The translations under genes were made by a program, and so were the position numbers. From assembly GCA_027491115.1 (NCBI GenBank), contig JAIXWV010000035.1, forward strand, positions 170-64,169: a stretch of 64,000 bases of DNA, in the 5' to 3' direction. This stretch comes from Pseudomonadota bacterium (lineage in GTDB: Bacteria; Bdellovibrionota; UBA1018; CAIMNF01). This document shows positions 1-64,000 of this stretch, one piece after another. The number at the start of each line of letters is the position of its first letter. Position 1 is the first letter of the stretch. The notes below the pieces were generated by a model. That model was not told the DNA's origin. It ran no database searches and saw only the letters and a program-made list of their open reading frames with translations.

Positions 1-2
1 AT

Positions 3-545
3 CTACCCGGATCGGATGTGGTCGCCATCCGAGGTGAGGCGGTGATCGAAGAGAGCATGCCACGAATCGTGGGTGTACTCGAAAACGTCGAGCGCGGGAA
101 AGAATGGATGGCCGACATCGCTGAGAGCTACAACATCGAAAAGCACACTGAAACGGACCGGTGGGAATACAACCGCACCAAGACTCCCTGGCCCCTTCAA
201 GACCGGGATTTTGTGATCCATACACAGACTCGCTTCACAAAAGATCCGGAACCCCGTCTGATCATCGAAATGACTTCAGGTGAGAACCGAAAAAAGCCCG
301 CCCAGTCCGGAGTGGTTCGGGGCGAGCTGATCGACAGTCGTTTCATCCTCAAATATATCGACGCGAAGAGAACCCATTTGACCTGTGAGATCCAGGCGGA
401 TCCGAAAGGGGTCATTCCGAAATGGGTGGTCAACCTGTTCCAAAGCCATTGGCCGGTCGACACCATCCAGGGACTGAAAAAGCAGCTTCGTAAACCTGAT
501 ATTGTCGAGAATCAGAATCTGGCTCGACTCCTCGAGAAGCACTGA
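3..545 (+). CDS. START-domain (lipid-binding) protein, 5' truncated by window edge
   Basis: Motifs PWPLQDRDFV and DPKGVIPKWVVN typical of START/SRPBCC proteins; frame is open to the window start. Confidence 0.85.
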   Translation, partial: LPGSDVVAIRGEAVIEESMPRIVGVLENVERGKEWMADIAESYNIEKHTETDRWEYNRTKTPWPLQDRDFVIHTQTRFTKDPEPRLIIEMTSGENRKKPAQSGVVRGELIDSRFILKYIDAKRTHLTCEIQADPKGVIPKWVVNLFQSHWPVDTIQGLKKQLRKPDIVENQNLARLLEKH

Positions 546-707
546 ACTGAGCCAAACACAACCCTCGACCCGCCAATAGCGCTCTATTGACGTACTATGT
601 GCTCCAAATGACCCCGAAACCGCACGTTCCTCTAAGCTGATATGATGAACGGACGGCTCGGTCATGATTCTGAAACCCAAGTACCTGAAAAAGGCCTTTA
701 GCCCAAT

Positions 708-1400
708 TTACAGAATGCGGACTGGGATCTCGGACTCCATCACCATTCCCGCATTGATTCCAACCCGGAAGGCTTTCTTCCCCGGTAGGGCACTGATCGC
801 CTGGTGAAAACGCTCATCCACAAAATGAAGAGCCACCCCGTTCTGCGCGGCGTATCCGCCTGGCAGACTCCCGCTTTTCATTAAATCCAGAAACGAATCT
901 CGCCTACCCGGCTCGTCATAATGGGGACAATGACTGCCATTCAACCACCCGAGACACTTCATCGCCGTGAGTCTACCGGGAATGGAGTCCGTCACTCCAT
1001 TCTCATACCAACATAAACTTCCCGCACTTCCGCCAGCAAGTACCACTCCCCGGTCGTACGCTGAACGAAGCACCGGCGCGAGGCCCCACTCCTCCCAAAG
1101 AACAAGCATGTTGCGGGTGTTTCCACCGGAGACGTAAATCACATCTTGATCATGGATCAGAGCACTCAGATCCTCACGATCGCCACGAAAAAGGCTCAAT
1201 ACCGATGTTCTAGCGCCCAGTCCCTCGAAAACTTCTTCGAACGCATCGATGATGAATTGGGCGTCACCAGAAGCGGTCGGAATAAGGCAAATCCGCGGGT
1301 TCAGGACCCCCGAGGTCCGCAGGATCTCTGCATAAAGTCCGGTGGTTTTCCGATCCTGGTAAAATCCGTTGTCGCCGATCGTGAACAGGTTCTTTTTCAT
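708..1400 (-). CDS. Peptidase E (S51 family)
   Basis: IPTASGD, IYVSGGNT, GGSAG nucleophile motif, CPHYD. Confidence 0.9.
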   Translation of the reverse strand: MKKNLFTIGDNGFYQDRKTTGLYAEILRTSGVLNPRICLIPTASGDAQFIIDAFEEVFEGLGARTSVLSLFRGDREDLSALIHDQDVIYVSGGNTRNMLVLWEEWGLAPVLRSAYDRGVVLAGGSAGSLCWYENGVTDSIPGRLTAMKCLGWLNGSHCPHYDEPGRRDSFLDLMKSGSLPGGYAAQNGVALHFVDERFHQAISALPGKKAFRVGINAGMVMESEIPVRIL

Positions 1401-2345
1401 TCAGATCGAGAAAAGAACTTTCTCCGGAGCCGTATTCCAGACTTTTGCGTTTTCGGTTAACCCGCTCTTGTTCTTATACGACTTCAAAACCCGGCTCAAG
1501 GAGTCCGCCTGAATCATCTGAAGCGTTGTCTTTTCTTTGGCCGAACAGTCTGAGCATGCCTCTGTGAGTTTCTTCAGAACCATAGCACCGATGGTATAGG
1601 GCCCGTTCAAGTTCTTTTCACATGCATAATACCCTTGGTAGGCATGCCCGACCGGGCACATGGCATGGGCGAAGCCCAGAGACTTCCCGTTACCGTCACT
1701 GTGACGGGCCTCATGGAAATAGGTCGAAAGCCGGCCTAACCGGTTGGCAGGAAGATCCACCCGTTCAGGATTGACCCGAAGCCGTTCGTGAAACAGACCC
1801 TCTCCGATTTGAACCAATCCACCGCGAGGAGTCCGAATCTCTATGACCTTTCCGTCCGAACCCTGAAGACCGAGCAACTTAGCATTGTTCTTGCCATACA
1901 TGTATATCGCCGTCCCCATGTTGGACATCACGACCATCGGCTTGAATGCAGGCTTGTTGGAGCCGTCCGTTGAAGCGGGTTTTGGGGTCGGTGTAGGCAC
2001 GGGAGCATCGATATCCGGCATGATACCCCCATTTTGATAGTATGCAGCCCGACTCACGATCCGCACGGACTTTTCAATATCGGTCTTCTCTGAAATCACG
2101 GCTTTCATGCGATTCGACAACCAGCTCTTCAATTGAGTTGCCGAAACTCTAGAAGTCTCGAACAGCTGCCGGGTAAGAAGATCATTTCCCTCATCCAGAA
2201 TCTGGAGGCGGTCCAGGTAACCGTAATCCTCGAGCATCACTTTTCTCTGCTCAGCCGGAACCGCAGGATCCATCTGAAAAGCAGAAGCGGTGTGCGGCAA
2301 TACTCCGACAAGCATGATTGCAGAAAGTGCTGGAATTGATTTCAT
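1401..2345 (-). CDS. Secreted hypothetical protein with HExxH motif (possible zinc metalloprotease)
   Basis: Signal peptide MKSIPAL...ASA; FHEARH motif; start moved to ATG at 2345. Confidence 0.6.
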   Translation of the reverse strand: MKSIPALSAIMLVGVLPHTASAFQMDPAVPAEQRKVMLEDYGYLDRLQILDEGNDLLTRQLFETSRVSATQLKSWLSNRMKAVISEKTDIEKSVRIVSRAAYYQNGGIMPDIDAPVPTPTPKPASTDGSNKPAFKPMVVMSNMGTAIYMYGKNNAKLLGLQGSDGKVIEIRTPRGGLVQIGEGLFHERLRVNPERVDLPANRLGRLSTYFHEARHSDGNGKSLGFAHAMCPVGHAYQGYYACEKNLNGPYTIGAMVLKKLTEACSDCSAKEKTTLQMIQADSLSRVLKSYKNKSGLTENAKVWNTAPEKVLFSI

Positions 2346-2461
2346 GAGATCCTCCGCCCGAATCGGGCAGCCAGTTTTTAGCACGCCGCGTCAATCAATG
2401 CCAGACTTATTCCTCTTAAATTGCTTTTTGCGTCAAAACGATTTCAGTTTATGCTCCCCGA

Positions 2462-2824
2462 ATGTTTGATCCGAGCAAATTGAGTCCCGAGGCCATTTCC
2501 GAAATCAGCTCCTTGATGCGACAACTGAAACCCGAGCAGATGATGCGCCTGCAGACCCTGATGCATAATTCTCTGGCCGGATTCGATGTCGCAAAAGAAA
2601 TGCAGGCATTCGAATCGGAGCTCCCTGCGGGATTCCGGGAAGGCATGGCCCGGGTGCTCTACCTGACACAGGGAATTGCAGTTCACCCGAAGCCGGCCGT
2701 CAACGAACCCGCTGCGGGTGAAGCCCTCCCCAACACCGAGGAGGAGGCTCGTCTGGTGATTCTTCGATCGGTGGCCAGTGGAATGATCAGCCCTGAAGAG
2801 GCCCTCAAGGTTCTCTTCCCATGA
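2462..2824 (+). CDS. Hypothetical protein
   Basis: 120-aa ORF; C-terminal ILRSVASGMISPEEALKVL resembles a SHOCT-like tail. Confidence 0.6.
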   Translation: MFDPSKLSPEAISEISSLMRQLKPEQMMRLQTLMHNSLAGFDVAKEMQAFESELPAGFREGMARVLYLTQGIAVHPKPAVNEPAAGEALPNTEEEARLVILRSVASGMISPEEALKVLFP

Positions 2825-2862
2825 TTTGATTTTTTTCACCCTCGGGAGTTAGACTTCATCCT

Positions 2863-3450
2863 ATGAACACCATTTTGATCTGCCTTCTGACCCTCATCGG
2901 TTCAACCCCCGTCCTTGCCGCCAAGGCAAAAGAGGCCAAAGACCCGGTCGCCGTAATCCAAACTTCGATGGGTACCATCAAGGTGCGCCTCTTCAAGAGC
3001 AAGGCTCCGATCACCGTCGAAAACTTCATCGGGCTCGCGACAGGGAAGAAAGAATGGACCGATCCGAAAACCAACAAAAAGGTGAAAGGGAAATCCCTTT
3101 ATGCCGGTACTGTTTTCCACCGGGTGATCCCGGGCTTCATGATCCAGGGTGGTGATCCTCTCGGTCAGGGCATCGGTGGTCCGGGGTACCAGTTCCAGGA
3201 CGAGGTCAGCCCTCTCGACAGCTTTGCCAACCCGGGGATTCTGGCCATGGCCAACGCCGGACCCAATACAAACGGATCTCAGTTTTTCATCACCGTGGCA
3301 CCGACCCCCCATTTGAATGGTCGCCATACCATTTTCGGTGAAGTCATCTCCGGTCTGGACGTTGCGAACAAGATCGCCGGAGTTCCCCGCGACGGCATGG
3401 ACAAGCCCAATAAAGACGTGAAAGTCGTCAGTATCAAGATCCAGAATTGA
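2863..3450 (+). CDS. Cyclophilin-type peptidyl-prolyl cis-trans isomerase (exported)
   Basis: FHRVIPGFMIQGGDP, LAMANAGPNTNGSQFFIT, HTIFGEV; N-terminal signal peptide. Confidence 0.97.
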   Translation: MNTILICLLTLIGSTPVLAAKAKEAKDPVAVIQTSMGTIKVRLFKSKAPITVENFIGLATGKKEWTDPKTNKKVKGKSLYAGTVFHRVIPGFMIQGGDPLGQGIGGPGYQFQDEVSPLDSFANPGILAMANAGPNTNGSQFFITVAPTPHLNGRHTIFGEVISGLDVANKIAGVPRDGMDKPNKDVKVVSIKIQN

Positions 3451-3499
3451 TTCAGGGATTCTCTTGTTTTCACGATCAGGGTCGGGTAGGTTCCCGGCC

Positions 3500-4318
3500 A
3501 TGACTTTGCGCGTTCTTTTTTTATCTGCACTGCTGTCATCCTCCTCCTCCCTGGCAAGTTTGCCCTGCGAGGGTGAAAAGGCAGAATTGCTCATTTTGGG
3601 TGATTCACAAACAGGTGCGAATTGGACTACGTCTTATTTCGGAAACTTCATTCAAAAGTGCCTGGCCCGACAGGGATCGTCTTTCGTGTCATATGCACGA
3701 GGCGGGACTCAACCCATTCACTGGATGAACCACTCCGGTCTCGACCGGATCGATACTGTTTTCCGGAGTCCTTCCGAGCCGCACCTGAATCTCGGTGGTG
3801 ACTCCGCCCCAATCTGCAAAAAACGCCTCGTGCAACTGATCGGGATCCACCAACCCTCCCGGGTCCTCCTTTTCTTCGGCGACAATCTTCTTTCTGCAAG
3901 TACTGATGAGATTCGGAAGCAATTCCGAGAAATGATCAGGATTTTGGAAAATAAGGGCATCCGTGGAGAGAACTGCATCCTCCTCACTCCCACTTATGAA
4001 ATGGCCGTGGCATCCAAAAGGAATATTCCGTCAAAGAATCTCGAGAACACCTTGAAAGTACTCCGGGCGGTTCAAACCGAGGTGGCAGCCCGGTGCCGGA
4101 TCATCAACGGCCTCGAGATCATGAAGGACAGTCCACTCCTGAAGGGCGACATCCTTGCACGTGAAGCGGTTGAGGGAACCTCCGGCTGTTTCGGCCCTGC
4201 GGCCAATGACAACATCCACTATTGCGGCAAAGCCGCACAGGAGCTTGCCGAGAAAGTCTGTGAAACCGTCACCGGCAATTCGAAATCCGACGCCCCAGAG
4301 AACGGTAAGCTTTTCTGA
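3500..4318 (+). CDS. Secreted SGNH/GDSL hydrolase
   Basis: Block I ILGDSQ, block III FGDN, block V DNIHY; signal peptide. Confidence 0.75.
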   Translation: MTLRVLFLSALLSSSSSLASLPCEGEKAELLILGDSQTGANWTTSYFGNFIQKCLARQGSSFVSYARGGTQPIHWMNHSGLDRIDTVFRSPSEPHLNLGGDSAPICKKRLVQLIGIHQPSRVLLFFGDNLLSASTDEIRKQFREMIRILENKGIRGENCILLTPTYEMAVASKRNIPSKNLENTLKVLRAVQTEVAARCRIINGLEIMKDSPLLKGDILAREAVEGTSGCFGPAANDNIHYCGKAAQELAEKVCETVTGNSKSDAPENGKLF

Positions 4319-4649
4319 AAGCCGAAGCATAATCCTGGATTCCACACCACTGTGTGAAACAGATTTTCTCCTCGGTGATTTGCAGACTCCCGAATCTCAT
4401 TTCGGCCCGGGCCCGATGAAACCGACCTTCTACTTCCTGCCCGGACACCGTCAACACCAGATCGGAAGTCGAGGGATCGATTACCTCGACATAGCCTCTC
4501 GGAGTGAGAATCGATTCAAAATCGAATTGAATGGCATAGCCCGAGCTGTGGAGAAACTCCTTTTCAGGGATGTACACGCGGCATTCGGCCAAGGTCACCC
4601 CTGGCAACAAAAACAAAACCAATCCGGTTAAAACTTTGGCAATTCTCAT
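4269..4649 (-). CDS. Small secreted hypothetical protein
   Basis: Signal peptide MRIAKVLTGLVLFLLPGVTLA; paired cysteines. Confidence 0.6.
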   Translation of the reverse strand: MRIAKVLTGLVLFLLPGVTLAECRVYIPEKEFLHSSGYAIQFDFESILTPRGYVEVIDPSTSDLVLTVSGQEVEGRFHRARAEMRFGSLQITEEKICFTQWCGIQDYASAFRKAYRSLGRRISNCR

Positions 4650-4686
4650 TCGGGAAAGAGTAACATCAATCCGCTGAAAAAAGGAA

Positions 4687-4713
4687 GCGGGCCACAGGAA
4701 CCCTGTGACCCGC
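4687..4713 (-). terminator. Probable intrinsic terminator
   Basis: Hairpin GCGGGCCACAGG-AA-CCCTGTGACCCGC followed on the - strand by TTCCTTTTTT, just downstream of the 4737-5489 gene. Confidence 0.65.
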
Positions 4714-4736
4714 TCGATTCTTGATTTTTGTTAGGA

Positions 4737-5489
4737 TTAGTTCGCCTTACCGTTCAGGTCTGCATCTTCCTCGGTTTGGGACTCAGATCCGGGGAAGCTC
4801 ACCGGGCGCTCGGTCGGCATTTGACGGTGGGACACTGCTACGTTTTGATTGCACTGGGAGCTCTTCAGAATGCGCTGGATCTCGTGTTCCTGGCGCTCAG
4901 ACTTGGAATTGTCGACATCTGCAACCAGGGCACCGAGATCGGCAAGACCTTTGCCGAGCCTCTGGAAGAACTTACGCTTTCCGCAATTTTCCTCGCGGAT
5001 CGATTTTGCAAGTGAGCGAAGACCTTTTTCGGACTCACGAGCAGCATCTCTCAAAGCGTTACGGGCTTCGATCGCCTGCTGGAGCTCGACTTCACCCACT
5101 GCCAGTTCCTTCTCATCACTTGCCAACTCATCTTCGATCCTAGCGATCCGGTCGGCGCGATCCTTCGCGGTCACCTTCCTTGCATCACGGGCAGCATCAG
5201 ATGCACCCATGTCGCGGTCTGAAATCTTATCTTCCAATCGCTGGTCCTTCTCGATCTTGCGGATCAAGCGTTCCCTCTGGTTCATGATCTCTTTTTTGGC
5301 ACGAACGGCGACTCGCTTTGCTTCCACCACTCGCTCGGCTGCATCCAACTTGACCTGCAATTCACGGAGGTCATCAGCCTGACTTTGCAATTGGGTACCG
5401 GGATCTGCAAATGCCGACGGAATTGGGGCACCGGCCATCAAGGACACCACCACGACCAAGGAACCTAAGAACGACTTCTGATTCATCAT
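4737..5489 (-). CDS. Secreted coiled-coil protein
   Basis: Signal peptide from MMNQKSFLG; long E/K/R/A heptad-rich region. Confidence 0.7.
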   Translation of the reverse strand: MMNQKSFLGSLVVVVSLMAGAPIPSAFADPGTQLQSQADDLRELQVKLDAAERVVEAKRVAVRAKKEIMNQRERLIRKIEKDQRLEDKISDRDMGASDAARDARKVTAKDRADRIARIEDELASDEKELAVGEVELQQAIEARNALRDAARESEKGLRSLAKSIREENCGKRKFFQRLGKGLADLGALVADVDNSKSERQEHEIQRILKSSQCNQNVAVSHRQMPTERPVSFPGSESQTEEDADLNGKAN

Positions 5490-5501
5490 GCATAGACATA
5501 A

Positions 5502-5518
5502 AGCAAACAAGGTGCCAA
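5502..5518 (-). promoter_or_regulatory. Possible sigma-54 (-24/-12) promoter
   Basis: Minus strand reads TTGGCACCTTGTTTGCT, matching TGGCAC-N5-TTGCW, immediately upstream of the coiled-coil gene. Confidence 0.45.
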
Positions 5519-5752
5519 ATAGCCCTGAGGCCAGATCACGTTTTTTTCCTGTGATTACAAACACTGAAATCGGGAGCTCAACGAAGCTCATTTCATCATC
5601 TGAGTCTTCCACTGACAGCTGTCCAAGAAATTGACGGACCGGAGTGAAAGGCGTTTGGATTGGGTCTTGTGAATTTTGCGAGTTTTGAGAGAATCAGGGT
5701 CGTCGGCTCTTTTGTTTTTGCCGCTTCTCATAAGAAGGAAAAGGATTTCCTC

Positions 5753-6199
5753 ATGAATAACAAGCAGATCAAGCCCGAAGCCTACCCGCTCATCATCCAG
5801 GTGGTCCACAACCACTTGATGATTTACTCTCCCGACTTCAATTACCGGGTCGTCGAAACTTGGCGACCCCATGACATCGGGCAAACAGAGATGATGGTGC
5901 TGAAGATCCGTAAGGAGCTTTCCTATCGCCTCCAACTTTCATCGGGTCGGAACACCTCCCCTCCCCTGCCCAGCTCCCCCTCTTCTCTTCACCTTGTCGA
6001 GGATCAGGATTGGATCTCAACCCGAGACACCGCTCGCCTTCTTCAAGTGTCCGAAGAAACTGTCCGTCGCCTTGCAGACCAAGGCGGTCTTGCGTGCAGA
6101 CTCACTCCGGGTGGACATCGTCGGTTCAATCGAAAGACGGTTTCTGACTACCTGAAGCGGTCGCATGACCACCTTCGGCCCCTGGAAGGCGAAGCCTGA
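5753..6199 (+). CDS. BldC/excisionase-type (HTH_17) DNA-binding protein with HicB-like N-terminal domain
   Basis: C-terminal STRDTARLLQVSEETVRRLADQGGL..LTPGGHRRF; N-terminal YPLII..IYSPDF..PPLPS pattern resembles HicB. Confidence 0.75.
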   Translation: MNNKQIKPEAYPLIIQVVHNHLMIYSPDFNYRVVETWRPHDIGQTEMMVLKIRKELSYRLQLSSGRNTSPPLPSSPSSLHLVEDQDWISTRDTARLLQVSEETVRRLADQGGLACRLTPGGHRRFNRKTVSDYLKRSHDHLRPLEGEA

Positions 6200-6204
6200 T
6201 ACAG

Positions 6205-6480
6205 CGCAAGTATCGGTTTTCATTTGCCTCATTCTGAGAATTCCGAGAAAAAAGAGAATCATTCTCCATTTTCTACTTCTCCGATTCGTACGAATCGTCC
6301 TTTTCGTAAGTATCGGGCGATTCCCACAATGATCCTTCATCCACCTCAACGGACGAGGCGTGCGAATCGCCTGAAGCTACTTATTCTGTCAAAAAAATAT
6401 CAGAGGAAGATTCGTCGGGTTCAATCTATTCTCACAGATAAGGAATGATTCGAAGTTTGAACGTTTCGTGAATTGCGAAC
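6205..6480. repeat. Repeat-rich intergenic region, candidate centromere/par operator
   Basis: GAGAA at 6236, 6245, 6254 (9-bp period), inverted TTCTC/TTCTA at 6262, 6271, 6277; perfect palindrome CGATTCGTACGAATCG 6282-6297; CGYAAGTATCGG at 6205 and 6305. Confidence 0.5.
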
Positions 6481-6499
6481 ACATCTCAAGGAGAGAGAA

Positions 6500-7267
6500 A
6501 TGAAAATCTTCACCGTTGCGAACTCGAAAGGGGGGTCGGGTAAAACGACCACCGCCTTCAATCTGGGCCATGAGTTGGCCCGCCTAGGTAAAAAAATCTT
6601 GATGGTGGATTTTGATCCCCAAGCGAGCCTCACCAATAGCTTCAAGGTGGAATTACCCCAAGATCAGATCTACATCGAGGATCTCGTATCGAAAGCAGGG
6701 CAGGGGAAGCTCTCCGTCGCGGACGCCATTGTCCAACCCAAACCAAACCTCTTTTTGATTCCGTCCACCGGCGCGCTCGGAAATCTCGAGAGCGAACTAA
6801 AGGGACCCTCCGGACTCGTGAGACTCCGAGAGTGCCTGAAAGGGATCATCCATCTGGGATTTGATGCGGTCATCATCGATCCTCCGGGCTCATCGGATGT
6901 TTTCATGTCGATGTCATTGCTTGCGGCAAACGAAGTCATCATCCCGACCAGGCCGACTGACACTGACATCACCACTTTGAAGGAATTTGTCCCGTTTGTA
7001 GAAGAACATCGGGCCCTGAACCCTACCCTCAACATCAGGGGAATCGTACTGAATCAGGTTCAAAGTTCTTCGAAAAATGCACAATTTTACCTGGACCGTC
7101 TCACCGAGATCGGTCTTGGAAGCTTGATCTTCAAGTCCAGCATTCGATCTGCAATCGACGCGGCAAACTCACTCGCCTACGGGCAGTGTTCATCTGAACA
7201 CAAACCCAAGGCACCCGTATCAAAAGACTATCAAGAACTCGCCCAGGAGGTGACACCATGGCTCTAG
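6500..7267 (+). CDS. parA: ParA-family partition ATPase (short form, no N-terminal HTH)
   Basis: Deviant Walker A KGGSGKTT, VDFDPQASLT, IIDPPG; RBS AGGAG upstream of ATG 6500. Confidence 0.95.
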   Translation: MKIFTVANSKGGSGKTTTAFNLGHELARLGKKILMVDFDPQASLTNSFKVELPQDQIYIEDLVSKAGQGKLSVADAIVQPKPNLFLIPSTGALGNLESELKGPSGLVRLRECLKGIIHLGFDAVIIDPPGSSDVFMSMSLLAANEVIIPTRPTDTDITTLKEFVPFVEEHRALNPTLNIRGIVLNQVQSSSKNAQFYLDRLTEIGLGSLIFKSSIRSAIDAANSLAYGQCSSEHKPKAPVSKDYQELAQEVTPWL

Positions 7268-7593
7268 ATCATAACGCAGGACAAAAAAGATCTGTCGGAT
7301 TGGCTCGCAACCTTTTCGCATCAACGGACATTGCCCAAACAGCCCCTAATGCGCCGGTTGCTGGATCATTACCAAAGAGTGAACCCGCTTCAACTTCCAA
7401 CCGTAAGGTCGACCTGACACAGGGCGGCCAGGCGCGAACCAAGAAGATATCTTTTCTTGCAGATCCCCGCCTGGAAGAGCGTTTCCGCAAGGCGAGACTC
7501 CGGGCTGGATTTGACAAGCTGGAAGATGCCTACAACGAGGCCATCAAGACCTTTTGTGATTTGGTCGATGCGGGGAAGATTGACCGTTTCTGA
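7258..7593 (+). CDS. Putative type Ib centromere-binding protein (ParG-like ribbon-helix-helix)
   Basis: Overlaps parA stop; low-complexity N-tail followed by a beta-alpha-alpha pattern KKISFLAD/PRLEERFRKARLRAG/LEDAYNEAIKTF. Confidence 0.7.
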   Translation: MALDHNAGQKRSVGLARNLFASTDIAQTAPNAPVAGSLPKSEPASTSNRKVDLTQGGQARTKKISFLADPRLEERFRKARLRAGFDKLEDAYNEAIKTFCDLVDAGKIDRF

Positions 7594-7652
7594 TCAGAAA
7601 TGAGCTCCGTTTTTAGCTAAAACCTTCTCCTGATTTCTGCTAAAAGTAGGGC

Positions 7653-9302
7653 ATGGCAAAATCCCGTCCTGACCTTCTCAAGTACTACCGTCTTGGAGGC
7701 CAAGAAATCGCGATCATCTCCGTATACGGAGTATTGATCGGGTTTTTGTCCTTGTCTATTCCCATTGCGGTACAAAGTCTCGTAAACTCGGTTGCATTCG
7801 GTTCTGTTTTGCTTCCGGTTTTCATACTTTCTTTAATGGTGTTCCTTGGACTCGGGTTCAGTGGAGCATTGAAATTAGCCCAGAGAAAAGTCGTTGAATG
7901 GATCACGATCAAGGTATTCTTCAAGACGACGATCGCTCTGGGTCGACACCTTCCCAGTCTGAAGGAAGAAGCTCTCGACACCACATATGACAGGACGTAC
8001 TTCTCCAGGTACCTCGAGCTTTTTTCGGTCCAAAAAAACCTAAGTGGCCTGTTGGTCGATCTTCTCGATTTTGTGCTGATCGTAGGATCAGGGATGTTGA
8101 TTGTAGCCTTGTATCACCCAGCATTCTTGGTGTTCGACATCCTGCTCGTATTCTCGCTGTTTTTTGTAGTCCGTGTGGTGGGCAAAGACGGAATCGACAC
8201 CAAGCTGGACGAATCGGAGAGCAAATACGACCTAGCAACGTGGATGATGAGCCTTTCTAGGCCGGCCGTGGCACTCCGGGGATTAAACGGGATCGAATTG
8301 GCACAAGAAAGAACCCAATCTCTCGCGGACACTTTCATCGAGACACGCTCCAAGCACTTTAAGGTGCTGTTTCGACAACAAGCCGGCTTCCTGCTGATTT
8401 CAGTACTTTCCTCTACTGCTCTACTCGGAGCAGGCGGGATACTTGTTTTCAATAATCAACTCTCGCTCGGCCAATTGGTCGCCGCCGAAATCATTCTCGC
8501 AGGAGTGCTCGCATCCATTGGTAAATTGGATAAAATCATGGAGAACTATTTCGGGATCGTGGCATCCATTGGAAAACTGGAAAGCCTATTCGCCATTCCA
8601 GCTGAAGAGATCAATGAATCAGGCCATTTCCCTGCAAAGCTCTCCGGGAAGATCCATTTGGATGGAATCAATTACCGTTACCCTGGGGGTTCGGAACTTT
8701 GGATCCCCATTCACCAAACCATTGCACCCGGAGCTAAAGTTGCCATCAAGGGTCCTTCAGGTTCAGGGAAAAGTACCCTCTTGGAACTCATTTATGGATT
8801 GCGCAACCCTTCAGAAGGTCAGCTCCTTTTTGACGACTTAAACTCTAAGGATCTACACCTAAAACGTTTTCGCGATTACATCGGTTTCACTTCAATTTTT
8901 CAGGTAATCCCCGGAACCCTTCTGGCGAACATAGAGCTTGGCAGAAGGGTCGATTTCCCTCATCTGACATCCCTAGTGCGGGATCTCGCACTTGAGGAGT
9001 CAATATCCGCTCTACCGAACGGTTATCAAACAGAACTAGAACCTGTAGCCCTTCCGTTCTCAGTCGGACAGAAGGCTCGCTTTTCACTCCTCAGAGCGTT
9101 GGCGCACTCTCCCGAAATTCTGATCATCGATGAATCTCTCGATCAAATTGACCCCGATCTCCAGGATCGGGTTTGGGAAGTCATCCGGGCCAGGATGAAG
9201 GGCAAGACCGTTTTGATCGCCACACATGACGAAAGAATTGTGAAGAAATGTGATCAGATCATTGAACTTAGAAGATCCCGGAATGTGGGAGGTGACACAT
9301 GA
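7653..9302 (+). CDS. Type I secretion/export ABC transporter (TMD + ATPase)
   Basis: Multiple TM helices, LSLGQLVAAE, Walker A GPSGSGKST, signature FSVGQ, ILIIDE, H-loop ATH. Confidence 0.92.
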   Translation: MAKSRPDLLKYYRLGGQEIAIISVYGVLIGFLSLSIPIAVQSLVNSVAFGSVLLPVFILSLMVFLGLGFSGALKLAQRKVVEWITIKVFFKTTIALGRHLPSLKEEALDTTYDRTYFSRYLELFSVQKNLSGLLVDLLDFVLIVGSGMLIVALYHPAFLVFDILLVFSLFFVVRVVGKDGIDTKLDESESKYDLATWMMSLSRPAVALRGLNGIELAQERTQSLADTFIETRSKHFKVLFRQQAGFLLISVLSSTALLGAGGILVFNNQLSLGQLVAAEIILAGVLASIGKLDKIMENYFGIVASIGKLESLFAIPAEEINESGHFPAKLSGKIHLDGINYRYPGGSELWIPIHQTIAPGAKVAIKGPSGSGKSTLLELIYGLRNPSEGQLLFDDLNSKDLHLKRFRDYIGFTSIFQVIPGTLLANIELGRRVDFPHLTSLVRDLALEESISALPNGYQTELEPVALPFSVGQKARFSLLRALAHSPEILIIDESLDQIDPDLQDRVWEVIRARMKGKTVLIATHDERIVKKCDQIIELRRSRNVGGDT

Positions 9303-10300
9303 GCTTCTCCGAATCGGAAATCATGAAGCATGCAAGAACGGCAAAAATCCTCTCTTGGTCTTTTGTCGGGTTCCTGCTCTCTTTGGCACTTCTACCCTGG
9401 GCCCAAACCGTGATCGGAAAGGGAAGGGTGGTGGCGTTTTCTCCGACCGAAAGGGAGCAGAGAATCATTGCACCCATCGACGGCAGAGTGAAGAAATGGT
9501 TCATCGCTGAAGGTTCCATAGTTAAAAAAGGGGACCCGATTGTCGAATTGACTGATGTTGATCCAGACATTCTGAAGCGACTCGAGCAAGAGCAGATTGC
9601 CACTAAAAAGAAAATCTCTGCAGCCAAACTCGGGATTGAAACCTCGAGAAAGAACCTCCAGCGGCAGGAAAAACTTTTCGAAGAAGGCATTTCTTCTAGA
9701 AGAAGTTATGAATTGGCGAATCTTGAGCTGGTGAAGTATCTCACGGACGAAGCCAATGCCACCTCTGAATTAGCCAAGTTGGACGTCCGCATGGCAAGAC
9801 AGGCGGCTCAGTTGGTCTCTGCACCCGTTGACGGGGTCATCACCAAGCGTCTCACAGGCCAGGAGGGTGAGGTTGTCAAGATCGGAGCCGAACTCTCCGT
9901 GCTGATTCCCAGTACGGATTCACGTGCCGTAGAGCTATGGGTTCGGGGAAACGACATGCCCCTGATCCACAAAGATCAATCCGTCAGACTCCAGTTTGAG
10001 GGATGGCCGGCCATACAGTTTTCGGGCTGGCCCTCGGTGGCAGTGGGAACATTTCCCGGCAAAGTCCTTTGGGTGGATCCCACCAGTAATGAAACTGGAG
10101 AGTTTAGGATCATGATTCTACCGGAGGGCGGAGTAGGGAATTGGCCGGATCCAGGATTTCTCAGACAAGGCGTTAAAACGTTGGGTTGGGTCAATATCAA
10201 GTCTGTCTCCATCGGATACGAACTTTGGCGTCAGTTCAATGCTTTCCCCATTGTCCCCGAAATCAAGACCGGAAAAAAAACGAAGGACGGCAAGGAATGA
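9299..10300 (+). CDS. HlyD-family membrane fusion protein
   Basis: N-terminal TM, lipoyl-like APIDGRV..EGSIVKKGD, coiled coil, VRLQFEGWPAIQFSGWP. Confidence 0.92.
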   Translation: MSFSESEIMKHARTAKILSWSFVGFLLSLALLPWAQTVIGKGRVVAFSPTEREQRIIAPIDGRVKKWFIAEGSIVKKGDPIVELTDVDPDILKRLEQEQIATKKKISAAKLGIETSRKNLQRQEKLFEEGISSRRSYELANLELVKYLTDEANATSELAKLDVRMARQAAQLVSAPVDGVITKRLTGQEGEVVKIGAELSVLIPSTDSRAVELWVRGNDMPLIHKDQSVRLQFEGWPAIQFSGWPSVAVGTFPGKVLWVDPTSNETGEFRIMILPEGGVGNWPDPGFLRQGVKTLGWVNIKSVSIGYELWRQFNAFPIVPEIKTGKKTKDGKE

Positions 10301-11691
10301 TTCGCCACTTGGCAATGATCGGATTGACGCTCTGGACGGGTGAGGCCCAGGGAGCACTTCGTTTCTCCGAGTTGGCGGGGCGAATCTTAAGTGAGTCTGA
10401 TCTGAAATCCCAGATCGAGAGTGATCGCCTTCGAGTATTTCTCGAATATCAAGTCGCTGTCGGGAACCAGTTCGATCCCGTACTAAAGGCCAAATACTTC
10501 GATCAATTCCGGGGTGACTATATCCAGCGCCGCAAAGAACTCAGTGTGATGCAAAGACTCTCTGTTTGGGGTTCGGCAATCGAGTTCGGTTATAATAAGA
10601 GCCAGGGTGATTTCGCGGACTACGATGGAAAGTACATGACCCAGGACGGGGGCTCCCTCCGTGCGAAATTGGACATACCAATCTTGAGGAACGGGTTCAC
10701 AGACAGTCTCAGGGCCGCTCTCAGAAAAGGGATTATCTCCAAAGAAGTCTCAGAGCTCCAAGCGCGTTCTCAATCCTTGGACCTGCTCCGCCAAATCGGA
10801 TCGCGTTATTGGGATTGGTACCTCAGCGGTCAGCGCCTAAATGTCGCGGAAAAAATCCTTAAGCTCGCTGAGGACCGCCAAGAAAAAATCCGAATTCGTG
10901 TGGAAAGGGGAGATATCGCCAAGATTGAGGAGCTGGAAGGTGACCGAACGATCCTTCAGAGAAAGTCCTCTCTGGCACAGGGAAATCGTTTATTCACTCG
11001 TGCGAGGCTAGACCTTGAGGCCTTGTTAAGTACTCGTACGGAGAAAATTCCCGAGCTCTCCCTCACTGAAATTCCTGAAATTCCAATTCCAACCAATCTG
11101 ACCTCGTCCTCGAATGGCTGGAAGCAATCTGAGATGGAGGATGCAGAAACCCATCCAGAAGTTAGACGCCAGAGGCTTGTGCTCGAACAGACCGGCATTG
11201 ATCGAGAGCTTGCCGGTAACCAATTCCTTCCCAAATTGGACTTTTCTGTAGAGGCTGGCGAGAATCTCGGTACTGAGGTTTACGGTCTCAGCAAGTTCAG
11301 AATGAATGGAGGATTGTTTTTCGAATTCCCCATACCGTCCAGGGCTGCTTCCGCCCGGATTTCACAAGCGGAAGCACAATGGGTGCGGCAAGAAGCGACG
11401 GCATCCCTCACCTTGGTCAGGATTCGCAACCAGATCTCAGATTCTGGCGTGGCCCTTGGTTTGGCCATGGAACGCCTCCGTTTGGCCACCTCGGAGATGG
11501 AGCTTGCAAAAAAACTGGTGGACCTGGAGAGCAAGCGATTCCTCGAGGGTGATTCAAACCTTCTTCTTCTCAACATCAGAGAACAAAACCTTGCGGAAGC
11601 CGAGATTCGTAAATTCGAAGCATTCTCAGAAATGAAAAAATCTGAAATCGATCTCAATGCTGCACAAGGCCGGCTCAAACTTGTTGACTAA
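10297..11691 (+). CDS. TolC-family outer membrane efflux protein
   Basis: Third gene of the ABC-HlyD operon (ATGA overlap); signal peptide; LPKLDF; E..RF.EGDSNLL motif. Confidence 0.88.
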   Translation: MIRHLAMIGLTLWTGEAQGALRFSELAGRILSESDLKSQIESDRLRVFLEYQVAVGNQFDPVLKAKYFDQFRGDYIQRRKELSVMQRLSVWGSAIEFGYNKSQGDFADYDGKYMTQDGGSLRAKLDIPILRNGFTDSLRAALRKGIISKEVSELQARSQSLDLLRQIGSRYWDWYLSGQRLNVAEKILKLAEDRQEKIRIRVERGDIAKIEELEGDRTILQRKSSLAQGNRLFTRARLDLEALLSTRTEKIPELSLTEIPEIPIPTNLTSSSNGWKQSEMEDAETHPEVRRQRLVLEQTGIDRELAGNQFLPKLDFSVEAGENLGTEVYGLSKFRMNGGLFFEFPIPSRAASARISQAEAQWVRQEATASLTLVRIRNQISDSGVALGLAMERLRLATSEMELAKKLVDLESKRFLEGDSNLLLLNIREQNLAEAEIRKFEAFSEMKKSEIDLNAAQGRLKLVD

Positions 11692-11730
11692 CTGAGTCAT
11701 TTCCGACTGGTACGAATTCTTACCATAAAC

Positions 11731-11739
11731 TTTTCCACA
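11731..11739 (+). promoter_or_regulatory. Possible DnaA box
   Basis: TTTTCCACA fits TTWTNCACA but overlaps an inverted iteron, so it may be coincidental. Confidence 0.35.
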
Positions 11740-12040
11740 GAGTACGAATTCAGGCGTTCAGACAGGCGCGAATTCGAACTATTTAGAAATGAATTCGTAC
11801 TCTCTGGAAAAAATGCTTGAGTTCATCCCGTTGGGTCGGCAAAATTTTCTTAATGACAGGGTGTCCCTCCAAATCAATGACCGAGTTATGTCCCAATCCG
11901 GGTAAGGTTGCGGCCATAATTCGTACCGTCTGGAAATTTGAATCGTACCGGATGGAATTGTATTCGTACCCAACGGAAATAATCGCAACTTTAATTCGTA
12001 CTTGCTGGAAAAAGCTCTCGGCCCCAATCCCCGGAGTGAG

Positions 12041-12062
12041 CATGAAATTTCGTCATTTCATG
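12041..12062. promoter_or_regulatory. Inverted repeat between the two forward iteron clusters
   Basis: CATGAAAT-TTCGTC-ATTTCATG, perfect 8-bp arms. Confidence 0.45.
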
Positions 12063-12294
12063 GACTTAATCCAAATTTCCGATGAGCCGGCTTCGTTCAT
12101 CCAGGGACAGGCCGAATTTCGCACCTCGCGGAAAATCAATTCGTACCCCTTTGAATTTTTCATGAGCAGAATTCGTACCCAATGGAATTCTAATCGTACC
12201 GGATGGAAAGCGGCCTCTGAAATCATTGGGAAATTGCCCTATTTAGCGGGTCCTATAAATACGTTTTTATTCATTAATAAAGGAGAAGAGAACG

Positions 12295-13914
12295 ATGACT
12301 CACTTAAGCACTGAAATCGTACTCCAAGGAAACCTGGCTGTGGTGAAAGAGGAACAAAGAGAACTCTTCAATCCTGATTTCACTGTTGAAGCCAATTTGG
12401 TGAAATACTCTGCATTGTTCCCCCCTCATTCTCCAGAGACCCCCCTGTACAGCACCCGACATATTGATGCACTTAATTCCACAGGAGGCGGTGGGATCAT
12501 CGTGACCCAACTGACCACTTCGACATCACCCATTTCAAACAAAGGGAAGATCGAGCAGGACAGGGTGCCCGGTGATTTTGAGAAGAAGGTGTTTTACGCG
12601 ATTGTTTCAATCTGGGTAACCAACGGAAAGCCTGCAGACGGCATCGTCCATTTTTCGATCGGAAAGCTCATTGAACAACTTGGATTGAGCACCGGTGGGA
12701 AGAACTACAAGATGGTCAAGGAAGCCATTAGCAGAATCAGTCGGTCGACCATCAAGATCGAAGGATCTTATGTCTCTGCTCCGGATTTCAGAAAAGACAC
12801 AAGAGAATTTTCACTCTTTGCTGATTGTCAGGAGAGTCAATCACGAAGAGGTCGCAAAAGCCTCAATGGCAATATTGAGACCGATTTTTATAGGATCCGT
12901 CTCAATACAGCCATTGTCAGTAACATGATCCATGACTATTCCATTGTCATTCAGGTGAAGGATTATACTTCAGCATCAAGCAAGTATTACCGCAGACTAG
13001 TGGACATTATTGAGTTTGAGTTCCAAAAAGGTTCCGGTTTGGGGCAAGAAAAAATCGAGTTTCTGCTATCGCAATTGGCCAAAAACCTTCCTTTGGAAGG
13101 AGAAGCCTCTAATGTCAGTACCATATTGAAAAGACTTTCCGCATCACTCAGAGAATTGGTCGATCTAGGAGGATATCGCTATGATGTCACAAAAGTTGGG
13201 AATAATGCGCTCCTGACCATCTATTCCAAGACACATACCCGAAAAATCCTGACACAAAAAACGATTGAAGAGGAGATTGAAGAATATTTCAAAATTCACG
13301 AGCGGTTGTTCTCAATTCCGATTTGGGGCACGCTCAGTGAATCACAAAAGGCGGTTTCTGACTTTTTGTCGGCAGACCAAGCCAGGATTGATTTCGATGG
13401 AAAATCCTTCCTGAAGCCAGTGCACATACTTGATGTATTGATGTTCCAGTACCATGTTCGGAATGGGAAAAAACAACTTCGGAAGTGGTCTGCTGCCAAC
13501 GAGGAACGAGGCTCGATTCTCAGGATCGCGAGGAGCATCCTGAACGGATCGAACACTCTCAAATATCCGGACGGCTACAAGACGTATTTTGAACGGCTCC
13601 GTGACGCTGAAGCCTTGATTGCGAAGAACCAGCTCGAAGCCCGAGAGCAGGTGAGGACTCAAAGTGCTGCCCAGGAGGCCGAAAAGCAGGCGCGCAACCT
13701 TTATTTGGAGTTGAATGCATCAGGGCTCAATCACTATTTGAAAAGGCTCAGAGAAGAGTTTCCGAAGCTGCCTGAAGAAGCGATTCGCAGCGAGAAAATG
13801 ATCACCGATACCATCATGGAGGACATCCTAGACGGATCCTTGAGTCGGGTTCACTTCAAGAATCTGCAACCTCAGTTAGAGCGAGCACCCTTCAGTAAGG
13901 GTGAAATAAGTTAA
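12295..13914 (+). CDS. Putative plasmid/chromid replication initiator (winged-helix Rep; RepA/TrfA-like)
   Basis: Directly downstream of the iterons; PGDFEKKVFYAI..VHFSIGKLIEQLGLSTGGKNYKMVKEAISRI..STIKI resembles the first winged helix of iteron-binding Reps; strong RBS AGGAG. Confidence 0.78.
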   Translation: MTHLSTEIVLQGNLAVVKEEQRELFNPDFTVEANLVKYSALFPPHSPETPLYSTRHIDALNSTGGGGIIVTQLTTSTSPISNKGKIEQDRVPGDFEKKVFYAIVSIWVTNGKPADGIVHFSIGKLIEQLGLSTGGKNYKMVKEAISRISRSTIKIEGSYVSAPDFRKDTREFSLFADCQESQSRRGRKSLNGNIETDFYRIRLNTAIVSNMIHDYSIVIQVKDYTSASSKYYRRLVDIIEFEFQKGSGLGQEKIEFLLSQLAKNLPLEGEASNVSTILKRLSASLRELVDLGGYRYDVTKVGNNALLTIYSKTHTRKILTQKTIEEEIEEYFKIHERLFSIPIWGTLSESQKAVSDFLSADQARIDFDGKSFLKPVHILDVLMFQYHVRNGKKQLRKWSAANEERGSILRIARSILNGSNTLKYPDGYKTYFERLRDAEALIAKNQLEAREQVRTQSAAQEAEKQARNLYLELNASGLNHYLKRLREEFPKLPEEAIRSEKMITDTIMEDILDGSLSRVHFKNLQPQLERAPFSKGEIS

Positions 13915-15107
13915 GGTTTTTTCTTTTGGCGTTGACCGATCGGGATCTTGTATCCACCTTCCACTATGAACTGGATGGATCCGATGGGAGTATGCTCCAG
14001 CCGGTCTCCGGCGGAATTGACCAGAGCATTGTCAATCTTGATGTAGGTTCCGCGCACTGTCGGTTGCAAGAAGAAGTTTCCAAGCCCGAGCCGCACGTGA
14101 GCATCGGCGTGGCCACCATAGCCAGCAATATGAAAATTGTTGTCCACGCCTTCCCAGTTCCACCAGCTGTCTTGATGGAGCTTGACGGTAGTCTGGGGAA
14201 TCATAAGACCTGCACCCGCACCGCCGCCAACCCCTAGCGAGAAACGGTTGTTCTTCGAATGCCAAAGACCTTTTTTGTAAACCGCGCCGACATGGGCATA
14301 GTTGTAACCGTTGGTATGGTCAAAGTACAACCAACGCATGTCACCGGTTGCCTTGACTTGGTCGAAATTGAGACCAGAAAGAAGGGATGGGTCGCCACTG
14401 GGATGGGGCACGAAGACAGTTCGATTGTATTCCCCGGTGACTTCGTACCTCCTATCATTTTGAAATACCCACTTCATGTGATCGAGGCCGGCGACAATGT
14501 CCCAGTTTTCATTTACCTCGTAGCCAATTTTTAGGTTGTACTGTGGAATGGGAATTCGAGTGGGATGGATATAGTCCAACAGTTCCTTGGATTGCCGATC
14601 ATGTCCGACAGCATCATGGATTGTGAAGGTTCCGGAGGCGGTTTTGAATGTAGCATCTGATGTGGTGTGAAATCCGCGATGGTATCCCCAAGTGATGTAA
14701 ACAAAGCGTTTTTTCTTTGGAGGGACGTTCACCAATGGCGAGGCGTCACGAGGGAGGGGGTTCGTGTTCACTACGGGTATGTTGCAGGTTGTGCAATGGG
14801 GTTGACCGGGCATTACAGGCGTCGGAGAAGCCGAAGCTGCCACGGGAACAGTCTCCACTACCACTTCCACGTCAAGAAGTTCGAGCTCACCTGCCTGAAT
14901 CTGGTTCTCAGAGCTTTTCAGGACATGTTCTTTCGACTGGTTCGCCAAATCATCGATTTTAGAATCTTTGAGGGAAACTTTATCAAGCTCCTCAAAGGGA
15001 ATAACCTGACGGAGAGCCTCAGGGGACTCTGCCATGGAATGGGTGAACGGGTAGAAGCAGGTCAGAACCAACCAAAAAATGGCCATCATCGAATGTCTTT
15101 TCGTCAA
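13911..15107 (-). CDS. Exported, probable outer-membrane beta-barrel protein
   Basis: Signal peptide; alternating amphipathic strands (YITWGY, IPQYNLKIGY, GLDHMKW, VEGGYKI). Confidence 0.6.
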   Translation of the reverse strand: MTKRHSMMAIFWLVLTCFYPFTHSMAESPEALRQVIPFEELDKVSLKDSKIDDLANQSKEHVLKSSENQIQAGELELLDVEVVVETVPVAASASPTPVMPGQPHCTTCNIPVVNTNPLPRDASPLVNVPPKKKRFVYITWGYHRGFHTTSDATFKTASGTFTIHDAVGHDRQSKELLDYIHPTRIPIPQYNLKIGYEVNENWDIVAGLDHMKWVFQNDRRYEVTGEYNRTVFVPHPSGDPSLLSGLNFDQVKATGDMRWLYFDHTNGYNYAHVGAVYKKGLWHSKNNRFSLGVGGGAGAGLMIPQTTVKLHQDSWWNWEGVDNNFHIAGYGGHADAHVRLGLGNFFLQPTVRGTYIKIDNALVNSAGDRLEHTPIGSIQFIVEGGYKIPIGQRQKKKP

Positions 15108-15166
15108 AAAACAGTCGGGACTTAAGCCTAATTTATTATTAGGGAATACAAATGGTTAGGCTGAGT

Positions 15167-15403
15167 TCATTTCGAGAACCAGTCTTTAATCTTCAGAATG
15201 AGCCAAACCAATCCATTCAGAATTAAGATAGTGGTGAATGGAAAATAGAATTTGAAGTTCTGCTTTTCATAAGAAAAATCGCCGGGAAGGTGACCCAGCC
15301 ATTTCAGGCGGTCACCCAGTCCCCATAACAAACCACCCACTAGACAAAGAATGACTCCAATGACGAGTAGTGTTTTTCCTGATTCTTCCTGTGTCATGGG
15401 CAT
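15167..15403 (-). CDS. DUF2905-family small membrane protein
   Basis: LGHLPGDF..NFKFYFPFTT motif with two TM helices. Confidence 0.85.
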   Translation of the reverse strand: MPMTQEESGKTLLVIGVILCLVGGLLWGLGDRLKWLGHLPGDFSYEKQNFKFYFPFTTILILNGLVWLILKIKDWFSK

Positions 15404-15491
15404 TGAAATACTTTGTAGCAAGACAAAGGTCAATATTCGGTATTTTAAATTAGGTTTGGGACTCTGATGTTCCTCATGTTCCAATGAGTCC

Positions 15492-16442
15492 ATGAATCGG
15501 ATTGTCTCTGGTATTTCTTTTTTGGGGCTATTTATCAGTCTTCAAGCATTTCCTGATCAGTTTGGCAGCTCGAGTTCAGTTGGGGGAGGAACCCTTTCAC
15601 AAACTTTGAGTCTTTCAAAGCGTTTCAAGGGCCCTAAAGAGGAAGAATCAAGGTCAGTGTATCTTGCGTATACCATGACACAGAACGAGATCGGGTCTAC
15701 TACCGGAACGTCTTCGAATGCATTCAACTATACTCACTCGATGAGTACAACTTATTCGGTCTCAGGAAACACACGTCGTGGCCTGAGTGGGTCATTTTCA
15801 ACCACGCCCGCAGAAAACCTGAGTTCTTTCGGAGCAACAGGTTTCTTATCCAAGAGTATTGAGCTCGGAACCAGGACCGAGGCGGAAGAAGATGATGATT
15901 CGTTTCTTCCCACTATCGGGGTCAGGGGTTCGGTCGGTTACCAACATTATGCCCAGACTGTTTCAGACGATTCTGGCTCTAAGCGGAAGGGGAGTCGGCG
16001 GAAGCGCACTCGTACTGAGGAGCAATCTATCGGAAAAGTTTCTCTCGATCTGACCTTGAACCTCGATCTGTTTGAGTCGTTTGGTGTTTTTGGGTCGTAT
16101 ACCCGGTACGTGTACACCAGAGATGTAACGGACTTCATGGATGTATTGGATGACCCTCGAGCCATTGCTTCTGGTGCAGCCGAATTTAGTTCGACTCTTT
16201 CAGGTTTTTCTTCGAATGAAATCGAAGCTGGGGTGGATCTGACTTTGCCACTGGATCTTTCGCTGGCTATCTCGAAAAGCCTTGCCGCCAATGAGACCAC
16301 CTCGGTGATCACCCACGCGTACTCGGTAGAATTGAACAAGGATTGGGGGAGTTACTGGAGTACTGGAATTGGGGCTGACCGATTCGTGAGCAATGGAAGC
16401 TCCCAGGATCTTTATAACTTTTCTCTATCTTACAGTTTTTGA
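15492..16442 (+). CDS. Outer-membrane beta-barrel-like hypothetical protein
   Basis: Signal peptide, S/T/G-rich strands, C-terminal YNFSLSYSF beta-signal. Confidence 0.65.
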   Translation: MNRIVSGISFLGLFISLQAFPDQFGSSSSVGGGTLSQTLSLSKRFKGPKEEESRSVYLAYTMTQNEIGSTTGTSSNAFNYTHSMSTTYSVSGNTRRGLSGSFSTTPAENLSSFGATGFLSKSIELGTRTEAEEDDDSFLPTIGVRGSVGYQHYAQTVSDDSGSKRKGSRRKRTRTEEQSIGKVSLDLTLNLDLFESFGVFGSYTRYVYTRDVTDFMDVLDDPRAIASGAAEFSSTLSGFSSNEIEAGVDLTLPLDLSLAISKSLAANETTSVITHAYSVELNKDWGSYWSTGIGADRFVSNGSSQDLYNFSLSYSF

Positions 16443-16443
16443 T

Positions 16444-17238
16444 TCATTCAACAGTCTTCTTTAGGACCATGCACAGCGAGAGCCCAGGAATCCGGATGCC
16501 GAGTCTGGCTAACCATCTGCTAAGATGTGCATCGGTGTTCAGTACCCTTCCGATTCCCCGGGTTGCGGGGTGACTTTCGTGGTGCTTCCATTCGCTCACG
16601 GTGTGTGAGGATTCCACCTCCGGTTTCACTCCGAAAAAGAACTCGAGGATTTTCTGGATCACACGGACAAAAAAGAGCAGGTGAAAAAAGTAGAAGGACT
16701 CCTCGATTTTGACTTCGGATGGGCTACGGATCAAATACATCAAGTGGGCACGATGGTAACGTCGGAAGTGTTTGAGCCTGAGGTCATGAAATGAAAATAG
16801 AAGTTGAAAAGCAGGGACGGTGATCAGGAGCAGGCCGCCCGGTTCGAGCATGGAGATCAGTCGGTTCAACAGGGCCTCGTCATCGGCCACATGTTCAAGA
16901 ACATCCAGCGCACAAATAGCGCGATACTTGGTGTCACCGAGTTCTTCGAGACTCTTGAACATCGAGACCCCCGGAGTCGGTCCTGACGGGTCCGGGAATG
17001 CAGTATCGACCGCATCGACAGGAGCTCCTGTCTTTTTATGGAGCTGGAGTGCGAAATAGAGGTCACCCGCTCCGATATCGAGAATTCGGTCCTTCGGTGC
17101 GAGGTGCCCATGGGCTTCCAGCACGTGCAAAATGAACTTTGCGCGGGAAAGCTCCCAAGGGTGGCGGTGAGGGTTACTTGAGAGTTCTGAAAGGTCCAAG
17201 GTCGATTTCCTTTGTGATGTCTTCACAGCTGGCTTCAC
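16444..17238 (-). CDS. Class I SAM-dependent methyltransferase
   Basis: ILDIGAGD, LDVLEH, LEPGGLLLITVPA; start uncertain. Confidence 0.88.
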   Translation of the reverse strand: MKPAVKTSQRKSTLDLSELSSNPHRHPWELSRAKFILHVLEAHGHLAPKDRILDIGAGDLYFALQLHKKTGAPVDAVDTAFPDPSGPTPGVSMFKSLEELGDTKYRAICALDVLEHVADDEALLNRLISMLEPGGLLLITVPAFQLLFSFHDLRLKHFRRYHRAHLMYLIRSPSEVKIEESFYFFHLLFFVRVIQKILEFFFGVKPEVESSHTVSEWKHHESHPATRGIGRVLNTDAHLSRWLARLGIRIPGLSLCMVLKKTVE

Positions 17239-18478
17239 CCGAAACCAGTCTTGAGTAGGACAATCCTAGCGTGTTGTTTTCAGTCTGAAACCACGCCTCG
17301 GAGCGAGAGGTCCAGTCTAGGAAATAGGCGTTCCCGAGAAAAATTGCAAATCCCAAACAGATGAACAGGAAAGCAGGACGGACCAACGGAGCTGACCGAA
17401 TGAGCTTTCTATAGGTCAGGGCAGCGAGCACGACAAAAAACGGCCAGGCGGCGATGGCCCGAAGGGAGTGGGGGACGCTCTCCCAGGTGAGTGCGGAGGG
17501 TAGGATTCCCAAGATGGCTCCGGCCATGATGAAGCGTATTCCCTCGCTCGGGAGGGTTCTTTTGCGGATCATCATGATGGAGCCTGAGAGTGCTCCACCC
17601 ACCAGAAGCAGGTACTCGACCGGGCTCATCATTCCCACCGCCCCAGTCGAATGTCTCAGGTTGCGATCCCCCGAAAGCATCAGGAAGTCGGGACTCAGGT
17701 GACTGAGGAAGTTTTGAATTGCAGACCACAGGATTTCAAGTACCCCCGAATCATGAAGTGGGCTCATCGGGTGACTGCTCCAGAGCACCAGCATCTCGGC
17801 CCGTGCGGTGAATCGAGGATCAACCAGTGTGCGCCAGAAAACTGGCGCAAGGATGATGCATAGAATTGCCATTGAGTACGATTTCTTTTTCCATCCGAGA
17901 CCGGGAAGCAAGAGTACCAGCGGAAAGGTGAGGATCCGTGTACCCGGGTAAGCCAAGGACGCCAATCCGAACGCCAGGGCTCCCAGTACCCAATGGAAGC
18001 GCCATTTCAGTGATTCAAAGGCATAGAGGCCGAGTACGATGAAGCACGCTGAAACGGGTGGATCCCAGGCGATACGTGAGAATTGAAAGACCCAGGGCGA
18101 AACACTGGCAAGCAGGGCTGCGGCCAGGGCGGTCTCTTCATCTTCTTTTTTTCGTACCCAGAGGAAAATGAAGACCACCGTGAGGCAGGTGATGAATGCG
18201 GGGAAGGTTCGAAAAGCAGCGGTCGAAACACCGAAGATGCGGGTCCAGAGAGCTTCTCCATACAAATAGGGCGCTGTGTAGTAACCCGCCCCGAGACCTG
18301 CAGAAAACAAGGGAAAGGCGTTTCCGAAGAGGTCTTTACCCGTTTCTCCTAGACAAAGCGCATGCGCGGCTCCCACAGCCTCATCCACATAAAATCCGGG
18401 AGGCGAACGGTCGGTCGCTATGAATCGAACAGCATTCAGGATCAGGATGGCCCCGATGGTCCAAGCTCGAAGTGACAT
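17174..18478 (-). CDS. GT39/ArnT-like integral membrane glycosyltransferase
   Basis: PPGFYVDEA motif, SPW..FSRIAW, many TM helices, GDRNLRHS. Confidence 0.85.
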   Translation of the reverse strand: MSLRAWTIGAILILNAVRFIATDRSPPGFYVDEAVGAAHALCLGETGKDLFGNAFPLFSAGLGAGYYTAPYLYGEALWTRIFGVSTAAFRTFPAFITCLTVVFIFLWVRKKEDEETALAAALLASVSPWVFQFSRIAWDPPVSACFIVLGLYAFESLKWRFHWVLGALAFGLASLAYPGTRILTFPLVLLLPGLGWKKKSYSMAILCIILAPVFWRTLVDPRFTARAEMLVLWSSHPMSPLHDSGVLEILWSAIQNFLSHLSPDFLMLSGDRNLRHSTGAVGMMSPVEYLLLVGGALSGSIMMIRKRTLPSEGIRFIMAGAILGILPSALTWESVPHSLRAIAAWPFFVVLAALTYRKLIRSAPLVRPAFLFICLGFAIFLGNAYFLDWTSRSEAWFQTENNTLGLSYSRLVSGEASCEDITKEIDLGPFRTLK

Positions 18479-18494
18479 GACCCCATGATGCCCG

Positions 18495-18513
18495 AATTCG
18501 TACTGGATGGAAA
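18495..18513 (+). repeat. Isolated satellite iteron
   Basis: AATTCGTACTGGATGGAAA, full consensus match, in the 39-bp gap between two genes. Confidence 0.7.
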
Positions 18514-18517
18514 CGGC

Positions 18518-20572
18518 TTAGATTCCGGCGCTGAGTCCGATCGAAAAGTTTCGTGGCATTGCAGGCTCGATGCCGTTGCTTCTCACCCTCGAGAAGTAGG
18601 ATTCATCGAGGAGATTGAAGACTCCGGCAAAAACCGTGATGCTCGTTCGTGGGATTTTGGCATCGATCGTGAAATCAAGCACCCGGTAAGACGGTATCCG
18701 TCGGTTGGAACTGTTTCCGTCATCTCCAAAGTGGTCGGAAACAAAGGTGTGGAGCAGGCTCGCCTTGGCGCGGTTTGTGAGATTCGAGTAGAGGCCGTTT
18801 TTGATGAGCCATTTCGGTGCATATTGCGGCGTTTTCCCGGATAGTGAACCCTCCTTGAAGCGGGCGTGAAGAGCGGTGAGGTTGCCGACCCAGTGAAGGT
18901 CCATGGATCCACGAAAAATCTCTAGGTCATACGCGGCTTCGAGCCCTTGGTGAATCGCCGCTCCGGTGTTCTGGAGGATGTTCCCAACCCGGCCGAACTG
19001 ATCCGAGTACGAGATCAAGAAGGCAGAGACATCCCAGGTGAGGCGCTCGCTCAGGCGATCACGTATCCCCGCTTCGAGCGTCCAAGCATTTGCTGGCTTC
19101 AGATCTTCACTGATCAAGTCTCCGTTATTCAAAGGAACGGTGTCTTGGAATGCCATTGGACGGTAACTCTGCGAAAGATTGAGGTAGGCCTCGTGCTGCG
19201 AGTCGAGTTTTTGTTCCACACCAAGGCCGAAAAGCGGCACATGGACCCATTCGGAAGTGTTGCGGAGCGGGACCACGCTCCCCGAGTTCAAGTTCTCGCG
19301 GATCGACTGGTAGATGTTCTCGATCCTGATTCCGGGAGTGATCGAAGTGTTCCCCCACTCAAATCGTTCCTCAAGGAAAAGGGATACGGTCCGGGTCTTC
19401 CTGTCGATGTTCTTCTGGGCCGTTCCCGACGAGGCATCTGCGCTACTTCCCTGTTCCTGGATGAAGGGGGAGTCCACGGCGTAAAGGAGTACGCCCGAAG
19501 ACAGGGTGTTTCGTTCTGCAAGGAAAGCGTGGTCCCATTTGATGCGGGTATCGCTCGCCAAGGTGTAGAAGCTTTGCTTCTGAATCGTATTGGAGGGAGC
19601 GTTTGGAGTCCCTCCAAACTGGGTGGCGGATCCGAGATTTTGCCGGTAGGAGTCACGAGTGAAACCACCCCCGTATAGCTGTGAGGTCAAAAGGAGCCCC
19701 GGGCTGCGTTCATTGCGGTACTCAAGTGAGCCGAAGTTCCGTCCGAGCTCGAGTCGGTCGTTGGGAGTGGTGGTCAAAGTGCGGTCGACGGCAGGAGACG
19801 CAAGTCCCCCCGGCTCACCGTGTTTGGATCCGTAGACATGGGCCGAAAGAGAGAGAGTCTCGCCCCTGCGGAAGGCGTGGAGCCAATTCATCCGGGCTTG
19901 GCCGATATTGTAGCGGCTGTTCGACTGCCGGAATCCGTCGCTGGAGCGGCTTTGTGCTTCAACCAAAATCGAATCTTTTCCGGAAACCGGAATTTGAGTG
20001 CCCAACGAGTAGGTATTCGAGTTGTAGGTTCCATTACGGAAACCGGACCACAGTTTGAACCCCTCACCGATTTTGGGTTTCCGCAGTTGATAAGAAACTG
20101 CCCCACTCGGCATCGGACCATACAGGAGTCCGGCGCCTCCTCGAAAAAATTCCGTGCGCTCAATCCACTCCGCGGGTGGCTGGTAGTAATTGGCCCCATA
20201 GCCGTACATGTCGGCAGCGAGAGGGACTCCATCCGCAACGAAGAGCAAATTTTGGGACTCGTGGGGATCTCCAAGTCCTCGAACACTCATGGAGGCGAAG
20301 CTCTCGTTGTTGACCTCGCTCACCATGATCCCGGGTGTGCGCGCAAATTGGTACCGATAGTTGTTGGTCGGAGCCACAGGGGCAGCGCTCGCATCGATGA
20401 CGATCACTTTCTTCCCCTTTTTGAGAGTGGTCTCACGTGTTTCCGAAACCATGGGCGATAAGGATTGACGCCAAGAGTCAGAGTCTCCCGTGACTTGGAT
20501 TTCAGGAAGAGTCAGATCATCTGCAGCCCAGGCAATCGGCATACGGATTGAGAGCAGAATCGAAACAATCAC
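18518..20572 (-). CDS. TonB-dependent receptor (FecA-like)
   Basis: TonB box-like EIQVTG, plug motifs SVRGL and FFRGGAGLLYGP, C-terminal NLLDESY..PAMPRNFSIGL; start moved to GTG 20572. Confidence 0.92.
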   Translation of the reverse strand: MIVSILLSIRMPIAWAADDLTLPEIQVTGDSDSWRQSLSPMVSETRETTLKKGKKVIVIDASAAPVAPTNNYRYQFARTPGIMVSEVNNESFASMSVRGLGDPHESQNLLFVADGVPLAADMYGYGANYYQPPAEWIERTEFFRGGAGLLYGPMPSGAVSYQLRKPKIGEGFKLWSGFRNGTYNSNTYSLGTQIPVSGKDSILVEAQSRSSDGFRQSNSRYNIGQARMNWLHAFRRGETLSLSAHVYGSKHGEPGGLASPAVDRTLTTTPNDRLELGRNFGSLEYRNERSPGLLLTSQLYGGGFTRDSYRQNLGSATQFGGTPNAPSNTIQKQSFYTLASDTRIKWDHAFLAERNTLSSGVLLYAVDSPFIQEQGSSADASSGTAQKNIDRKTRTVSLFLEERFEWGNTSITPGIRIENIYQSIRENLNSGSVVPLRNTSEWVHVPLFGLGVEQKLDSQHEAYLNLSQSYRPMAFQDTVPLNNGDLISEDLKPANAWTLEAGIRDRLSERLTWDVSAFLISYSDQFGRVGNILQNTGAAIHQGLEAAYDLEIFRGSMDLHWVGNLTALHARFKEGSLSGKTPQYAPKWLIKNGLYSNLTNRAKASLLHTFVSDHFGDDGNSSNRRIPSYRVLDFTIDAKIPRTSITVFAGVFNLLDESYFSRVRSNGIEPAMPRNFSIGLSAGI

Positions 20573-20587
20573 AAGGCCGATACCCTT

Positions 20588-20606
20588 ATTGATAATCATT
20601 ATCATT
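20588..20606. promoter_or_regulatory. Fur box
   Basis: ATTGATAAT-C-ATTATCATT, near-perfect 9-1-9 Fur consensus upstream of the TonB receptor. Confidence 0.8.
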
Positions 20607-20663
20607 AGGTATTAACTCGATTCAGAAACCCCGTCAAGGCGGAATTCGTGCTAGAGTCCGTGA

Positions 20664-20912
20664 ATGATTCCTGAACAACCAAGAAACTCATATCGCGTGA
20701 CGTTGGTTCTGCCCTATCGTGAGTCACGACTTGATGGAGTTTTGATGAAGGCTTTGCGTGAGCAGAAAGACAATCTCAAGTTGAGAGTATTAAGTCGGAC
20801 TGAGTTCAAGCAGCTCTTCAGGGACAAGCGTATTCTGATCAAGGGGCAGGCTGCGACTCCCTCGTCCAGTTTGGCGGCGGGGACCACTTACGTCGACATT
20901 CTTGGATTCTGA
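20664..20912 (+). CDS. Small hypothetical protein (S4-like)
   Basis: RLDGVL..LSRTEFKQLF..ILIKG pattern resembles the S4 motif. Confidence 0.55.
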   Translation: MIPEQPRNSYRVTLVLPYRESRLDGVLMKALREQKDNLKLRVLSRTEFKQLFRDKRILIKGQAATPSSSLAAGTTYVDILGF

Positions 20913-21904
20913 TTTTCTTCGAGCAGTTTTTTATCCATGTATCTGAACCATAGCGGGGGAATCAGAGCCAGAAGAATCATACCCGGATATCCGGTCGGCA
21001 TTTGAGGCGCATCTTCAAAGTGCCGGAGCAGGGGGTACTTGCGAGTTGCGTACGCGTGGTGATCAGAATGACGCGAAAGTTCGAACAGGACCAAGCGCGA
21101 CAGGGGATGGCTCGAGTTCCACGAATGTCGTGGCAGGACTTTCTCGTATCCACCTCCTTCGAGACGCTTTCGGCCAAGTCCGTAGTGTTCGATGTAATTC
21201 ACTGATTGAAGCAGGAGCGCGCCGATTCCTGCACTCATCACAAAAGCCAAGGCTGGAAACGTTCCGAATCCAAAATGAATTCCCGCGATCAGCCCTGCTT
21301 GTGCGAGGGTTCCCAAAGCCATTTCAACCGGATCCAATCTCCAAGCATTTCGGAATGCAAGCCACAGAGCCCGTATCCAAAAGCGGGGTAAGCTTTCTCC
21401 TTTTAATGCGCTTTCCGAGTCTTCAGGCGTAGCTACATGCTTGTGGTGCCCACGGTTGTGTTCCACATAGAATTGCCAATACAAGGAGGTCATGAGTAGC
21501 GACCGAGAGAGGATCCTTTCAAAACGCGATTTTCTATGCCCCAGTTCATGGGCTGCATTGATGCCAAGCACCCCGCAACAGATCCCAAACGAGAAAACCA
21601 ACCCGCAGGTCTCGAGTGTAGTCAGGTCAGAGGAACCAATCCGTGACATGCAAGCAAACAAGCATGCCCACTGGATAGGAACAGTAGCCCAGACAATCCA
21701 GTCGAAGGCCTTCGTACCATTCAGGCGCTCTTCCTCGTGAATGTGATGGTTTCTTCGGTCCGGCTTCAGTAGCAATTCGAGGCAAGGAAGAATTCCAAAG
21801 GCGTAGACCACGGTAAAAAAACTACCCACCCCTTCCGCCGTAAGAGACACGAGGAAGCTTGCAGGAATGGTCCATGCCATGAGGTATTTGAACGAATGGA
21901 TCAT
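20888..21904 (-). CDS. alkB: Alkane 1-monooxygenase
   Basis: His boxes AHELGHR, EHNRGHH, NYIEHYG, LSRHSDHH; APQMPTGY. Confidence 0.93.
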   Translation of the reverse strand: MIHSFKYLMAWTIPASFLVSLTAEGVGSFFTVVYAFGILPCLELLLKPDRRNHHIHEEERLNGTKAFDWIVWATVPIQWACLFACMSRIGSSDLTTLETCGLVFSFGICCGVLGINAAHELGHRKSRFERILSRSLLMTSLYWQFYVEHNRGHHKHVATPEDSESALKGESLPRFWIRALWLAFRNAWRLDPVEMALGTLAQAGLIAGIHFGFGTFPALAFVMSAGIGALLLQSVNYIEHYGLGRKRLEGGGYEKVLPRHSWNSSHPLSRLVLFELSRHSDHHAYATRKYPLLRHFEDAPQMPTGYPGMILLALIPPLWFRYMDKKLLEENQNPRMST

Positions 21905-23748
21905 TCCTTAGGTTTGGACAAAACGTCCTTCACATTAATGGAGGACGCTTGTTCCGGATTCAAGACCGTGTCGATCGGCTTGAATGTCGGTATCCCCGCA
22001 ATTTCGAAAAGTTGCTCTATTTTGATCCGGATTGAAACAGACCGGGCTACCTCGCATCGGATACTTCCATCAGCATCAGGTTTTGAACCTTTGGGACATT
22101 GCGTGATGATTGCAGCCCGGACGAGCACTGGGCAAAGATTCATTTCCTGGATGGAACTCGGGTACTTATTCCTTCTTCCTTTGGTATGGAACGACGCAGA
22201 AATGGAAACCGGAACTTGCAAGGAAGGATAGGGAGTTCCCATTGGATCGATACCGCTTTGAGAAGAGGCATGATCCTGCTGGATGGTTTTTTGCATCGCT
22301 TCGACCTTGAAGCGGGTCAGTGCCCCTCCCGGAGCCATGAATTCGCTAAATTGAGGACAGAGTGTGCCCTCACGGGAGTAAAATCCGGAAATGACGGATC
22401 CGATACGGACGACCTGCCCGGAGGGCAGAACCTCTGTTTTCGCACCGGTAGCTGCCAACAGGATGGCGTTCATCTGTCCGCCATCATGATCCCAATCCTT
22501 ACTGGCCCAGAGTGAATCGAAATCAGTGTTCTGAGTTTCGATACAGTCGAGCCTGTGATCGGCCTGATTCGCTTTCGAACCAGGATTCATGCAACATCCG
22601 AGCTTCCGATTGATCCTGGAATTGTAATCAAGGTACGAGTTTTGGTCGCACGCATGCTTCACGTATGATTCGGAGCAGCCCGCTGATCCGATTACGCACG
22701 GGGGAGACCAGGCCGGACCCGCTCCTGCGCCGCCTGTGGCACCGCCTGTGGCACCGCCTGTAGCACCGCCTGTAGCACCGCCTGTGGTACCGCCTGTAGC
22801 ACCGCCTGTGGCACCGCCTGTGGCACCGCCTGTGGCACCGCCTGTAGCACCGCCTGTAGCACCGCCTGTAGCACCGCCTGTGGCACCGCCTGTAGCACCG
22901 CCTGTGGCACCGCCCGTGCTTCCACCGGTACTACCGCCGGTTGTGCCACCACCCATTGGAGTTGGAGTGGGCGTCGGAGTTGCCGATGGTGTCGGTGACG
23001 GACTTGGAGAAGGAGATGGACTCGGGGAGGGACTTGGAGAAGGAGAAGGGCTGGGAGTCGGATTGTTACAGGTTGCAATCGGCTGACAACTCGAGCGTCC
23101 GAAGCTGGAAGTGTAATTCACGGGATTGTTGCAAAAGCCGTTTGCCACGACTGCATCATCGTAACCATCAGAGTTCGAGTCATTTCCCGTGGCGATGGCA
23201 GAGAACGTAGAGTTAGCCCAAAGGTGATCACACTCGGAGTTGTAATCCACCCCTACGCGCTTACATTTGTCTGCCGTGCAAGCAGCGCCGGTTGGGAGGT
23301 AAAATGAATCACAACACATGGTGTTCCCGAACTTTCTCCACCCGGAATCCTGGTCGTAAATATTCGGGCCGCTAAAGCCGCAGCCACCTTCTCCTGTGGT
23401 CCCCTCGACAGTCGCTGCAAGGATGGCGTTCCTGCAGGCTGCCGGAAATGTGGTCCAAGTTCCATATAGAGCGCTCGGGTCGACACAGGCTTTGGGTTTA
23501 TTGCTTCCGCCCGTAGAGATGAATTGGGTTCCCGCTTTCATGGGCACCGATGAACAGGCGCCTTTGAATGTGTTCGATCCAGGAGCCGAAAGCTCGATTG
23601 AGTAACCGATACCAAAAGACTCGGGGGCCGTACAGCTACAGTTCATCCCGGGAACGGCATTGGCGTAGTCCGCAAACAAAACGAACAAAAGAGTGAAATA
23701 GATCTGAATCAATGTACCTTTACCCATTCCAATTCCCCCTCTTCTCAT
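21901..23748 (-). CDS. Secreted Cys-rich protein with (PS)n and (GGAT)n linker
   Basis: Signal peptide; two Cys-rich domains separated by low-complexity repeats. Confidence 0.75.
   Translation of the reverse strand: MRRGGIGMGKGTLIQIYFTLLFVLFADYANAVPGMNCSCTAPESFGIGYSIELSAPGSNTFKGACSSVPMKAGTQFISTGGSNKPKACVDPSALYGTWTTFPAACRNAILAATVEGTTGEGGCGFSGPNIYDQDSGWRKFGNTMCCDSFYLPTGAACTADKCKRVGVDYNSECDHLWANSTFSAIATGNDSNSDGYDDAVVANGFCNNPVNYTSSFGRSSCQPIATCNNPTPSPSPSPSPSPSPSPSPSPSPTPSATPTPTPTPMGGGTTGGSTGGSTGGATGGATGGATGGATGGATGGATGGATGGATGGATGGATGGTTGGATGGATGGATGGATGGAGAGPAWSPPCVIGSAGCSESYVKHACDQNSYLDYNSRINRKLGCCMNPGSKANQADHRLDCIETQNTDFDSLWASKDWDHDGGQMNAILLAATGAKTEVLPSGQVVRIGSVISGFYSREGTLCPQFSEFMAPGGALTRFKVEAMQKTIQQDHASSQSGIDPMGTPYPSLQVPVSISASFHTKGRRNKYPSSIQEMNLCPVLVRAAIITQCPKGSKPDADGSIRCEVARSVSIRIKIEQLFEIAGIPTFKPIDTVLNPEQASSINVKDVLSKPKE
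22729..22952. repeat. 12-bp coding tandem repeat (GCACCGCCTGTR)n
   Basis: About 18 copies including variants, encoding GGAT units on the - strand. Confidence 0.95.
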
Positions 23749-23792
23749 TATAGGGCAGAAATGACACAGGTGGAATCGCTTAGTTCCAACAT

Positions 23793-24158
23793 TTAAGCAG
23801 CTTGAACGTCCTTCATTCTATGAAAAGAGTAGAGAAGCTGGAGCGTTTCAGAGATTTGCTCCGAGCGAAAAGGTTTCTCAATCATGAAGTTTGTTCGCCC
23901 ACGAGTAACTCCTGACATTCTAGCGACTGGCTTTTCGCTCATGACTTGCCGGAGTGCTTGATCGAGCAGGTGCTGCTCAGGCATTTGGATGTCGGAAATG
24001 ATCAGATCCGAGGTTGGGATCAATTTCAGGGCCTCCCGCACACTCGTGGTTGTGATGACGTCCAACCTTTGAGTCAGACCCAAGATGATGTCCTTTAGAA
24101 TTTCACAGATGAGCGGTTCGTCATCGATGATCAGCAGCACAGGTTTTTTCGGAGTCAC
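23793..24158 (-). CDS. Single-domain response regulator
   Basis: LIIDDE, ISDIQMP, KPF. Confidence 0.9.
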   Translation of the reverse strand: MTPKKPVLLIIDDEPLICEILKDIILGLTQRLDVITTTSVREALKLIPTSDLIISDIQMPEQHLLDQALRQVMSEKPVARMSGVTRGRTNFMIEKPFRSEQISETLQLLYSFHRMKDVQAA

Positions 24159-24213
24159 ATGGCGATCCCTCTGATAATCGGATCGGCAAAACCTTGGCGG
24201 ATCTTGAGGGAAA

Positions 24214-24696
24214 TCAGAGTTCCTGGAATTGATCCAAAATAACTGGAATTTGATCGTGTCGGGTCTTGGCCAGCAGGATCAAACGAACGGCCTCGCTTTG
24301 GCGGATCTTCCCCTGCTGGAGTAAAGTACACAAAGTGCCTTCAACCGGATCGGTGAGAGTGTAGATCTCTGGGTGTTGGGGCCAAAGATTGTCCATCTCA
24401 TTGCTCCCGCCCATACAGAGGGGAATCAGGTGGTCGATCTTGAAGTTTCTTCTTCCTTGCTGCGCAATTCTTGTGCCCAGGGTGCGGTCATAGAGAGCAA
24501 CTACTTGGTCTTTCCTCTCGGACTTTACCGCACGTGCACAATAAGCGATGCGCTCAGGGTACCGGTATTCACTGGGGGTTTTGCACATGGATCCCGGAGT
24601 GAGTCTGGAATTTGGGATACGAGGCCAAGGCTCAGCAGCGTTCGCAGTGAGGGCAATCCCGAGAGCCAAACAAATGAGAGCGGTGATGACTTTCAT
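24214..24696 (-). CDS. Secreted HNH-type nuclease-like protein
   Basis: Signal peptide; IDHLIPLCMGGSN..NLWPQ. Confidence 0.75.
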   Translation of the reverse strand: MKVITALICLALGIALTANAAEPWPRIPNSRLTPGSMCKTPSEYRYPERIAYCARAVKSERKDQVVALYDRTLGTRIAQQGRRNFKIDHLIPLCMGGSNEMDNLWPQHPEIYTLTDPVEGTLCTLLQQGKIRQSEAVRLILLAKTRHDQIPVILDQFQEL

Positions 24697-24737
24697 TTTT
24701 ACTCCCTGTGTAATAGCATCCCGAAGTTCAGAGTTCA

Positions 24738-25664
24738 ATGTGTTATTCAGCAATGATCGAATCATCGGTCCGGGAGTTGTCTCTCCGCTACCAGGCGCGG
24801 GTGGACCTGAGTGCTTTCGAGGGTCTTTATGAGGAGCAGGAGAAGACCAATAAGCTTAAGTTATTGAAAGGCCTTGAGAGTTTCGTCTTGTCCGAGGTCC
24901 CTGATCGTCGGGCCATCGTTCAAGGGCGTTTGGAGAGTCTGATGGCTCGCCAAAAAGCAAAACTCCTTGCGGACTTGGCCTCGCAGGAGGAGCGTCTCGC
25001 TCGTGCCAGTTCCCAATTGGCCGAAAAAGAGACCAAGTCGCTCATCAACGAAGCCCGAATTGCCAAAAACAAGGTGAATCAGATCCGGGAGCGAATCGAT
25101 GAGCTGGGACGGCAAGCACCAGAGACCGAGCGGATTTTCCCGGGTGTATTCGCACCGCTGATTGTGTCGCACGAGGGGAAGCGCTGGATCCGGCCATTTC
25201 GATACCAATTGCGTCCATCAGGCGAAACCGAGATCTTCGACCGTAAATTCAACGGCACTTACAACGTCCGGAGGGACCGACTGCACGAGGTCCGTTGGTG
25301 GAAGAATCTATACGGAAAGAATCATGGATTGTTGGTGATGAGACGGTTCTACGAGCATGTAGAAACGCCTGACGGAGACTCAATGATTTTGGAGTTCCGT
25401 GAGGAACTCGAAAAGGACCTGTTGGTTCCGTGTTTGTATGACCGGAACGAAGTGGGACCTTTTCCGTTGGACTCATTTGGTCTGATCACAGATGACCCGA
25501 ACCCGGAGGTGCTCGCGGCGGGTCATGATCGAACGCCGCTCGTGATCCATCCAGAGTCGATCGATGAGTGGCTCGATACCCGCGGTTCTGGCAAGACAGA
25601 GAAATACGACAGAATTCTCTGTCGAAAATTCCCGACCCTTTTTTCGCACCGGCCATCACGTTGA
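24738..25664 (+). CDS. SOS response-associated peptidase (SRAP/HMCES family)
   Basis: N-terminal M-C, YNVR, FYE, GHDRTP; coiled-coil insertion. Confidence 0.88.
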   Translation: MCYSAMIESSVRELSLRYQARVDLSAFEGLYEEQEKTNKLKLLKGLESFVLSEVPDRRAIVQGRLESLMARQKAKLLADLASQEERLARASSQLAEKETKSLINEARIAKNKVNQIRERIDELGRQAPETERIFPGVFAPLIVSHEGKRWIRPFRYQLRPSGETEIFDRKFNGTYNVRRDRLHEVRWWKNLYGKNHGLLVMRRFYEHVETPDGDSMILEFREELEKDLLVPCLYDRNEVGPFPLDSFGLITDDPNPEVLAAGHDRTPLVIHPESIDEWLDTRGSGKTEKYDRILCRKFPTLFSHRPSR

Positions 25665-26528
25665 TCATTCGCCGAACCGGTACTCGAGTCCCACCTTGAG
25701 CAGGGTCGTCGGATTCACTTTGAAGTTCACCTGTTCGAGCCCGGCCACCACAGCGGCTTTTCCCCGATAAAAATCGTAGCCTGTGTCGAGATGGAAGGAA
25801 GGGGCAGTGGCAGAACCGAGCCAGCTGTGAACGCCGACCCTGGGTTCAACACGGAATCGATCGAAATTCTTCAATCTCAGTCTCATTCCTGCAGATGCCG
25901 AAATGACCCAGACCACGGGTTTGACCGAATCGCGGGATTTCAGTCCGCCCCATGACAAAGCGCCCACCCATTCTGTGAACTCACCACGCCGATACCCCGG
26001 TGAGTAGCTGAAGAACCCGGTTCCGACCTGTCCACCGGATTTCTGGAACACACCGGCGCCAAGAGCCTGTCCTCTTTTCAAGATCCATCGTGGAGATTCG
26101 TTATCGACACGATCTCCGCGAATGAAAGTGATTCGATTCAATACCTTCCCGTCGGGATCGAAAAAGGTCCAGACACCGTCGGGTTGGTTATCAGTCCAAG
26201 TACCCTCGTCCAAGACCGCTCCGCTTTTCGAATAACGTTTCCAGAGTCCATTCATTTTCCCGTGATTGAATTCTCCGGACCGGGTCAAGACCCCCTCTTC
26301 CCGCAGAACATAGGGGCCATGACGGAGTCCGTCTTTTTCGCACCACTCTCCGACGGCTCCGGTTTCGGATGTTTCCTCGACATGGACGGACCCCTCGGGA
26401 CAGCTGACGGGGCTGGCGAACAGGGGTAATGGAATCAAAAGCGAAAACGCGATGGCGAGTCTGCCTCGCACCGAGAGCATGAGACTTAGAATACTCGAAT
26501 TTAATGGCATGGGTACTGTGTCAATCAA
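25665..26528 (-). CDS. Exported MORN-variant repeat protein with C-terminal beta-rich domain
   Basis: G..NG.W..Y...G repeats; C-terminal KVGLEYRF. Confidence 0.65.
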   Translation of the reverse strand: MIDTVPMPLNSSILSLMLSVRGRLAIAFSLLIPLPLFASPVSCPEGSVHVEETSETGAVGEWCEKDGLRHGPYVLREEGVLTRSGEFNHGKMNGLWKRYSKSGAVLDEGTWTDNQPDGVWTFFDPDGKVLNRITFIRGDRVDNESPRWILKRGQALGAGVFQKSGGQVGTGFFSYSPGYRRGEFTEWVGALSWGGLKSRDSVKPVVWVISASAGMRLRLKNFDRFRVEPRVGVHSWLGSATAPSFHLDTGYDFYRGKAAVVAGLEQVNFKVNPTTLLKVGLEYRFGE

Positions 26529-26589
26529 GACAGTTGAGGCTAAATTTTTCGGGAGTTATACTGAAACGGTACCCTGAAAAGGAGAGCTC

Positions 26590-27162
26590 ATGATCTGGAT
26601 CGGCGTAGCTGTGTTTTTGATTTTGGTGGTCGGGATTTTTGTTACGGTGGTGATCTCCGTATATAACGGGATCGTGGCTCTCAAGAATCAGGTGGATCGG
26701 GCATGGGCCAATATCGATGTGGTGCTCAAGCAACGGTATGATGAAATTCCCCAATTGGTTCAGGTTTTGGAACAGGCTGCCCAGTATGAAAAATCCGTGA
26801 TTCAGAAGGTGATGGATGCCCGTGCACGATACGGATCAGCGCGGAGCCCGGACGAGAAGGTGGGCGCTTCTCAGGAGATGTCTCTTGCGCTGAGAGGGGT
26901 GTTTGCCATCGGAGAAGCCTACCCGGAGCTCAAGTCCAATTCCAACTTCACGCATCTTCAGAACCGCTTGAGTTCGCTCGAGGAACAGCTCACCGACCGG
27001 CGCGAAGTTTACAATGAGGCGGTCACCAACTGGAACACCCGGATTGCACAGTTTCCGGAGATCCTGTTCCGTTCATTCATGACTCTCCAGGAGAGGGTCC
27101 TCTTTCAGGTGACCGAGCAGGAAAAGTCACGCCCCAACCTGAAAATGAATCTCGGAAACTGA
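26590..27162 (+). CDS. lemA: LemA family protein
   Basis: YNG..AWANIDV.LKQRYD.IP, EAYPELKS, RR..YN..V..N. Confidence 0.95.
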   Translation: MIWIGVAVFLILVVGIFVTVVISVYNGIVALKNQVDRAWANIDVVLKQRYDEIPQLVQVLEQAAQYEKSVIQKVMDARARYGSARSPDEKVGASQEMSLALRGVFAIGEAYPELKSNSNFTHLQNRLSSLEEQLTDRREVYNEAVTNWNTRIAQFPEILFRSFMTLQERVLFQVTEQEKSRPNLKMNLGN

Positions 27163-27165
27163 ACT

Positions 27166-27951
27166 GTGGCCAAAGACAACTTGTTGCAGTTTGCCGTGTT
27201 CGGTCTGATCACCGGCGGTGCCCTGATGATCCGGGGATACCGGAAGTTCAGGATTCGCAGGAAGATCGAGGATCTTCCCACGAGTCGTATTGCCCAGGCC
27301 GCACAAGGGCTCGTGGAGTTTGAAGGAAAGGCCCGACCTTATGGTGGTAAAGTCTTCACCTCTGTGGACGGGCTACCCACTCTTTATTCCAGGGTGACGA
27401 TCGAGGAGTATCGCTCAAACGGAAAGAACTCTCGTTGGGAGACCCGCTGGACCTATGAGTTGGGTGAACGTTTTCTGATCGAAGACACCACCGGGGTGGC
27501 TCACGTGATGGTCAAGGGAGCGGAGCTGCATTTGAAGCGCGAGATTCGCCAGTGGGACTTGATCGATCCGATCCGGAAGCGTACTTTTTTGGCGGATTCA
27601 GTCGGAAAGATTTCATCTCCGGGTGCGATGAGCTCCGGTGAGTGGCGGGTGACGGAAGAGAAGGTGACTCTCGATGAGGAATTGCTGGTGATCGGGAATT
27701 TCAGGACCCGTCAAAATGAGCCAGAGGTGGTGATTCGAACTCCGGGGAACCAGGTTCCAGAGCGCAAGGTGAAGTCTTCGGGCGGATTGATGCGGGACGC
27801 GGTCCATCCCTTGATTCTGGCTGACGGGACCCAGCAAGAGGTGCTTTCCCGGGTCAATCACGGGGTCCCGATCATGATTCTTGGGGCTGCGGCTGTCAGT
27901 GTAGGGGTGGTGTTAACTGTAATGGAGATTTGGGGTTTCCAACAGTCTTGA
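27166..27951 (+). CDS. GIDE-like domain membrane protein
   Basis: IEDLPTSRI..GLVE..G, F.IED.TG, N- and C-terminal TM helices; follows lemA. Confidence 0.65.
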   Translation: MAKDNLLQFAVFGLITGGALMIRGYRKFRIRRKIEDLPTSRIAQAAQGLVEFEGKARPYGGKVFTSVDGLPTLYSRVTIEEYRSNGKNSRWETRWTYELGERFLIEDTTGVAHVMVKGAELHLKREIRQWDLIDPIRKRTFLADSVGKISSPGAMSSGEWRVTEEKVTLDEELLVIGNFRTRQNEPEVVIRTPGNQVPERKVKSSGGLMRDAVHPLILADGTQQEVLSRVNHGVPIMILGAAAVSVGVVLTVMEIWGFQQS

Positions 27952-27955
27952 CAGG

Positions 27956-28897
27956 GTGCGGAAATCAGGGCAATTTCCGGTCATGGTTTGGCTAATTCGG
28001 GTTCTGATCGTGGTGTGGGCATTTCACGGATTTACCGTGTTTGCGGAGCCACGGGAAGAGGCGGCCACACTCCTCGCCAAGCACCATCATTCAGAGACTA
28101 TCAGCGCCCGGTTGAGTGCTTTCTCCTCCGAGTTCCTGGGACTTCCCTACGGGTCCACCGGCCCTCTCGGTGAAGGTGTTTCCGGCCGGTACGATCAAGA
28201 TCCTCTCTATCGCTTTGACACTTTCGATTGCACCACTTTTGTCGAAACCGTGGTCTCGCTTGCCCTCTCAAATAATGTGGATGCCTTTGAGAACTCCATG
28301 AATCGCATCCGCTACCAGGGGGGTGAGGTGGAGTTTCTGAGGCGGAATCATTTTCCGAGTCTTCAGTGGATTCCGAACAATCTCTCGAACGGGATGTTCG
28401 ACGAGGCCAATTCCAAAGTGATACCCGTTGAAGAGCAGGCATTGGCAGAAGCGAACATCGATGTCGGGGGATGGCTCAGGAAATCGGGCCCCGGATTGAT
28501 TCAAATCCCCGGTCTTTCGAGCTCCGAGCGCGCGGAGCGTGGAATCGAGCTTCAGCGTCTGGGTGACCGGTACTCACCCGAAAAAGCGACCCTTTTTTAC
28601 ATTCCAATCGCCCGGTTGCTCAAGGAGCCTGCTTTGCTCCGGCGCATTCCAGATGGCGCCATCATCAATTTTGTCAGACCGAATTGGGATCTGACCGCTT
28701 CCATCGGGACGCACATGAATGTCTCGCATCAGGGTTTGGTCTTCCGAACCCCCGAGGGTGTCCGACTCCGCCACGCAAGTGTGGGGGGCGAAAAAAAGGT
28801 CATGGATGTGAGTCTGCTGAAATATTTGAAGAATTTCGAGAACCATCCCACCATGAAGGGGATTCACCTGCTCACTTTGCGTGAATCAGGGCTTTGA
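27956..28897 (+). CDS. DUF1460 N-acetylmuramoyl-L-alanine amidase-like protein
   Basis: FLG.PY, FDCTTFVETV, RNHF, VSHQG, RHAS. Confidence 0.88.
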   Translation: MRKSGQFPVMVWLIRVLIVVWAFHGFTVFAEPREEAATLLAKHHHSETISARLSAFSSEFLGLPYGSTGPLGEGVSGRYDQDPLYRFDTFDCTTFVETVVSLALSNNVDAFENSMNRIRYQGGEVEFLRRNHFPSLQWIPNNLSNGMFDEANSKVIPVEEQALAEANIDVGGWLRKSGPGLIQIPGLSSSERAERGIELQRLGDRYSPEKATLFYIPIARLLKEPALLRRIPDGAIINFVRPNWDLTASIGTHMNVSHQGLVFRTPEGVRLRHASVGGEKKVMDVSLLKYLKNFENHPTMKGIHLLTLRESGL

Positions 28898-29795
28898 TCA
28901 CCTGAGAGCAGTCCGCATCAAACCGGAATGCCGCACAAGAGGTGCCCATCGATTTGGTGTAAAGAAGTCGACGTGCGAAGTATTCGCGGCAAAGGACTTG
29001 GGCTGCGGCTTGGCTTATTTTTTTCTCTGAAAAAGACTTCACCAGGTCAACTGCACAAATGGATTTTTCTTCCGTCGCATACGGATGATCAGTCATCAAG
29101 GTCAATGGGATTTTGCCCTCTGTTTCGCTTTCGGGCAGGACACAATCACCAAAACAAGCTTTACCGGTAATCTTGGTGGAACAATCGACCGGCTCCTGAT
29201 GGGTTCCCGGTGCCAGCGGCTGGGGATGGCTGGAGCTTGAAGGCAGCATGAGCCCGGTTTGTGATTTCCGGGCCAGCTTGTACTTCGAATCATACGGAGA
29301 TCTCACGATTTTTTTCGAAGAACAGCTTGGTACCTCGTCCATCGACCAATCACCGGATGATGCAGAAATGAAACGCGACCCTTTGATCCGGCTCAGATCC
29401 GAACATTTTTTTTCGGCCTGATTCAAACATTCTCTCTCTGCCCAGGCTGAAAAAATGGATCCAAGCGAGCTCGGCGTGATGAAGGAGGGAGGGTGGTGTC
29501 CGTCTCCAGGCATCAGTCCCTGCTCTTCGGGATTGAATGTCCCGGTGACCGTGCTTGCCATAGGGGCTGCTTGCCCCTCGCAGGTGTACTCGCATCGGAT
29601 GGACGCCTCAAACGCATATTTTGCCAATGATCCGTTCAAGCCAGGAAAATCACAGTGTGTTTCCGACTTCTTCTGACCGAGGATTCGATCCGCCATCACC
29701 TTCGGGCTGTACATCCCTCCGGCCTGAATTTTGGGTTCGGCCCAGACAGGCACCGAGAAAAGTAGAATAGCAATGAATGCCAGCATGCGTCTCAC
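28872..29795 (-). CDS. Secreted Cys-rich hypothetical protein
   Basis: Signal peptide; many cysteines. Confidence 0.65.
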   Translation of the reverse strand: MRRMLAFIAILLFSVPVWAEPKIQAGGMYSPKVMADRILGQKKSETHCDFPGLNGSLAKYAFEASIRCEYTCEGQAAPMASTVTGTFNPEEQGLMPGDGHHPPSFITPSSLGSIFSAWAERECLNQAEKKCSDLSRIKGSRFISASSGDWSMDEVPSCSSKKIVRSPYDSKYKLARKSQTGLMLPSSSSHPQPLAPGTHQEPVDCSTKITGKACFGDCVLPESETEGKIPLTLMTDHPYATEEKSICAVDLVKSFSEKKISQAAAQVLCREYFARRLLYTKSMGTSCAAFRFDADCSQVIKALIHAK

Positions 29796-29859
29796 TGGCT
29801 CAGGATATCAACCAGAGAACGGTTTTCAATACATTTGCTTTGTGACATCCTCACGGGGG

Positions 29860-31677
29860 ATGTTCAGGAAAGCTCTCAAATCGACTGTGGCCTCGATGGG
29901 GATAGTTTTGGTGGTCACACTCCCTTACGCCCGTGGGGTCAAAGATGTTCCGAAGGGCACGGTCGAGTCCGGGGTCGACGGCGACGGTCGCGATGACGGT
30001 CTTCCGGGGCCTGAGTTGCTCGATGCGACTTTTGTGTACGATGCCAATGTCGGTACGGGAGGGGTGCAGGTCACCGTGCACAACCCGGTGGTCGAGAATG
30101 CCAATGCTCCCAACTTGAGGCGCATTTCCGAGATCTCCTCGACCTCTTTCGGGATTTCGGCCCAGCCTTGGACCCGCCCGCCGAGGAGCTTCAGGGATTC
30201 GATCCAGTATTTGGAGAGTATTTCTGCCACCCTGAAAAAAGACGAAAAACTCCTGTTATTGTCCATGGCCGGAGAAAAGCTCGGTAAAGGGTACGATCAG
30301 ACTCTTCCGAGTGGCGAGACTCCGCTCGACCAGTTGTTCTTCAATGCCCAAAACGGGGGTGCCAAGGGCGGGGTTTGTCGGGATATCCATGCGTATATTT
30401 CTGAATATGCCGAGGCGCTCGGTTTCAAGAATACTGGCATGTTCAATTTTGCAATCGACGACGAGACCCGGCATCAGGTGTCCTATTACCAGGATCCGGC
30501 CACCGGCGAATACCTGATCCAGGACTACTACCGGATCATCAACACGGGCAGGAGCACCATGCTCGAAGCCCTCGACATCGCAACCTCTGTGGAAGGTGTC
30601 TTGACCGAGATCACTTACATCGGCACCAAGGCGGGAGTCCGGGCCTACACACCCAGTCCCACACGCTGGATCACGAGACACATGAAGGATGCTTCCCGGC
30701 TCGATCAGCGATCCATGGTGTCGCTCAATGTGGGTCGGAACGAGCGGACTTTCCAGTTGGCGCTCTCGAGCAGCAAGGATTCGATATTCAGGGCCAAGGG
30801 TTTTTATCTGCACTCGGATTATCAGGCCGAGGAGGGGCAATACCGCCTCGATATGTTCGGCGTAGCAGGAGGCATCGATACGAAGATCCTGCTCGACAAT
30901 CCGATCATCAGTGAGGTGGGTCTGAATGCAACAGCCATGGGGGGGCGGATCCTGTTCCAAAATCCGCTTTACCTGGCGCAGCTCCCGAGTTCGAGTGGGG
31001 AACCGATCCATCAAAGCAACATGGCCCGCTTCGGGCTCAAAGGTTATGCCAAGATCGATCGCTTGACCGGCTCTCTGATCGTAGAAGGTTCCACTGTCGA
31101 GAACACCGGTGGTCCGATGAATGCTCCTTATTCCCACCAAATCAGGCCCCAGCTGACTTATCAGACCTTCATCCCGTCTTTCTTGGTCGAGGTCGCCCGG
31201 TCACTCCAGCTCCTGCCTAAGTCGATGTTGGAACCCGGTTATGCGCTGAAAACAGTCTACGACCAGGTCAGCGTGGTGATCGATGGTCGGAATGACGGAC
31301 GGAATGCTTACCTCTATTTCCGGGGAGATTATTACCTCTTTGACGGAATCAGCGGGATGAGTGCCGAGGGGGTCAAAGGCGTTCTCCGTGCGGCGATTCC
31401 CTCAGAAACCATGGGGGAGTTTGCCGTGGTGCTCGAGACATCGAAGATGTTGAAAAATCGTATTCAAGATCCCTACTACGATTCCCTTCCTTATGGAGAG
31501 GCCGGCATCGAGTGGCTGAAGCGTGTGGGTCGGAACATCGAAGTCGGGTCGGGGGTTTCTGTCGGAAATGGCCGACGTCCGTCTCCGCTGTTTGAAAACG
31601 CCGCTGATGCCATTCCGACCGTGACCGGCACCCGTCCCGTATTGAACGGCGATCTTTGGATTCGTTACAAGCTTTAA
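29860..31677 (+). CDS. Exported protein with transglutaminase-like motif and beta-rich C-terminus
   Basis: GGVCRD..H..D spacing; amphipathic strands ending in LWIRYKL. Confidence 0.55.
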   Translation: MFRKALKSTVASMGIVLVVTLPYARGVKDVPKGTVESGVDGDGRDDGLPGPELLDATFVYDANVGTGGVQVTVHNPVVENANAPNLRRISEISSTSFGISAQPWTRPPRSFRDSIQYLESISATLKKDEKLLLLSMAGEKLGKGYDQTLPSGETPLDQLFFNAQNGGAKGGVCRDIHAYISEYAEALGFKNTGMFNFAIDDETRHQVSYYQDPATGEYLIQDYYRIINTGRSTMLEALDIATSVEGVLTEITYIGTKAGVRAYTPSPTRWITRHMKDASRLDQRSMVSLNVGRNERTFQLALSSSKDSIFRAKGFYLHSDYQAEEGQYRLDMFGVAGGIDTKILLDNPIISEVGLNATAMGGRILFQNPLYLAQLPSSSGEPIHQSNMARFGLKGYAKIDRLTGSLIVEGSTVENTGGPMNAPYSHQIRPQLTYQTFIPSFLVEVARSLQLLPKSMLEPGYALKTVYDQVSVVIDGRNDGRNAYLYFRGDYYLFDGISGMSAEGVKGVLRAAIPSETMGEFAVVLETSKMLKNRIQDPYYDSLPYGEAGIEWLKRVGRNIEVGSGVSVGNGRRPSPLFENAADAIPTVTGTRPVLNGDLWIRYKL

Positions 31678-33242
31678 GGCAGTTTTCCAAGGTCCAGGAA
31701 CAGAAGCTTTGAGGTTCCTGTGGGAAGCGTTCGTGTTCCGAAGTTCCGCTCGATCCGGCCTTGAGATGATTCCGCCTTCACCTTCAGTTCGAACACTCCT
31801 TTGAGAGAGTCAACATGAGTAGAGGCCAACACTTGTGGGAGGAGATTCCACGAGCGGAGATCGGGTGCATTCGCCGCATCGATGGCCCGTTTTGCGATGA
31901 AATAACCCGCCAGGATGGCGAGTTTTTTCAGTCCAGCCCCCTCTCCATCGGCGGACTGGTAGGCTTTGATGGCGGGAATCAGGATCGCGAGGTACTGAAG
32001 TCCGATCTTGAGAGCCTTGCCGGCAAATTCCTTGTTCCTCCGGGCCTTGAGCTCCGTGTGCAAAAGCTCATGCAAGGGGGCGACCAGTGCCAGGGGGAAC
32101 TCCTGCACTTGCCCGTCTGATGATTTGAGTTCGAGTGTGAGGTGCAGGTCTCTTGGCGGAGTGGGCAGGGAGGGGGTTGAAATCAGGAAGCCCAAGCCAC
32201 GATCAGCGGCGTCTGTCAGGTGCCGGGGGCCGTCTTCGGCATCACTGGAAATGGCTCCTGCCATGGCTCCGGTGAAAGCCACGAGCCCGAACTCGGGCGC
32301 GTAATGCAGGAGAATTCGGAAGCCGATGTCCTCCATCTGAGCGCGTAGGAGCGGGTCCTCAATGCCCTGAAACAGAGTGGAAAGGCCGATGTAGGTGTTC
32401 TGTGCTTTGTAGGGGCTGATCACCCCGCCCTGTACCAGGACGAGTGTGCCTTCTTCGCCTTCTTGGCCGAGCTGTTTTTCGAGCCCAGACGTCAGGTTCC
32501 GGATGGATTCAGAAGAATGGTTCAAACCCTTCACCCTGGCCTGTTCTTTTTCCAGAATCTTGAGCGACTGCTCCAAAAGAATCCGTGCCGTCTTTTTTTC
32601 AGAAGCCTGGGGGGAGCGGCCATGCAGGTAGGAGGCGAGGATCCGGGCCCAGGTGTCTTCTTGATAGTAATCTGCATGACCGTAGGACCGCTTCAGGTTT
32701 TCAAGATGGCTGTCCCACGCCAGAAGCTCGGCGCGGGCCTTGATTCTGAGATCAGCGATTTCCTTCTGAGAAAAAGTCCGCGCAGGATGCTGCTCGGCTT
32801 GAACCTGAATTCGACCTTTCTCGTCTTTGATTTCAGGAGTTTCCCAGGCTGCGGTTTTTCCCTCATCTGCGAGGAGGGTGTACGCCAGGACCAGGTACTG
32901 ATGCAGATAGGAGTACTCGATGGGGTTTCCGCCGTAGGCCCTGTCATACCAAGAGAAGGCCCCTTGATCCGATCGGACGCTGTTCGAAACTTCCCGACTT
33001 TTGCTCAAAAAATAAATCGCCTTCTCGTACTGTCCGCTCGAGAAGGCGATCGAAGAAAGCATCAAAAAGTGCTGAAGCCTGCTTTCACTTCTTTTCAGCA
33101 CTTCGGCCGTGTAGAGTGACGCTTCAGCTTTGACGAAATCGCGTTCGAGAAACGCATTCCTCGCGTCCTTGATCCTGAGCTGGTCCCCTCCGGCGCAACC
33201 GGTGAGCCAGAGGATCAACAGGAGAGAGGCCGCTCTCACCAC
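31674..33242 (-). CDS. TPR lipoprotein (COG3014-like)
   Basis: Lipobox LTGC; TPR-like helices; DLRSWNLLP motif; adjacent to lpoB-like gene. Confidence 0.7.
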   Translation of the reverse strand: MVRAASLLLILWLTGCAGGDQLRIKDARNAFLERDFVKAEASLYTAEVLKRSESRLQHFLMLSSIAFSSGQYEKAIYFLSKSREVSNSVRSDQGAFSWYDRAYGGNPIEYSYLHQYLVLAYTLLADEGKTAAWETPEIKDEKGRIQVQAEQHPARTFSQKEIADLRIKARAELLAWDSHLENLKRSYGHADYYQEDTWARILASYLHGRSPQASEKKTARILLEQSLKILEKEQARVKGLNHSSESIRNLTSGLEKQLGQEGEEGTLVLVQGGVISPYKAQNTYIGLSTLFQGIEDPLLRAQMEDIGFRILLHYAPEFGLVAFTGAMAGAISSDAEDGPRHLTDAADRGLGFLISTPSLPTPPRDLHLTLELKSSDGQVQEFPLALVAPLHELLHTELKARRNKEFAGKALKIGLQYLAILIPAIKAYQSADGEGAGLKKLAILAGYFIAKRAIDAANAPDLRSWNLLPQVLASTHVDSLKGVFELKVKAESSQGRIERNFGTRTLPTGTSKLLFLDLGKLP

Positions 33243-33856
33243 TTCCCGCCACCCTCACTGTACTTGTTGATTTTTTCACGTACCCGACAGACCTCTTCCG
33301 CGCTTTGAATGTCGGTCAGACGGATGTTCACAGTATACGTCTTGATGGTCTTGCCGTTCCGGGTTTCGGGTTTCATGTTGATGTCACCGAAAATCATGGC
33401 ATCCGCACCGGACTGTTTTCCCACCTTCTTGGCCTGAGTCGGATCCACCATCCCGTCATTCTGATAGGTGATTTCCTTTAGGAGCGCATCACGCCTCGAT
33501 GCGTCGATTAAGGTGAATTGCTCCGAATTCGAGAGCTTCTCGAGAAGGGCGTCCTCGAGGTCCTTCACCGGAAAATACGCTTCCGAGGTGTTGTTCCGGA
33601 TTTCTCCGACGAACAGTTTGATCCGCTTCCCTGCGTATTTGAGTGAAAACTCGTTGAAGCGCTTGTGGGCGTAGACCTGCTTCATGGAGCCGTCGATCAC
33701 CCGGATGGTGTCGCCGTCCACCCAGTTGTCGGTGATCTCCATGGCTTTTTCGTCAGCTTTGGAGTCATCGACCCGCTCGGCCTTGAAGCTCGAACAAGCG
33801 GGGTTCAGGGCCAGGAGAGTGAGAGTCAGAGGAATCAGGATATGGGTGGTTTTCAT
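33236..33856 (-). CDS. Penicillin-binding protein activator LpoB-like lipoprotein
   Basis: Lipoprotein Cys; IRNNTSE, YQNDGMVDP..AKKVGKQSGADAMIFG. Confidence 0.82.
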   Translation of the reverse strand: MKTTHILIPLTLTLLALNPACSSFKAERVDDSKADEKAMEITDNWVDGDTIRVIDGSMKQVYAHKRFNEFSLKYAGKRIKLFVGEIRNNTSEAYFPVKDLEDALLEKLSNSEQFTLIDASRRDALLKEITYQNDGMVDPTQAKKVGKQSGADAMIFGDINMKPETRNGKTIKTYTVNIRLTDIQSAEEVCRVREKINKYSEGGGKW

Positions 33857-33882
33857 GGTTCAACCTTTCTCGGGCCCGTGGA

Positions 33883-34536
33883 TCAGCGGGCTTCCATGTA
33901 TTGATTGTATTCTTTTTTGATGTCTTCAATCTTGCCTTCGACCTTGGCTTTCAGGGCCGGATCGTTCTTGAAACGGAGAGTCTGTGCACGGGTGATCATG
34001 TCATCCACCTGCTTTTTGCTGACTTTGGCGAGAACCCAGCAGTAAAAAATCGACTTGGCGCCACCGCTCTGGGAGAAGTCGCGCTGTTCCCAGTACTGTT
34101 TATTCTTCTCCACTCCTGACACAAGGGCTTTGGAAAGCTGAGAGGAGATCTTCGAGGTTTCGGTCTGGCTCGCAGAAACCGAGCTGACGCCGTTCGAGTC
34201 GCTCCCGGTGGAGTCCGTACTCGCTCGGGCAATGGTGGTGTCCACGAATGAGCTCACTTGCTTGGCGATATCGTCAATCGCGTCGGCGTTTGCTTTTTCG
34301 CAAGTCATCCGCTTGTCAGCGCCTTGGGATTCACCGACGTAGTAGTAGAACTTTTCGGTATCCAGACCCTCTTTTTTTGCCCAGAAGTTCGGGTTGTCGA
34401 GCCAGGCTTCACGGCCACCCGGGGCTGCGTCGGTCACTTTGAACTGCGGAGCCTCCACAGTGACTTCTTTTACAGGTGCGCCCCCACAGGCATACAGAAC
34501 GGAGGAGAGAGAGAGGGTGATCAGTGTCTTTTTCAT
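33883..34536 (-). CDS. LPP20-like lipoprotein
   Basis: Lipobox LYAC; A..DA...IAKQV; YWEQR. Confidence 0.65.
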   Translation of the reverse strand: MKKTLITLSLSSVLYACGGAPVKEVTVEAPQFKVTDAAPGGREAWLDNPNFWAKKEGLDTEKFYYYVGESQGADKRMTCEKANADAIDDIAKQVSSFVDTTIARASTDSTGSDSNGVSSVSASQTETSKISSQLSKALVSGVEKNKQYWEQRDFSQSGGAKSIFYCWVLAKVSKKQVDDMITRAQTLRFKNDPALKAKVEGKIEDIKKEYNQYMEAR

Positions 34537-34552
34537 GGCGGTTCCTTTCAGA

Positions 34553-35563
34553 TTAAGGGGTCATTTCCCCGATACGGTTGAATACTTGGTCACATAGACT
34601 TTTGGCGAGCTTGTCCGAAACAGCTTCGAAAACCGCCGCTCTGCTCCGGGCGGTTTCGGTTTCGCTGACCTTGGCTTGAAACTTCCGGCCAGAGGACTCG
34701 ATGATGGAGGCTGAAAGATCGAAGCGAATCTTGGTCCACCCCTCGGTGGCCATGTGCTGAGGACGTTCGGTGATCGAAATCTCGATCCTGTTCACCGATC
34801 CTTCGCCCTTTCCGGCTTCGTAAACCTGCCCCCCACGGTCATTGATGCAGGACTCAAGATCTTTGGCAAACCCTGCGTCGCCCGGCTTCACCTCCACCAC
34901 AAATGCTTTCTTTGCATTCCTACCCCGCATGCCATTCTCGATGCGGTCGAGTCGGGTCCGGGAAGGCGAGGTTTCGAAAAGGGCACTCATTCCGAGGACT
35001 GCTGCTTCTGAGTGCAGGGTCTCCAGGCTTCCGTAGAGTTCCTTTGCCTTGTTGAAGCTTGTGTTTGAGAAGCGCTCTTCAAGCGAGTCGAGTTCCAGAT
35101 TCAGTGAGGACTGAATTCGATTCGCCTCCATCAGGAGCCCGGATCGGGCGGAAAGTTTGTCGAGGGCGATCAAGGCATAGGTGATATTCCCGACGGATGC
35201 GACTTCCTTCACTTCGGCTCCCCGAAGATGAGTCGAGGTTTCAAAAGTCACCTCTTTAGCCATGTTCTGGTTGGAATCACCCGAGACCATCCCTTGTGTA
35301 TTCTGGTTGAGTGAAGACTGGGCCGTGATCTTGCTTTGGCTCTGTACCTTCACCACGAAGCTTTCGGCCAGCTGGCGCTTGGCATCTTGGATAGCCTCTT
35401 CTCTGTTTCTTCCACCTCCGACAGCGGAGAGAAAACGGGTTTGGGGATAGAGGGTTTCGGGACGGTTGACCCAATCGGGGATTCCTTCTTTCTTGATCTC
35501 CGGTGCAGAAGAACAAGCCGAGAAGAGGAAGGTGATGGAAGCCAGTAAGGCGAGGAGTTGCAT
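34553..35563 (-). CDS. LPP20-family lipoprotein
   Basis: Lipobox FSAC; PDWV..YP..FLSAVG..A...A...LAE. Confidence 0.78.
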   Translation of the reverse strand: MQLLALLASITFLFSACSSAPEIKKEGIPDWVNRPETLYPQTRFLSAVGGGRNREEAIQDAKRQLAESFVVKVQSQSKITAQSSLNQNTQGMVSGDSNQNMAKEVTFETSTHLRGAEVKEVASVGNITYALIALDKLSARSGLLMEANRIQSSLNLELDSLEERFSNTSFNKAKELYGSLETLHSEAAVLGMSALFETSPSRTRLDRIENGMRGRNAKKAFVVEVKPGDAGFAKDLESCINDRGGQVYEAGKGEGSVNRIEISITERPQHMATEGWTKIRFDLSASIIESSGRKFQAKVSETETARSRAAVFEAVSDKLAKSLCDQVFNRIGEMTP

Positions 35564-35701
35564 ATTTCCAGTTTAGAATGGGTCCAGGTCAAAGCAAAAA
35601 GGAATCCGGCATTTTTAGCTTTTTTTGGTCGCAAATTTCAGGAGTCAAGAGTTTTGCAACACTGTGCATACAGGGTGTCGGATTTTGCCACAGATCACGG
35701 A

Positions 35702-38700
35702 TCAATCTGGACTGAATGCGGCACTTGGCATCACAGAAATATTGCGGACTGTTTGAGAAATGCGTATCTCGTCCAGTGTCCCATTGAGGGGTCTTGCGTT
35801 GGTTGCCGTCACCCCGAATCCGAGTCGCAATTCAGAGTTCGTGGTCTTTAATGTGGAGGATGTAGTCCCTATGGTCCGGATTACCCCTGAAGTCGCTTGA
35901 CCGGGGTTCGTGCCCGTAAAGATCGAGACTTTACCTTGCGTATACACAATTCCGAAATAAGCCCAAGTTCCCATGTACGATGAAGTGCTCAGGATATTGC
36001 TCGTTGCAGTGGTGACATTGGTAGCTCCATTCAGAATGGTCAGAAAGTCGATGTAATACCTGGACGAAGATCCTCTTCTCAATCTCACCTGGTAGCTTAA
36101 ATTGGTGTTTGAAATCGATTTCGACACGAGAGTGTAATAGTGTCCGCTGGTGCCAAGCGTATTCAACTTGAAGAACCCTTCAATAGTCAGATTGGCGGTT
36201 CCCAAATCGAGCGTTGGGTTTTGCGAAACGTTCATGAATCTAGGCGTTGAGGATGGAAATACTGCCCCTCCAGAGAATTGGCCGCTGGTGGTTGATGCTA
36301 CGGAAGAGGCATTGGACAAGTGGTTCAGGTAGTTGCCACTGTCCGTTGTGAGAGTGCCAGACGAATCAAAGTGGTAAAGAGCGATCGTGTTGTGAGCTTT
36401 TTGTTCCCAGGTGACGGATTGAGCTAGGCTAATATTGCCTGCCAGGTCGGTGGCCCGAATACTGTAGGTATGCATCCCATTTGCAATGGCGAGAGTTCTT
36501 GGTGAACTACATGATCCAAAGGCTCCAGTGTCGAGCTTGCATTCGAATCCCGAGACAGTCTCGTTGGCAATGAAACTGAATGTGGAGTTGTTCGAGTAAT
36601 TGATTGCGGGCGGATTGGCCGTGATCTGAACCAGAGGAGCCACGGTGTCCCTCGTCCATTGGAATTCAACGGGTGAAGACTCGACACCGTTCAGGGTTTG
36701 GGTCAGCGAGTAAGTACGGGTTCCGTCCGAGCCTGGAGCCAATGTGAACGAAAATCCCCCTCCTGATCCGCAGACAGTGGTGCCGGATTGGGCTCCCGAA
36801 AGGGTGATCAAGTTTCCAGCCCCGCAAGACCCTGAGAGGGTCAATGTGGTTTGGTTGCTGGTGTACGGATTGGACGATGGAATTTGAATCACCGGTGGGC
36901 TTACTGCATTGATATCGCGTGTCCAATGCAAATTCACGACAGGCGAGACGTTCAATGCAAGGTCTGTTTGGGAAATCTGGAAGTCATACTCCCCGTCAAG
37001 AAGGTGTGTGATCGTCCAATGGAAAGTTCCATTAGTGCAAGTCTCTGTTTGTTGTACAGCCCCTTCGAGCTTCAAAGTGGTGCCCGTTTCACAGGTGCCT
37101 TGGATATTCAGGTCTCCCGGCGCGACAAAAGGATTAGTAGTCGGCGAGATCAAGACGGGTGCCGACGGAGCGACAGTATCCACGATCCAAAGAAGGGATG
37201 CAGGAGCCGAGCTGATACCCGTATTGGGATTGGTCTGGTCTACGAGGATGGAGAATGACCCGTCAGCAGTTTTATTGAGTTGGAATTGTGCGGCGTTGCC
37301 TGAGCAAGGTGCTGTCAGTGATCCCGCAGGGCTCGTCACTTCAGAGCTGACAATATCGCCACTCAGGGCCAACTCGCCCGGCAATGGAGAGAATGTGCTG
37401 CAGGAGAGATTCAATGTGAGGGTGCGGGTGTTGGTATAGACAGGCGAAATGTTGGGGCTCAGGATGATCGGGGTGGATGGAATGGTCATGTCGACCGTCC
37501 ACTCAAAGGTCAGGTCTGCCGATGCATTTCCCGCCACATCCTGTTGCTTCAAAACGTAACTGTATATGCCATTGCCGGGTTGCGAAATCGGGAATGAGAA
37601 GGATCCGGTCGGTGAACAAGGCAGGGTGGTCGAGCTGTTTGCTGGAAGTGTGATCAGGGCGACCGTGGCGCCCGTTTCGCATGTTCCGGTGAGAGCGAGG
37701 AAGGTGTCACCCGAAGTGAACGGGTTGGTCGTTGGATTTTGAAGGGTCACCTGCAATGGGGCAACGGTGTCCCGAATCCAGATCTGGTTGGCTTGAGGGG
37801 AGGTGTTTCCTGCCAAATCGGTTTGGGAGATGAGCAGGTTCTTGAGACCGTCTGTAGTTGCCCCCACAGTGAATGAGAAGTGCCCCTGGGAGCAAGCGAC
37901 TTGCTGTTGAGAGTCGCCATCAAGGGTGACAAGGGCTTCGTCTTCGCAGTCTCCGGCAACGACGACTGAATTCCCGTTGCTGGTAAATGGAGAAGTGGCC
38001 GGTGAATTCAGAGTCGGGATGGTCGGAGCGACTCGATCGAGAGTCCACTCGAAAGCCAGATTCGAGGAGTCGATACCTGTGGTGGATCTCTGGTAGAGGT
38101 CGAAGTTGAAGGTGCCGTCGTCGGGCCGAGTAACATTTAGGGTAAAGCTGTTCTGCGCGCAAGTGGTGGTTCCTTCAACTCCGTTCCCTCCTTCAACTCT
38201 TACTGTATTTCCCGAGACGCAAGTCCCAGAGAGTTGTACAGACGTTTGATTTGAGTAGTGAGGATTATGGAGCGGAACGCTCAATGAAGGGGTCTCCGGT
38301 ACACTTGAGTTTCTGATCCAACTCCAAGAGACCGAAGCAGAGGGGTTAGCCGCAGCATCGACCTGTTTGAGGGTGTAAGTTCGGGTAGCGTCCGTGGTAC
38401 CAGAGAGCGTGAAGCTGAACTGACCGGTCGCACAAGGCGTGCTGGAGGTGAAATCCCCAGAAATCTGGACTGCAGCACCGGTTTCGCATGAACCACTCAA
38501 AATGACTGAATTTCCGGACGTGGTGTAAGGAGAAACCCCCGGACCCACAATGACCACAGCCTGAGGTGCCACCGTGTCCCGCTCCCACGAAAACGAGGTT
38601 GCCGGTGAGTTCAGGCCCGCCGAATTCTTCTGGATAAAGGAGTAAGTCCGGAGGCCGTCTGTCGATCCGCTGAGCCCGGCAGTGAAGGTTCCCGAGTTAC

Positions 38701-39775
38701 AGTTGACGGTTCCATTTGAAGCTCCCGAGTAAATTACCTGATTTCCGGTATCGCAGGTTCCCTGCACCAGGACCGAGTTCTGGTTGGTCAAGTGGGGTTG
38801 AGCGATCGGGCTCGTGATGACTGGAGCGCTCGGAACGGTGGTCGAACGGATCCAGGTCCGGGTCAGCTCGGCCGATGAATTTCCCGCGAGATCGGTTTGC
38901 TTCAACCCGAGCACATAAGTCCCGTCTGTGCTGGCGCTCACCGGTAAGGTGAAATTTCCACCCGAGCAAAGGGTGGTGCCAGTCAGGTCGCCGCTCAGGT
39001 TCACCATGGCGCCATCTTCGCAGGTGCCATTCAGCGAGAGGGTACTGAGACTGTTTTGAATCGGATCGCCAGTGGGCGACACCAACACCAATGCCCCAGG
39101 GGCCACGGTATCCCTTTGCCAAACGATCGTTGCCGCAGCTGAGAAAACACCGAGCGGGTTTTTTTGTTTGACGTCGAGCTGGTAGGTGTTGTCGGTCGTG
39201 GTGGCCACCATGGCAGTGAACCGGCCCAATGATGAGCAATTGGTGGTGGCTGAGAGATCTCCAGAAACTTGAACCTGGTTTCCGGCCACGCAACTTCCTT
39301 CGAGCATCATCATGTTAGTGTTCGAGTAAACCGGGTTCACTAGAGGAGTGGTGATCACCGGGGTCGGGGGGAGAGAAGTATTGCGAATCCACTGAAAGCT
39401 TTTGGTCGTAGTGGTGTTCGCTTCGGTTACGGTTTGAGTGAGGGTGTAGGTGTAAGTGCCATCGGTGGTTTGGCTCACCAGGAAGGCAAAAATTCCGTTC
39501 TGGCAAGCGAGTGTTTCTGAGGCAGGTCCTGAGAGTTCGACCGTCGAACCCGTCACGCAGGTTCCTTTGAGTTGAACGTTCGAATCGGCCGAAGAGAAGG
39601 GGTTTGTTGCAGGGAGTGAAATGGTGAATGCGCTTCCAGCAGATGAGTTGGAGTTACCTTTGGCCAGAGACTTCGCAGAAACCTTTTCACGCTTCGAGCA
39701 CGCAGTCACACTTGAGGCCAAAGCCCCAGCCAACAAAATCAGGCGGACTGTCGTCACCCAAACGTTCCACTTCAC
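35702..39775 (-). CDS. Large surface lipoprotein with tandem Ig-like repeats and C-terminal LamG/ConA-like domain
   Basis: Lipobox VTAC; about 11 repeats of G.C...DG.Y...Q.D.AGN.S...W.RDT.AP; C-terminal LYHFD..TIEG..G.LDEIRIS. Confidence 0.88.
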   Translation of the reverse strand: MKWNVWVTTVRLILLAGALASSVTACSKREKVSAKSLAKGNSNSSAGSAFTISLPATNPFSSADSNVQLKGTCVTGSTVELSGPASETLACQNGIFAFLVSQTTDGTYTYTLTQTVTEANTTTTKSFQWIRNTSLPPTPVITTPLVNPVYSNTNMMMLEGSCVAGNQVQVSGDLSATTNCSSLGRFTAMVATTTDNTYQLDVKQKNPLGVFSAAATIVWQRDTVAPGALVLVSPTGDPIQNSLSTLSLNGTCEDGAMVNLSGDLTGTTLCSGGNFTLPVSASTDGTYVLGLKQTDLAGNSSAELTRTWIRSTTVPSAPVITSPIAQPHLTNQNSVLVQGTCDTGNQVIYSGASNGTVNCNSGTFTAGLSGSTDGLRTYSFIQKNSAGLNSPATSFSWERDTVAPQAVVIVGPGVSPYTTSGNSVILSGSCETGAAVQISGDFTSSTPCATGQFSFTLSGTTDATRTYTLKQVDAAANPSASVSWSWIRNSSVPETPSLSVPLHNPHYSNQTSVQLSGTCVSGNTVRVEGGNGVEGTTTCAQNSFTLNVTRPDDGTFNFDLYQRSTTGIDSSNLAFEWTLDRVAPTIPTLNSPATSPFTSNGNSVVVAGDCEDEALVTLDGDSQQQVACSQGHFSFTVGATTDGLKNLLISQTDLAGNTSPQANQIWIRDTVAPLQVTLQNPTTNPFTSGDTFLALTGTCETGATVALITLPANSSTTLPCSPTGSFSFPISQPGNGIYSYVLKQQDVAGNASADLTFEWTVDMTIPSTPIILSPNISPVYTNTRTLTLNLSCSTFSPLPGELALSGDIVSSEVTSPAGSLTAPCSGNAAQFQLNKTADGSFSILVDQTNPNTGISSAPASLLWIVDTVAPSAPVLISPTTNPFVAPGDLNIQGTCETGTTLKLEGAVQQTETCTNGTFHWTITHLLDGEYDFQISQTDLALNVSPVVNLHWTRDINAVSPPVIQIPSSNPYTSNQTTLTLSGSCGAGNLITLSGAQSGTTVCGSGGGFSFTLAPGSDGTRTYSLTQTLNGVESSPVEFQWTRDTVAPLVQITANPPAINYSNNSTFSFIANETVSGFECKLDTGAFGSCSSPRTLAIANGMHTYSIRATDLAGNISLAQSVTWEQKAHNTIALYHFDSSGTLTTDSGNYLNHLSNASSVASTTSGQFSGGAVFPSSTPRFMNVSQNPTLDLGTANLTIEGFFKLNTLGTSGHYYTLVSKSISNTNLSYQVRLRRGSSSRYYIDFLTILNGATNVTTATSNILSTSSYMGTWAYFGIVYTQGKVSIFTGTNPGQATSGVIRTIGTTSSTLKTTNSELRLGFGVTATNARPLNGTLDEIRISQTVRNISVMPSAAFSPD

Positions 39776-39946
39776 GACTCATACTCCCGGTGTTGATCCA
39801 TCCATAAGTATATCGGCCAGTAGCCTGAATCATCAGAGTGTCCGGAATGACCTGTTCGGGAGTTGGCGTTTTGCAAGATCAAGTAAATATGGGATTTTTT
39901 CACGTCAAGCCGTTGGCGCCGCGATTTCTCTACGAAATATATTTTG

Positions 39947-40558
39947 TCAGGCGCCGGAGCTCATTTTTTCGATCCATTTTGCGTTCTTCAGGAGCTCTTG
40001 AGCCTCTGGAATGCCCCCTAGATCAGGGTGAGTTTCAAACAGAAGGGCTAGCTCTCGGTAGTACCAGGCGACTTCGGTGGCGGGAGCGGAGAAGCGCGAG
40101 AAGGTGTTCTGGACACCGGCTGTTTCCAGATCGCGAACGATGCAACGAGAATTGTGGAGTTTGTCGGCCAAGATCACCTGGAGGGATTTCAGGTCGAGTC
40201 CCCGGATCTTCTCGATGGCGCGGAGCTTGCGCACTTTCCAAGGGGCTTTGGGGCCGTCTGTTTTTTGTGAATCCGAGCAGTTGAGGACGATTCTGGCCAC
40301 TTCGGCGCCTGCCAGGGCTTCGATCTCAGAGGCCGAAACCGGCTGGTCTTCGAGCACGTCGTGGAGCACGGCTGCGAGCACGCCCTCGGGTCCTGCACCG
40401 ATTTCCATGGCAAGTCCCGCGACCGAGAGGAGGTGCGAGAGGTAGGGAACAGAGGTACCCTTTCTCACCTCTGTGTGAAAGTGCCTGGCCGCAAATGCGG
40501 TGACTTTGCCGAGGGTTTCAGGGAATTCGACCGGCCACTGTGTGTTTTGACTGCTCAT
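39947..40558 (-). CDS. HD-domain protein, small alarmone hydrolase (Mesh1/SpoT hydrolase-like)
   Basis: RKG..PYLSH, LHDVLED, ADKLHN. Confidence 0.85.
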   Translation of the reverse strand: MSSQNTQWPVEFPETLGKVTAFAARHFHTEVRKGTSVPYLSHLLSVAGLAMEIGAGPEGVLAAVLHDVLEDQPVSASEIEALAGAEVARIVLNCSDSQKTDGPKAPWKVRKLRAIEKIRGLDLKSLQVILADKLHNSRCIVRDLETAGVQNTFSRFSAPATEVAWYYRELALLFETHPDLGGIPEAQELLKNAKWIEKMSSGA

Positions 40559-40566
40559 GGTTTCAG

Positions 40567-41037
40567 TTAATTTGATTCAGTAGTTTTTATTAGTCTACGG
40601 GCCATGAGTCCGGCAAGTGTTCCGAATACCACGCTCACCCCAATCAAGGGGTAGCAGCTCACTAGAGTCCCCCCGCACTGGTAGGCATCAGGATGAATCC
40701 GGAGGAACTCATCGAATCTGAATGTGGCGCAGTACAGGAACACTGCGATCCAGATTCCGGCCGATAAGACAAAGGATTGCGTCATCCGCCATTCCTTAAA
40801 TAGAACAGTGGCTAAAAAAAACGGGAATCCGTGGAGCACAAAAAACCGAGTCGTATGCCCTTCAAACCCAGTGATAGTGATGCCATAGTCGTCAGGAATT
40901 GGGCCTTTGGTCGTGAAAGGGGAGGGATCGTTGAAGTTGAGGTGACCGTAATACTTGTAATAAATGAACGCCGTCAGGATCAGGATGATGGATCCGTAAG
41001 TCTGCTCGCGACTGGTCAGTTCAGGGAGTTTCAACAC
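40567..41037 (-). CDS. Membrane hypothetical protein
   Basis: About four hydrophobic segments. Confidence 0.5.
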   Translation of the reverse strand: MLKLPELTSREQTYGSIILILTAFIYYKYYGHLNFNDPSPFTTKGPIPDDYGITITGFEGHTTRFFVLHGFPFFLATVLFKEWRMTQSFVLSAGIWIAVFLYCATFRFDEFLRIHPDAYQCGGTLVSCYPLIGVSVVFGTLAGLMARRLIKTTESN

Positions 41038-41051
41038 ACCTTAATTATGAC

Positions 41052-41468
41052 CTATATGAGCCTACGAGACAAGACTCCGGCCAGGAGCACCGTCCAGGTG
41101 AATGTCCGGACCCAATTGGTGCGGATCAGGCGCTCGATTGCCTCTAGATTTTTGCCGTTTCCGAGAAGGTTGTGCTCCGGAATCGACAAAAACGCAGTCG
41201 CCCCAAAGATGAGGAGAATCCCCGCAAGCTGGATCAACCACCCGAGGTTTCGGGCGGGAGTGGTCATGATGCAAACACAGATCAGAAGCTCCACAAACAT
41301 GGGCCACACGAGCAGGCTGATTCGGAAGCTGTGTGAGGCGTGGTGGAGGATGAAGTCGCCATCAGGAACCGATCGAAAGTTCGGGTAGAGGAGCAACTGC
41401 ACCACCCAGATGATTCCACACATCCAGATCACACAGGCATCATGCAGGTCGACGAGTCGCGAGAGCAT
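41052..41468 (-). CDS. Conserved membrane protein
   Basis: GIIWVVQLLLYP..H..L..NWVRT..W pattern, four TM helices. Confidence 0.7.
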   Translation of the reverse strand: MLSRLVDLHDACVIWMCGIIWVVQLLLYPNFRSVPDGDFILHHASHSFRISLLVWPMFVELLICVCIMTTPARNLGWLIQLAGILLIFGATAFLSIPEHNLLGNGKNLEAIERLIRTNWVRTFTWTVLLAGVLSRRLI

Positions 41469-41526
41469 TCAGGTCAAATTCTAGCATTTTGTGGTATGCT
41501 TTCAGCAAGCAAATCCGGGAGGGCTC

Positions 41527-41886
41527 ATGGCTCAGAACAAGGTGAAAGTATTTTTCGATGGAAACTGCATCGTGTGTGACTACGAGATCTCCCACTACTC
41601 GCGCATCATGCCCGAGGTGTTCGAACTTGTGGACATCAGCGCGCCCGGCTTCGCGGCGGCAGGTTATGGGCTCGATGCCGAGGCGGTGAACCGCCACATG
41701 CACATTCAGACCGAACAAGGCGAGATCAGGATTGGCGTCGATGCCTTTGCCTACATCTGGAGCAAGATCCCGCGCTATGCGATCGGGAGTCAACTGATTC
41801 AGCTCCCCGGGGTGTATGGCTTGGCTAAGGTGGGATACTGGGTTTTTGCAAAAAATCGCCACTTTTTACCAAAGAAGAAACGTTAG
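41527..41886 (+). CDS. DUF393/DCC thiol-disulfide oxidoreductase family protein
   Basis: FFDGNCIVC, GVDAF..IW, Y..FAKNR. Confidence 0.9.
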   Translation: MAQNKVKVFFDGNCIVCDYEISHYSRIMPEVFELVDISAPGFAAAGYGLDAEAVNRHMHIQTEQGEIRIGVDAFAYIWSKIPRYAIGSQLIQLPGVYGLAKVGYWVFAKNRHFLPKKKR

Positions 41887-42324
41887 CTGTTTTTAATTTA
41901 GAGACCGATAGTTTGGATCTGGAGCACCTCAATCAAACAAATAGAATCATTTAGGGCCATTAGGTAAACTGGAAAGAGTTTCATCAAGGAATTTAGAAGT
42001 GCTCCAAAATTAGTTTCAATTGCACAGGCCCCAATATTTTTTTTATTGCCAAAGAACGCACTGGATTGATTCGCATAGCTAAAGATGTAAGTCATGAATC
42101 TTGGGATTCTCTTGGCGATCAGCTTCCTTGATAGTCCGTCTGCTGTGGGCATTATTTTTTATCGCAGATAATGAATTCATTGATCGTTAAATTCCTGTGA
42201 GTAGATTACATCCCACCTCTTAATAATGGTGCCTTTGAAATCATGGACGAGAATGGCCCAGTGAGATAGATTCAAGCAGTGGCACCAGTCAAGTGTCTGT
42301 TAAGAATTGAGGGTTTTTATTGGT

Positions 42325-43248
42325 ATGGATCCATTTAAGAAACTGGTCCTGAGTAGTTTTCAAGAGTCAAAGATATTGGAGGAATTGATTTCTCCCATGA
42401 AAACCCATGAGTTTTTTTCAGATGTGTTCCAGAAGAATGTAGCAACCTGGAGTCAGGAACCAACACAGTTATCAAAGTTGTTCGCTTATAACTCTTTTAT
42501 TGATGTTATTAAAAAGTGTACTAAGCCCGAACAAATGAAGTTTTTTCAAGCTGTAGATGAAAATCACTCTCAGGAGTTGAATCACTCCGGCATCCAACAA
42601 ATCATGAGAAACTCAAGTGGGGATTGGGATACGGAGCGGTGTGAGGATTTTTTCAGAGGTGGTGGTTCTGTTCTGTTTTTTGCCCTAGAGGATCTGGATG
42701 AGCGGATTCAGGTAATCAGGGAGTGTTTCAAGAAAATTTTTAATTGTGATATTTTTGTAAATGCTTTTGCAACACCGCGCGGCGCACAGTCTGTGCATCG
42801 ACACTATGACCCCTACGATGTTTTTGCTTTTCAGATGAGTGGTTCGAAGACCTGGAGGTTTTATAAACCTTTGAAGGGTATGGAAATGTATTCTACTTGT
42901 CAGCCGTTGATTGATGTGAGGGAAAATCAAGATCTCGTACTTGAACGGGAGGTTCGTTTACTTCCTGGTGATGTGATGTATTTCCCACGAGGATTCATTC
43001 ATGAAGCGAGAACTACCGAGCAAGATTCTGATTCTCTCCATTTCACGTTGACTTTAGTATACGACACCTGGAATGGGTATTTTTCAAAGATTGTTCTTGA
43101 ATCATTAAATGCGATTCACTCTTGTGAAGATTTTAGAAATTTTTTTCCTCACCTTTTGAGTGGTTCGAATGATTTCAAGGTAGCAGAACAAATTGTTTAT
43201 CAAAAATTCATCGATGAACTTAAGTCGAGGTTGATCAGCTTACCCTAG
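42325..43248 (+). CDS. JmjC/cupin-4 2-oxoglutarate oxygenase (YcfD/ROX-like)
   Basis: HYDPYDVF..Q..GSKTW, L.PGD.MYFPRG..HEA; visibly AT-rich. Confidence 0.88.
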   Translation: MDPFKKLVLSSFQESKILEELISPMKTHEFFSDVFQKNVATWSQEPTQLSKLFAYNSFIDVIKKCTKPEQMKFFQAVDENHSQELNHSGIQQIMRNSSGDWDTERCEDFFRGGGSVLFFALEDLDERIQVIRECFKKIFNCDIFVNAFATPRGAQSVHRHYDPYDVFAFQMSGSKTWRFYKPLKGMEMYSTCQPLIDVRENQDLVLEREVRLLPGDVMYFPRGFIHEARTTEQDSDSLHFTLTLVYDTWNGYFSKIVLESLNAIHSCEDFRNFFPHLLSGSNDFKVAEQIVYQKFIDELKSRLISLP

Positions 43249-43355
43249 ATTATGCTAGTTTAGTTCGAATCCTTTTTGGGTAGGGGTTACTATGCTCAGA
43301 TTGTTATTGTTCCTCGGTTTGTTGGAGATGAAGTAAAAAAGACTCAGGATTAAAC

Positions 43356-44045
43356 ATGAGAATAGTCGTACTAACGGGAGCCGGAATGAGCGCCGAGAGC
43401 GGAGTGATGACTTTTCGCGGAAACGGTGGTCTTTGGGAGAACCACCGAATCGAGGAGGTTGCCACGCCTGAGGCGTTTGCCCGGAACCCGGAGCTGGTCC
43501 TCACGTTTTTCAACCAACGGCGGGCGCAGCTCAATCAGGTAGCGCCGAATGCCGGCCACCTGGCTCTCGCAAAACTCGAAAAAGAACACGAGTTGAGGAT
43601 CATCACTCAGAATGTGGACGATCTCCATGAAAGAGCGGGGAGTACGCAGGTCTTGCATCTTCACGGAAAGCTGAGAGAGGTGCGCTCAGTGCGTAACCCT
43701 GAAATGGTGCTCCCGTGGACAGGGGATCTGAACTTGGGGGATACCGGACCGGACGGGGTCCAACTCAGACCCAACATCGTCTGGTTCGGCGAGGCCGTTC
43801 CCGCAATGGATGAAGCAGTGGAGATCGCGCGCACTGCGGATCACTTCCTGATCATCGGCACTTCGCTTCAGGTGTACCCTGCGGCCTCGCTGTATCGCTA
43901 CATCGCACCTGGAATTCCGTGCACCTACATCGATCCGTCACCCAATCGTGACGGACTCGACGCAAGAGTTCGGGTCATCCCAAAGGGAGCAGGAGAAGGA
44001 GTGCCCGAGTGGATTCAGTTTTTGCGCGGAGACGCCAGAAATTAA
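43356..44045 (+). CDS. cobB: NAD-dependent protein deacylase (sirtuin)
   Basis: GAGMSAESG..TFR, TQNVDDLHERAG, HG, RPNIVWFGE, GTSLQVYPAA. Confidence 0.96.
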   Translation: MRIVVLTGAGMSAESGVMTFRGNGGLWENHRIEEVATPEAFARNPELVLTFFNQRRAQLNQVAPNAGHLALAKLEKEHELRIITQNVDDLHERAGSTQVLHLHGKLREVRSVRNPEMVLPWTGDLNLGDTGPDGVQLRPNIVWFGEAVPAMDEAVEIARTADHFLIIGTSLQVYPAASLYRYIAPGIPCTYIDPSPNRDGLDARVRVIPKGAGEGVPEWIQFLRGDARN

Positions 44046-44256
44046 TCCAATAATTGACAGTCTTGAGTGATCGAGTCTTCTGGGGCAGCTTCAACCGCGC
44101 ATTGTTCCGACTGGTCTTCCCACTCATCAGGGCAGAGTGGATCAAGGGGGGATGCGGACGACAACCTGAACGACGGTACTTGGTTAGAAAAATTTAGCGA
44201 TACTTGCGACAATACCCGTGCCTTGTATTGTATTTCGATTTGAAACACTTGCCCGG

Positions 44257-44937
44257 CTATTGCTTCAATAAAACAGCGCCCAAATCCAAAGGTCTTTTTT
44301 CAGCACTGCTAGCATCAAACAAGGATTCATCCACGTTTGGAGTGGAGGGATTATCTGCGTCTGCTACTTGCCCGAGCTGGAGACGCTGAGGCACCGAGGT
44401 AGCATCGACTTTTGCAATACTGAATTCCGTCGTTCCCGGAAGGGCAGAGCAACCTGAATTCGTTACGTCGTAATCGGTTTCGTCAACAGAAGAACCCACT
44501 CCTGCGCACTCTTGGACGAAACCAGCGCCAAGTGCGCTCGAGTTGAATTTGCGAATCTTCGCGGTACGGGTAGCGATGTCCAAGGCAAAAGCCCCGCTTA
44601 CCGCCACTGACCCAGCTCCCTTTACTAGCACCCCTGTGGCAGTGAGCTCCGCCTGTTTGGATCCACTGCATGATCCATCCCGTGATGTCCATATTGAAAA
44701 TGTGCTGTTGAATTGATCTCCACTGATGGTGAGCAATTGCATCATGTCAAAATCGTCACTGGAATCCGAAGGTGTGTTGTTATCGTTAGTCGTACATTCC
44801 TGTCGCCAGGTACCAGCCATAGAGCCGATATCAGCATCAGTACTGGTTGATGGTTTTGTGCATGAGGTCAGAACCAAGACCATCAGAGCTGAAGTAAGCC
44901 TTCTTTGATTCCACGGGGTAATTTCGAACATACCCAC
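44257..44937 (-). CDS. Hypothetical lipoprotein
   Basis: Lipobox LTSC; GTW..C motif. Confidence 0.7.
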   Translation of the reverse strand: MGMFEITPWNQRRLTSALMVLVLTSCTKPSTSTDADIGSMAGTWRQECTTNDNNTPSDSSDDFDMMQLLTISGDQFNSTFSIWTSRDGSCSGSKQAELTATGVLVKGAGSVAVSGAFALDIATRTAKIRKFNSSALGAGFVQECAGVGSSVDETDYDVTNSGCSALPGTTEFSIAKVDATSVPQRLQLGQVADADNPSTPNVDESLFDASSAEKRPLDLGAVLLKQ

Positions 44938-45045
44938 TCATCGAATGAATCTGACACAAACTTAACGGGAGTGAAGGAGTCCTTTCCGTCGCACACAAGC
45001 CTTTGGTTTTCAGCCTGAGTCAGGCGTATGGCCTCGCTACGTAGT

Positions 45046-45132
45046 TTCATCGACACTTCCTCGAACCGGAATAGTCTCGGTACAAGAGTACGGGTCATCG
45101 CCAAGAGCGCAGGAGAAGGGGTGTCCGAGTGG
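45046..45132 (+). pseudogene. Degenerate copy of the cobB 3' end
   Basis: Ungapped 64/87 nt match (hand count) to 43926-44012; FIDTSSNRNSLGTRVRVIAKSAGEGVSEW vs YIDPSPNRDGLDARVRVIPKGAGEGVPEW. Confidence 0.85.
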
Positions 45133-45133
45133 G

Positions 45134-47665
45134 TCACTTCGCTTTCGGTTCAATCCCGTTGATTTCGCCTTCTTTCATGAGCTTCTTGAACGTGCCCTCG
45201 CCGAACTCGGAATCGACCTCACTCCGGATGAGTTTTTTCTCATCGCGGCAGCCTTTCTTCAATCGACGGAGAATCCCTGGCTTCTGGAGAGTCAGGTTGT
45301 AGACGGGGATATCGGTGTACTTGGTTTCCTTGGTGGGCGAGACCCGACCCCGACAGGTCACATCAATTTTTGGCTGATCCACGCTCTCAGACTTCTTACC
45401 CGGAGCTTCGATCGAGGCCGCCACATCGAACAACTTGAGCGCGTTGAAGTCTTCGATCACTTTCGGATCTACTTTTGCGCGGCCATCTTCATGAAACCCA
45501 CCCTTCACAGCATTCAGGTACATCTTCTTACGTATTTCTGCGTTCGAACAAACGCGGCCATGAAGTTCTGGGTTAGATGAAGCCAGGCTCGGGCACTCTT
45601 CGTCGAAGAACTGATTGACCGAGCACTCGTAAAGGGCGCTGCTTTGAAAAGGGTTCATGTGTTTCCTGCAGCAATCTTTCAGGAGTGGATCTCCTTCCTC
45701 ACACACCTCTCCATAAGAGCCAGAATAGGGGTACTCCGGACTCAGTGGGCCGACCGCTTTCGAGACCCCTTTCCTGACAAAAGATGATTCGGGAATCTGA
45801 TACGTACCCGCACCATCTCCTAAATACGATCCGAACTGGGCCCGGATCTCTTCCATCATCAGGCGCTCCGCCTCGGATTTACGCATCTGAGCGAGCTCGT
45901 CTAGGGTCTTGGCGGTGTTGTTGTTGTTCCGGTTCGCCGTGCCCATCACATTGAGGTTGATTTTGGCATTTTTCAACGCCTCGTCCAATTGCTCGCGGGT
46001 TACCGGCTTGGCGAGCTTCAATTGGCTCATGTACCGATCCACCATGTCCTTGGCCTGGTCCTTGAGCGCCTGATTTCCCTGTTTGATGTTTTCGTAGTTG
46101 TTGTCGTTCACATCAGAGCAGGTGAGGATATCCTGGGATTTTTGACCATCATGGATCCGGTATGCGCCCAAGGTAGCGTCATTCAAAGTGTAACCCTTCT
46201 GACAGTCACCCGAGAACTTATTCAGATCAAAGGTCGGGACGTTGTCAGGGAAGTACTCGCCCACTTCTGATTTGCTACCGACGGTCAGGCTACTAGTAGA
46301 GCAAATGATGCCAGATGGGTGAACATACTGTGTGGTGTGTACCTTGTCGAATGCCGTTGTCACCTGGTCAGCATCGAGTTTTGCGACTTCAGCTTTCACC
46401 TCGTTCTTACAGTGCTCAATGGCTTGATCCTTCAGATTTTGCAGAAGTTTATCGTTATCATAAGGTTGATCGCAAACCTTTCCGGAAACCTCCCCCAACC
46501 AATTTCCATCAACTGTGAGAACATTGATGTCGCAAGTTTCTCTCTTTTTGTCTTCTTTCGGGGTGTAGGTGTAGCAGGGGTCGGTACAAGTACAGTCGGC
46601 CCCGTTCCAGGCGGTAGGGTCGCCGTATTTGTTTACACATTTGGCTTTGAGTTCATCTTTGTGACCGGGATGTTTGAGTTTGATTTTACCGCAAAATTCG
46701 GGTTTTTCCTTGATTCGGGGAACCGGCGGGCAGTCACAAGAGGATTCTCGCCAGCTTCGGCGAGGGTCGATCTTGATCAACAACTCGCAATATTGCTTCT
46801 TGCGGTTGTACTCTCCGAGACCGATTTGCCCGAAATTTGGTCCACAGTCATGGAGCTTCTTTGTGTCATGACATTCGCAGGTGGTCAGATTGTACTCGTA
46901 GTACTTTCTCGAGTTAGGATCTGAATTCGGCTTCTCGCACTTGTCTTTTTCGGCGAGCCTTTCGTCGTTCGTCATCATTTTACCGTTCGCGCATGGTGTG
47001 ACTTTTTTATCGTCAGTTTTACATTCGCAAACTTCTTCGTTCCAAGTATGAGTTTTGAATTTGTCGTCACACTTCTTCTTTTCTTTTTCAAACTTATCCA
47101 AGGTCCAGTTCTTCTCGCCACAGAAGCGGGCGGTGTGGATTTCAAACTTCTTTTTCCCTGCCCCGAGTGATTCGAGCTCTTTGCCTTTGAGTTTAAATTT
47201 TTTATCGAACAGGCCTTTTTTTAAGACAGTGAAATCGCCATTGGGGTCGCCTTTAACCTTCATTTCGATGGCGACCATTTGCCCGTTGTTGTAATTAATC
47301 AGCTTGTACAATTTTGTTTTTTTGCCTTTGTCCTCTTGAATCGAGCCCGTAATGTATTTTCCAGAAGATCCTTCAATCCGTCCTTTCTTGAGAAGTTCCT
47401 TCAAGCATCGTTCAGCAGCTTCTGTGCTTGAAAACAGTGCGGTTTGTTTGGTGTCCTGTTTCTCTTCTGCGTCCGTCAGGTTTTCTGCTGCGCCCGAATT
47501 GTTGAGGAGTGGGTCGGCGACATCGTGAGCATGGAGCAACGAAGCCATACCTTGATAATCACAAAGATCAACAGGCCGGGGGTTTTGTGCTTGGGCCGGT
47601 GCGATCCCTTGGAGCGACAAAGCGATCAACCAAGCGAATGTGACGATTGAATGAGAAACTTTCAT
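45134..47665 (-). CDS. Large secreted Cys/Lys-rich protein
   Basis: Signal peptide; four about 45-aa repeats CG..K..C..W/Y...C.C. Confidence 0.75.
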   Translation of the reverse strand: MKVSHSIVTFAWLIALSLQGIAPAQAQNPRPVDLCDYQGMASLLHAHDVADPLLNNSGAAENLTDAEEKQDTKQTALFSSTEAAERCLKELLKKGRIEGSSGKYITGSIQEDKGKKTKLYKLINYNNGQMVAIEMKVKGDPNGDFTVLKKGLFDKKFKLKGKELESLGAGKKKFEIHTARFCGEKNWTLDKFEKEKKKCDDKFKTHTWNEEVCECKTDDKKVTPCANGKMMTNDERLAEKDKCEKPNSDPNSRKYYEYNLTTCECHDTKKLHDCGPNFGQIGLGEYNRKKQYCELLIKIDPRRSWRESSCDCPPVPRIKEKPEFCGKIKLKHPGHKDELKAKCVNKYGDPTAWNGADCTCTDPCYTYTPKEDKKRETCDINVLTVDGNWLGEVSGKVCDQPYDNDKLLQNLKDQAIEHCKNEVKAEVAKLDADQVTTAFDKVHTTQYVHPSGIICSTSSLTVGSKSEVGEYFPDNVPTFDLNKFSGDCQKGYTLNDATLGAYRIHDGQKSQDILTCSDVNDNNYENIKQGNQALKDQAKDMVDRYMSQLKLAKPVTREQLDEALKNAKINLNVMGTANRNNNNTAKTLDELAQMRKSEAERLMMEEIRAQFGSYLGDGAGTYQIPESSFVRKGVSKAVGPLSPEYPYSGSYGEVCEEGDPLLKDCCRKHMNPFQSSALYECSVNQFFDEECPSLASSNPELHGRVCSNAEIRKKMYLNAVKGGFHEDGRAKVDPKVIEDFNALKLFDVAASIEAPGKKSESVDQPKIDVTCRGRVSPTKETKYTDIPVYNLTLQKPGILRRLKKGCRDEKKLIRSEVDSEFGEGTFKKLMKEGEINGIEPKAK

Positions 47666-47817
47666 GGATTTACCCCTTGAGTCGACAGGCTACAATTAAA
47701 CCCGCCCCTGAATACTTAAAGTTTATCGGATACCACCATGATGTCATTTAGTTTTTTGCTTTATGGCAAAAACACCGTCAGAAGGTAAACGGATTCAGTT
47801 GTGTAGGAGCCCTGTCT

Positions 47818-50013
47818 CTATCCTGCACGTTCCAGAAGGGATGGCAGAAGGCTTTTGGGCAGAACCCGCACCCCCGCCCTGAGGGCCATCTCCATCAGCT
47901 CTGGCTCATCAAACCGACCCGTGACCAGGCAGGCTTGCCGTTCGAGCCCGAGCTCAGACAAGACCGATAACCCTTTGTTTTCAGGCTCATGGATGAAGTC
48001 TTGGTCCATGAGTACGAAGGTGCGCTCGAAGCCATCGAAATTCTTCGAGAAGTACTGTTTGAATGCGCGGAGGCTCTGGAACGACTGGATCGGGAATTTT
48101 GATGAGAGTTGGATGTTCCATGCCTCGTGAATGAGTGGATCGTCATCGACAATGATGACTTGCTCCCATCCTGAAGTGAGGAAATCCCCTTGTATCGGGA
48201 GACCTGCATCTGCGCGGGGTAGGGTGATGCTCACCTCGGTTCCTGATCCAGGTGAGCTCTCCACCGAAATGGAACCTCCGGAAGCATCCGCCAATTGTTT
48301 GGCATGGTGAAATCCGATTCCTGACCCACCAGTCTTTCCGTGACTGAACCCTGCTTCACCTAGACGGAGAACGGTCTCCGGAGCCATTCCGACTCCGTGG
48401 TCCTTTATTTTCAATATGAACTCATCATCGGTGAGCGAATCCAGGCTGACCGAGATCTTCCCTGTGGAATCGATACCATGGGCTTCTTGAGCATTGTTGA
48501 GAAGATTGGACACCATCCGGGTGAATCCGGCTTTTGACCCAAAAAGCAACGTCAGTCGACCGGAAGGTGTTGATTTGAATTCGATCGAACAGGGTTGGTT
48601 CAATCCAGAGTATTCGACCCGCTTTTCGGCGATGACAGCTTCAATGACCGAGTGAGGATGAAACAGAGATGTGTGTCGATCAGTGGATTCTCGTGCATCC
48701 GGAAGGTCAGCGTTCATCGGGCTACGATGGTGAAGGAGCGCATCCGCCACATCGCGGATACGACGAAGGGCTTGTTGGACGAGTTGGGGATCACTGCGAG
48801 TAACCCGTTCTTCCGATCCGACCAGGACTTCGAGAGTGGTCAGTGGAGACCTCAGATCGTGCGCCACCTGACGGGCCACCTCGAGCTCGATCTTGGCCCG
48901 TGCCACGAGCATGGCCTGTTGCTGATGGACATCAATCCGTTCCAGGAGGGCTTGGAACTGCTTGGCCAACTCGGTGACTTCGTCCGCACCTTCGATTTCA
49001 ATGCGGTTCAGAAGCGGAGAATCACGGTGACTTTGCTCGATAAGACTATTGAGAAGGCGGATCCGCAGTGTGAATCTTTTGGCCAATCCGAACGCCACGC
49101 AAAGGGCGAGAAGCCCCCAGACCATTGCATACCCAAGCCCTTTCAATAGCTCTTTCCGGATCCATTGATGGTGAGATTCATTCTTGATCATCAAAGAGAA
49201 GAGGTACTGGTGTCTCCCGGACCGTAGATCACCGGATTTTCTGCACTGACCACAGTCGGGGTGTGAAGAGTCCACCCAATTGAGGAGCCGGGTTCCTTCT
49301 TTAGAATGAATCACCGTCCGGGTGCTCTGGATCAGTTCAGGCAGTTTCACCCGTTCTGTTTCATAGCGGAACACCCCGCGCTCGAAACGGCCGAGGCTGG
49401 TTCCGTTCGGAGAGAGAATGTGGACTTCCAGGATTTCTGGATCGGAAGCCACCAGTTTCGAGAGGGCGGTTTCCATGAAGTCCGCTCTGAGTCCCGCATG
49501 CAAGAATCTACCCGTCGCCCGATGGAAGACGCTCAAGAATTTATAGGGTCTGATTTCAGGGTCCGGGGGAATCAACGGTGTGGAGAGGGGCATCTCTGGT
49601 CCTGACAAGAGCAAGCGGTACTCGTCTGAGAAGGAGTACAGATTCGGAATGAGTTCTGGGGCCTCGTTGGTGGAGCGGATGAACCGTCCAGAACGGTCGA
49701 TGATGAAGAAGTGCGACATTCCGAGCTGCTTTGCTTTTTGAACCAGAAGATCTCTCGAAGGAAGACCTCGAAGATCGTCGTGCTTCAGGTGCTGCAGCGC
49801 AAGCCACATCTTCGCCTCTGCATCCCGCTCAAACTGAAGGATACTCGCTGACAGCAGGGACAGGGTGTGTTCGTACTTCTCGATCCGGGCGCTTCCACGA
49901 GCCTCGATTCTGCGGTCCGAGTGGATGCCGATCGCAAGAAAGCCGATTCCACTCAAAACAGCCCCCAAAAGCAGGAACAGCTTGCCTTCGACACTTCTGA
50001 AGTAGCGCTTCAT
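47818..50013 (-). CDS. Sensor histidine kinase with C-terminal receiver-like domain
   Basis: Two TMs, HAMP, QVAHDLRSPL, NLLNNA, DHGVG, GSGIG, IIVDDD. Confidence 0.92.
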   Translation of the reverse strand: MKRYFRSVEGKLFLLLGAVLSGIGFLAIGIHSDRRIEARGSARIEKYEHTLSLLSASILQFERDAEAKMWLALQHLKHDDLRGLPSRDLLVQKAKQLGMSHFFIIDRSGRFIRSTNEAPELIPNLYSFSDEYRLLLSGPEMPLSTPLIPPDPEIRPYKFLSVFHRATGRFLHAGLRADFMETALSKLVASDPEILEVHILSPNGTSLGRFERGVFRYETERVKLPELIQSTRTVIHSKEGTRLLNWVDSSHPDCGQCRKSGDLRSGRHQYLFSLMIKNESHHQWIRKELLKGLGYAMVWGLLALCVAFGLAKRFTLRIRLLNSLIEQSHRDSPLLNRIEIEGADEVTELAKQFQALLERIDVHQQQAMLVARAKIELEVARQVAHDLRSPLTTLEVLVGSEERVTRSDPQLVQQALRRIRDVADALLHHRSPMNADLPDARESTDRHTSLFHPHSVIEAVIAEKRVEYSGLNQPCSIEFKSTPSGRLTLLFGSKAGFTRMVSNLLNNAQEAHGIDSTGKISVSLDSLTDDEFILKIKDHGVGMAPETVLRLGEAGFSHGKTGGSGIGFHHAKQLADASGGSISVESSPGSGTEVSITLPRADAGLPIQGDFLTSGWEQVIIVDDDPLIHEAWNIQLSSKFPIQSFQSLRAFKQYFSKNFDGFERTFVLMDQDFIHEPENKGLSVLSELGLERQACLVTGRFDEPELMEMALRAGVRVLPKSLLPSLLERAG

Positions 50014-50543
50014 TTGACGAACTCCTGCAGGTGTTGCTTCAAGTCCTCGGGCCAACGGGAGAACTCCGAGCGGGTCAGCATTTCGAAATCCCTGAAATCA
50101 AATCCAGGTGCGACAGTGGTTCCGACCAGTGAATAGCCGAAGGATCCTTCGACCCGTCGGGATGCCTGCCAAGACCCCGCAGGAATCACCGCTTGGGGCC
50201 GCTGTCCCTCCATGAGGTTGGAGCCAAGGTGGATCTTTTTGTGCGAGCCTGAAGAACCGATTTCATGGAGCTCGAGCGGATCGCCGAGGTAGAAGTGATA
50301 GATCTCATCCGACTGCAAACGGTGCAGCATGGAGTAGGAATCAGGTGTGACCAGGTAGTAAATTGAGCTGACCGTGGATCGCCGGCCCATCCAGAATTCG
50401 AGTTCTTGGCTTGAGAGAAACGTCCTGGCAAAGTAGCCACCCTCGGGCTCCAAGGGACGCAGGTCCAAGAGTCGAATGATGGTTGCAAGATCAATCGGAG
50501 GTGTCACGGGCTTGGCGATGGGATGCATGGTCTGATTCCTCAC
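50010..50543 (-). CDS. Cupin_5 (DUF985) family protein
   Basis: PEGGYF, SIYYL, HRL.SDEIYHFYLG, VAPGFDF.DFE. Confidence 0.9.
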   Translation of the reverse strand: MRNQTMHPIAKPVTPPIDLATIIRLLDLRPLEPEGGYFARTFLSSQELEFWMGRRSTVSSIYYLVTPDSYSMLHRLQSDEIYHFYLGDPLELHEIGSSGSHKKIHLGSNLMEGQRPQAVIPAGSWQASRRVEGSFGYSLVGTTVAPGFDFRDFEMLTRSEFSRWPEDLKQHLQEFVK

Positions 50544-50651
50544 TCAGGGAGATGCAAACTTCGAGCCCCCTCAGGTCTGTTCCAGAGGACTTAAGACCCA
50601 GGATTTGTGGCCCCTACACGACAATTCCGAGGATTGTGGTAGGCTGAAGAC

Positions 50652-51128
50652 ATGTCCATTCAGACCTGCCTGCGATGCAAAGGGCCTTGTGTTCAACACA
50701 ATCACGAAGGGGTAGCCATCGACCGGTGTTCGAGTTGCGGCGGGGCTTGGCTCGATCAGGGTGAGCTCGAGGCGATTGTCGAGTCTCGTGAGAATTCTCA
50801 TCCGGCCTCTTTTGTACAGGAAACGTTGAAGCAAGGTCAGGCTGGTCTTCCGGAAGGATCGCAAAAGGACCTGGTGGCGTGCCCGAAATGCGCGATGAAC
50901 ATGAAGGTCGTCAATTACGCCTATGATTCTGGAGTGATCATCAACGTTTGCCAGAGCCATGGAATTTGGCTCGACCCCAAGGAACTCGAGCGGATCGAGG
51001 CTTACCGCGATCATTGGAAATCCGAAGCCAACAAGCGTCGGGCAGAATGGTCCGAGCACATTCGCCCCGGGTCTACCGATGGCGCAACCGGAAGCGGACT
51101 CCTTCACTTTTTGAGAAGCCTCTTCTAA
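50652..51128 (+). CDS. Tandem zf-TFIIB-like zinc ribbon protein
   Basis: Two CxxC..IDxCxxCxGxWLDxxELE-type repeats. Confidence 0.85.
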   Translation: MSIQTCLRCKGPCVQHNHEGVAIDRCSSCGGAWLDQGELEAIVESRENSHPASFVQETLKQGQAGLPEGSQKDLVACPKCAMNMKVVNYAYDSGVIINVCQSHGIWLDPKELERIEAYRDHWKSEANKRRAEWSEHIRPGSTDGATGSGLLHFLRSLF

Positions 51129-51154
51129 GTCCGATAATAAAGATTATGTAAACT
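51127..51154 (+). other. dif-like XerC/XerD recombination site
   Basis: AAGTCCGATAA-TAAAGA-TTATGTAAACT: 11-6-11 structure with ATAA-N6-TTATGT core as in E. coli dif; intergenic apart from 2 nt of the upstream stop codon. Confidence 0.82.
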
Positions 51155-51159
51155 TATAC

Positions 51160-51180
51160 AAATGCAATCCGCTTGCATTT
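51160..51180. promoter_or_regulatory. Palindromic operator, probable Fur-family (Zur/Mur/Nur-like) box
   Basis: AAATGCAA-TCCGC-TTGCATTT, perfect 8-5-8 inverted repeat 16 bp upstream of the ABC ATPase start. Confidence 0.6.
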
Positions 51181-51196
51181 AAGTTCAACAAACCAT

Positions 51197-51931
51197 ATGT
51201 CTGAACGCATGATTCAGACCGAGTCCTTGTGCAAAGCCTTCAAAACCCGTGAGGGGGAAAAGCGTGCCGTCTCTGGCGTAAGCCTTTCGATTGCTACGGG
51301 TGAAATCTACTGTCTCCTGGGCGGAAATGGAGCCGGTAAGTCGACATTGGTGAACTTGTTGATGGGATTTCTTCCCCCGAGCTCAGGTGAGGCTCGAATT
51401 GACGGGATGTCAGTTCGAACCGGCATTCAAGAGATCAGAAAGCGGATCACCTACATTCCGGATCAGGTGAATCTTTATCCTGATCTGAGTGGTTTCGAGA
51501 ATCTCGAGTTTTTCATTGGACTGTCGAAGCCGGAACTTTCTCGAGACACCGATTTACTCCTCCGATCCATGGAAGCGGCAGGGCTCCCGCAAAACTCGAT
51601 TCACGAACCCGCTAGGACTTATTCAAAGGGTATGCGGCAGAAGATCGGTGTCGCACTCTCCATAGCCAAGCAGTCCAAGATCCTGATTTTGGATGAACCC
51701 ACCACCGGACTCGATCCGGTGTCTTCGAATGAATTTGCAAAGTTGATATTCGAACGCTCCCGCGAAAGTTCGGTAACAGTGCTCATGGTAACTCACGACC
51801 TTTTCAGAGCGAAACAGACCGGTGACCGGATCGGGATCATGAAAAACGGGTGTTTGGTTCAGGAAGCGAAAACTTCAAACCTCACTCATGACGCGATCGA
51901 GCGTTTGTACCTCGATCATATGGCAGAGTGA
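51197..51931 (+). CDS. ABC transporter ATP-binding protein
   Basis: GGNGAGKST, YSKGMRQK, LDEPTTGLDP, VTHD. Confidence 0.95.
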   Translation: MSERMIQTESLCKAFKTREGEKRAVSGVSLSIATGEIYCLLGGNGAGKSTLVNLLMGFLPPSSGEARIDGMSVRTGIQEIRKRITYIPDQVNLYPDLSGFENLEFFIGLSKPELSRDTDLLLRSMEAAGLPQNSIHEPARTYSKGMRQKIGVALSIAKQSKILILDEPTTGLDPVSSNEFAKLIFERSRESSVTVLMVTHDLFRAKQTGDRIGIMKNGCLVQEAKTSNLTHDAIERLYLDHMAE

Positions 51932-51934
51932 ACG

Positions 51935-53344
51935 ATGCGAACCGTTCTTTTCATCGCAAGACAAGAAATCAGGCAAATCCTTCGGGGCAAAATGCAGTGG
52001 ATCCTGATCGGATCCATCTGGGGATTGGTTGCCTTGAGCGCTTGGAGCGGGGGTATTCGCCATGCCTCACTGTCGAGTACCCATGAAGCGGTACACGCGT
52101 TCGAGAAGAAAGCTTGGGAAGATCAGCCGGATAGACACCCTCATCGAGCGGCCCATTTCGGACAATTCGCATTCCGACCGCCGGGGATCCTTGAGGTGAT
52201 CGAGTCGGGCGTCATGCCCTTCACCGGCTCTGCGATTTATTTGGAACCCCATGTCCGAAACGAGCCGGTGCTGGCTCCGTCCCGGAGCCTACCGCCATCA
52301 ACACGGATGGGGTATTTTCAAATCAATACGGTTTTCAGCCTCTTCATACCACTCATTCTGATTTTCATGGTGGTTCCGAGACTCCCCTATGAGTCAGGAT
52401 CGGGAATTCTACGGATCCTGGAAAGTCAGGGAATATTCCCACGCGAGATCTTACTCGGGAAGTCACTCGGTGCCTGGGGCGTGGCCTGCCTGGTATTCAT
52501 CCTGCCGTTGTTGGTTTTGGGATCCACGGTTCTACTAGCCACTTCGCCGGGCACTTACCTGCACTTTGTATTCTATGTGCTTCAAACAGCAGTATACTAC
52601 TTGCTATGGTGCTTAGCGTTTGTCACGGTTTCGTCGTATTTCAGAACGGAATCGGCGGCGATCGGTGCAGCGCTCGGCATTTTCATCGTGCAATCTTTGG
52701 TCATTCCACGAATCGTGCCGACTGTGGCTGAAACATTGCTGCCCGAGATGGGCACAGGACAATTCAAACAACGTCTCTATGCGGAACTTGCTAAGTCGCC
52801 GAACGGTCACCGTCCTGGAGGCCCCGAGTTCGACCTGTTCAAAAAACAGCTCATGGAGAAGCACGGAGTCGCCAAACTCGAAGATCTACCTTTCAACTAC
52901 GAAGGCCTCGTGATGCAAAAAGCCGAGGAACATTCGACCCGGGTGTTCCAAGCTGCCTTTGAAGAACAATGGGGGTTATTCGCCAGGCAGGAGCGTCTTG
53001 CCATCACACTCGCTTTCTTCTCCCCGACTGCAATTCAGCGAATCCTCTCGATGCATTTTACGAGAAGCCACTCGAGTGATCAGAGACACTTCGAGCTCGC
53101 AGTTGAAGGGCACAGAAACGGAATGAACCGGGACCTGAATACCCTTCTGACCAGCCTTCCCTACCAGGACCGTAAAACCAAGAAGCTCCCGGCTGCGACT
53201 TGGGCTGGAATCCCGACATTCAAAATGGAGGGGATGCCATTCAAGCACTCTTTGTCGTACGCAATGCCTGCGCTTCTCATCCTGGTTTTCCAAACAGCAT
53301 GGGCTGTCCTATTCCTGCTACGTAGGAGGTCGCTGTGCGCTTGA
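51935..53344 (+). CDS. ABC-2-type permease, DUF3526 family
   Basis: W..QPDRHPHRAAHFG.FAFRP, G..IYLE.H, LPFNYEG. Confidence 0.85.
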   Translation: MRTVLFIARQEIRQILRGKMQWILIGSIWGLVALSAWSGGIRHASLSSTHEAVHAFEKKAWEDQPDRHPHRAAHFGQFAFRPPGILEVIESGVMPFTGSAIYLEPHVRNEPVLAPSRSLPPSTRMGYFQINTVFSLFIPLILIFMVVPRLPYESGSGILRILESQGIFPREILLGKSLGAWGVACLVFILPLLVLGSTVLLATSPGTYLHFVFYVLQTAVYYLLWCLAFVTVSSYFRTESAAIGAALGIFIVQSLVIPRIVPTVAETLLPEMGTGQFKQRLYAELAKSPNGHRPGGPEFDLFKKQLMEKHGVAKLEDLPFNYEGLVMQKAEEHSTRVFQAAFEEQWGLFARQERLAITLAFFSPTAIQRILSMHFTRSHSSDQRHFELAVEGHRNGMNRDLNTLLTSLPYQDRKTKKLPAATWAGIPTFKMEGMPFKHSLSYAMPALLILVFQTAWAVLFLLRRRSLCA

Positions 53345-54600
53345 TCTCCCTGATTAAAAAAGAATGTAAGGTTCTATCCCGGGATCGCGCCTTTCTCTGG
53401 TCGGGTGGAGCTTTTGTGCTGCTCTCCGTGGTTTCGCAAATCCACGGCATGGTGGCTGTTTCAAGGATTCAGACAGATCATCTGAGCAGACTGGATGCCA
53501 CCCGTGAAAGCCACGAGCTCTATTTGGCGGAAGCCAAAGAAAACAAGGTCAAACTCGGCGCACATCTTTACAAAGCACGCATTCCTGTTACTTTCCCATT
53601 GCCTCCCGGTGCATCACTCGGATTGGCTACCCTCGAACAGGGCATCACAGGCCTTGACCTCTCTCTCAAGTCCTTCATTCCCCAGGTGTTCACTCCGACC
53701 TACTTCAATCCGATTCGACCCGCGTTGGGTTCACTGGACTATTGGGGCATACTGTCTTTTTTCGTTCCACTTTGGGTTCTGGCGCTGTGCTTCAACCTGT
53801 ATTCCAAAGAAGAGGAACTCGGTACCCTCCGACAACTGAGAGCCGAAGGTCTTGGAACGGCTCAGATACTCATGCCAAAAGCGATCAGTGTTGCCATCAT
53901 GATCGGAGGATTCATTTTCTCAATGTCTCTTCTTTCCTGGTTGCTGGCCCGCCCGTCACCGGATGGGAACCGAATGATCCGGATATTCGTCGCACAATGT
54001 GCATACCTCTTGTTCTGGGTTGGCATGGGTGTGGCGGTCGCAGCACTTCGTCTTTCGAGCGCTCGTTCGGCTTTGATGGCGCTAACAGTATGGGTTTCTC
54101 TCAATTGGGTGGTCCCCGAGATCTTCAACCTCAGGGATCGACCGGATTTGCACGAATCCTCCGTCCGTATCCTCTCTCGGCACCGAACAACTTTAAACCG
54201 TTACTGGGATCTTCCCAAGAAAGCACCTCTCGAGGCTTTCAACCACCCACCCGAATGGATGAAGACCGCTCTCGAGAACACAGACGAAGCATTCAGTTGG
54301 GGGTGGTACTACTCCATGCATGAAGCCACAGATGAGCAGTTCCGGAGCGCCTTCGAGTCGAACCGTATCAAGAGTGAAAAGCATAGCGAGGCACTGGCCT
54401 ACACGTCACTGGCAGGCTGGTTTGAATCCTACCTTGACGCCCAAATCGGGCTCGATACTCGTGAACGTTCCAACTCATTCGAGGTCGCGCAGAGAGCACG
54501 ACTCGAGCTTTTGACGCGATGGTTCCCATGGATGGTGCCGGACCAAGAGCTTGAGGTTCAACAAGTGCGAAACTTGATGAGGAGTGCGATCCATCAATGA
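53335..54600 (+). CDS. ABC-2-type permease, DUF3526 family (second subunit)
   Basis: NP....G.LD, E.E.GTL, FSWGWYY. Confidence 0.8.
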   Translation: MRLISLIKKECKVLSRDRAFLWSGGAFVLLSVVSQIHGMVAVSRIQTDHLSRLDATRESHELYLAEAKENKVKLGAHLYKARIPVTFPLPPGASLGLATLEQGITGLDLSLKSFIPQVFTPTYFNPIRPALGSLDYWGILSFFVPLWVLALCFNLYSKEEELGTLRQLRAEGLGTAQILMPKAISVAIMIGGFIFSMSLLSWLLARPSPDGNRMIRIFVAQCAYLLFWVGMGVAVAALRLSSARSALMALTVWVSLNWVVPEIFNLRDRPDLHESSVRILSRHRTTLNRYWDLPKKAPLEAFNHPPEWMKTALENTDEAFSWGWYYSMHEATDEQFRSAFESNRIKSEKHSEALAYTSLAGWFESYLDAQIGLDTRERSNSFEVAQRARLELLTRWFPWMVPDQELEVQQVRNLMRSAIHQ

Positions 54601-55796
54601 GTCCTACTAAAAACATTCTGGTATTGGGTGGTGGCACAGCTGGAGTGTTGCATGCAGCCTTGCTCGGCAGAAACCCGGATTTCAAGGTACGACTAGGATA
54701 CCGCTCAAAGAGTCCGGTTCCGGAGGGGCGCGCTATGAAGGTGCTTTCTCCAGACGGAAAGCTTCTGGCGGATACGGGATCGGTATCATGTGTCCAGATC
54801 AGTCGTGTGGAGCCTGACAGCGTCGATCATCTGGTCCTTTGCACACCCCTACATGAGATCCTCAGGGCTTTGGAGGAGGTGCTCCGGGCCGGTCTGCTCA
54901 GCCAAGATGCCAGTGTTGCGTCCATTGCCGCACTGCTCGGACTTCCTGAGGCAATGAGTGCATTGCTGGTGGAATATGGTAAGTCCCGAATCAGCTACAG
55001 AGCCTACAGCAATTTTTTTGCAGCAGCCCGTCCAGCAGGGGACCACTCCGCAATCCTAATCAACAAGATCAAAAATCGGATCTTCTACTGGGACTCAGGA
55101 GATTCCAATCTGCTGTGCTCCATTGAACGCTGGATGTTCACCGGACTTGAACAACGGGTCAGGGTCGAGCACCCGATGGAACTCGCATGCCGGAATATCA
55201 ATACTTGGGTCCATCCCCCACTGGTTTTCAGGGTGGAGACCCTCGATTCGATATTCATTCCCGGAGCTCCGCGTGTCGCTCTTTATGATCTGGGTCCGGG
55301 GAACGCGGTGAATTTGGAATCCATGCTCGAAATGGGTCAATATATGAAAGAAATAGAAGACCTATTCGAAACGATCGGAATTCGCTCCTGGAACACTCTG
55401 GCCTTCTTGAACGACGACAACTACCCCGTCAGCGAAGATCATCTCAAGCAATTGGAAATCGACGCATTTCCTGACTCCAGCATTCAGACCAAGGCAGGAC
55501 TTCTCATGAAAAGGTATGAAGGGCTGAGAGCTTCTTCACCGGGCTCGATTTATCCGGAACCTGCCACATGGCACCCTGTGACCGGGCTTAAAATTCCACG
55601 GATACCGCTGGAGGATGTTTACCAGTTGATGGTCTTGAAAAGTGTGGCCACCGGTCGTATCGAAACGCCGGTGATCGATCGATTTCTAGCTCGATTCGAA
55701 TCCGCAATTGAAAAAACAGGTCACGCACGAAAGACCGAAGCTCAGCTCTTCAGTGATTCCCTCACCCGCATCACCCAGGCGGTTCACTTGCACTGA
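54597..55796 (+). CDS. Opine metallophore dehydrogenase-like protein (CntM/staphylopine dehydrogenase family)
   Basis: Rossmann GGGTAG; RNINTWVHPPL, FLNDDNYPV and IPRIPLED match recalled CntM motifs. Confidence 0.72.
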   Translation: MSPTKNILVLGGGTAGVLHAALLGRNPDFKVRLGYRSKSPVPEGRAMKVLSPDGKLLADTGSVSCVQISRVEPDSVDHLVLCTPLHEILRALEEVLRAGLLSQDASVASIAALLGLPEAMSALLVEYGKSRISYRAYSNFFAAARPAGDHSAILINKIKNRIFYWDSGDSNLLCSIERWMFTGLEQRVRVEHPMELACRNINTWVHPPLVFRVETLDSIFIPGAPRVALYDLGPGNAVNLESMLEMGQYMKEIEDLFETIGIRSWNTLAFLNDDNYPVSEDHLKQLEIDAFPDSSIQTKAGLLMKRYEGLRASSPGSIYPEPATWHPVTGLKIPRIPLEDVYQLMVLKSVATGRIETPVIDRFLARFESAIEKTGHARKTEAQLFSDSLTRITQAVHLH

Positions 55797-56200
55797 ATGG
55801 ACTTACCGGCATTGGACTCGTGCTTTTTATCGAGCAAATTGCCATTTTCGTCTGCGCACAGGGAGACCTGGTACTGATTGTTGCCGACACTCTTATACAC
55901 TTTCCAGGCACACCCTGCATGACCGGCGGTGTCTTTGACCCAAAATACGTTTTTGAAATCGACGTCCGGAATGAACTTGTGTTGTCCACACTTGAACACC
56001 TGGTTCTTGTTCCCTTTGCCTTTTTTGACTTTGGAGAGTTCACCCATGGGATCCCAACGTGATCCCGGCTTCAGTCGGTTTTCGTGGCCGTTCAGCTGGG
56101 CGAGACGCCCGGCGAATTCTTTGGCTTGGTCACAGGGCTTTGCCGAGAAAGCTTCAAGCGAACCAAAACACAAGAGTAGCCCGAGGATCAGAGGACGCAT
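55784..56200 (-). CDS. Small secreted basic protein, possible toxin-like RNase domain
   Basis: Signal peptide; KDTAGHAGCAWKVY..ADENG..KH. Confidence 0.5.
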   Translation of the reverse strand: MRPLILGLLLCFGSLEAFSAKPCDQAKEFAGRLAQLNGHENRLKPGSRWDPMGELSKVKKGKGNKNQVFKCGQHKFIPDVDFKNVFWVKDTAGHAGCAWKVYKSVGNNQYQVSLCADENGNLLDKKHESNAGKSIQCK

Positions 56201-57234
56201 TGGACCACCTCCATTGATCTTCCATGGAAGCCGTGTTTACTCAAGGTTTCAATCGCATTCAAATCAGCGTCCGGGATCTTCCCCTTGGCCAGCTTCTGAT
56301 AGAAAGACTTGGGAAGCTTGCCGATAGTCTTCAATTTGGACAAATGCGACAAGAGCTTTTCCACTTTCATGAGGCGCTTGGCATATTGTGCGAGACTGAT
56401 CATCACTTTCCCGGATGCCGCTCCGGCAGTCAGTGCTGCAATGATGATATCCGTGCCGATGCTTCCCAAGAATGAACAGAGCAACTCCGCTCGAACCTCG
56501 TTCGGCATCGCTTGGATGGACCCTACGATTTGCGTGATTCGTGTATCGATATTGACGATGAAGTCCTTCATCTGCTTGAACTGAGACACGGCATCGTCCC
56601 AGAATTTTCCCGGGTCAGTGACCAAGGTCCAGAGTCCTTTGCCAATGGACTGAATCAAGCCTCCCGTGGAAGCCCACACACCCTGCAGGATTCCGCTCGC
56701 ACAGGAATAAACCGTCGACCAATAACCGCTTCCAAAGAAGCTTTTGATCGGTCCGAAACTGCCGAAGCTGAATCCCCCGCTCGAGCACTCCTTGGCGGAA
56801 GCAGAGGGCAGAATCAATTCCGTGAATCGGGATGCGATCCCGATACTTTTAGAGGCTTTTGAATCTTTTCTCGAATACGCCAGCCATTCCGACCGGGATA
56901 TTCCTACAGCAGCCAAAGAGACATAGGTGTTGTCGGATGTGGGGAACTCCACCAGCAAGTAGCCGTGCCTCTCCTCAATTCGGGATTCTTTCTTACCCTC
57001 AAGACGATCCAAAACCAGAATGGCGCGATCGAGTCTGGGATCGGTGTAGATCCGGTGCACCCCGGGATGGACCAAGGGCTCGCCTTTGATTTCATGGGTG
57101 AGGCCGAAACGAGAAGCAATCCCGGACACTTCGTCGGCAAAGGCAGTTCCACCGTGCATTTGCACGATCAATGCATAAATCAATGTGATCATGATCCGAA
57201 CCTTAAAAACCATGTCTTGAATCGTTTCGGACAT
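56188..57234 (-). CDS. Exported hypothetical protein with hydrophobic Gly/Ala-rich helices
   Basis: Signal-like N-terminus; GLWTLVTDP..IIAALTAGAA segment. Confidence 0.65.
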   Translation of the reverse strand: MSETIQDMVFKVRIMITLIYALIVQMHGGTAFADEVSGIASRFGLTHEIKGEPLVHPGVHRIYTDPRLDRAILVLDRLEGKKESRIEERHGYLLVEFPTSDNTYVSLAAVGISRSEWLAYSRKDSKASKSIGIASRFTELILPSASAKECSSGGFSFGSFGPIKSFFGSGYWSTVYSCASGILQGVWASTGGLIQSIGKGLWTLVTDPGKFWDDAVSQFKQMKDFIVNIDTRITQIVGSIQAMPNEVRAELLCSFLGSIGTDIIIAALTAGAASGKVMISLAQYAKRLMKVEKLLSHLSKLKTIGKLPKSFYQKLAKGKIPDADLNAIETLSKHGFHGRSMEVVQCVL

Positions 57235-57329
57235 CGTAGAAACTTCCTTGAGTGCTTGGAATTTGACGCCCCCTTTGTAGTTCAGGATTCAATATCGTTT
57301 GACCGAAGCGATAACGTGGAAAAAAAACG

Positions 57330-58514
57330 ATGATGCGACCGAAACCTGCTGTTTTGTTCAAATTATTTCTGATGTTTTCGCCCTTGTTTCTAACCCACTG
57401 TGGGACGAATGGCAGGCAGATCACCCTGGTGACCCCATTTACAGTAGTTTCGCCCACGATGGATTTGAGTCATGCAGTCATCGTGCCGAACAGTGGTCTG
57501 ACCGAACTCACCGAACTGCCGGGTAACTTGTCGAGCACCCTGTTTTGCCTCCAATCCGATATCAGAGTGAATTTCCTCGACCAAAGGCCAGGGTTTCAAC
57601 CTATTTTCGCGCGTGTGAATTTGATCACCCGTAGAGACGCATCCCCACAGTGGATCTCTCCCTCATCCGGCGCAGTCGGGCTGAACGATGCTTTGGCCTG
57701 GATTCGCAATAGCTCAAATACGTTTCTTGCCTCACCTCTGGTGATGAATCTTCCGAAAGACTCGGGTGGAATCATCCGGATTCAAGGTTCTTTCGTGAGG
57801 CCAATCACAATTGGAGGCCAGAGTCCAAGCCCCCAATGCCCGAAGTTGGATCCCCAGTATACGATGGCCACGCCACTTGAAACCTACACCATCTGGGGAG
57901 AAACGGCTCTGACTCCGGGCGGGCCGTCCCAAATCACTTTGCCGATCAATGTCGTAAGATCTCAACCCGTTTCTGGAGGTGCACCGATCGCTTACGGCAT
58001 TCCTAACATCACCAACGGAACCATCACTAATCCGAGTAGCAACGCAAGCTTGAAGTGTCGTAACCCAGCCAATAAGGCATCCTGTGCCAATCGAAATTTG
58101 ATCAGCTTTCAGATATCGGGTAACTATACGGAAAAACCGCTATTTTCAGTATCCTACGGATCAAATACGCTTGATGGGACCATTGATCATAAATTCAAGG
58201 TGAGTTCAGTCAATACGGAATACCTTTATCTTCCAAAGAATCCGGTCTTTGATTTGGAATACCTAAAATCTAGTGTATCGAATGGGTTCATAACCATCAA
58301 GGTCCGGATAGAATGGGGCAAAAAGCGGTACCAGTTTATTGATCCCCTTACCTCAATCCAAGAAGACTATGAAATGCTTGATTGTCAAAATGGAACTTGG
58401 GGAGTCAAGTTGCCAAGTGCCACTCTTACGAACGCAGGGCCTTCAACTTGTAACTCAGCATTACCGAATGGTGCTAACATGATCATTCAAGACTTGGGCC
58501 TCGGATTTTATTGA
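57330..58514 (+). CDS. Hypothetical lipoprotein
   Basis: Lipobox LTHC; 394-aa ORF. Confidence 0.65.
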   Translation: MMRPKPAVLFKLFLMFSPLFLTHCGTNGRQITLVTPFTVVSPTMDLSHAVIVPNSGLTELTELPGNLSSTLFCLQSDIRVNFLDQRPGFQPIFARVNLITRRDASPQWISPSSGAVGLNDALAWIRNSSNTFLASPLVMNLPKDSGGIIRIQGSFVRPITIGGQSPSPQCPKLDPQYTMATPLETYTIWGETALTPGGPSQITLPINVVRSQPVSGGAPIAYGIPNITNGTITNPSSNASLKCRNPANKASCANRNLISFQISGNYTEKPLFSVSYGSNTLDGTIDHKFKVSSVNTEYLYLPKNPVFDLEYLKSSVSNGFITIKVRIEWGKKRYQFIDPLTSIQEDYEMLDCQNGTWGVKLPSATLTNAGPSTCNSALPNGANMIIQDLGLGFY

Positions 58515-58532
58515 AAAGGAGCTAGTTCTTTT

Positions 58533-59486
58533 TCAATAGATCCGCTTACCGAGCGCCGATGCGATCAGCTCGATGCCCACTTCGATCGTGATGTTCGAAT
58601 CCTGCCTGAGCGCAGGATCGACATATCCGAGCCGGGGATTGATCTCGACCAGATCCATGCTCACCAGTTGACCGGTCTCTGCCACCGATTCAGCCACATA
58701 GTGTGCCTCGCGATAACTCAGTCCGCCCCGGACTTTGGTGCCGGTGCTCGGTGCAAAATGGGGATCGACGGCATCGATGTCGTAGCTCAAATGAAGCGGA
58801 CGTGGGCCGTTTTGGAGCAGTATCTTTTTCGCCTGCTCCATCACCTCTCCGATTCCATAACGGTCGATTTCGGTCATGGAGAAAACATTTGCGCCCCACT
58901 CCTTCATCAACTTGCGTTCTTCACTGTCGATCGAGCGGATACCGATGAGCACCAACTGTTCGGGTCTCAGGTGATTCTTGAGCCACGAAAAAGATGGAAG
59001 TTGATACGGCGTCATGAGGCCGCTAAGAAACGCCAATGGCATTCCATGGATGTTTCCACTCGGTGAGGTCTCAGGCGTATTGAAATCTCCATGCGCGTCC
59101 ACCCAGATCACCCCCAGATCCGGACGGGAGAGCAATGCCCCGCCGATCGAACCGATAGCGATACTGTGGTCGCCCCCGAGCGTGAGGGTGAACGCACCCT
59201 CTTTGGCCGATGCCTCTGCCAAACGCGCGATGTCCTGGCAGGCATCTCCGAGCTCTTTCGGGAACTTGATCCTGGTGCCATGCTGGTGGGCCGGAACATC
59301 GGCCGCCGGAGAATTCCATGTCAGATTCCTGATGTCGATTTCGGAATTCTTACCAAGAGTCCAACCCAGGGACTCAGCAGTCCCGATCAGACCGTTTTGA
59401 ATCAAAAGTCCGGGACCCTCATCGACTCCCTCCAAACCTTGGCCGAGAGCGACCGGAGCCCGGATGATGTTGAGCTTATTCGTCAT
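58533..59486 (-). CDS. rocF: Arginase
   Basis: GGDHSIA, WVDAHGDFNTP..SGNIHGMP, SYDIDAVDP, DLVEINP. Confidence 0.95.
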   Translation of the reverse strand: MTNKLNIIRAPVALGQGLEGVDEGPGLLIQNGLIGTAESLGWTLGKNSEIDIRNLTWNSPAADVPAHQHGTRIKFPKELGDACQDIARLAEASAKEGAFTLTLGGDHSIAIGSIGGALLSRPDLGVIWVDAHGDFNTPETSPSGNIHGMPLAFLSGLMTPYQLPSFSWLKNHLRPEQLVLIGIRSIDSEERKLMKEWGANVFSMTEIDRYGIGEVMEQAKKILLQNGPRPLHLSYDIDAVDPHFAPSTGTKVRGGLSYREAHYVAESVAETGQLVSMDLVEINPRLGYVDPALRQDSNITIEVGIELIASALGKRIY

Positions 59487-60399
59487 GACGATCGAGGCTG
59501 ATGAGCGAGCGATCACACTTTCCTGCGAAGCGGTGCTTCGAAGCGCGCTCGGTCGGAGCGGACTCGAGCATGCGCCGGATTCCGGGAACATTCACCTGGA
59601 CCGCGGTCCGGACAGCTTCCGGGTTCGGGCTGTGGGAATAACCGATCTCGAACAATAGCGACCAGATTCCGTGCTCGTTGAAGGCATAGTCCTCGTAGGT
59701 CCCGTCCGCCGGATACAGCAACTCGGTCGAATTACCGGTGGCGTAGTGGCTGTCACGGGTCGCTTCCATCACGAGGCCCTGGTAAATGCTCTCGTAGCCG
59801 GTCTTAAGGTCTTTTGAGGAAAGCCCCCAAGGATAAAGAACCGCTGGAGAAAACGTGTGTAAGGTAGCGGATGAAACGATGTTTTTCTCTTTGATGAAAC
59901 GGGCCAGAGCCGCAGTCGATTTCAAAGTAAACGGCCCTTCGGTTCCGCAGGGTCCCGGATAATTCCGATTCGGGTCGAAGGACCTTCCACGAGCAGGTTC
60001 CCTACGGCTCTTGGCGTTGTAGCCCGCAATGTTCAGAACGGGGATCACATACACCGTCTGATCCTTGATGGGACGCTCAGAGATTTCACGTGCGAATCCG
60101 AGCGCCGTCTCGGTGGATCCGTATTCATTGCCATGATGAGTGGCGACGACCACGTTACTGACGGATCCGTTTCCGATCTGGAGCCCGATGATGGTTTCAC
60201 CCGAGTCACTTTCGCCCAGTGTGAACAACTTGGCTGTGGCAGGAAAAGCTTTGGCAAGCTCGCCCAAGTAAGCCTTCACTTCAGTGTATTGTCGTCGGGA
60301 TGCGCGAGAAAAATCGAGATCAATGCCACCCGCGCTAGCTTCGAAACTGAGGGTGCAGATCATCAGAAATGAAAGAAACAGAGAGCGGAAACCCAACAT
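59476..60399 (-). CDS. Secreted M14 zinc carboxypeptidase
   Basis: HHGNE, DPNRNY, LHTFS..LYPWG, catalytic FE. Confidence 0.88.
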   Translation of the reverse strand: MLGFRSLFLSFLMICTLSFEASAGGIDLDFSRASRRQYTEVKAYLGELAKAFPATAKLFTLGESDSGETIIGLQIGNGSVSNVVVATHHGNEYGSTETALGFAREISERPIKDQTVYVIPVLNIAGYNAKSRREPARGRSFDPNRNYPGPCGTEGPFTLKSTAALARFIKEKNIVSSATLHTFSPAVLYPWGLSSKDLKTGYESIYQGLVMEATRDSHYATGNSTELLYPADGTYEDYAFNEHGIWSLLFEIGYSHSPNPEAVRTAVQVNVPGIRRMLESAPTERASKHRFAGKCDRSLISLDRHDE

Positions 60400-60536
60400 G
60401 AAAACTCCTCCTTGAAGAATGCCAGGCAGGCCATTCGTGGCTTGCAAATGAATCGTCCCTTCAGTTTCCGGTGCAGAACTGACTCTGGCAACAGAAATTT
60501 GTCAGGAGCGATTTTTGCCCATAGACTGGGACTCAC

Positions 60537-61169
60537 ATGAGTCCGTGGAGCACTTGGATCCCTGCTGCCTGCCTGCCCGACCATTGCAACTGTGAGGCCG
60601 TTCATGCGGCTTGGATCGCGCAACCCTCAGCTTTTTGGAGCTCAGGAGCCTATTTGATTGCTTGGATCAGTCTGTGGCTCAAGCGCCGTCAATTTTCAGA
60701 CGGATTCCATCTCTGGATGACGGCATTCTTCATCCTCGCTCTAGCAAGCCACTTCGCTCATGGAAGCATGACTGAGGTGGCCATGGCTTGCGACTTCGGG
60801 GCGATCTGCCTGCTTCTCTTGACTCCCGCGGGCACCCGATTTCGGTTCAGCTGGGGAATTCCGTTTCTCTTCGTTCCACTTTCGATCGCCTTTTTTGGAG
60901 CGGCTAAATCGACCAAGATCGGAATCGCACTTTTCGTTTTTGCGATCACGCTTCTTGAACACGGTCGTACCCTCAGGGCCCGACTGAAGGAACCCGGTTT
61001 CAAAAAGGCGATCGCTCTCGTGTCCGCCTCCTTCGTATTGTTCATTTGGGATGAACTGAAGCTCCACTGTGAACCCGGGAGCTGGCTCCAAGGTCACAGT
61101 CTTTGGCATCTTGGAAGTGCCTGGGCCATTGCCGAATACGGAAGATGGAGATTTGGCCGAGAAACATGA
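60537..61169 (+). CDS. Ceramidase/CREST-superfamily membrane protein
   Basis: CE..QP..WSS, S..AH, QGHSLWH. Confidence 0.75.
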   Translation: MSPWSTWIPAACLPDHCNCEAVHAAWIAQPSAFWSSGAYLIAWISLWLKRRQFSDGFHLWMTAFFILALASHFAHGSMTEVAMACDFGAICLLLLTPAGTRFRFSWGIPFLFVPLSIAFFGAAKSTKIGIALFVFAITLLEHGRTLRARLKEPGFKKAIALVSASFVLFIWDELKLHCEPGSWLQGHSLWHLGSAWAIAEYGRWRFGRET

Positions 61170-61209
61170 TTCAACTAAGCAGGTTTATTGTTGACTAATT
61201 TTGTCAGAT

Positions 61210-62511
61210 ATGGTACTGTTCGCTCCCATGTGGCCATTTCGAGTCTTCGCCTTAGCCCCTCTGCTTCTTCTCGCCTCATGGACCGCGTCAGCCGGACTGA
61301 TCAAACCGGACGCCAGGCATTTTCGGAAAACTGGAACATTCGAATCATTTCAGTGGCAACCCTCGAGCTACAGCGACTCCAAACACACGAATCCTTTCCG
61401 ATATGACATCTTTTACTACATCCCCGAATCACTGAAGAACGAGGCCAAAGTCAAAGCCTTGGTTTTCAATCATGGCGGTGGTGCTTCGACCAAAACCCGG
61501 GATGGATCCATTGAATCCGTGCGGCGCTACTCGGACGATTTGATGCGTCTTGCAGATGAACTCGGATTTGTGGCGGTTTTACCGTCGGCCAACGGGTTGA
61601 ACTGGGGAGGACACACCGTTCCCCTCATGAAAAACCTCGTGGCCCTCATGCGCTCGGAACTCGACATTGATCCGGATCGTATCGGCCTCTCCGGCCACTC
61701 CATGGGTGGAATGGGAATCACACGGTCCTATTTGTGGCTCGCAGACCAGTTCGCTTTTTTCATGCCTCAAGCCGCAGGAATGGCTCTCGAAAAGTTCGAA
61801 GATCTTCATCAAATGGAACAACTCTTGAACAAAACATTCAATGTCCCCTACATCCATCTACAAGGAACAAGGGACTCCTTTCAGGAATTCGTGGCGCGGG
61901 CGAAGAAACAACAACAGGAAATCATAAAACTCGAAGACCGGTACAGGTTGAAATCGAAGTTGAAAGTGATCCTGTACGACACCGACCATCAATACCGGTA
62001 TGAGATGTTCAGGGACCAGTTGAAGCTGGCCTTTGAGAAACCCAGAAATCTGTATCAAAAGCGCTTGTATGGCAGCCTTCTGATCGACGACCGTTTTTAT
62101 TCGGAAAACAACATCCTATTCAAGAGTCGGGGAAGTCCCAGATACTTTTGGATCCAAGCCGTGAACACATCCGGCGGACCTCCTGAAAGACTCGACTTTT
62201 CGACAAAAATTGAAGGAAACTCAATCAGGATCGAGATCGATCCGGCAAATGACCTCGCCATTCGGACCAAGAAACTGAGAGTGTATCTCAAACAGGGAAT
62301 GGTGGATCTGAACAAGAATGTAACGGTCCGGATCAACGGAATCCCGGCATTTATCCGATACCCGGATCATCGAACCACTGCGTCCCGATCCTACGACATG
62401 ACGGATCATGGATTCAAATTTGAAACGGTCATCGATGTTCCCATTCCATCGCAAAGCTCCGCCTCGTTCATGCTCCGCCGTTTCACAAGAAGCTGGGGGA
62501 TCGGTACCTGA
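61210..62511 (+). CDS. Secreted alpha/beta hydrolase
   Basis: HGGG, IDPDRIGLSGHSMGG, G..D; start uncertain. Confidence 0.82.
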   Translation: MVLFAPMWPFRVFALAPLLLLASWTASAGLIKPDARHFRKTGTFESFQWQPSSYSDSKHTNPFRYDIFYYIPESLKNEAKVKALVFNHGGGASTKTRDGSIESVRRYSDDLMRLADELGFVAVLPSANGLNWGGHTVPLMKNLVALMRSELDIDPDRIGLSGHSMGGMGITRSYLWLADQFAFFMPQAAGMALEKFEDLHQMEQLLNKTFNVPYIHLQGTRDSFQEFVARAKKQQQEIIKLEDRYRLKSKLKVILYDTDHQYRYEMFRDQLKLAFEKPRNLYQKRLYGSLLIDDRFYSENNILFKSRGSPRYFWIQAVNTSGGPPERLDFSTKIEGNSIRIEIDPANDLAIRTKKLRVYLKQGMVDLNKNVTVRINGIPAFIRYPDHRTTASRSYDMTDHGFKFETVIDVPIPSQSSASFMLRRFTRSWGIGT

Positions 62512-62512
62512 C

Positions 62513-63547
62513 ATGAAAAAAATAGTGGTTCATTCTCCTGGAAATCATGATCATCTCAAGCTCGAGGAGCATCCCGATCTCTTGCCTGGCCGGGGAGAGG
62601 TCGTGGTGGAATCACGAGCCGCTGGAGTCAACTATGCCGATGTTTGCGTCCGATGGGGAGTCTACGAATCAGCCAAGAAACTCGTAGGGTGGCCCATCAC
62701 TCCGGGATTTGAGTTTTCGGGAGTCGTGGCGAGCGTCGGTGAAGGTGTTGAAAAGTTCAAGGTCGGTGACCCTGTTTTCGGTGTCAGCTTCTTCAACGCA
62801 TACGCATCCCAGGTAAGGGTTCCCGAGCGACAACTCTATCCCCTCCCCGGTCCACTTTCGTTCGAAGAAGCAGCCGCATTTCCAGCCGTATTCATGACCG
62901 CATACCACGCTCTTTTTCAATTGGTCAGACTACCTGAAAAAGCCAACATTCTGGTGCACTCAGCCGGGGGGGGCGTGGGATCCGCCTTGATCCAATTGGC
63001 AAAGGGTCGCGGCTTACGCGCAGTCGGGGTGGTTGGAAGCACTCACAAGGTTGACTACGTCAAAAGCCTAGGAGCTGAAGTGGTCATCGATAAATCGAAA
63101 CAGGATCTTTGGAAGTGCGTGAGACAGGCCTGTCAGCAAGGTTACGACGCCGTGCTCGACGCCAACGGTCCGGAAACCTTCAGAGGAAGCTACGAGGTTC
63201 TTCGGCCTACCGGAAAATTGATCGCATACGGATCCCACGGAATCCTGCCCCAGAACTCATCCGGCCGGATGAATTACATCAAAGCAGCGATCGGGGTGAT
63301 TCGAATGCCGAGATTCGAGCCCATGAGACTGATCACTGACAACAAAAGCATCATTGGCTTCAATCTTTCATTCCTCTTTGACCGGGAAGACCTCCTGACA
63401 GAGGGAATGAAGGATCTCCTGCAAATGGTCGAGAGGGGCAAAATAAATGCCCCGAAAATCACTTCTCATCCTGCCGAAGAGGTCGCGCTGGCTCATCGAC
63501 TCATCGAGTCGGGCCAATCTACGGGAAAGATTGTGTTACGCTTTTGA
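62513..63547 (+). CDS. MDR-family NADPH:quinone oxidoreductase-like (VAT-1-like) protein
   Basis: GVNYAD, PGFEFSG, LVHSAGGGVG, GKIVL. Confidence 0.92.
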   Translation: MKKIVVHSPGNHDHLKLEEHPDLLPGRGEVVVESRAAGVNYADVCVRWGVYESAKKLVGWPITPGFEFSGVVASVGEGVEKFKVGDPVFGVSFFNAYASQVRVPERQLYPLPGPLSFEEAAAFPAVFMTAYHALFQLVRLPEKANILVHSAGGGVGSALIQLAKGRGLRAVGVVGSTHKVDYVKSLGAEVVIDKSKQDLWKCVRQACQQGYDAVLDANGPETFRGSYEVLRPTGKLIAYGSHGILPQNSSGRMNYIKAAIGVIRMPRFEPMRLITDNKSIIGFNLSFLFDREDLLTEGMKDLLQMVERGKINAPKITSHPAEEVALAHRLIESGQSTGKIVLRF

Positions 63548-63655
63548 CGCACGCCCCTGAATTATCCGATAGTTAGGAATCAAGGCAAAGATTGCCCACC
63601 CGTGATTCTGGTTTTTTAAACTACACCCATGGAATAATCAACATGGGAGTACCTC

Positions 63656-64000
63656 ATGATTCGCCAAGGACGGCTCGTCACACTCGTATTGATTTCAATC
63701 GGCATCACCTCTTGCGGTGGTGCCTCTCATACCGGATGGCAGAAACTTCCGGTACCGATCTACGGTGATGCAACCATTGTGAGCAATCCCCAAGCCATGA
63801 CCGACCTCCAAGATGCTTTCCGATACTGGGAACAAAAGGCCGGGAAACAGGTTTTTGATTTCAAGGGGCAGTGGCGCGGAGGTTCGCCCTACTCGGGCGA
63901 TCCATCACGACCAAGCTCGATTCTTGGAAATGTCATTTTTTTTCAGAATCCTTGGCCATTCGCACAAAGTTTCGTCGGGATGACCACCGTACAAACCGAA
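63656..64000 (+). CDS. Lipoprotein, 3' truncated by window edge (possibly matrixin-like)
   Basis: Own translation: MIRQGRLVTLVLISIGITSCGG..AFRYWEQKAGKQVF..; lipobox ITSC; open to the window end. Confidence 0.6.
   Translation, partial: MIRQGRLVTLVLISIGITSCGGASHTGWQKLPVPIYGDATIVSNPQAMTDLQDAFRYWEQKAGKQVFDFKGQWRGGSPYSGDPSRPSSILGNVIFFQNPWPFAQSFVGMTTVQTE

What the first reader, a model, noticed from the sequence alone, without database searches (positions are those of the whole stretch)
5753..51154. Origin and terminus about 39 kb apart: candidate mini-chromid with plasmid-type replication and chromosome-type terminus and cargo
Seen: par module (6500-7593), iterons plus Rep (11700-13914) and a dif-like site (51127-51154) in one window. 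Hand counts of selected 60-nt lines give C>G left of the iterons (line 961 G11/C18; 2881 G12/C23; 9001 G9/C19), G>C between iterons and dif (17461 G26/C12; 19561 G18/C11; 50281 G19/C12) and C>G after dif (56641 G14/C23; 59101 G16/C23). These are non-random spot checks and some lines disagree (e.g. 10801, 46021). Established: GC skew inverts at ori and ter of bidirectionally replicated replicons, and chromids combine plasmid-type rep/par with host-like genes. Inference: if replichores are balanced, this is a circle of roughly 78 kb with no transfer or IS genes in the part seen, carrying housekeeping-type genes. That would be an unusually small domesticated secondary replicon.
Basis: partly seen in the sequence, partly recalled or inferred. 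Interest (0 to 1): 0.9.

Follow-up and report, generated by a model that had tools for sequence, protein, structure and literature searches.

The report
Small circular second replicon with dif
The window is most of a roughly 77-kb circular, plasmid-derived second replicon of an uncultivated freshwater Bdellovibrio-like bacterium that copies itself in both directions from a Rep/iteron origin to its own dif site and has been inherited along with the host through several species.

Summary
The window is G000:C8:170-64169. C8 is a 77,199-bp contig that closes into a circle of about 77.4 kb: one gene is split over its two ends, and three related contigs run across that junction. One of them is a 78,196-bp contig with a 69-bp terminal overlap.

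Cumulative GC skew has its minimum 2.5 kb from 13 iterons plus Rep and its maximum 1 kb from a 28-bp dif-like site. In the relative that lacks a 4.6-kb insert, the maximum lies about 130 bp from dif. The arms are 39.2 and 38.2 kb. The main chromosome has its own dnaA/oriC (C1) and its own dif/terminus (C42).

The two dif sites share their arms (21 of 22) but differ in the centre (TGATTA vs TAAAGA), and this holds across species. The replicon is present in all 3 closest species, is syntenic, and its divergence ranks with the chromosome's. No transfer, IS, integrase or phage genes were found.

A strict chromid is not shown. GC is 2.3-3.8 points lower than the chromosome, there are no essential genes, tRNAs or rRNAs, and 72-kb chromids are already published.

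Unexpected: the chromosome's most strand-polarised word, GGTGGGG, is completely absent from about 271 kb of this replicon family.

The parts
3..545 (+). 3' part of a START-domain gene that is split across the two ends of contig C8. It marks the circular junction.
   Evidence: Pfam START 1.1e-11. The intact 329-codon ORF of G016:C2 maps residues 1-31 to C8 77107-77199 and residues 93-329 to C8 1-711, leaving 61 codons in the gap.
5660..6199 (+). HTH_17 / excisionase-family DNA-binding protein upstream of the par genes.
   Evidence: Pfam HTH_17 3.2e-11. NCBIfam 'excise' domain 36.2 bits, above its cut-off of 28.8.
6282..6297 (.). 16-bp perfect palindrome CGATTCGTACGAATCG carrying the iteron core, upstream of parA. 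It is a candidate operator or centromere.
   Evidence: Read. The TTCGTAC pair is at C8 6454(+)/6463(-), and the same pair is at G016:C2 27022/27031. Its function is inferred.
6500..7267 (+). ParA-type Walker partition ATPase.
7258..7593 (+). 111-aa ORF overlapping the end of parA. It is a candidate centromere-binding partner.
   Evidence: No Pfam or NCBIfam family. No other copy in the genome. The assignment rests on position only.
7653..11691 (+). ABC exporter, HlyD-type adaptor and outer-membrane factor (type I secretion-like), lying between par and the origin. The skew minimum (window 9162) falls inside this block.
   Evidence: Pfam ABC_tran, HlyD_3 and OEP. Skew.
11695..12333 (+). Origin region: 13 iteron copies (two inverted, ten direct, one inside rep), one 8-of-9 DnaA box at 11731, and a 70% A+T stretch at 12221-12310.
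   Evidence: Iteron clusters lie next to rep in G016, G001 and G007 too.
12295..13914 (+). Rep initiator, 539 aa, with a two-winged-helix core and N- and C-terminal extensions.
   Evidence: Pfam Rep3_N 22.6 bits (cut-off 22.4) and RPA 21.1 bits (cut-off 27). Of 51 family members scanned, 46 match RPA. The AlphaFold2 model (pLDDT 65.6) is best matched by RctB domains 2-3 (E 2.7e-12), then by RepE54.
51127..51154 (+). dif2: a 28-bp XerC/D-type site in a 65-bp intergenic gap, at the terminus of the replicon.
   Evidence: The arms match the chromosomal site at C42:79817 at 21 of 22 positions. The centre is TAAAGA, against TGATTA on the chromosome.
51158..55784 (+). 4.6-kb block abutting dif2: an ABC ATPase, two ABC-2 permeases and an opine-dehydrogenase-like gene. 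It is present only in this genome. The skew maximum (window 52134) falls inside it.
   Evidence: Absent from G016:C2 and G001:C32, whose alignments stop at dif and resume at C8 55953. Pfam results.
13911..51107 (.). Right replichore (G>C on the + strand). Cargo includes a TonB-dependent receptor, a desaturase, SRAP, LemA, an AmiA-like amidase, LpoB/CsgG-like and LPP20 lipoproteins, a 1357-aa Ig-repeat protein, Sir2 and a histidine kinase.
55784..64000 (.). Start of the left replichore (C>G on the + strand), which continues to C8 77199 and into window 1-11690. It carries arginase, an M14 peptidase and an ADH. Beyond the window it carries AhpC, DinB and GATase.
   Evidence: Arginase matches the rocF equivalog at 303.6 bits, above its cut-off of 227.6.

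Best explanation
C8 is a separate circular replicon of about 77.4 kb, roughly 3% of the genome. The host is an uncultivated bacterium whose relatives' records are labelled Bdellovibrio, Bdellovibrionales or Oligoflexia MAGs.

Proposed mechanism:
1. A divergent winged-helix Rep of the RPA/Rep3/TrfA kind binds the 13 iterons at 11.7-12.3 kb and opens the adjacent A+T-rich DNA.
2. Two forks run in opposite directions and meet about 39 kb away at a 28-bp dif site.
3. There the host's chromosomal XerC and XerD, probably switched on by FtsK, resolve dimers.
4. A ParA ATPase and a small partner protein partition the copies.
5. The dif centre differs from the chromosomal one, which should prevent Xer-mediated fusion of the two replicons.

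The replicon has no transfer machinery and is passed on vertically. It has co-diverged with a clade of at least four species. It carries single-copy genes that sit on the chromosome in congeners without it.

I therefore read it as a domesticated, chromid-like plasmid. It is not a strict chromid.

Shown here: circularity, the architecture, the skew, two dif sites per genome, conservation and gene content. Inferred: origin firing, Xer/FtsK action, copy number and indispensability.
For: Circularity:
- G016:C2 (78,196 bp, with a 69-bp terminal overlap), G001:C18 and G007:C25 all align straight across the junction from the C8 end to the C8 start.
- The START-domain gene is split over the two C8 ends, in frame, with 183 nt missing.

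Separate from the chromosome:
- dnaA is at C1:134410-134889, beside the skew minimum at C1:136,726.
- The chromosomal dif is at C42:79817, beside the skew maximum at 78,380.

Bidirectional replication:
- The V-shaped cumulative skew was reached by 0 of 10,000 shuffles. The arm effect is 0.053 against a gene-strand effect of 0.016.
- Skew magnitude per base is like the chromosome's.
- An independent replicate exists in G016:C2: minimum at 30,146 (iterons 32,453-32,909) and maximum at 76,933 (dif 76,786-76,811).
- The arcs are 39,187 and 38,195 bp.

Rep.

Xer machinery:
- The genome has only two tyrosine recombinases, best matched by XerD and XerC, both chromosomal.
- FtsK with a gamma domain is on C45.

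Two dif sites per genome (17 genomes searched):
- Genomes with this Rep, or a distant one, have two sites: G000, G016, G001, G004 and G003.
- Genomes without Rep in which a site was found have one: G011, G013, G009, G008 and G002.
- The chromosomal centre TGATTA is shared by 7 genomes. The replicon centre TAAAGA is shared by G000, G016 and G001.

Inheritance:
- The three closest species carry the replicon, 3 of 3. Their chromosomal identities are 89%, 82% and 80%; all others are at most about 73%.
- Rep identities of 96, 94, 90 and 79% fall in the same order as chromosomal identity.
- Replicon DNA is 84-96%, 65-76% and 68-79% identical, with conserved gene order.

Cargo:
- 55 of 75 ORFs have no tblastn hit elsewhere in G000.
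- Homologues on chromosomal contigs of five Rep-less congeners: the LpoB-like/LPP20 cluster in 5 of 5, arginase in 4 of 5, AhpC in 4 of 5 (74-78% nt) and DinB in 3 of 5.
Against: - GC is 3.2 points below the rest of the genome, and 2.3-3.8 points below in G016, G001 and G007.
- TETRA correlation is 0.857, against 0.890-0.944 for 17 chromosomal 77-kb windows.
- Mean RSCU difference is 0.143, against at most 0.110 for 33 chromosomal gene sets.
- There are no tRNA, rRNA or Rfam genes, and no classically essential gene was found by Pfam.
- Only 24 of 75 genes are co-directional with the inferred forks, against 55-56% on the chromosome.
- The chromosome's polar word GGTGGGG is wholly absent, so there is no KOPS-type convergence on dif.
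- The skew minimum is 2.5 kb from the iterons in both G000 and G016.
- Rep was found in only 6 of 16 congeners (4 close and 2 distant homologues).
- All these genomes are MAGs, so replicon-host linkage rests on binning plus the shared dif arms, codon use (RSCU r 0.94) and matching divergence.
- Copy number was not measured.
- The rank agreement rests on only 3-4 relatives.
Confidence: 0.8

Rival explanations
1. An ordinary low-copy accessory plasmid that happens to use a Xer site. On this reading it is not domesticated, is dispensable, and is exchanged among related hosts.
For: - Lower GC, and codon and tetranucleotide profiles outside the chromosomal range.
- No essential genes.
- Not found in 10 of 16 congeners, including near-complete assemblies of 8-10 contigs.
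- No polar-word organisation.
- Head-on gene bias.
Against: - No relaxase, T4SS, IS or integrase was detected.
- Gene order is kept over 14-30% DNA divergence, and that divergence ranks with, and slightly exceeds, the chromosome's.
- Single-copy genes on it are chromosomal in congeners.
- Plasmid and chromid form a continuum, so this rival differs from the best explanation mainly in degree.
Confidence: 0.15
2. An integrated plasmid remnant or inversion lying next to the main chromosomal terminus.
For: A draft assembly cannot by itself exclude linkage: C8 has no terminal overlap of its own.
Against: - The main terminus and dif are on C42, and oriC/dnaA is on C1.
- Three relatives bridge the C8 ends, and a gene is split over them.
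- G016:C2 has a 69-bp terminal overlap within a 10-contig assembly.
Confidence: 0.02
3. A mis-binned contig from another organism, or a phage-plasmid.
For: All the genomes are MAGs, and C8's composition is slightly off the chromosomal range.
Against: - The replicon is binned with same-genus MAGs in G016, G001, G007 and G004.
- Its dif arms are identical to the host's chromosomal dif.
- RSCU correlation is 0.94.
- The ten largest unassigned ORFs gave only two weak PHROG hits, 7e-5 and 2.3e-5, neither a convincing phage structural match.
Confidence: 0.03

Closest known systems
Vibrio cholerae chromosome 2 (RctB initiator, dif2)
   Same: - A plasmid-derived initiator acts at repeated sites, and replication is bidirectional to the replicon's own dif.
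- The best structural match of the Rep model is RctB domains 2-3.
- The dif centres of the two replicons differ while the arms are kept. Val et al. 2008 describe this for multi-chromosome Proteobacteria and attribute it to avoidance of fusion (PMC2533119, passages read).
   Different: - This replicon is about 77 kb, not about 1 Mb, and no essential genes were seen.
- There is no sequence-level similarity to RctB, and the model is of moderate confidence.
- V. cholerae Chr2 shares the polar GGGNAGGG word with Chr1. This replicon has none of its chromosome's polar word.
72-kb chromid pDSHI05 of Dinoroseobacter shibae
   Same: - Similar size and a plasmid-type replication module.
- It is called a chromid on codon usage and carries stress-response cargo (PMC4373377, passages read).
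- The cargo here includes AhpC, DinB, SRAP and Sir2.
   Different: - A different phylum and a different Rep type (RepB-I).
- The codon-usage criterion is not met here.
- I did not read whether pDSHI05 has a dif site or a replichore-type skew.
Large enterobacterial plasmids with FtsK-dependent 28-bp Xer sites (e.g. R27, 180 kb), and the P1 plasmid prophage with loxP opposite its origin
   Same: A GC skew runs from the origin to an opposite dimer-resolution site that has no accessory sequences (Fournes et al. 2025, PMC11724359, Results and Discussion read).
   Different: - In that survey, plasmids of 30-100 kb tend to have no Xer site and to use their own recombinase.
- Naked 28-bp sites are almost restricted to large replicons, and become the rule above 250 kb.
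- Large replicons there tend to gain KOPS convergence.
- This 77-kb replicon has a naked site and no recombinase of its own, but no polar word.

Membership tests
Chromid (definition as quoted in PMC12456017) | [quoted passage not shown] | tested here: met
   Rep plus iterons and ParA.
Chromid (definition as quoted in PMC12456017) | Nucleotide composition very similar to the chromosome (that survey used GC within +/-1%) | tested here: not met
   GC is 51.9% against 55.1%, and 2.3-3.8 points lower in three relatives. TETRA is 0.857, against 0.890-0.944. Mean RSCU difference is 0.143, against at most 0.110, although r is 0.94.
Chromid (definition as quoted in PMC12456017) | Carries core genes that are on the chromosome in other species | tested here: inconclusive
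   Single-copy arginase, AhpC, DinB and the LpoB-like/LPP20 cluster have chromosomal homologues in 3-5 of 5 Rep-less congeners. But there are no tRNA or rRNA genes and no universally essential gene. Orthology was judged from nucleotide matches only.
Iteron-controlled theta replicon with a winged-helix initiator (RPA/Rep3/TrfA kind) | Initiator with a WH1-WH2 fold | tested here: met
   Foldseek matches RctB domains 2-3 (2.7e-12, TM 0.59 on the target) and RepE54 (6.6e-4 to 6.4e-5). Rep3_N is just over its cut-off. Of 51 homologues, 46 match RPA. The model has a pLDDT of only 65.6.
Iteron-controlled theta replicon with a winged-helix initiator (RPA/Rep3/TrfA kind) | Tandem iterons beside rep | tested here: met
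   13 copies at 21-22 or 32-bp spacing. They are conserved next to rep in G016, G001 and G007.
Iteron-controlled theta replicon with a winged-helix initiator (RPA/Rep3/TrfA kind) | A+T-rich unwinding element and DnaA box; origin activity | tested here: inconclusive
   A 70% A+T stretch lies at 12221-12310, and there is one 8-of-9 DnaA box at 11731 (the box consensus was recalled, not taken from a tool). Origin firing is not testable here.
Chromosome-type dif / XerCD / FtsK dimer resolution | 28-bp site with two 11-bp arms and a 6-bp centre, matching the host's chromosomal dif | tested here: met
   21 of 22 arm positions are identical to C42:79817, and these are the only two such sites in 2.55 Mb. 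The pattern holds across the genus.
Chromosome-type dif / XerCD / FtsK dimer resolution | Located at the skew switch opposite the origin | tested here: met
   It is 50.6% of the way round the circle. The skew maximum is within about 1 kb in G000 and about 130 bp in G016.
Chromosome-type dif / XerCD / FtsK dimer resolution | Host encodes XerC, XerD and FtsK with a gamma domain | tested here: met
   The XerC and XerD equivalog scores are below the NCBIfam cut-offs; the tyrosine-recombinase subfamily model is above its cut-off for one of the two.
Chromosome-type dif / XerCD / FtsK dimer resolution | Polar (KOPS-type) words converging on dif | tested here: not met
   The chromosome's polar word GGTGGGG (358 leading: 25 lagging) occurs 0 times on C8.
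Chromosome-type dif / XerCD / FtsK dimer resolution | Recombination that is XerCD- and FtsK-dependent and independent of accessory sequences | not testable with these tools
   The only indication is that the site sits in a 65-bp intergenic gap, which leaves no room for non-coding accessory sequences.
ParABS partition (small ParA type) | Walker ParA, a centromere-binding partner and a centromere | tested here: inconclusive
   ParA is clear. The 111-aa partner has no family match. The centromere was not identified; the palindrome at 6282-6297 is only a candidate.

The most novel reading that the evidence does not exclude
This replicon family is under selection to carry no copy, in either orientation, of the chromosome's strand-polar word GGTGGGG. 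On the chromosome the word points from oriC to dif on both arms, as an FtsK-orienting (KOPS-type) or Chi-type signal would.

On this reading, a small secondary replicon keeps a chromosome-type dif while staying invisible to the machine that reads chromosome polarity. That would be a way of coexisting with the chromosome that, as far as my searches went, is not described.

The numbers:
- 0 occurrences in 237 kb of four diverged copies, against 21.1 expected. It is the most depleted of 7,477 testable 7-mers, with Poisson P 6.7e-10 against 3e-4 for the next.
- 0 occurrences in two further replicon contigs (33 kb), and also in two contigs (64 kb) carrying distant Rep homologues.
- Chromosomes of the same species carry 0.13-0.21 per kb, with the same polarity.
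Probability: 0.35. Interest if true: 0.75.

Novelty: new variant of a known kind. Interest (0 to 1): 0.58.

Why it matters
Secondary replicons with plasmid-type Rep/Par and chromosome-type dimer resolution are well known, but mostly as replicons of hundreds of kb in Proteobacteria.

- **Smaller than expected.** Here the full replichore layout (origin, two equal arms with chromosome-strength skew, own dif with a divergent centre) is found on a 77-kb circle. In Enterobacteriaceae, naked 28-bp Xer sites become the rule only above about 250 kb (PMC11724359).
- **A new phylum for this genome layout.** A 2025 survey of 36,322 complete genomes lists eight chromid-bearing phyla, and Bdellovibrionota is not among them. 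The word 'Bdellovibrio' does not occur in its main text (PMC12456017, passages read).
- **An intermediate stage.** The replicon appears to be vertically inherited, has no transfer genes and holds genes that are chromosomal in relatives. Yet it keeps a lower GC and lacks essential genes and the chromosome's polar word.
- **A testable question.** The complete purge of that word raises the question of how small replicons avoid or use FtsK- or RecBCD-type polarity readers.

Tried and rejected
- **Terminal overlap.** I looked for one on C8 and found none of 11-200 nt. Circularity had to come from relatives and from the split gene.
- **IMEX reading of the 4.6-kb block beside dif2.** There is no second dif-like site at its far end: the best there has 9 of 22 mismatches, which is chance level. 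One 5-mismatch site at 51766 lies inside the ABC ATPase gene; 1 of 200 shuffles does as well. This reading is not supported.
- **Phage-plasmid.** PHROGs on the ten largest unassigned ORFs gave only two weak hits.
- **C2 as a second extrachromosomal element.** C2 is 24.9 kb with GC 47%. Eight of the ten ORFs scanned gave Pfam matches: sugar-nucleotide epimerases/dehydratases, a glycosyltransferase, a DegT-family aminotransferase, DUF2079 membrane proteins and a transketolase-type subunit. It reads as a low-GC polysaccharide island and not a replicon.
- **Sequence-level link of Rep to solved structures.** None found.
- **Rep in PLSDB.** Only three weak hits (24-28% identity, 28-41% coverage), to genes annotated TrfA or replication initiator protein A in Rubrobacter and Deinococcus plasmids.
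- **Rep family size.** A word-indexed search found 9 clusters. The exhaustive search found 96 representatives at E<=1e-3, and only 3 at E<=1e-30.
- **RNA genes.** Rfam and tRNA scans of C8 found nothing.
- **Literature.** Searches for Bdellovibrio or Bdellovibrionota together with chromid, multipartite or secondary-replicon terms returned no relevant paper among those listed. This is not proof of absence.
- **Not attempted.** Sequencing-run look-up and read laying. One stretch of at most 20 kb cannot give a replicon-to-chromosome depth ratio, so copy number is unknown.
- **Correction to my notebook.** Entry 4 says '49 of 75' single-copy ORFs. The count is 55 of 75.

Full report
**Where the window lies.** The window is G000:C8:170-64169. 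G000 is a 2.55-Mb draft of 45 contigs, 98.7% complete and 0.7% contaminated. C8 is 77,199 bp with 51.9% G+C. The rest of the genome has 55.1%. Records holding relatives of the Rep protein are titled as MAGs of Bdellovibrio sp., Bdellovibrionales, Oligoflexia or 'Proteobacteria'.

**The observation.**
- ParA lies at 6500-7267, followed by a 111-aa ORF.
- Thirteen copies of a roughly 22-bp iteron, GAATTCGTACYnnnYGGAAA, lie at 11695-12333. Two are inverted, ten are direct, and one sits inside the start of rep.
- They are followed by a 70% A+T stretch and by rep at 12295-13914.
- The site AAGTCCGATAA-TAAAGA-TTATGTAAACT is at 51127-51154.

**The skew.** Over the whole contig, the cumulative G-C curve falls to a minimum at window 9162 and rises to a maximum at window 52134. 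It then falls again to the contig end. None of 10,000 shuffles of 1-kb bins reaches the observed range.

The skew follows the arm, whichever strand the genes are on. In the right arm, + genes give +0.076 and - genes +0.047. In the left arm the values are -0.026 and -0.062. The fitted arm effect is 0.053 and the gene-strand effect 0.016. The skew per base is about the same as on the chromosomal contigs.

**Is it a separate circle?** C8 has no terminal overlap of its own. The evidence comes from elsewhere:
- Rep homologues at 96, 94, 90 and 79% identity occur in four other species-level genomes of the same genus.
- G016:C2 is a 78,196-bp contig with a 69-bp terminal direct overlap, in a 10-contig assembly. 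It is a circular permutation of C8: its positions 1-19,985 align to C8 57,241-77,199, and positions 20,169 onward align to C8 1 onward.
- G001:C18 and G007:C25 cross the same junction.
- The 183 nt that C8 lacks lie inside a START-domain gene. The intact G016 ORF maps residues 1-31 to the last 93 nt of C8 and residues 93-329 to the first 711 nt, in frame.

G000's own replicon is therefore a circle of about 77.4 kb. The iteron centre and dif lie 39,187 and 38,195 bp apart round the two sides.

**The chromosome has its own origin and terminus.**
- All large contigs show monotonic skew, except two.
- C1 has its skew minimum at 136,726, next to dnaA at 134,410-134,889.
- C42 has its skew maximum at 78,380, next to ATGTCCGATAA-TGATTA-TTATGTAAACT at 79,817.
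- That site and the window's site are the only two matches in the genome at up to 5 arm mismatches.

**dif across the genus.** I searched 17 genomes with the arms pattern, allowing up to 2 mismatches.
- Two sites: G000, G016, G001 and G004, which carry this Rep, and G003, which carries a distant Rep.
- One site: G011, G013, G009, G008 and G002, which have no Rep hit.
- No site: seven genomes, including G007, which has the Rep and is 91% complete.
- The chromosomal centre TGATTA is shared by seven genomes. The replicon centre TAAAGA is shared by G000, G016 and G001.
- Kept arms with a divergent centre is what Val et al. 2008 describe for non-homologous chromosomes of one cell. They explain it as avoidance of Xer-mediated fusion (PMC2533119, passages read).

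**Host machinery and site context.**
- The genome has only two tyrosine recombinases, best matched by XerD (C42) and XerC (C1). C8 has none.
- FtsK with a gamma domain is on C45.
- dif2 sits in a 65-bp gap between two genes, so there is no room for non-coding cer-type accessory sequences. This last point is an inference.

**An independent replicate.** In G016:C2 the skew minimum is at 30,146, about 2.3 kb before its iterons. The skew maximum is at 76,933, about 130 bp from its dif at 76,786-76,811.

In G000 the maximum is displaced about 1 kb by a 4.6-kb block that abuts dif. The block holds an ABC ATPase, two ABC-2 permeases and an opine-dehydrogenase-like gene. It is missing from both G016 and G001.

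**Rep.**
- Pfam gives only borderline Rep3_N and RPA hits, and NCBIfam gives none.
- PLSDB gives three weak hits to genes annotated TrfA or RepA.
- The exhaustive search of 1.84 billion representatives finds 96 proteins at E<=1e-3, of which 3 are at E<=1e-30.
- Of 51 family members scanned (the query plus 50 of those hits), 46 match RPA, 14 Rep3_N and 6 TrfA.
- An AlphaFold2 model (9-sequence alignment, pLDDT 65.6) shows two winged-helix units. Its best PDB matches are RctB domains 2-3 (E 2.7e-12) and then RepE54.
- There is no sequence-level match to any solved structure.

**Cargo.** I scanned 75 ORFs with Pfam.
- No relaxase, type IV secretion, transposase or integrase was found, and there is no convincing phage signal.
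- There are no tRNA or Rfam hits.
- The genes are of accessory or stress type:
  - envelope, transport and signalling: a type I secretion set, a TonB-dependent receptor, an AmiA-like amidase, LemA, LpoB/CsgG-like and LPP20 lipoproteins, a 1357-aa Ig-repeat protein and a histidine kinase;
  - DNA damage and oxidative stress: SRAP, AhpC and DinB;
  - metabolism and protein modification: a desaturase, Sir2, arginase (above the rocF cut-off), an M14 peptidase, an ADH and a GATase.
- 55 of 75 ORFs have no tblastn hit (E<=1e-5) elsewhere in G000. The closest paralogue is the cyclophilin, 65% identical, on C42.
- In five congeners without Rep, nucleotide searches find homologues on several different chromosomal contigs:
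  - the LpoB-like/LPP20 cluster in 5 of 5;
  - arginase in 4 of 5;
  - AhpC in 4 of 5, at 74-78%;
  - DinB in 3 of 5;
  - also HlyD, LemA, the ADH and the M10 peptidase cluster.
- Most other cargo gave no nucleotide match there.

**Inheritance.** A 20-kb chromosomal probe ranks G016 (89%), G001 (82%) and G007 (80%) far ahead of all other congeners, which reach about 73% at most and only in parts. All three carry the replicon.

Replicon DNA is 84-96%, 65-76% and 68-79% identical to them, with conserved order. It therefore diverges in the same order as the chromosome and somewhat faster. This fits vertical descent, but it rests on few taxa.

**Against strict chromid status.**
- GC is 2.3-3.8 points below the chromosome in all four species.
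- TETRA correlation is 0.857, against 0.890-0.944 for chromosomal windows.
- RSCU correlates at 0.94, but the mean difference of 0.143 exceeds every chromosomal gene set, whose maximum is 0.110.
- Only 24 of 75 genes run with the inferred forks, against 55-56% on the chromosome.

**An unexpected finding.** I oriented 2.27 Mb of chromosome by skew and ranked words by strand bias. The three most strand-biased 8-mers all contain GGTGGGG.
- On the chromosome the 7-mer stands 358:25, leading to lagging, whatever its flanking bases. One-off neighbours show only 55-76% bias.
- In G011:C7 its polarity flips around that contig's dif.
- In chromosomal samples of G016, G001 and G007 it stands 19:2, 9:0 and 4:1.
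- It occurs 0 times on C8, against 5.6-11.9 expected from Markov models and 6.6-18.9 per 77 kb on the chromosomal contigs.
- It occurs 0 times on G016:C2, G001:C18 and G007:C25.
- It occurs 0 times on G001:C32 and G007:C47, and also on two contigs with distant Rep homologues.
- In an unbiased scan of 7,477 7-mers over the pooled 237 kb, it is by far the most depleted word: 0 against 21.1 expected, P 6.7e-10, with the next word at 3e-4.

I cannot say what reads this word. Its polarity pattern resembles KOPS-type, or less well Chi-type, signals. Why a dif-bearing replicon should purge it in both orientations is unexplained.

**Comparison with what is known.**
- Fournes et al. 2025 (PMC11724359, Results and Discussion read) show the pattern in Enterobacteriaceae. 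Plasmids of 30-100 kb mostly lack Xer sites and use their own recombinases. Naked 28-bp FtsK-dependent sites are almost restricted to large replicons and become universal above about 250 kb. Large replicons tend to gain KOPS convergence. P1 has loxP opposite its origin, with skew.
- Xie et al. 2021 surveyed replication direction only for replicons above 200 kb (PMC7858055, two sections read).
- A 72-kb chromid is described in D. shibae (PMC4373377), so small size alone is not new.
- A 2025 survey lists eight phyla with chromids and does not mention Bdellovibrio (PMC12456017, passages read).

**Limits.**
- Copy number, origin firing and Xer/FtsK dependence were not measured.

**Verdict.** The structural interpretation is confirmed. 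The chromid label is only partly supported. The system is a new variant of a known kind, with one unexplained feature.

Noticed in passing
whole of C8 (window 1-64000 and L001); G016:C2, G001:C18/C32, G007:C25/C47: GGTGGGG is the most strand-polarised word of the chromosome (358 leading : 25 lagging). It is completely absent, on both strands, from about 271 kb of this replicon family in four species. It is the most depleted of 7,477 7-mers (0 against 21.1 expected).
   Followed up: yes
window 51158-55784: A 4.6-kb block (ABC ATPase, two ABC-2 permeases, an opine-dehydrogenase-like gene) is inserted exactly against dif2 in G000 only. There is no second dif-like site at its far end, so an Xer-mediated origin is not supported. 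G013:C33 holds a weakly similar cluster.
   Followed up: partly
window 6282-6297: A perfect 16-bp palindrome, CGATTCGTACGAATCG, built from the iteron core lies about 200 bp upstream of parA. It is conserved in G016:C2 (27022/27031). Rep may also act at the par promoter, or this may be the centromere.
   Followed up: partly
window 7653-11691 and about 9162: A type I secretion-like gene set sits between the par genes and the iterons. The skew minimum lies inside it, about 2.5 kb left of the iterons, in both G000 and G016. Either the strand switch is offset from the iterons or local gene composition shifts the curve.
   Followed up: no
whole of C8: Only 24 of 75 genes (30% of coding bases) are co-directional with the inferred forks, against 55-56% on the chromosome. 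Most genes would be transcribed head-on to replication.
   Followed up: partly
G000:C2 (L055, L056): A 24.9-kb contig with 47% G+C and codon usage unrelated to the chromosome (RSCU r 0.10). It encodes sugar-nucleotide epimerases/dehydratases, a glycosyltransferase, a DegT aminotransferase and DUF2079 proteins, so it reads as a low-GC surface-polysaccharide island and not a replicon.
   Followed up: partly
G000:C42:82562-83056: The 65%-identical paralogue of the replicon's cyclophilin lies 2.7 kb from the chromosomal dif. In G002 a cyclophilin match also lies about 16 kb from that genome's dif (C1:421988 against 438318).
   Followed up: no
L008 (G003:C82), L009 and L011 (G006:C48, C376), L010 (G022:C256), L041 (G003:C286): Distant Rep homologues (23-25% identity) sit on low-GC contigs (43-45%) of other genomes of the genus and order. 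G003 also has a second dif-like site (centre TGTTTG) on a further contig. Other Rep/dif replicons may exist in this group.
   Followed up: partly
window 51766-51793: A weak dif-like 28-mer (5 of 22 arm mismatches) lies inside the ABC ATPase gene, 640 bp from dif2. One of 200 shuffles does as well.
   Followed up: partly
window 24738-25664, 43356-44045; L001 11326-11892, 13700-14797: The genome's only detectable DinB, SRAP and Sir2 genes, together with an AhpC whose only other copies elsewhere in the genome are 43% and 36% identical, are all on the replicon. This gives the cargo a DNA-damage and oxidative-stress flavour.
   Followed up: no

Follow-up and report, generated by a model that had tools for sequence, protein, structure and literature searches.

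Iteron plasmids provide the closest described counterparts of the locus examined here. In mini-F and R6K inverted copies of the iteron act as operator, and in P1 (incC and incA) and pPS10 two or more groups of iterons lie around rep, phased at about two helical turns and divided between initiation and copy control. RctB, the initiator of Vibrio cholerae chromosome 2, recognizes several classes of binding site, among them a methylation-dependent 12-mer and a 39-mer, at several locations that include remote ones. According to one published account, iterons are 17-22 bp long and are bound cooperatively by Rep, and shifting two of them by half a helical turn relative to each other abolishes the cooperativity (PMC4980987).

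Here we analyse a 64,000-nucleotide stretch of DNA (the window) from a contig assigned by metagenome binning to an uncultured freshwater genus of the Bdellovibrionota, related to the predator Bdellovibrio, in which a family of short repeats precedes and enters a rep gene. We consider it probable that these repeats are the iterons of a vegetative origin, together with its copy-control region, on a circular plasmid of ~77 kb; the plasmid family is undescribed, but the kind of origin, that of iteron-type theta replicons, is familiar. As in mini-F ori2 and the R6K gamma origin, direct repeats of ~19-22 bp adjoin both an AT-rich tract and rep, and as in P1 and pPS10 the repeats are grouped and helically phased at about two turns. 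The locus shares with iteron-type theta replicons an initiator predicted to fold into tandem WH1-WH2 domains and several directly repeated, helically phased sites of about 17-22 bp beside rep, here 13 copies with spacings of 21, 22 and 32 bp. Compared with mini-F and R6K, on the other hand, it has 13 copies in four groups separated by fixed gaps of 123 and 126 bp, one copy lies within the coding region, the inverted copies sit 500-600 bp upstream of rep, and there is no conserved DnaA box.

A phased repeat array before rep

A pattern search of the whole window for TCGTAC-N5-GGAA returned 13 exact matches against 0.09 expected, a count reached in none of 100 shuffles, and 10 of these fall within 11701-12331 together with three copies carrying one or two mismatches. 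In the whole genome (2,547,609 bp) there are 15 exact copies, 13 on this contig and 2 elsewhere, and the reversed control pattern has no match; a position weight matrix, derived from the array itself, finds a single site scoring at least 19 outside the contig in the 2.55 Mb. The motif is not scattered through the genome; genome-wide scatter with no enrichment here was what the earlier note had named as fatal to its proposal, and 13 of the 15 exact copies are concentrated on this contig. That the repeats arose by chance or reflect an assembly artefact we regard as practically negligible: besides the shuffling result, positions 11000-13500 are spanned by single Logan contigs that are identical in sequence in three runs from three studies, which may include the source sample, and the same layout is found in five other assemblies, making six independent assemblies in all.

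Each copy listed in the earlier note, which described a motif of two boxes with a variable 5-nt middle, is present at its position; we give core coordinates, and that reader's starts lie 3 nt further upstream. Two exact copies in inverted (minus-strand) orientation, spaced 32 bp, occupy 11701-11715 (-594 from the rep ATG, a position kept within 1 bp in the related loci L009, L010 and L011) and 11733-11747 (-562). They are followed on the plus strand by a degenerate copy, TCGAAC-N5-AGAA, at 11774-11788 (-521; matrix score 21.6) and an exact one at 11795-11809 (-500), whose spacer, too, is invariant across four close loci and which forms with the 11733 copy an inverted repeat of 22 nt that is 95% complementary. 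Cluster A (11921-12010, plus strand) then comprises four direct copies with cores at 11921, 11943, 11964 and 11996 and spacings of 22, 21 and 32 bp, and cluster B (12119-12208, plus strand) another four at 12119, 12141, 12173 and 12194 with spacings of 22, 32 and 21 bp, its first two cores each departing from the pattern by one mismatch (TCGCAC at 12119, TGAA at 12141). A last exact copy on the plus strand, 12317-12331 (+22), lies in codons 8-13 of rep, 123 bp past the last copy of cluster B, and is found in all six loci compared as well as in L012.

In five related loci the offsets of the iterons from the rep ATG are identical to the base pair or nearly so: all 13 slots are at identical offsets in L009, those of L010 differ by no more than 1 bp, and L011 retains 11 of 13 under the same relaxed pattern. 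Most slots are retained as well in L013 (Rep 67% identical) and L014 (72%). Over 13 slots in four loci, invariant columns make up 74 of 78 in box 1 and 46 of 52 in box 2 but only 24 of 65 in the spacer, and these conserved boxes with a drifting 5-nt middle are a footprint of selection on the boxes. As the earlier note had proposed for spacings of about two or three helical turns, 45 of the 46 same-strand neighbour spacings below 60 bp deviate by at most 1 bp from a multiple of 10.5 across the six loci of the lineage, which are homologous, so that these counts are not independent. The box centres themselves, read from the sequence, are 10 bp apart, a distance that would suit a pair of protein domains contacting consecutive major grooves on the same side of the helix. 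From the start of the last core of cluster A to that of the first core of cluster B, in contrast, it is 123 bp or 11.7 turns, and the two clusters are therefore out of phase with each other.

Exact, relaxed and matrix scans also identify six distal iteron-like sites 5.5-16 kb from the array. Five form a loose group at 17867-19525, starting at 17867 (minus strand), 18152, 18498 (intergenic), 19364 and 19511 (all plus strand), and the sixth is an exact minus-strand copy at 28180-28194 inside an amidase-like gene. One distal site sits 20 bp upstream of the start of a glycosyltransferase gene. Compared with P1 and pPS10, both main clusters are located upstream of rep, and any control sites would be single copies scattered kilobases away rather than a block behind rep.

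Elements between and around the iterons

The region between cluster B and rep stands out by its low duplex stability. An AT-rich tract claimed there by the earlier note is real, with a GC fraction of 0.30-0.33 over 12220-12319 in 60-bp windows, and alignment, GC and stability scans narrow it to a conserved segment at 12253-12292 (CTATAAATACGTTTTTATTCATTAATAAAGGAG...). In each of the six loci this is the least stable 40-mer of a region that runs from ~1.5 kb before the rep ATG to ~1.8 kb after it, and in each it follows cluster B and precedes the +22 copy. The same tract holds the rep ribosome-binding site and possibly contains a promoter as well, so that it could be simply the promoter and ribosome-binding site of rep. 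A second region of low stability is the gap that separates cluster A from cluster B and contains no iteron (12011-12118); it has a low-stability 40-mer at -254 to -274 in five of the six loci. Judging from these sequence features, the 12253-12292 tract would be the first candidate for an unwinding element and the A-B gap the second.

The A-B gap also contains the palindrome CATGAAAT-N6-ATTTCATG (12041-12062), to which the earlier note had given a central place: it is present in the window, but alignment shows that it is not conserved in five relatives, and we have dropped it as a functional element. The six loci share neither a conserved DnaA box (TTATCCACA, the E. coli consensus, at most one mismatch) nor a conserved match to the IHF consensus. 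DnaA boxes are common, though not universal, in such origins, and with neither element conserved here the two tracts above are no more than candidates for the unwinding site. A DnaA-like 9-mer at 11731 was rejected, being part of an iteron and lost in relatives. Likewise, a 165-aa open reading frame at 11817-12314 was discarded as a gene: relatives carry large insertions in it, including a 21-nt block, and its conservation is limited to the iterons.

Downstream of the inverted copies, a promoter-like element, TTGAGT-17 nt-CAAAAT, is directed toward rep (11817-11845, plus strand). TTG and the whole of CAAAAT are kept in six of six aligned loci (alignment A2) while the 17-nt spacer varies, and a scan of 11500-12500 for the sigma-70 consensus returns no promoter, the element falling below its threshold. 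By its position next to the inverted left-hand copies, it may be regarded as a second candidate operator.

The Rep initiator and its family

The rep gene (12295-13914, plus strand) encodes a 539-aa protein for which open reading frame analysis, Pfam and structure modelling indicate tandem winged-helix domains followed by a C-terminal helical region. Recognition by sequence is marginal. Pfam Rep3_N (PF01051, WH1) scores 22.6 bits, barely above its gathering cut-off of 22.4, RPA (PF10134, 'Replication initiator protein A') scores 21.1 bits against a cut-off of 27, Rep3_C is not detected, and no Pfam family matches the C-terminal 230 residues. NCBIfam gives no match, nor do phage records or IMG/VR, and a Rep profile has no match at E <=1 among PDB sequences. 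A model built from a 33-sequence alignment reaches a pLDDT of 79.9 and a pTM of 0.73 and supersedes a poor first model from 9 sequences (pLDDT 56.5); its N-terminal 24 residues have pLDDT <50, and only M1, V9 and G12 are invariant among the first 20.

Structure comparison of the model yields 48 PDB matches at E <=0.001, and the 47 listed consist entirely of RctB domains 2-3, RepE, pi and complexes of a Rep protein with iteron or DUE. The best are RctB domains 2-3, RepE54-iteron complexes and the pi-iteron complex 2nra. For mini-F RepE (PDB 1rep, 2z9o) and R6K pi (PDB 2nra) the target-normalised TM-score is ~0.6 and E ranges from 3.5e-6 to 5e-4; yet sequence identity to both is only 10-15%, and the present Rep has roughly double their length and carries additional parts at both its N and its C terminus. 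A tandem WH1-WH2 initiator fold is thereby supported at the level of the predicted model, in line with the two-winged-helix Rep that had been proposed to lie beside the array. The match to RctB (PDB 5tbf, 5ubf) is the strongest, with an E of 1.3e-9 over 307 aligned columns, and both proteins (for RctB, PMC5397143) are long initiators of several domains with a plasmid-type winged-helix pair at their centre. The likeness is one of fold only, and the locus departs from an RctB-type secondary-chromosome system in having neither sequence homology nor GATC; as the iteron lacks GATC, Dam-type control is not expected, and we see no second class of site resembling the 39-mer.

The wider family is related to plasmid initiators. 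Over 33 members, Pfam assigns RPA to 31, TrfA, the RK2 initiator family, to 7 and Rep3_N to 7, and of nine sister Reps put through the scan one at a time eight reach 30-50 bits for RPA, against the sub-threshold value of the window protein. A close-family profile (alignment A1) has 65 matches at E <=0.001 among 1.84 billion representative proteins; the tblastn hits, at 24-28% identity, are to plasmid genes of Rubrobacter and Deinococcus that bear the annotation trfA or repA, and no close relative of Rep is found in the plasmid collection. Each sister Rep, at 22-26% identity, is preceded by 6-13 phased repeats of differing sequence, and a lone copy next to the start of rep occurs family-wide, sister replicons included. 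Comparison of these sequences shows that the repeat changes together with Rep across the family: box 1 reads TCGTAC, CGCAC, ACCGTG or TGTCC by lineage, while the box 2 type is steady, (CAC)GGAA or CACGAAA.

This persistent association with a Rep-family gene in distant relatives bears on the suggestion that the repeats are sites of an unrelated transcription factor, from the host or the plasmid, controlling rep and the efflux operon upstream of it. A candidate regulator is present in an HTH_17/MerR-type gene assigned by Pfam at 5660-6199, and the distal site before the glycosyltransferase gene also speaks for it. We nevertheless hold this explanation to be very improbable, as thirteen phased copies far exceed the usual number for a regulator and only two exact copies lie beyond the contig in the whole genome.

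The plasmid and the reading of the array as its origin

The window contig (C8) and a 78,196-bp contig from another assembly (G001:C2) are circularly permuted with respect to each other, the ends of G001:C2 share a 69-bp terminal overlap, and sequence supports a separate circle of ~77 kb, in which C8 leaves a gap of roughly 180 bp. The GC fraction of C8 is 0.519 against ~0.55 for most other contigs, and dnaA is on contig C1 only, absent from C8. The same Rep type occurs in 3 of 14 other searched genomes of the genus; the replicon, unlike the second chromosome served by RctB, is a dispensable plasmid. Pfam detects no second initiator or conjugation gene among 56 contig ORFs, all but about 16 smaller ones. 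The cargo includes a TonB-dependent receptor, an opine-type dehydrogenase with ABC transporters and a large Ig-domain surface protein, and is probably relevant to niche adaptation.

C8 further carries a ParA-type ATPase gene (6473-7267, plus strand) overlapped by a 111-aa open reading frame (7258-7593, plus strand), a partner candidate, and the two (6473-7593) are the probable partition pair of the plasmid. The repeats could be a partition centromere read by the ParA partner protein instead of Rep: some plasmid centromeres, such as R1 parC (PMC2241845), likewise consist of short, phased repeats arranged as two blocks. There is, moreover, no strong repeat set beside parA itself, where we find two small pairs only. 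However, centromeric repeats would be expected to adjoin a parA-parB operon, whereas here the par pair is followed by the efflux operon and the array comes 4.1 kb downstream, where it abuts and enters rep; its sequence varies with Rep in sister replicons, and a bipartite motif spanning one turn suits a two-domain winged-helix reader. We judge a centromere highly unlikely.

In C8, whose array is at 11.9-12.5 kb, cumulative GC skew is lowest at 9-13 kb; in G001:C2, with its rep start at 33.0 kb, the minimum spans 30-34 kb, and the maxima are roughly opposite in both; the two plasmids are closely related, and the minimum therefore counts as one observation. It is broad (~4 kb), and the raw minimum falls at ~9 kb, which places it 3 kb to the left of the array. 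The genes just right of rep (13911-24765) are on the minus strand and would be head-on to any rightward fork.

In RK2, trfA lies far from oriV, and the incA repeats of P1 only titrate RepA. The present array may by analogy be merely the Rep operator and an incompatibility (copy-control) locus, with synthesis starting elsewhere on the plasmid. Such an arrangement would accommodate the missing DnaA and IHF sites, the overlap of the strongest AT-rich tract with the rep ribosome-binding site, the additional Rep-type sites 5.5-16 kb away and the offset of the raw skew minimum. We think it improbable, since exact-pattern and matrix scans reveal no second motif cluster on the ~77 kb circle, an array directly before rep recurs among Reps just 22-26% identical, and the skew minimum covers the array in both plasmids. 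The origin proposed in the earlier note is supported by the predicted Rep fold, the conservation of the boxes, the separate circle, the skew minimum and the single motif cluster.

By analogy with RepE, pi and TrfA, we infer Rep binding, a melting site, helicase recruitment and repression along the following lines. Each Rep monomer would bind one ~22 bp unit, one winged-helix domain reading TCGTAC and the other GGAA one helical turn away, and the 21-, 22- and 32-bp spacings would place all bound Reps on the same face of the DNA. Cooperative binding could then bend the DNA and melt the adjacent AT-rich tract, most likely 12253-12292 with the A-B gap as the alternative, after which the host helicase would be loaded for bidirectional replication. 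Autorepression and control of copy number would probably fall to the inverted left-hand copies, the copy in the rep codons and the distal copies, which could act as roadblocks or by looping or handcuffing; for the 12317 copy a part in autorepression is plausible.

A more elaborate version, which we consider unlikely, would borrow the multi-site control of RctB: the clusters would fire a DnaA-box-free origin, the distal sites would act as a remote checkpoint or for handcuffing, initiation would be tied to the cell cycle and the C-terminal region of Rep would recruit the helicase. The six distal sites, too, have conserved boxes and a freely varying spacer. If the proposal were true, plasmid replication would be tied to the unusual filamentous, non-binary cell cycle of hosts of the Bdellovibrio type.

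Under the iteron-origin reading that we favour, Rep represents a rare initiator branch whose predicted fold is nearest to that of the Vibrio second-chromosome initiator RctB. Judged from titles and abstracts, the literature yielded no description of a native iteron plasmid in Bdellovibrio-like organisms. The series of Rep-iteron pairs could be used to follow specificity change in winged-helix proteins and the compatibility of co-resident plasmids, and a conserved ~77 kb circle whose Rep-iteron module is defined would offer an obvious base for shuttle vectors in predators that are hard to manipulate.

Repeat count, phasing and conservation of the iteron array

All the array elements that an earlier note had listed are present in the sequence of 11400-12700. 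Pattern search places exact cores, TCGTAC (box 1)-N5 (spacer)-GGAA (box 2), at 11701 and 11733 on the minus strand and at 11795, 11921, 11943, 11964, 11996, 12173, 12194 and 12317 on the plus strand, together with one-mismatch copies at 12119 (TCGCAC) and 12141 (TGAA), and comparison of offsets with related loci adds a two-mismatch copy at 11774. The exact motif occurs 13 times in the window against 0.09 expected, a count attained in 0 of 100 shuffles, and is not scattered genome-wide: 13 of the 15 exact copies in the whole genome (2,547,609 bp, 45 contigs), where a reversed control pattern has no match, lie on the window's own contig, C8. At a score of at least 19, a weight matrix derived from the 13 array sites, whose own scores are therefore circular, finds four more sites on C8 and a single one elsewhere in the genome. 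The region 11000-13500 recurs with 0 differences in single Logan contigs from three runs of three studies, some of which may be the source sample; the iteron array is a real feature, and its being a product of chance or of assembly is scarcely conceivable.

Spacings within groups are 21, 22 or 32 bp, and the proposed helical phasing holds in the window and five related loci, where 45 of 46 same-strand neighbour spacings below 60 bp differ by at most 1 bp from a multiple of 10.5, although these counts are not independent because the six loci are homologous. The centres of the two boxes are 10 bp apart, so that both lie on one side of the helix. According to a published review, pi and RepE touch a few bases with each of their two domains, WH1 and WH2; iterons measure 17-22 bp and are bound cooperatively, and a shift of half a turn abolishes the cooperativity (PMC4980987). 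The gaps between flanking neighbour copies measure 126, 123 and 123 bp and have constant lengths in most loci; the 123-bp gaps amount to 11.7 turns, which counts against reading the array as an iteron-type origin.

The five related loci encode Reps of 96, 94, 90, 67 and 72% identity. One of them (L009) matches the window at every offset from the rep ATG, namely -594 and -562 (both inverted), -521, -500, -374, -352, -331, -299, -176, -154, -122, -101 and +22; copies in a second (L010) deviate by at most 1 bp, a third (L011) retains 11 of the 13 slots, and the 67% and 72% loci retain most, with one extra copy in cluster B (12119-12194). When the 13 slots of the four closest loci are taken together, 74 of 78 columns are invariant in box 1 and 46 of 52 in box 2, against 24 of 65 in the spacer and 27-34 of 52 in the flanks. 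The +22 copy (12317) falls in a part of Rep where only M1, V9 and G12 are invariant among residues 1-20 and residues 1-24 are predicted with pLDDT below 50; since this N-terminal part is otherwise unconserved, the constraint on the copy acts on the DNA.

Six further iteron-like sites (17867, 18152, 18498, 19364, 19511 and 28180; spans 17867-19525 and 28180-28194) lie 5.5-16 kb from rep. A comparison of C8 with the related plasmid contig G001:C2, at a local identity of 81-90%, finds none of their 60 box positions changed and 6 of the 30 spacer positions changed. By this comparison they are probably real Rep sites and may serve handcuffing, titration or regulation; the one at 18498 sits in a gap of 39 bp and precedes a PMT_2-type glycosyltransferase gene by 20 bp.

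Rep and its sister initiators

The rep ORF (12295-13914; ribosome-binding site 9 nt 5' of the ATG) encodes 539 residues that score barely above the cut-off for Pfam Rep3_N (WH1; 22.6 versus 22.4 bits) and under that for RPA (21.1 versus 27 bits), with no match in NCBIfam and no family in a Pfam scan of the C-terminal 230 residues. In a plasmid collection the only matches are three distant genes that carry trfA or repA annotations (24-28% identity). A word-indexed search gives nine clusters (62-100%), and 65 proteins at E <=0.001, 21 of them at <=1e-10, emerge when 1.84 billion representatives are searched exhaustively with a profile; the phage and IMG/VR collections contain no relatives. Among 33 aligned family members, RPA is matched by 31 and TrfA and Rep3_N by 7 each. 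The DnaA N-terminal domain (DnaA_N, PF11638) occurs in 3 of the 33, all distant relatives (best E 1.5e-07), which hints that some initiators of the family borrow DnaA's helicase-contacting module.

The structure model built from this alignment (pLDDT 79.9, pTM 0.73) matches winged-helix initiators in 47 of 47 listed PDB entries at E <=0.001, among them RctB domains 2-3 (E 1.3e-9, 307 columns), RepE54-iteron complexes, a Rep-iteron-DUE complex (8aan) and pi-iteron (2nra). RctB is nearest by predicted fold; we nevertheless rejected membership of its family, because a PDB profile search reveals no sequence relation, the site contains no GATC and no second site class was seen.

Sister Reps of equal length and 22-26% identity each stand behind a phased array of their own, with 26 of 32 short spacings in phase. 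Their repeats read AATCGCAC-N3-CACGGAAA (13 copies), TACCGTGTTTGCACGAAAG (9-10 copies), TGTCCTTACACGGAAAT or a CAGAAACTAC-type repeat (up to 14 copies), and an isolated copy accompanies the rep start in all four arrays examined closely (L026, L031, L032 and L042). As judged from sequence, the repeat varies with the initiator while the layout is kept, which is the signature expected of cognate Rep-iteron pairs; that the window's sites belong to another regulator is accordingly very improbable.

Genome G345, a member of the same genus, encodes two sister Reps (L032 and L042) with different iterons, as would be expected of compatible co-resident replicons, although co-residence is not certain because the assembly has 620 contigs and 5% contamination. 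In most sister loci an AT-rich element next to the array, carrying TAAGTA...TACTTACTTA-type arms, forms the least stable 40-mer. It precedes the rep start codon by 55-66 bp in L026, L032 and L039 and by 576-734 bp in L035, L036 and L038, and might be an unwinding element common to the wider Rep family.

Candidate control and unwinding elements

The six-locus upstream alignment reveals a promoter-like TTGAGT-17 nt-CAAAAT at 11817-11845 on the plus strand, directed toward rep through both iteron clusters, which may drive rep or activate the origin. All 6 loci keep its second hexamer in full and the TTG of its first, with a free spacer between them. The element adjoins the -500 copy on the right, beside the head-to-head left group (11701-11809), whose 11733 and 11795 copies form a 95% inverted repeat, and the ensemble looks like a candidate operator. 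The central palindrome of the earlier note is present in the window and shows no conservation in the alignment, whereas its AT-rich tract near rep is borne out: a stability scan that reaches from ~1.5 kb before to ~1.8 kb after the rep start codon places the least stable 40-mer in a conserved tract at -42 (12253-12292) in 6/6 loci. A second low-stability stretch lies between clusters A (11921-11996) and B, at -254 to -274, in 5/6 loci. The -42 tract overlaps the rep ribosome-binding site, an ambiguity over the unwinding site that weighs against an origin here, and the six loci contain no conserved DnaA box or IHF consensus. A role solely as operator and copy-control locus, with initiation elsewhere, would accommodate this overlap and the want of conserved DnaA and IHF sites; with the skew minimum at the array, we consider it unlikely.

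A circular accessory plasmid and its putative origin

C8, of which the window covers bases 170-64169, measures 77,199 bp, with a GC content of 0.519 against ~0.55 in most other contigs. G001:C2, from a related genome, measures 78,196 bp, has a 69-base overlap between its two ends and corresponds to C8 in circularly permuted form: bases 1-19985 match C8 57241-77199, the sequence beginning at 20169 aligns with C8 starting at its base 1, and the last 1,360 bases match C8 55953-57309. This makes the molecule a circle of ~77-78 kb, of which C8 lacks only ~180 bp. dnaA is found on C1 only and ParA/ParB pairs on C1 and C39, the latter (G000:C39:111096-112272) with a matrix match of 18.7 nearby at C39:110398. 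On the plasmid, a ParA-type ATPase gene (6473-7267) and a 111-aa ORF that overlaps it and belongs to no known family (together 6473-7593) probably form the partition pair. The adjoining sequence shows no clear repeat-type centromere; the array itself is nonetheless highly unlikely to be the centromere, given its Rep-cognate layout. Pfam scans of 56 of the C8 ORFs revealed no second initiator or conjugation gene.

The cumulative GC-skew minimum falls at 9-13 kb in C8, whose array lies at 11.9-12.5 kb, and at 30-34 kb in G001:C2, whose rep lies at 33.0 kb, with maxima roughly opposite; the plasmids being close kin, the two profiles are effectively one observation. With the Rep fold, the conserved boxes, the circular replicon and the skew minimum at the array, the earlier interpretation proves right in the main, and the array likely forms a theta origin of the iteron type together with the sites that control it. 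Against it stand the breadth of the minimum, the head-on orientation of the genes right of rep to a rightward fork, and a host assigned by binning.

The broad Rep profile is matched by 16 of 401 sampled genomes of the phylum; the same Rep and iteron type occurs in 3 of 14 other genomes of the genus, and sister types in 2, so that the plasmid is an accessory element. Its cargo comprises transporters, a TonB-dependent receptor, an opine-type dehydrogenase, a large Ig-domain protein, a Y-family polymerase and others. An ABC transporter set beside a staphylopine-dehydrogenase-like gene, together with the TonB-dependent receptor (51173-55796 and 18518-20605), suggests plasmid-encoded uptake of an opine-type metallophore.

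By analogy, the array and Rep would work like those of mini-F, R6K, P1, pPS10 and RK2, but the plasmid differs from classical iteron plasmids in the greater length of its Rep, in the arrangement of 13 copies as four groups set apart by fixed gaps, in its intragenic copy and remote single copies, and in lacking a recognisable DnaA box. The listings and abstracts returned by a literature search describe no such plasmid in Bdellovibrio-like organisms; on that literature, its putative origin is of a known type, in a plasmid not yet described.
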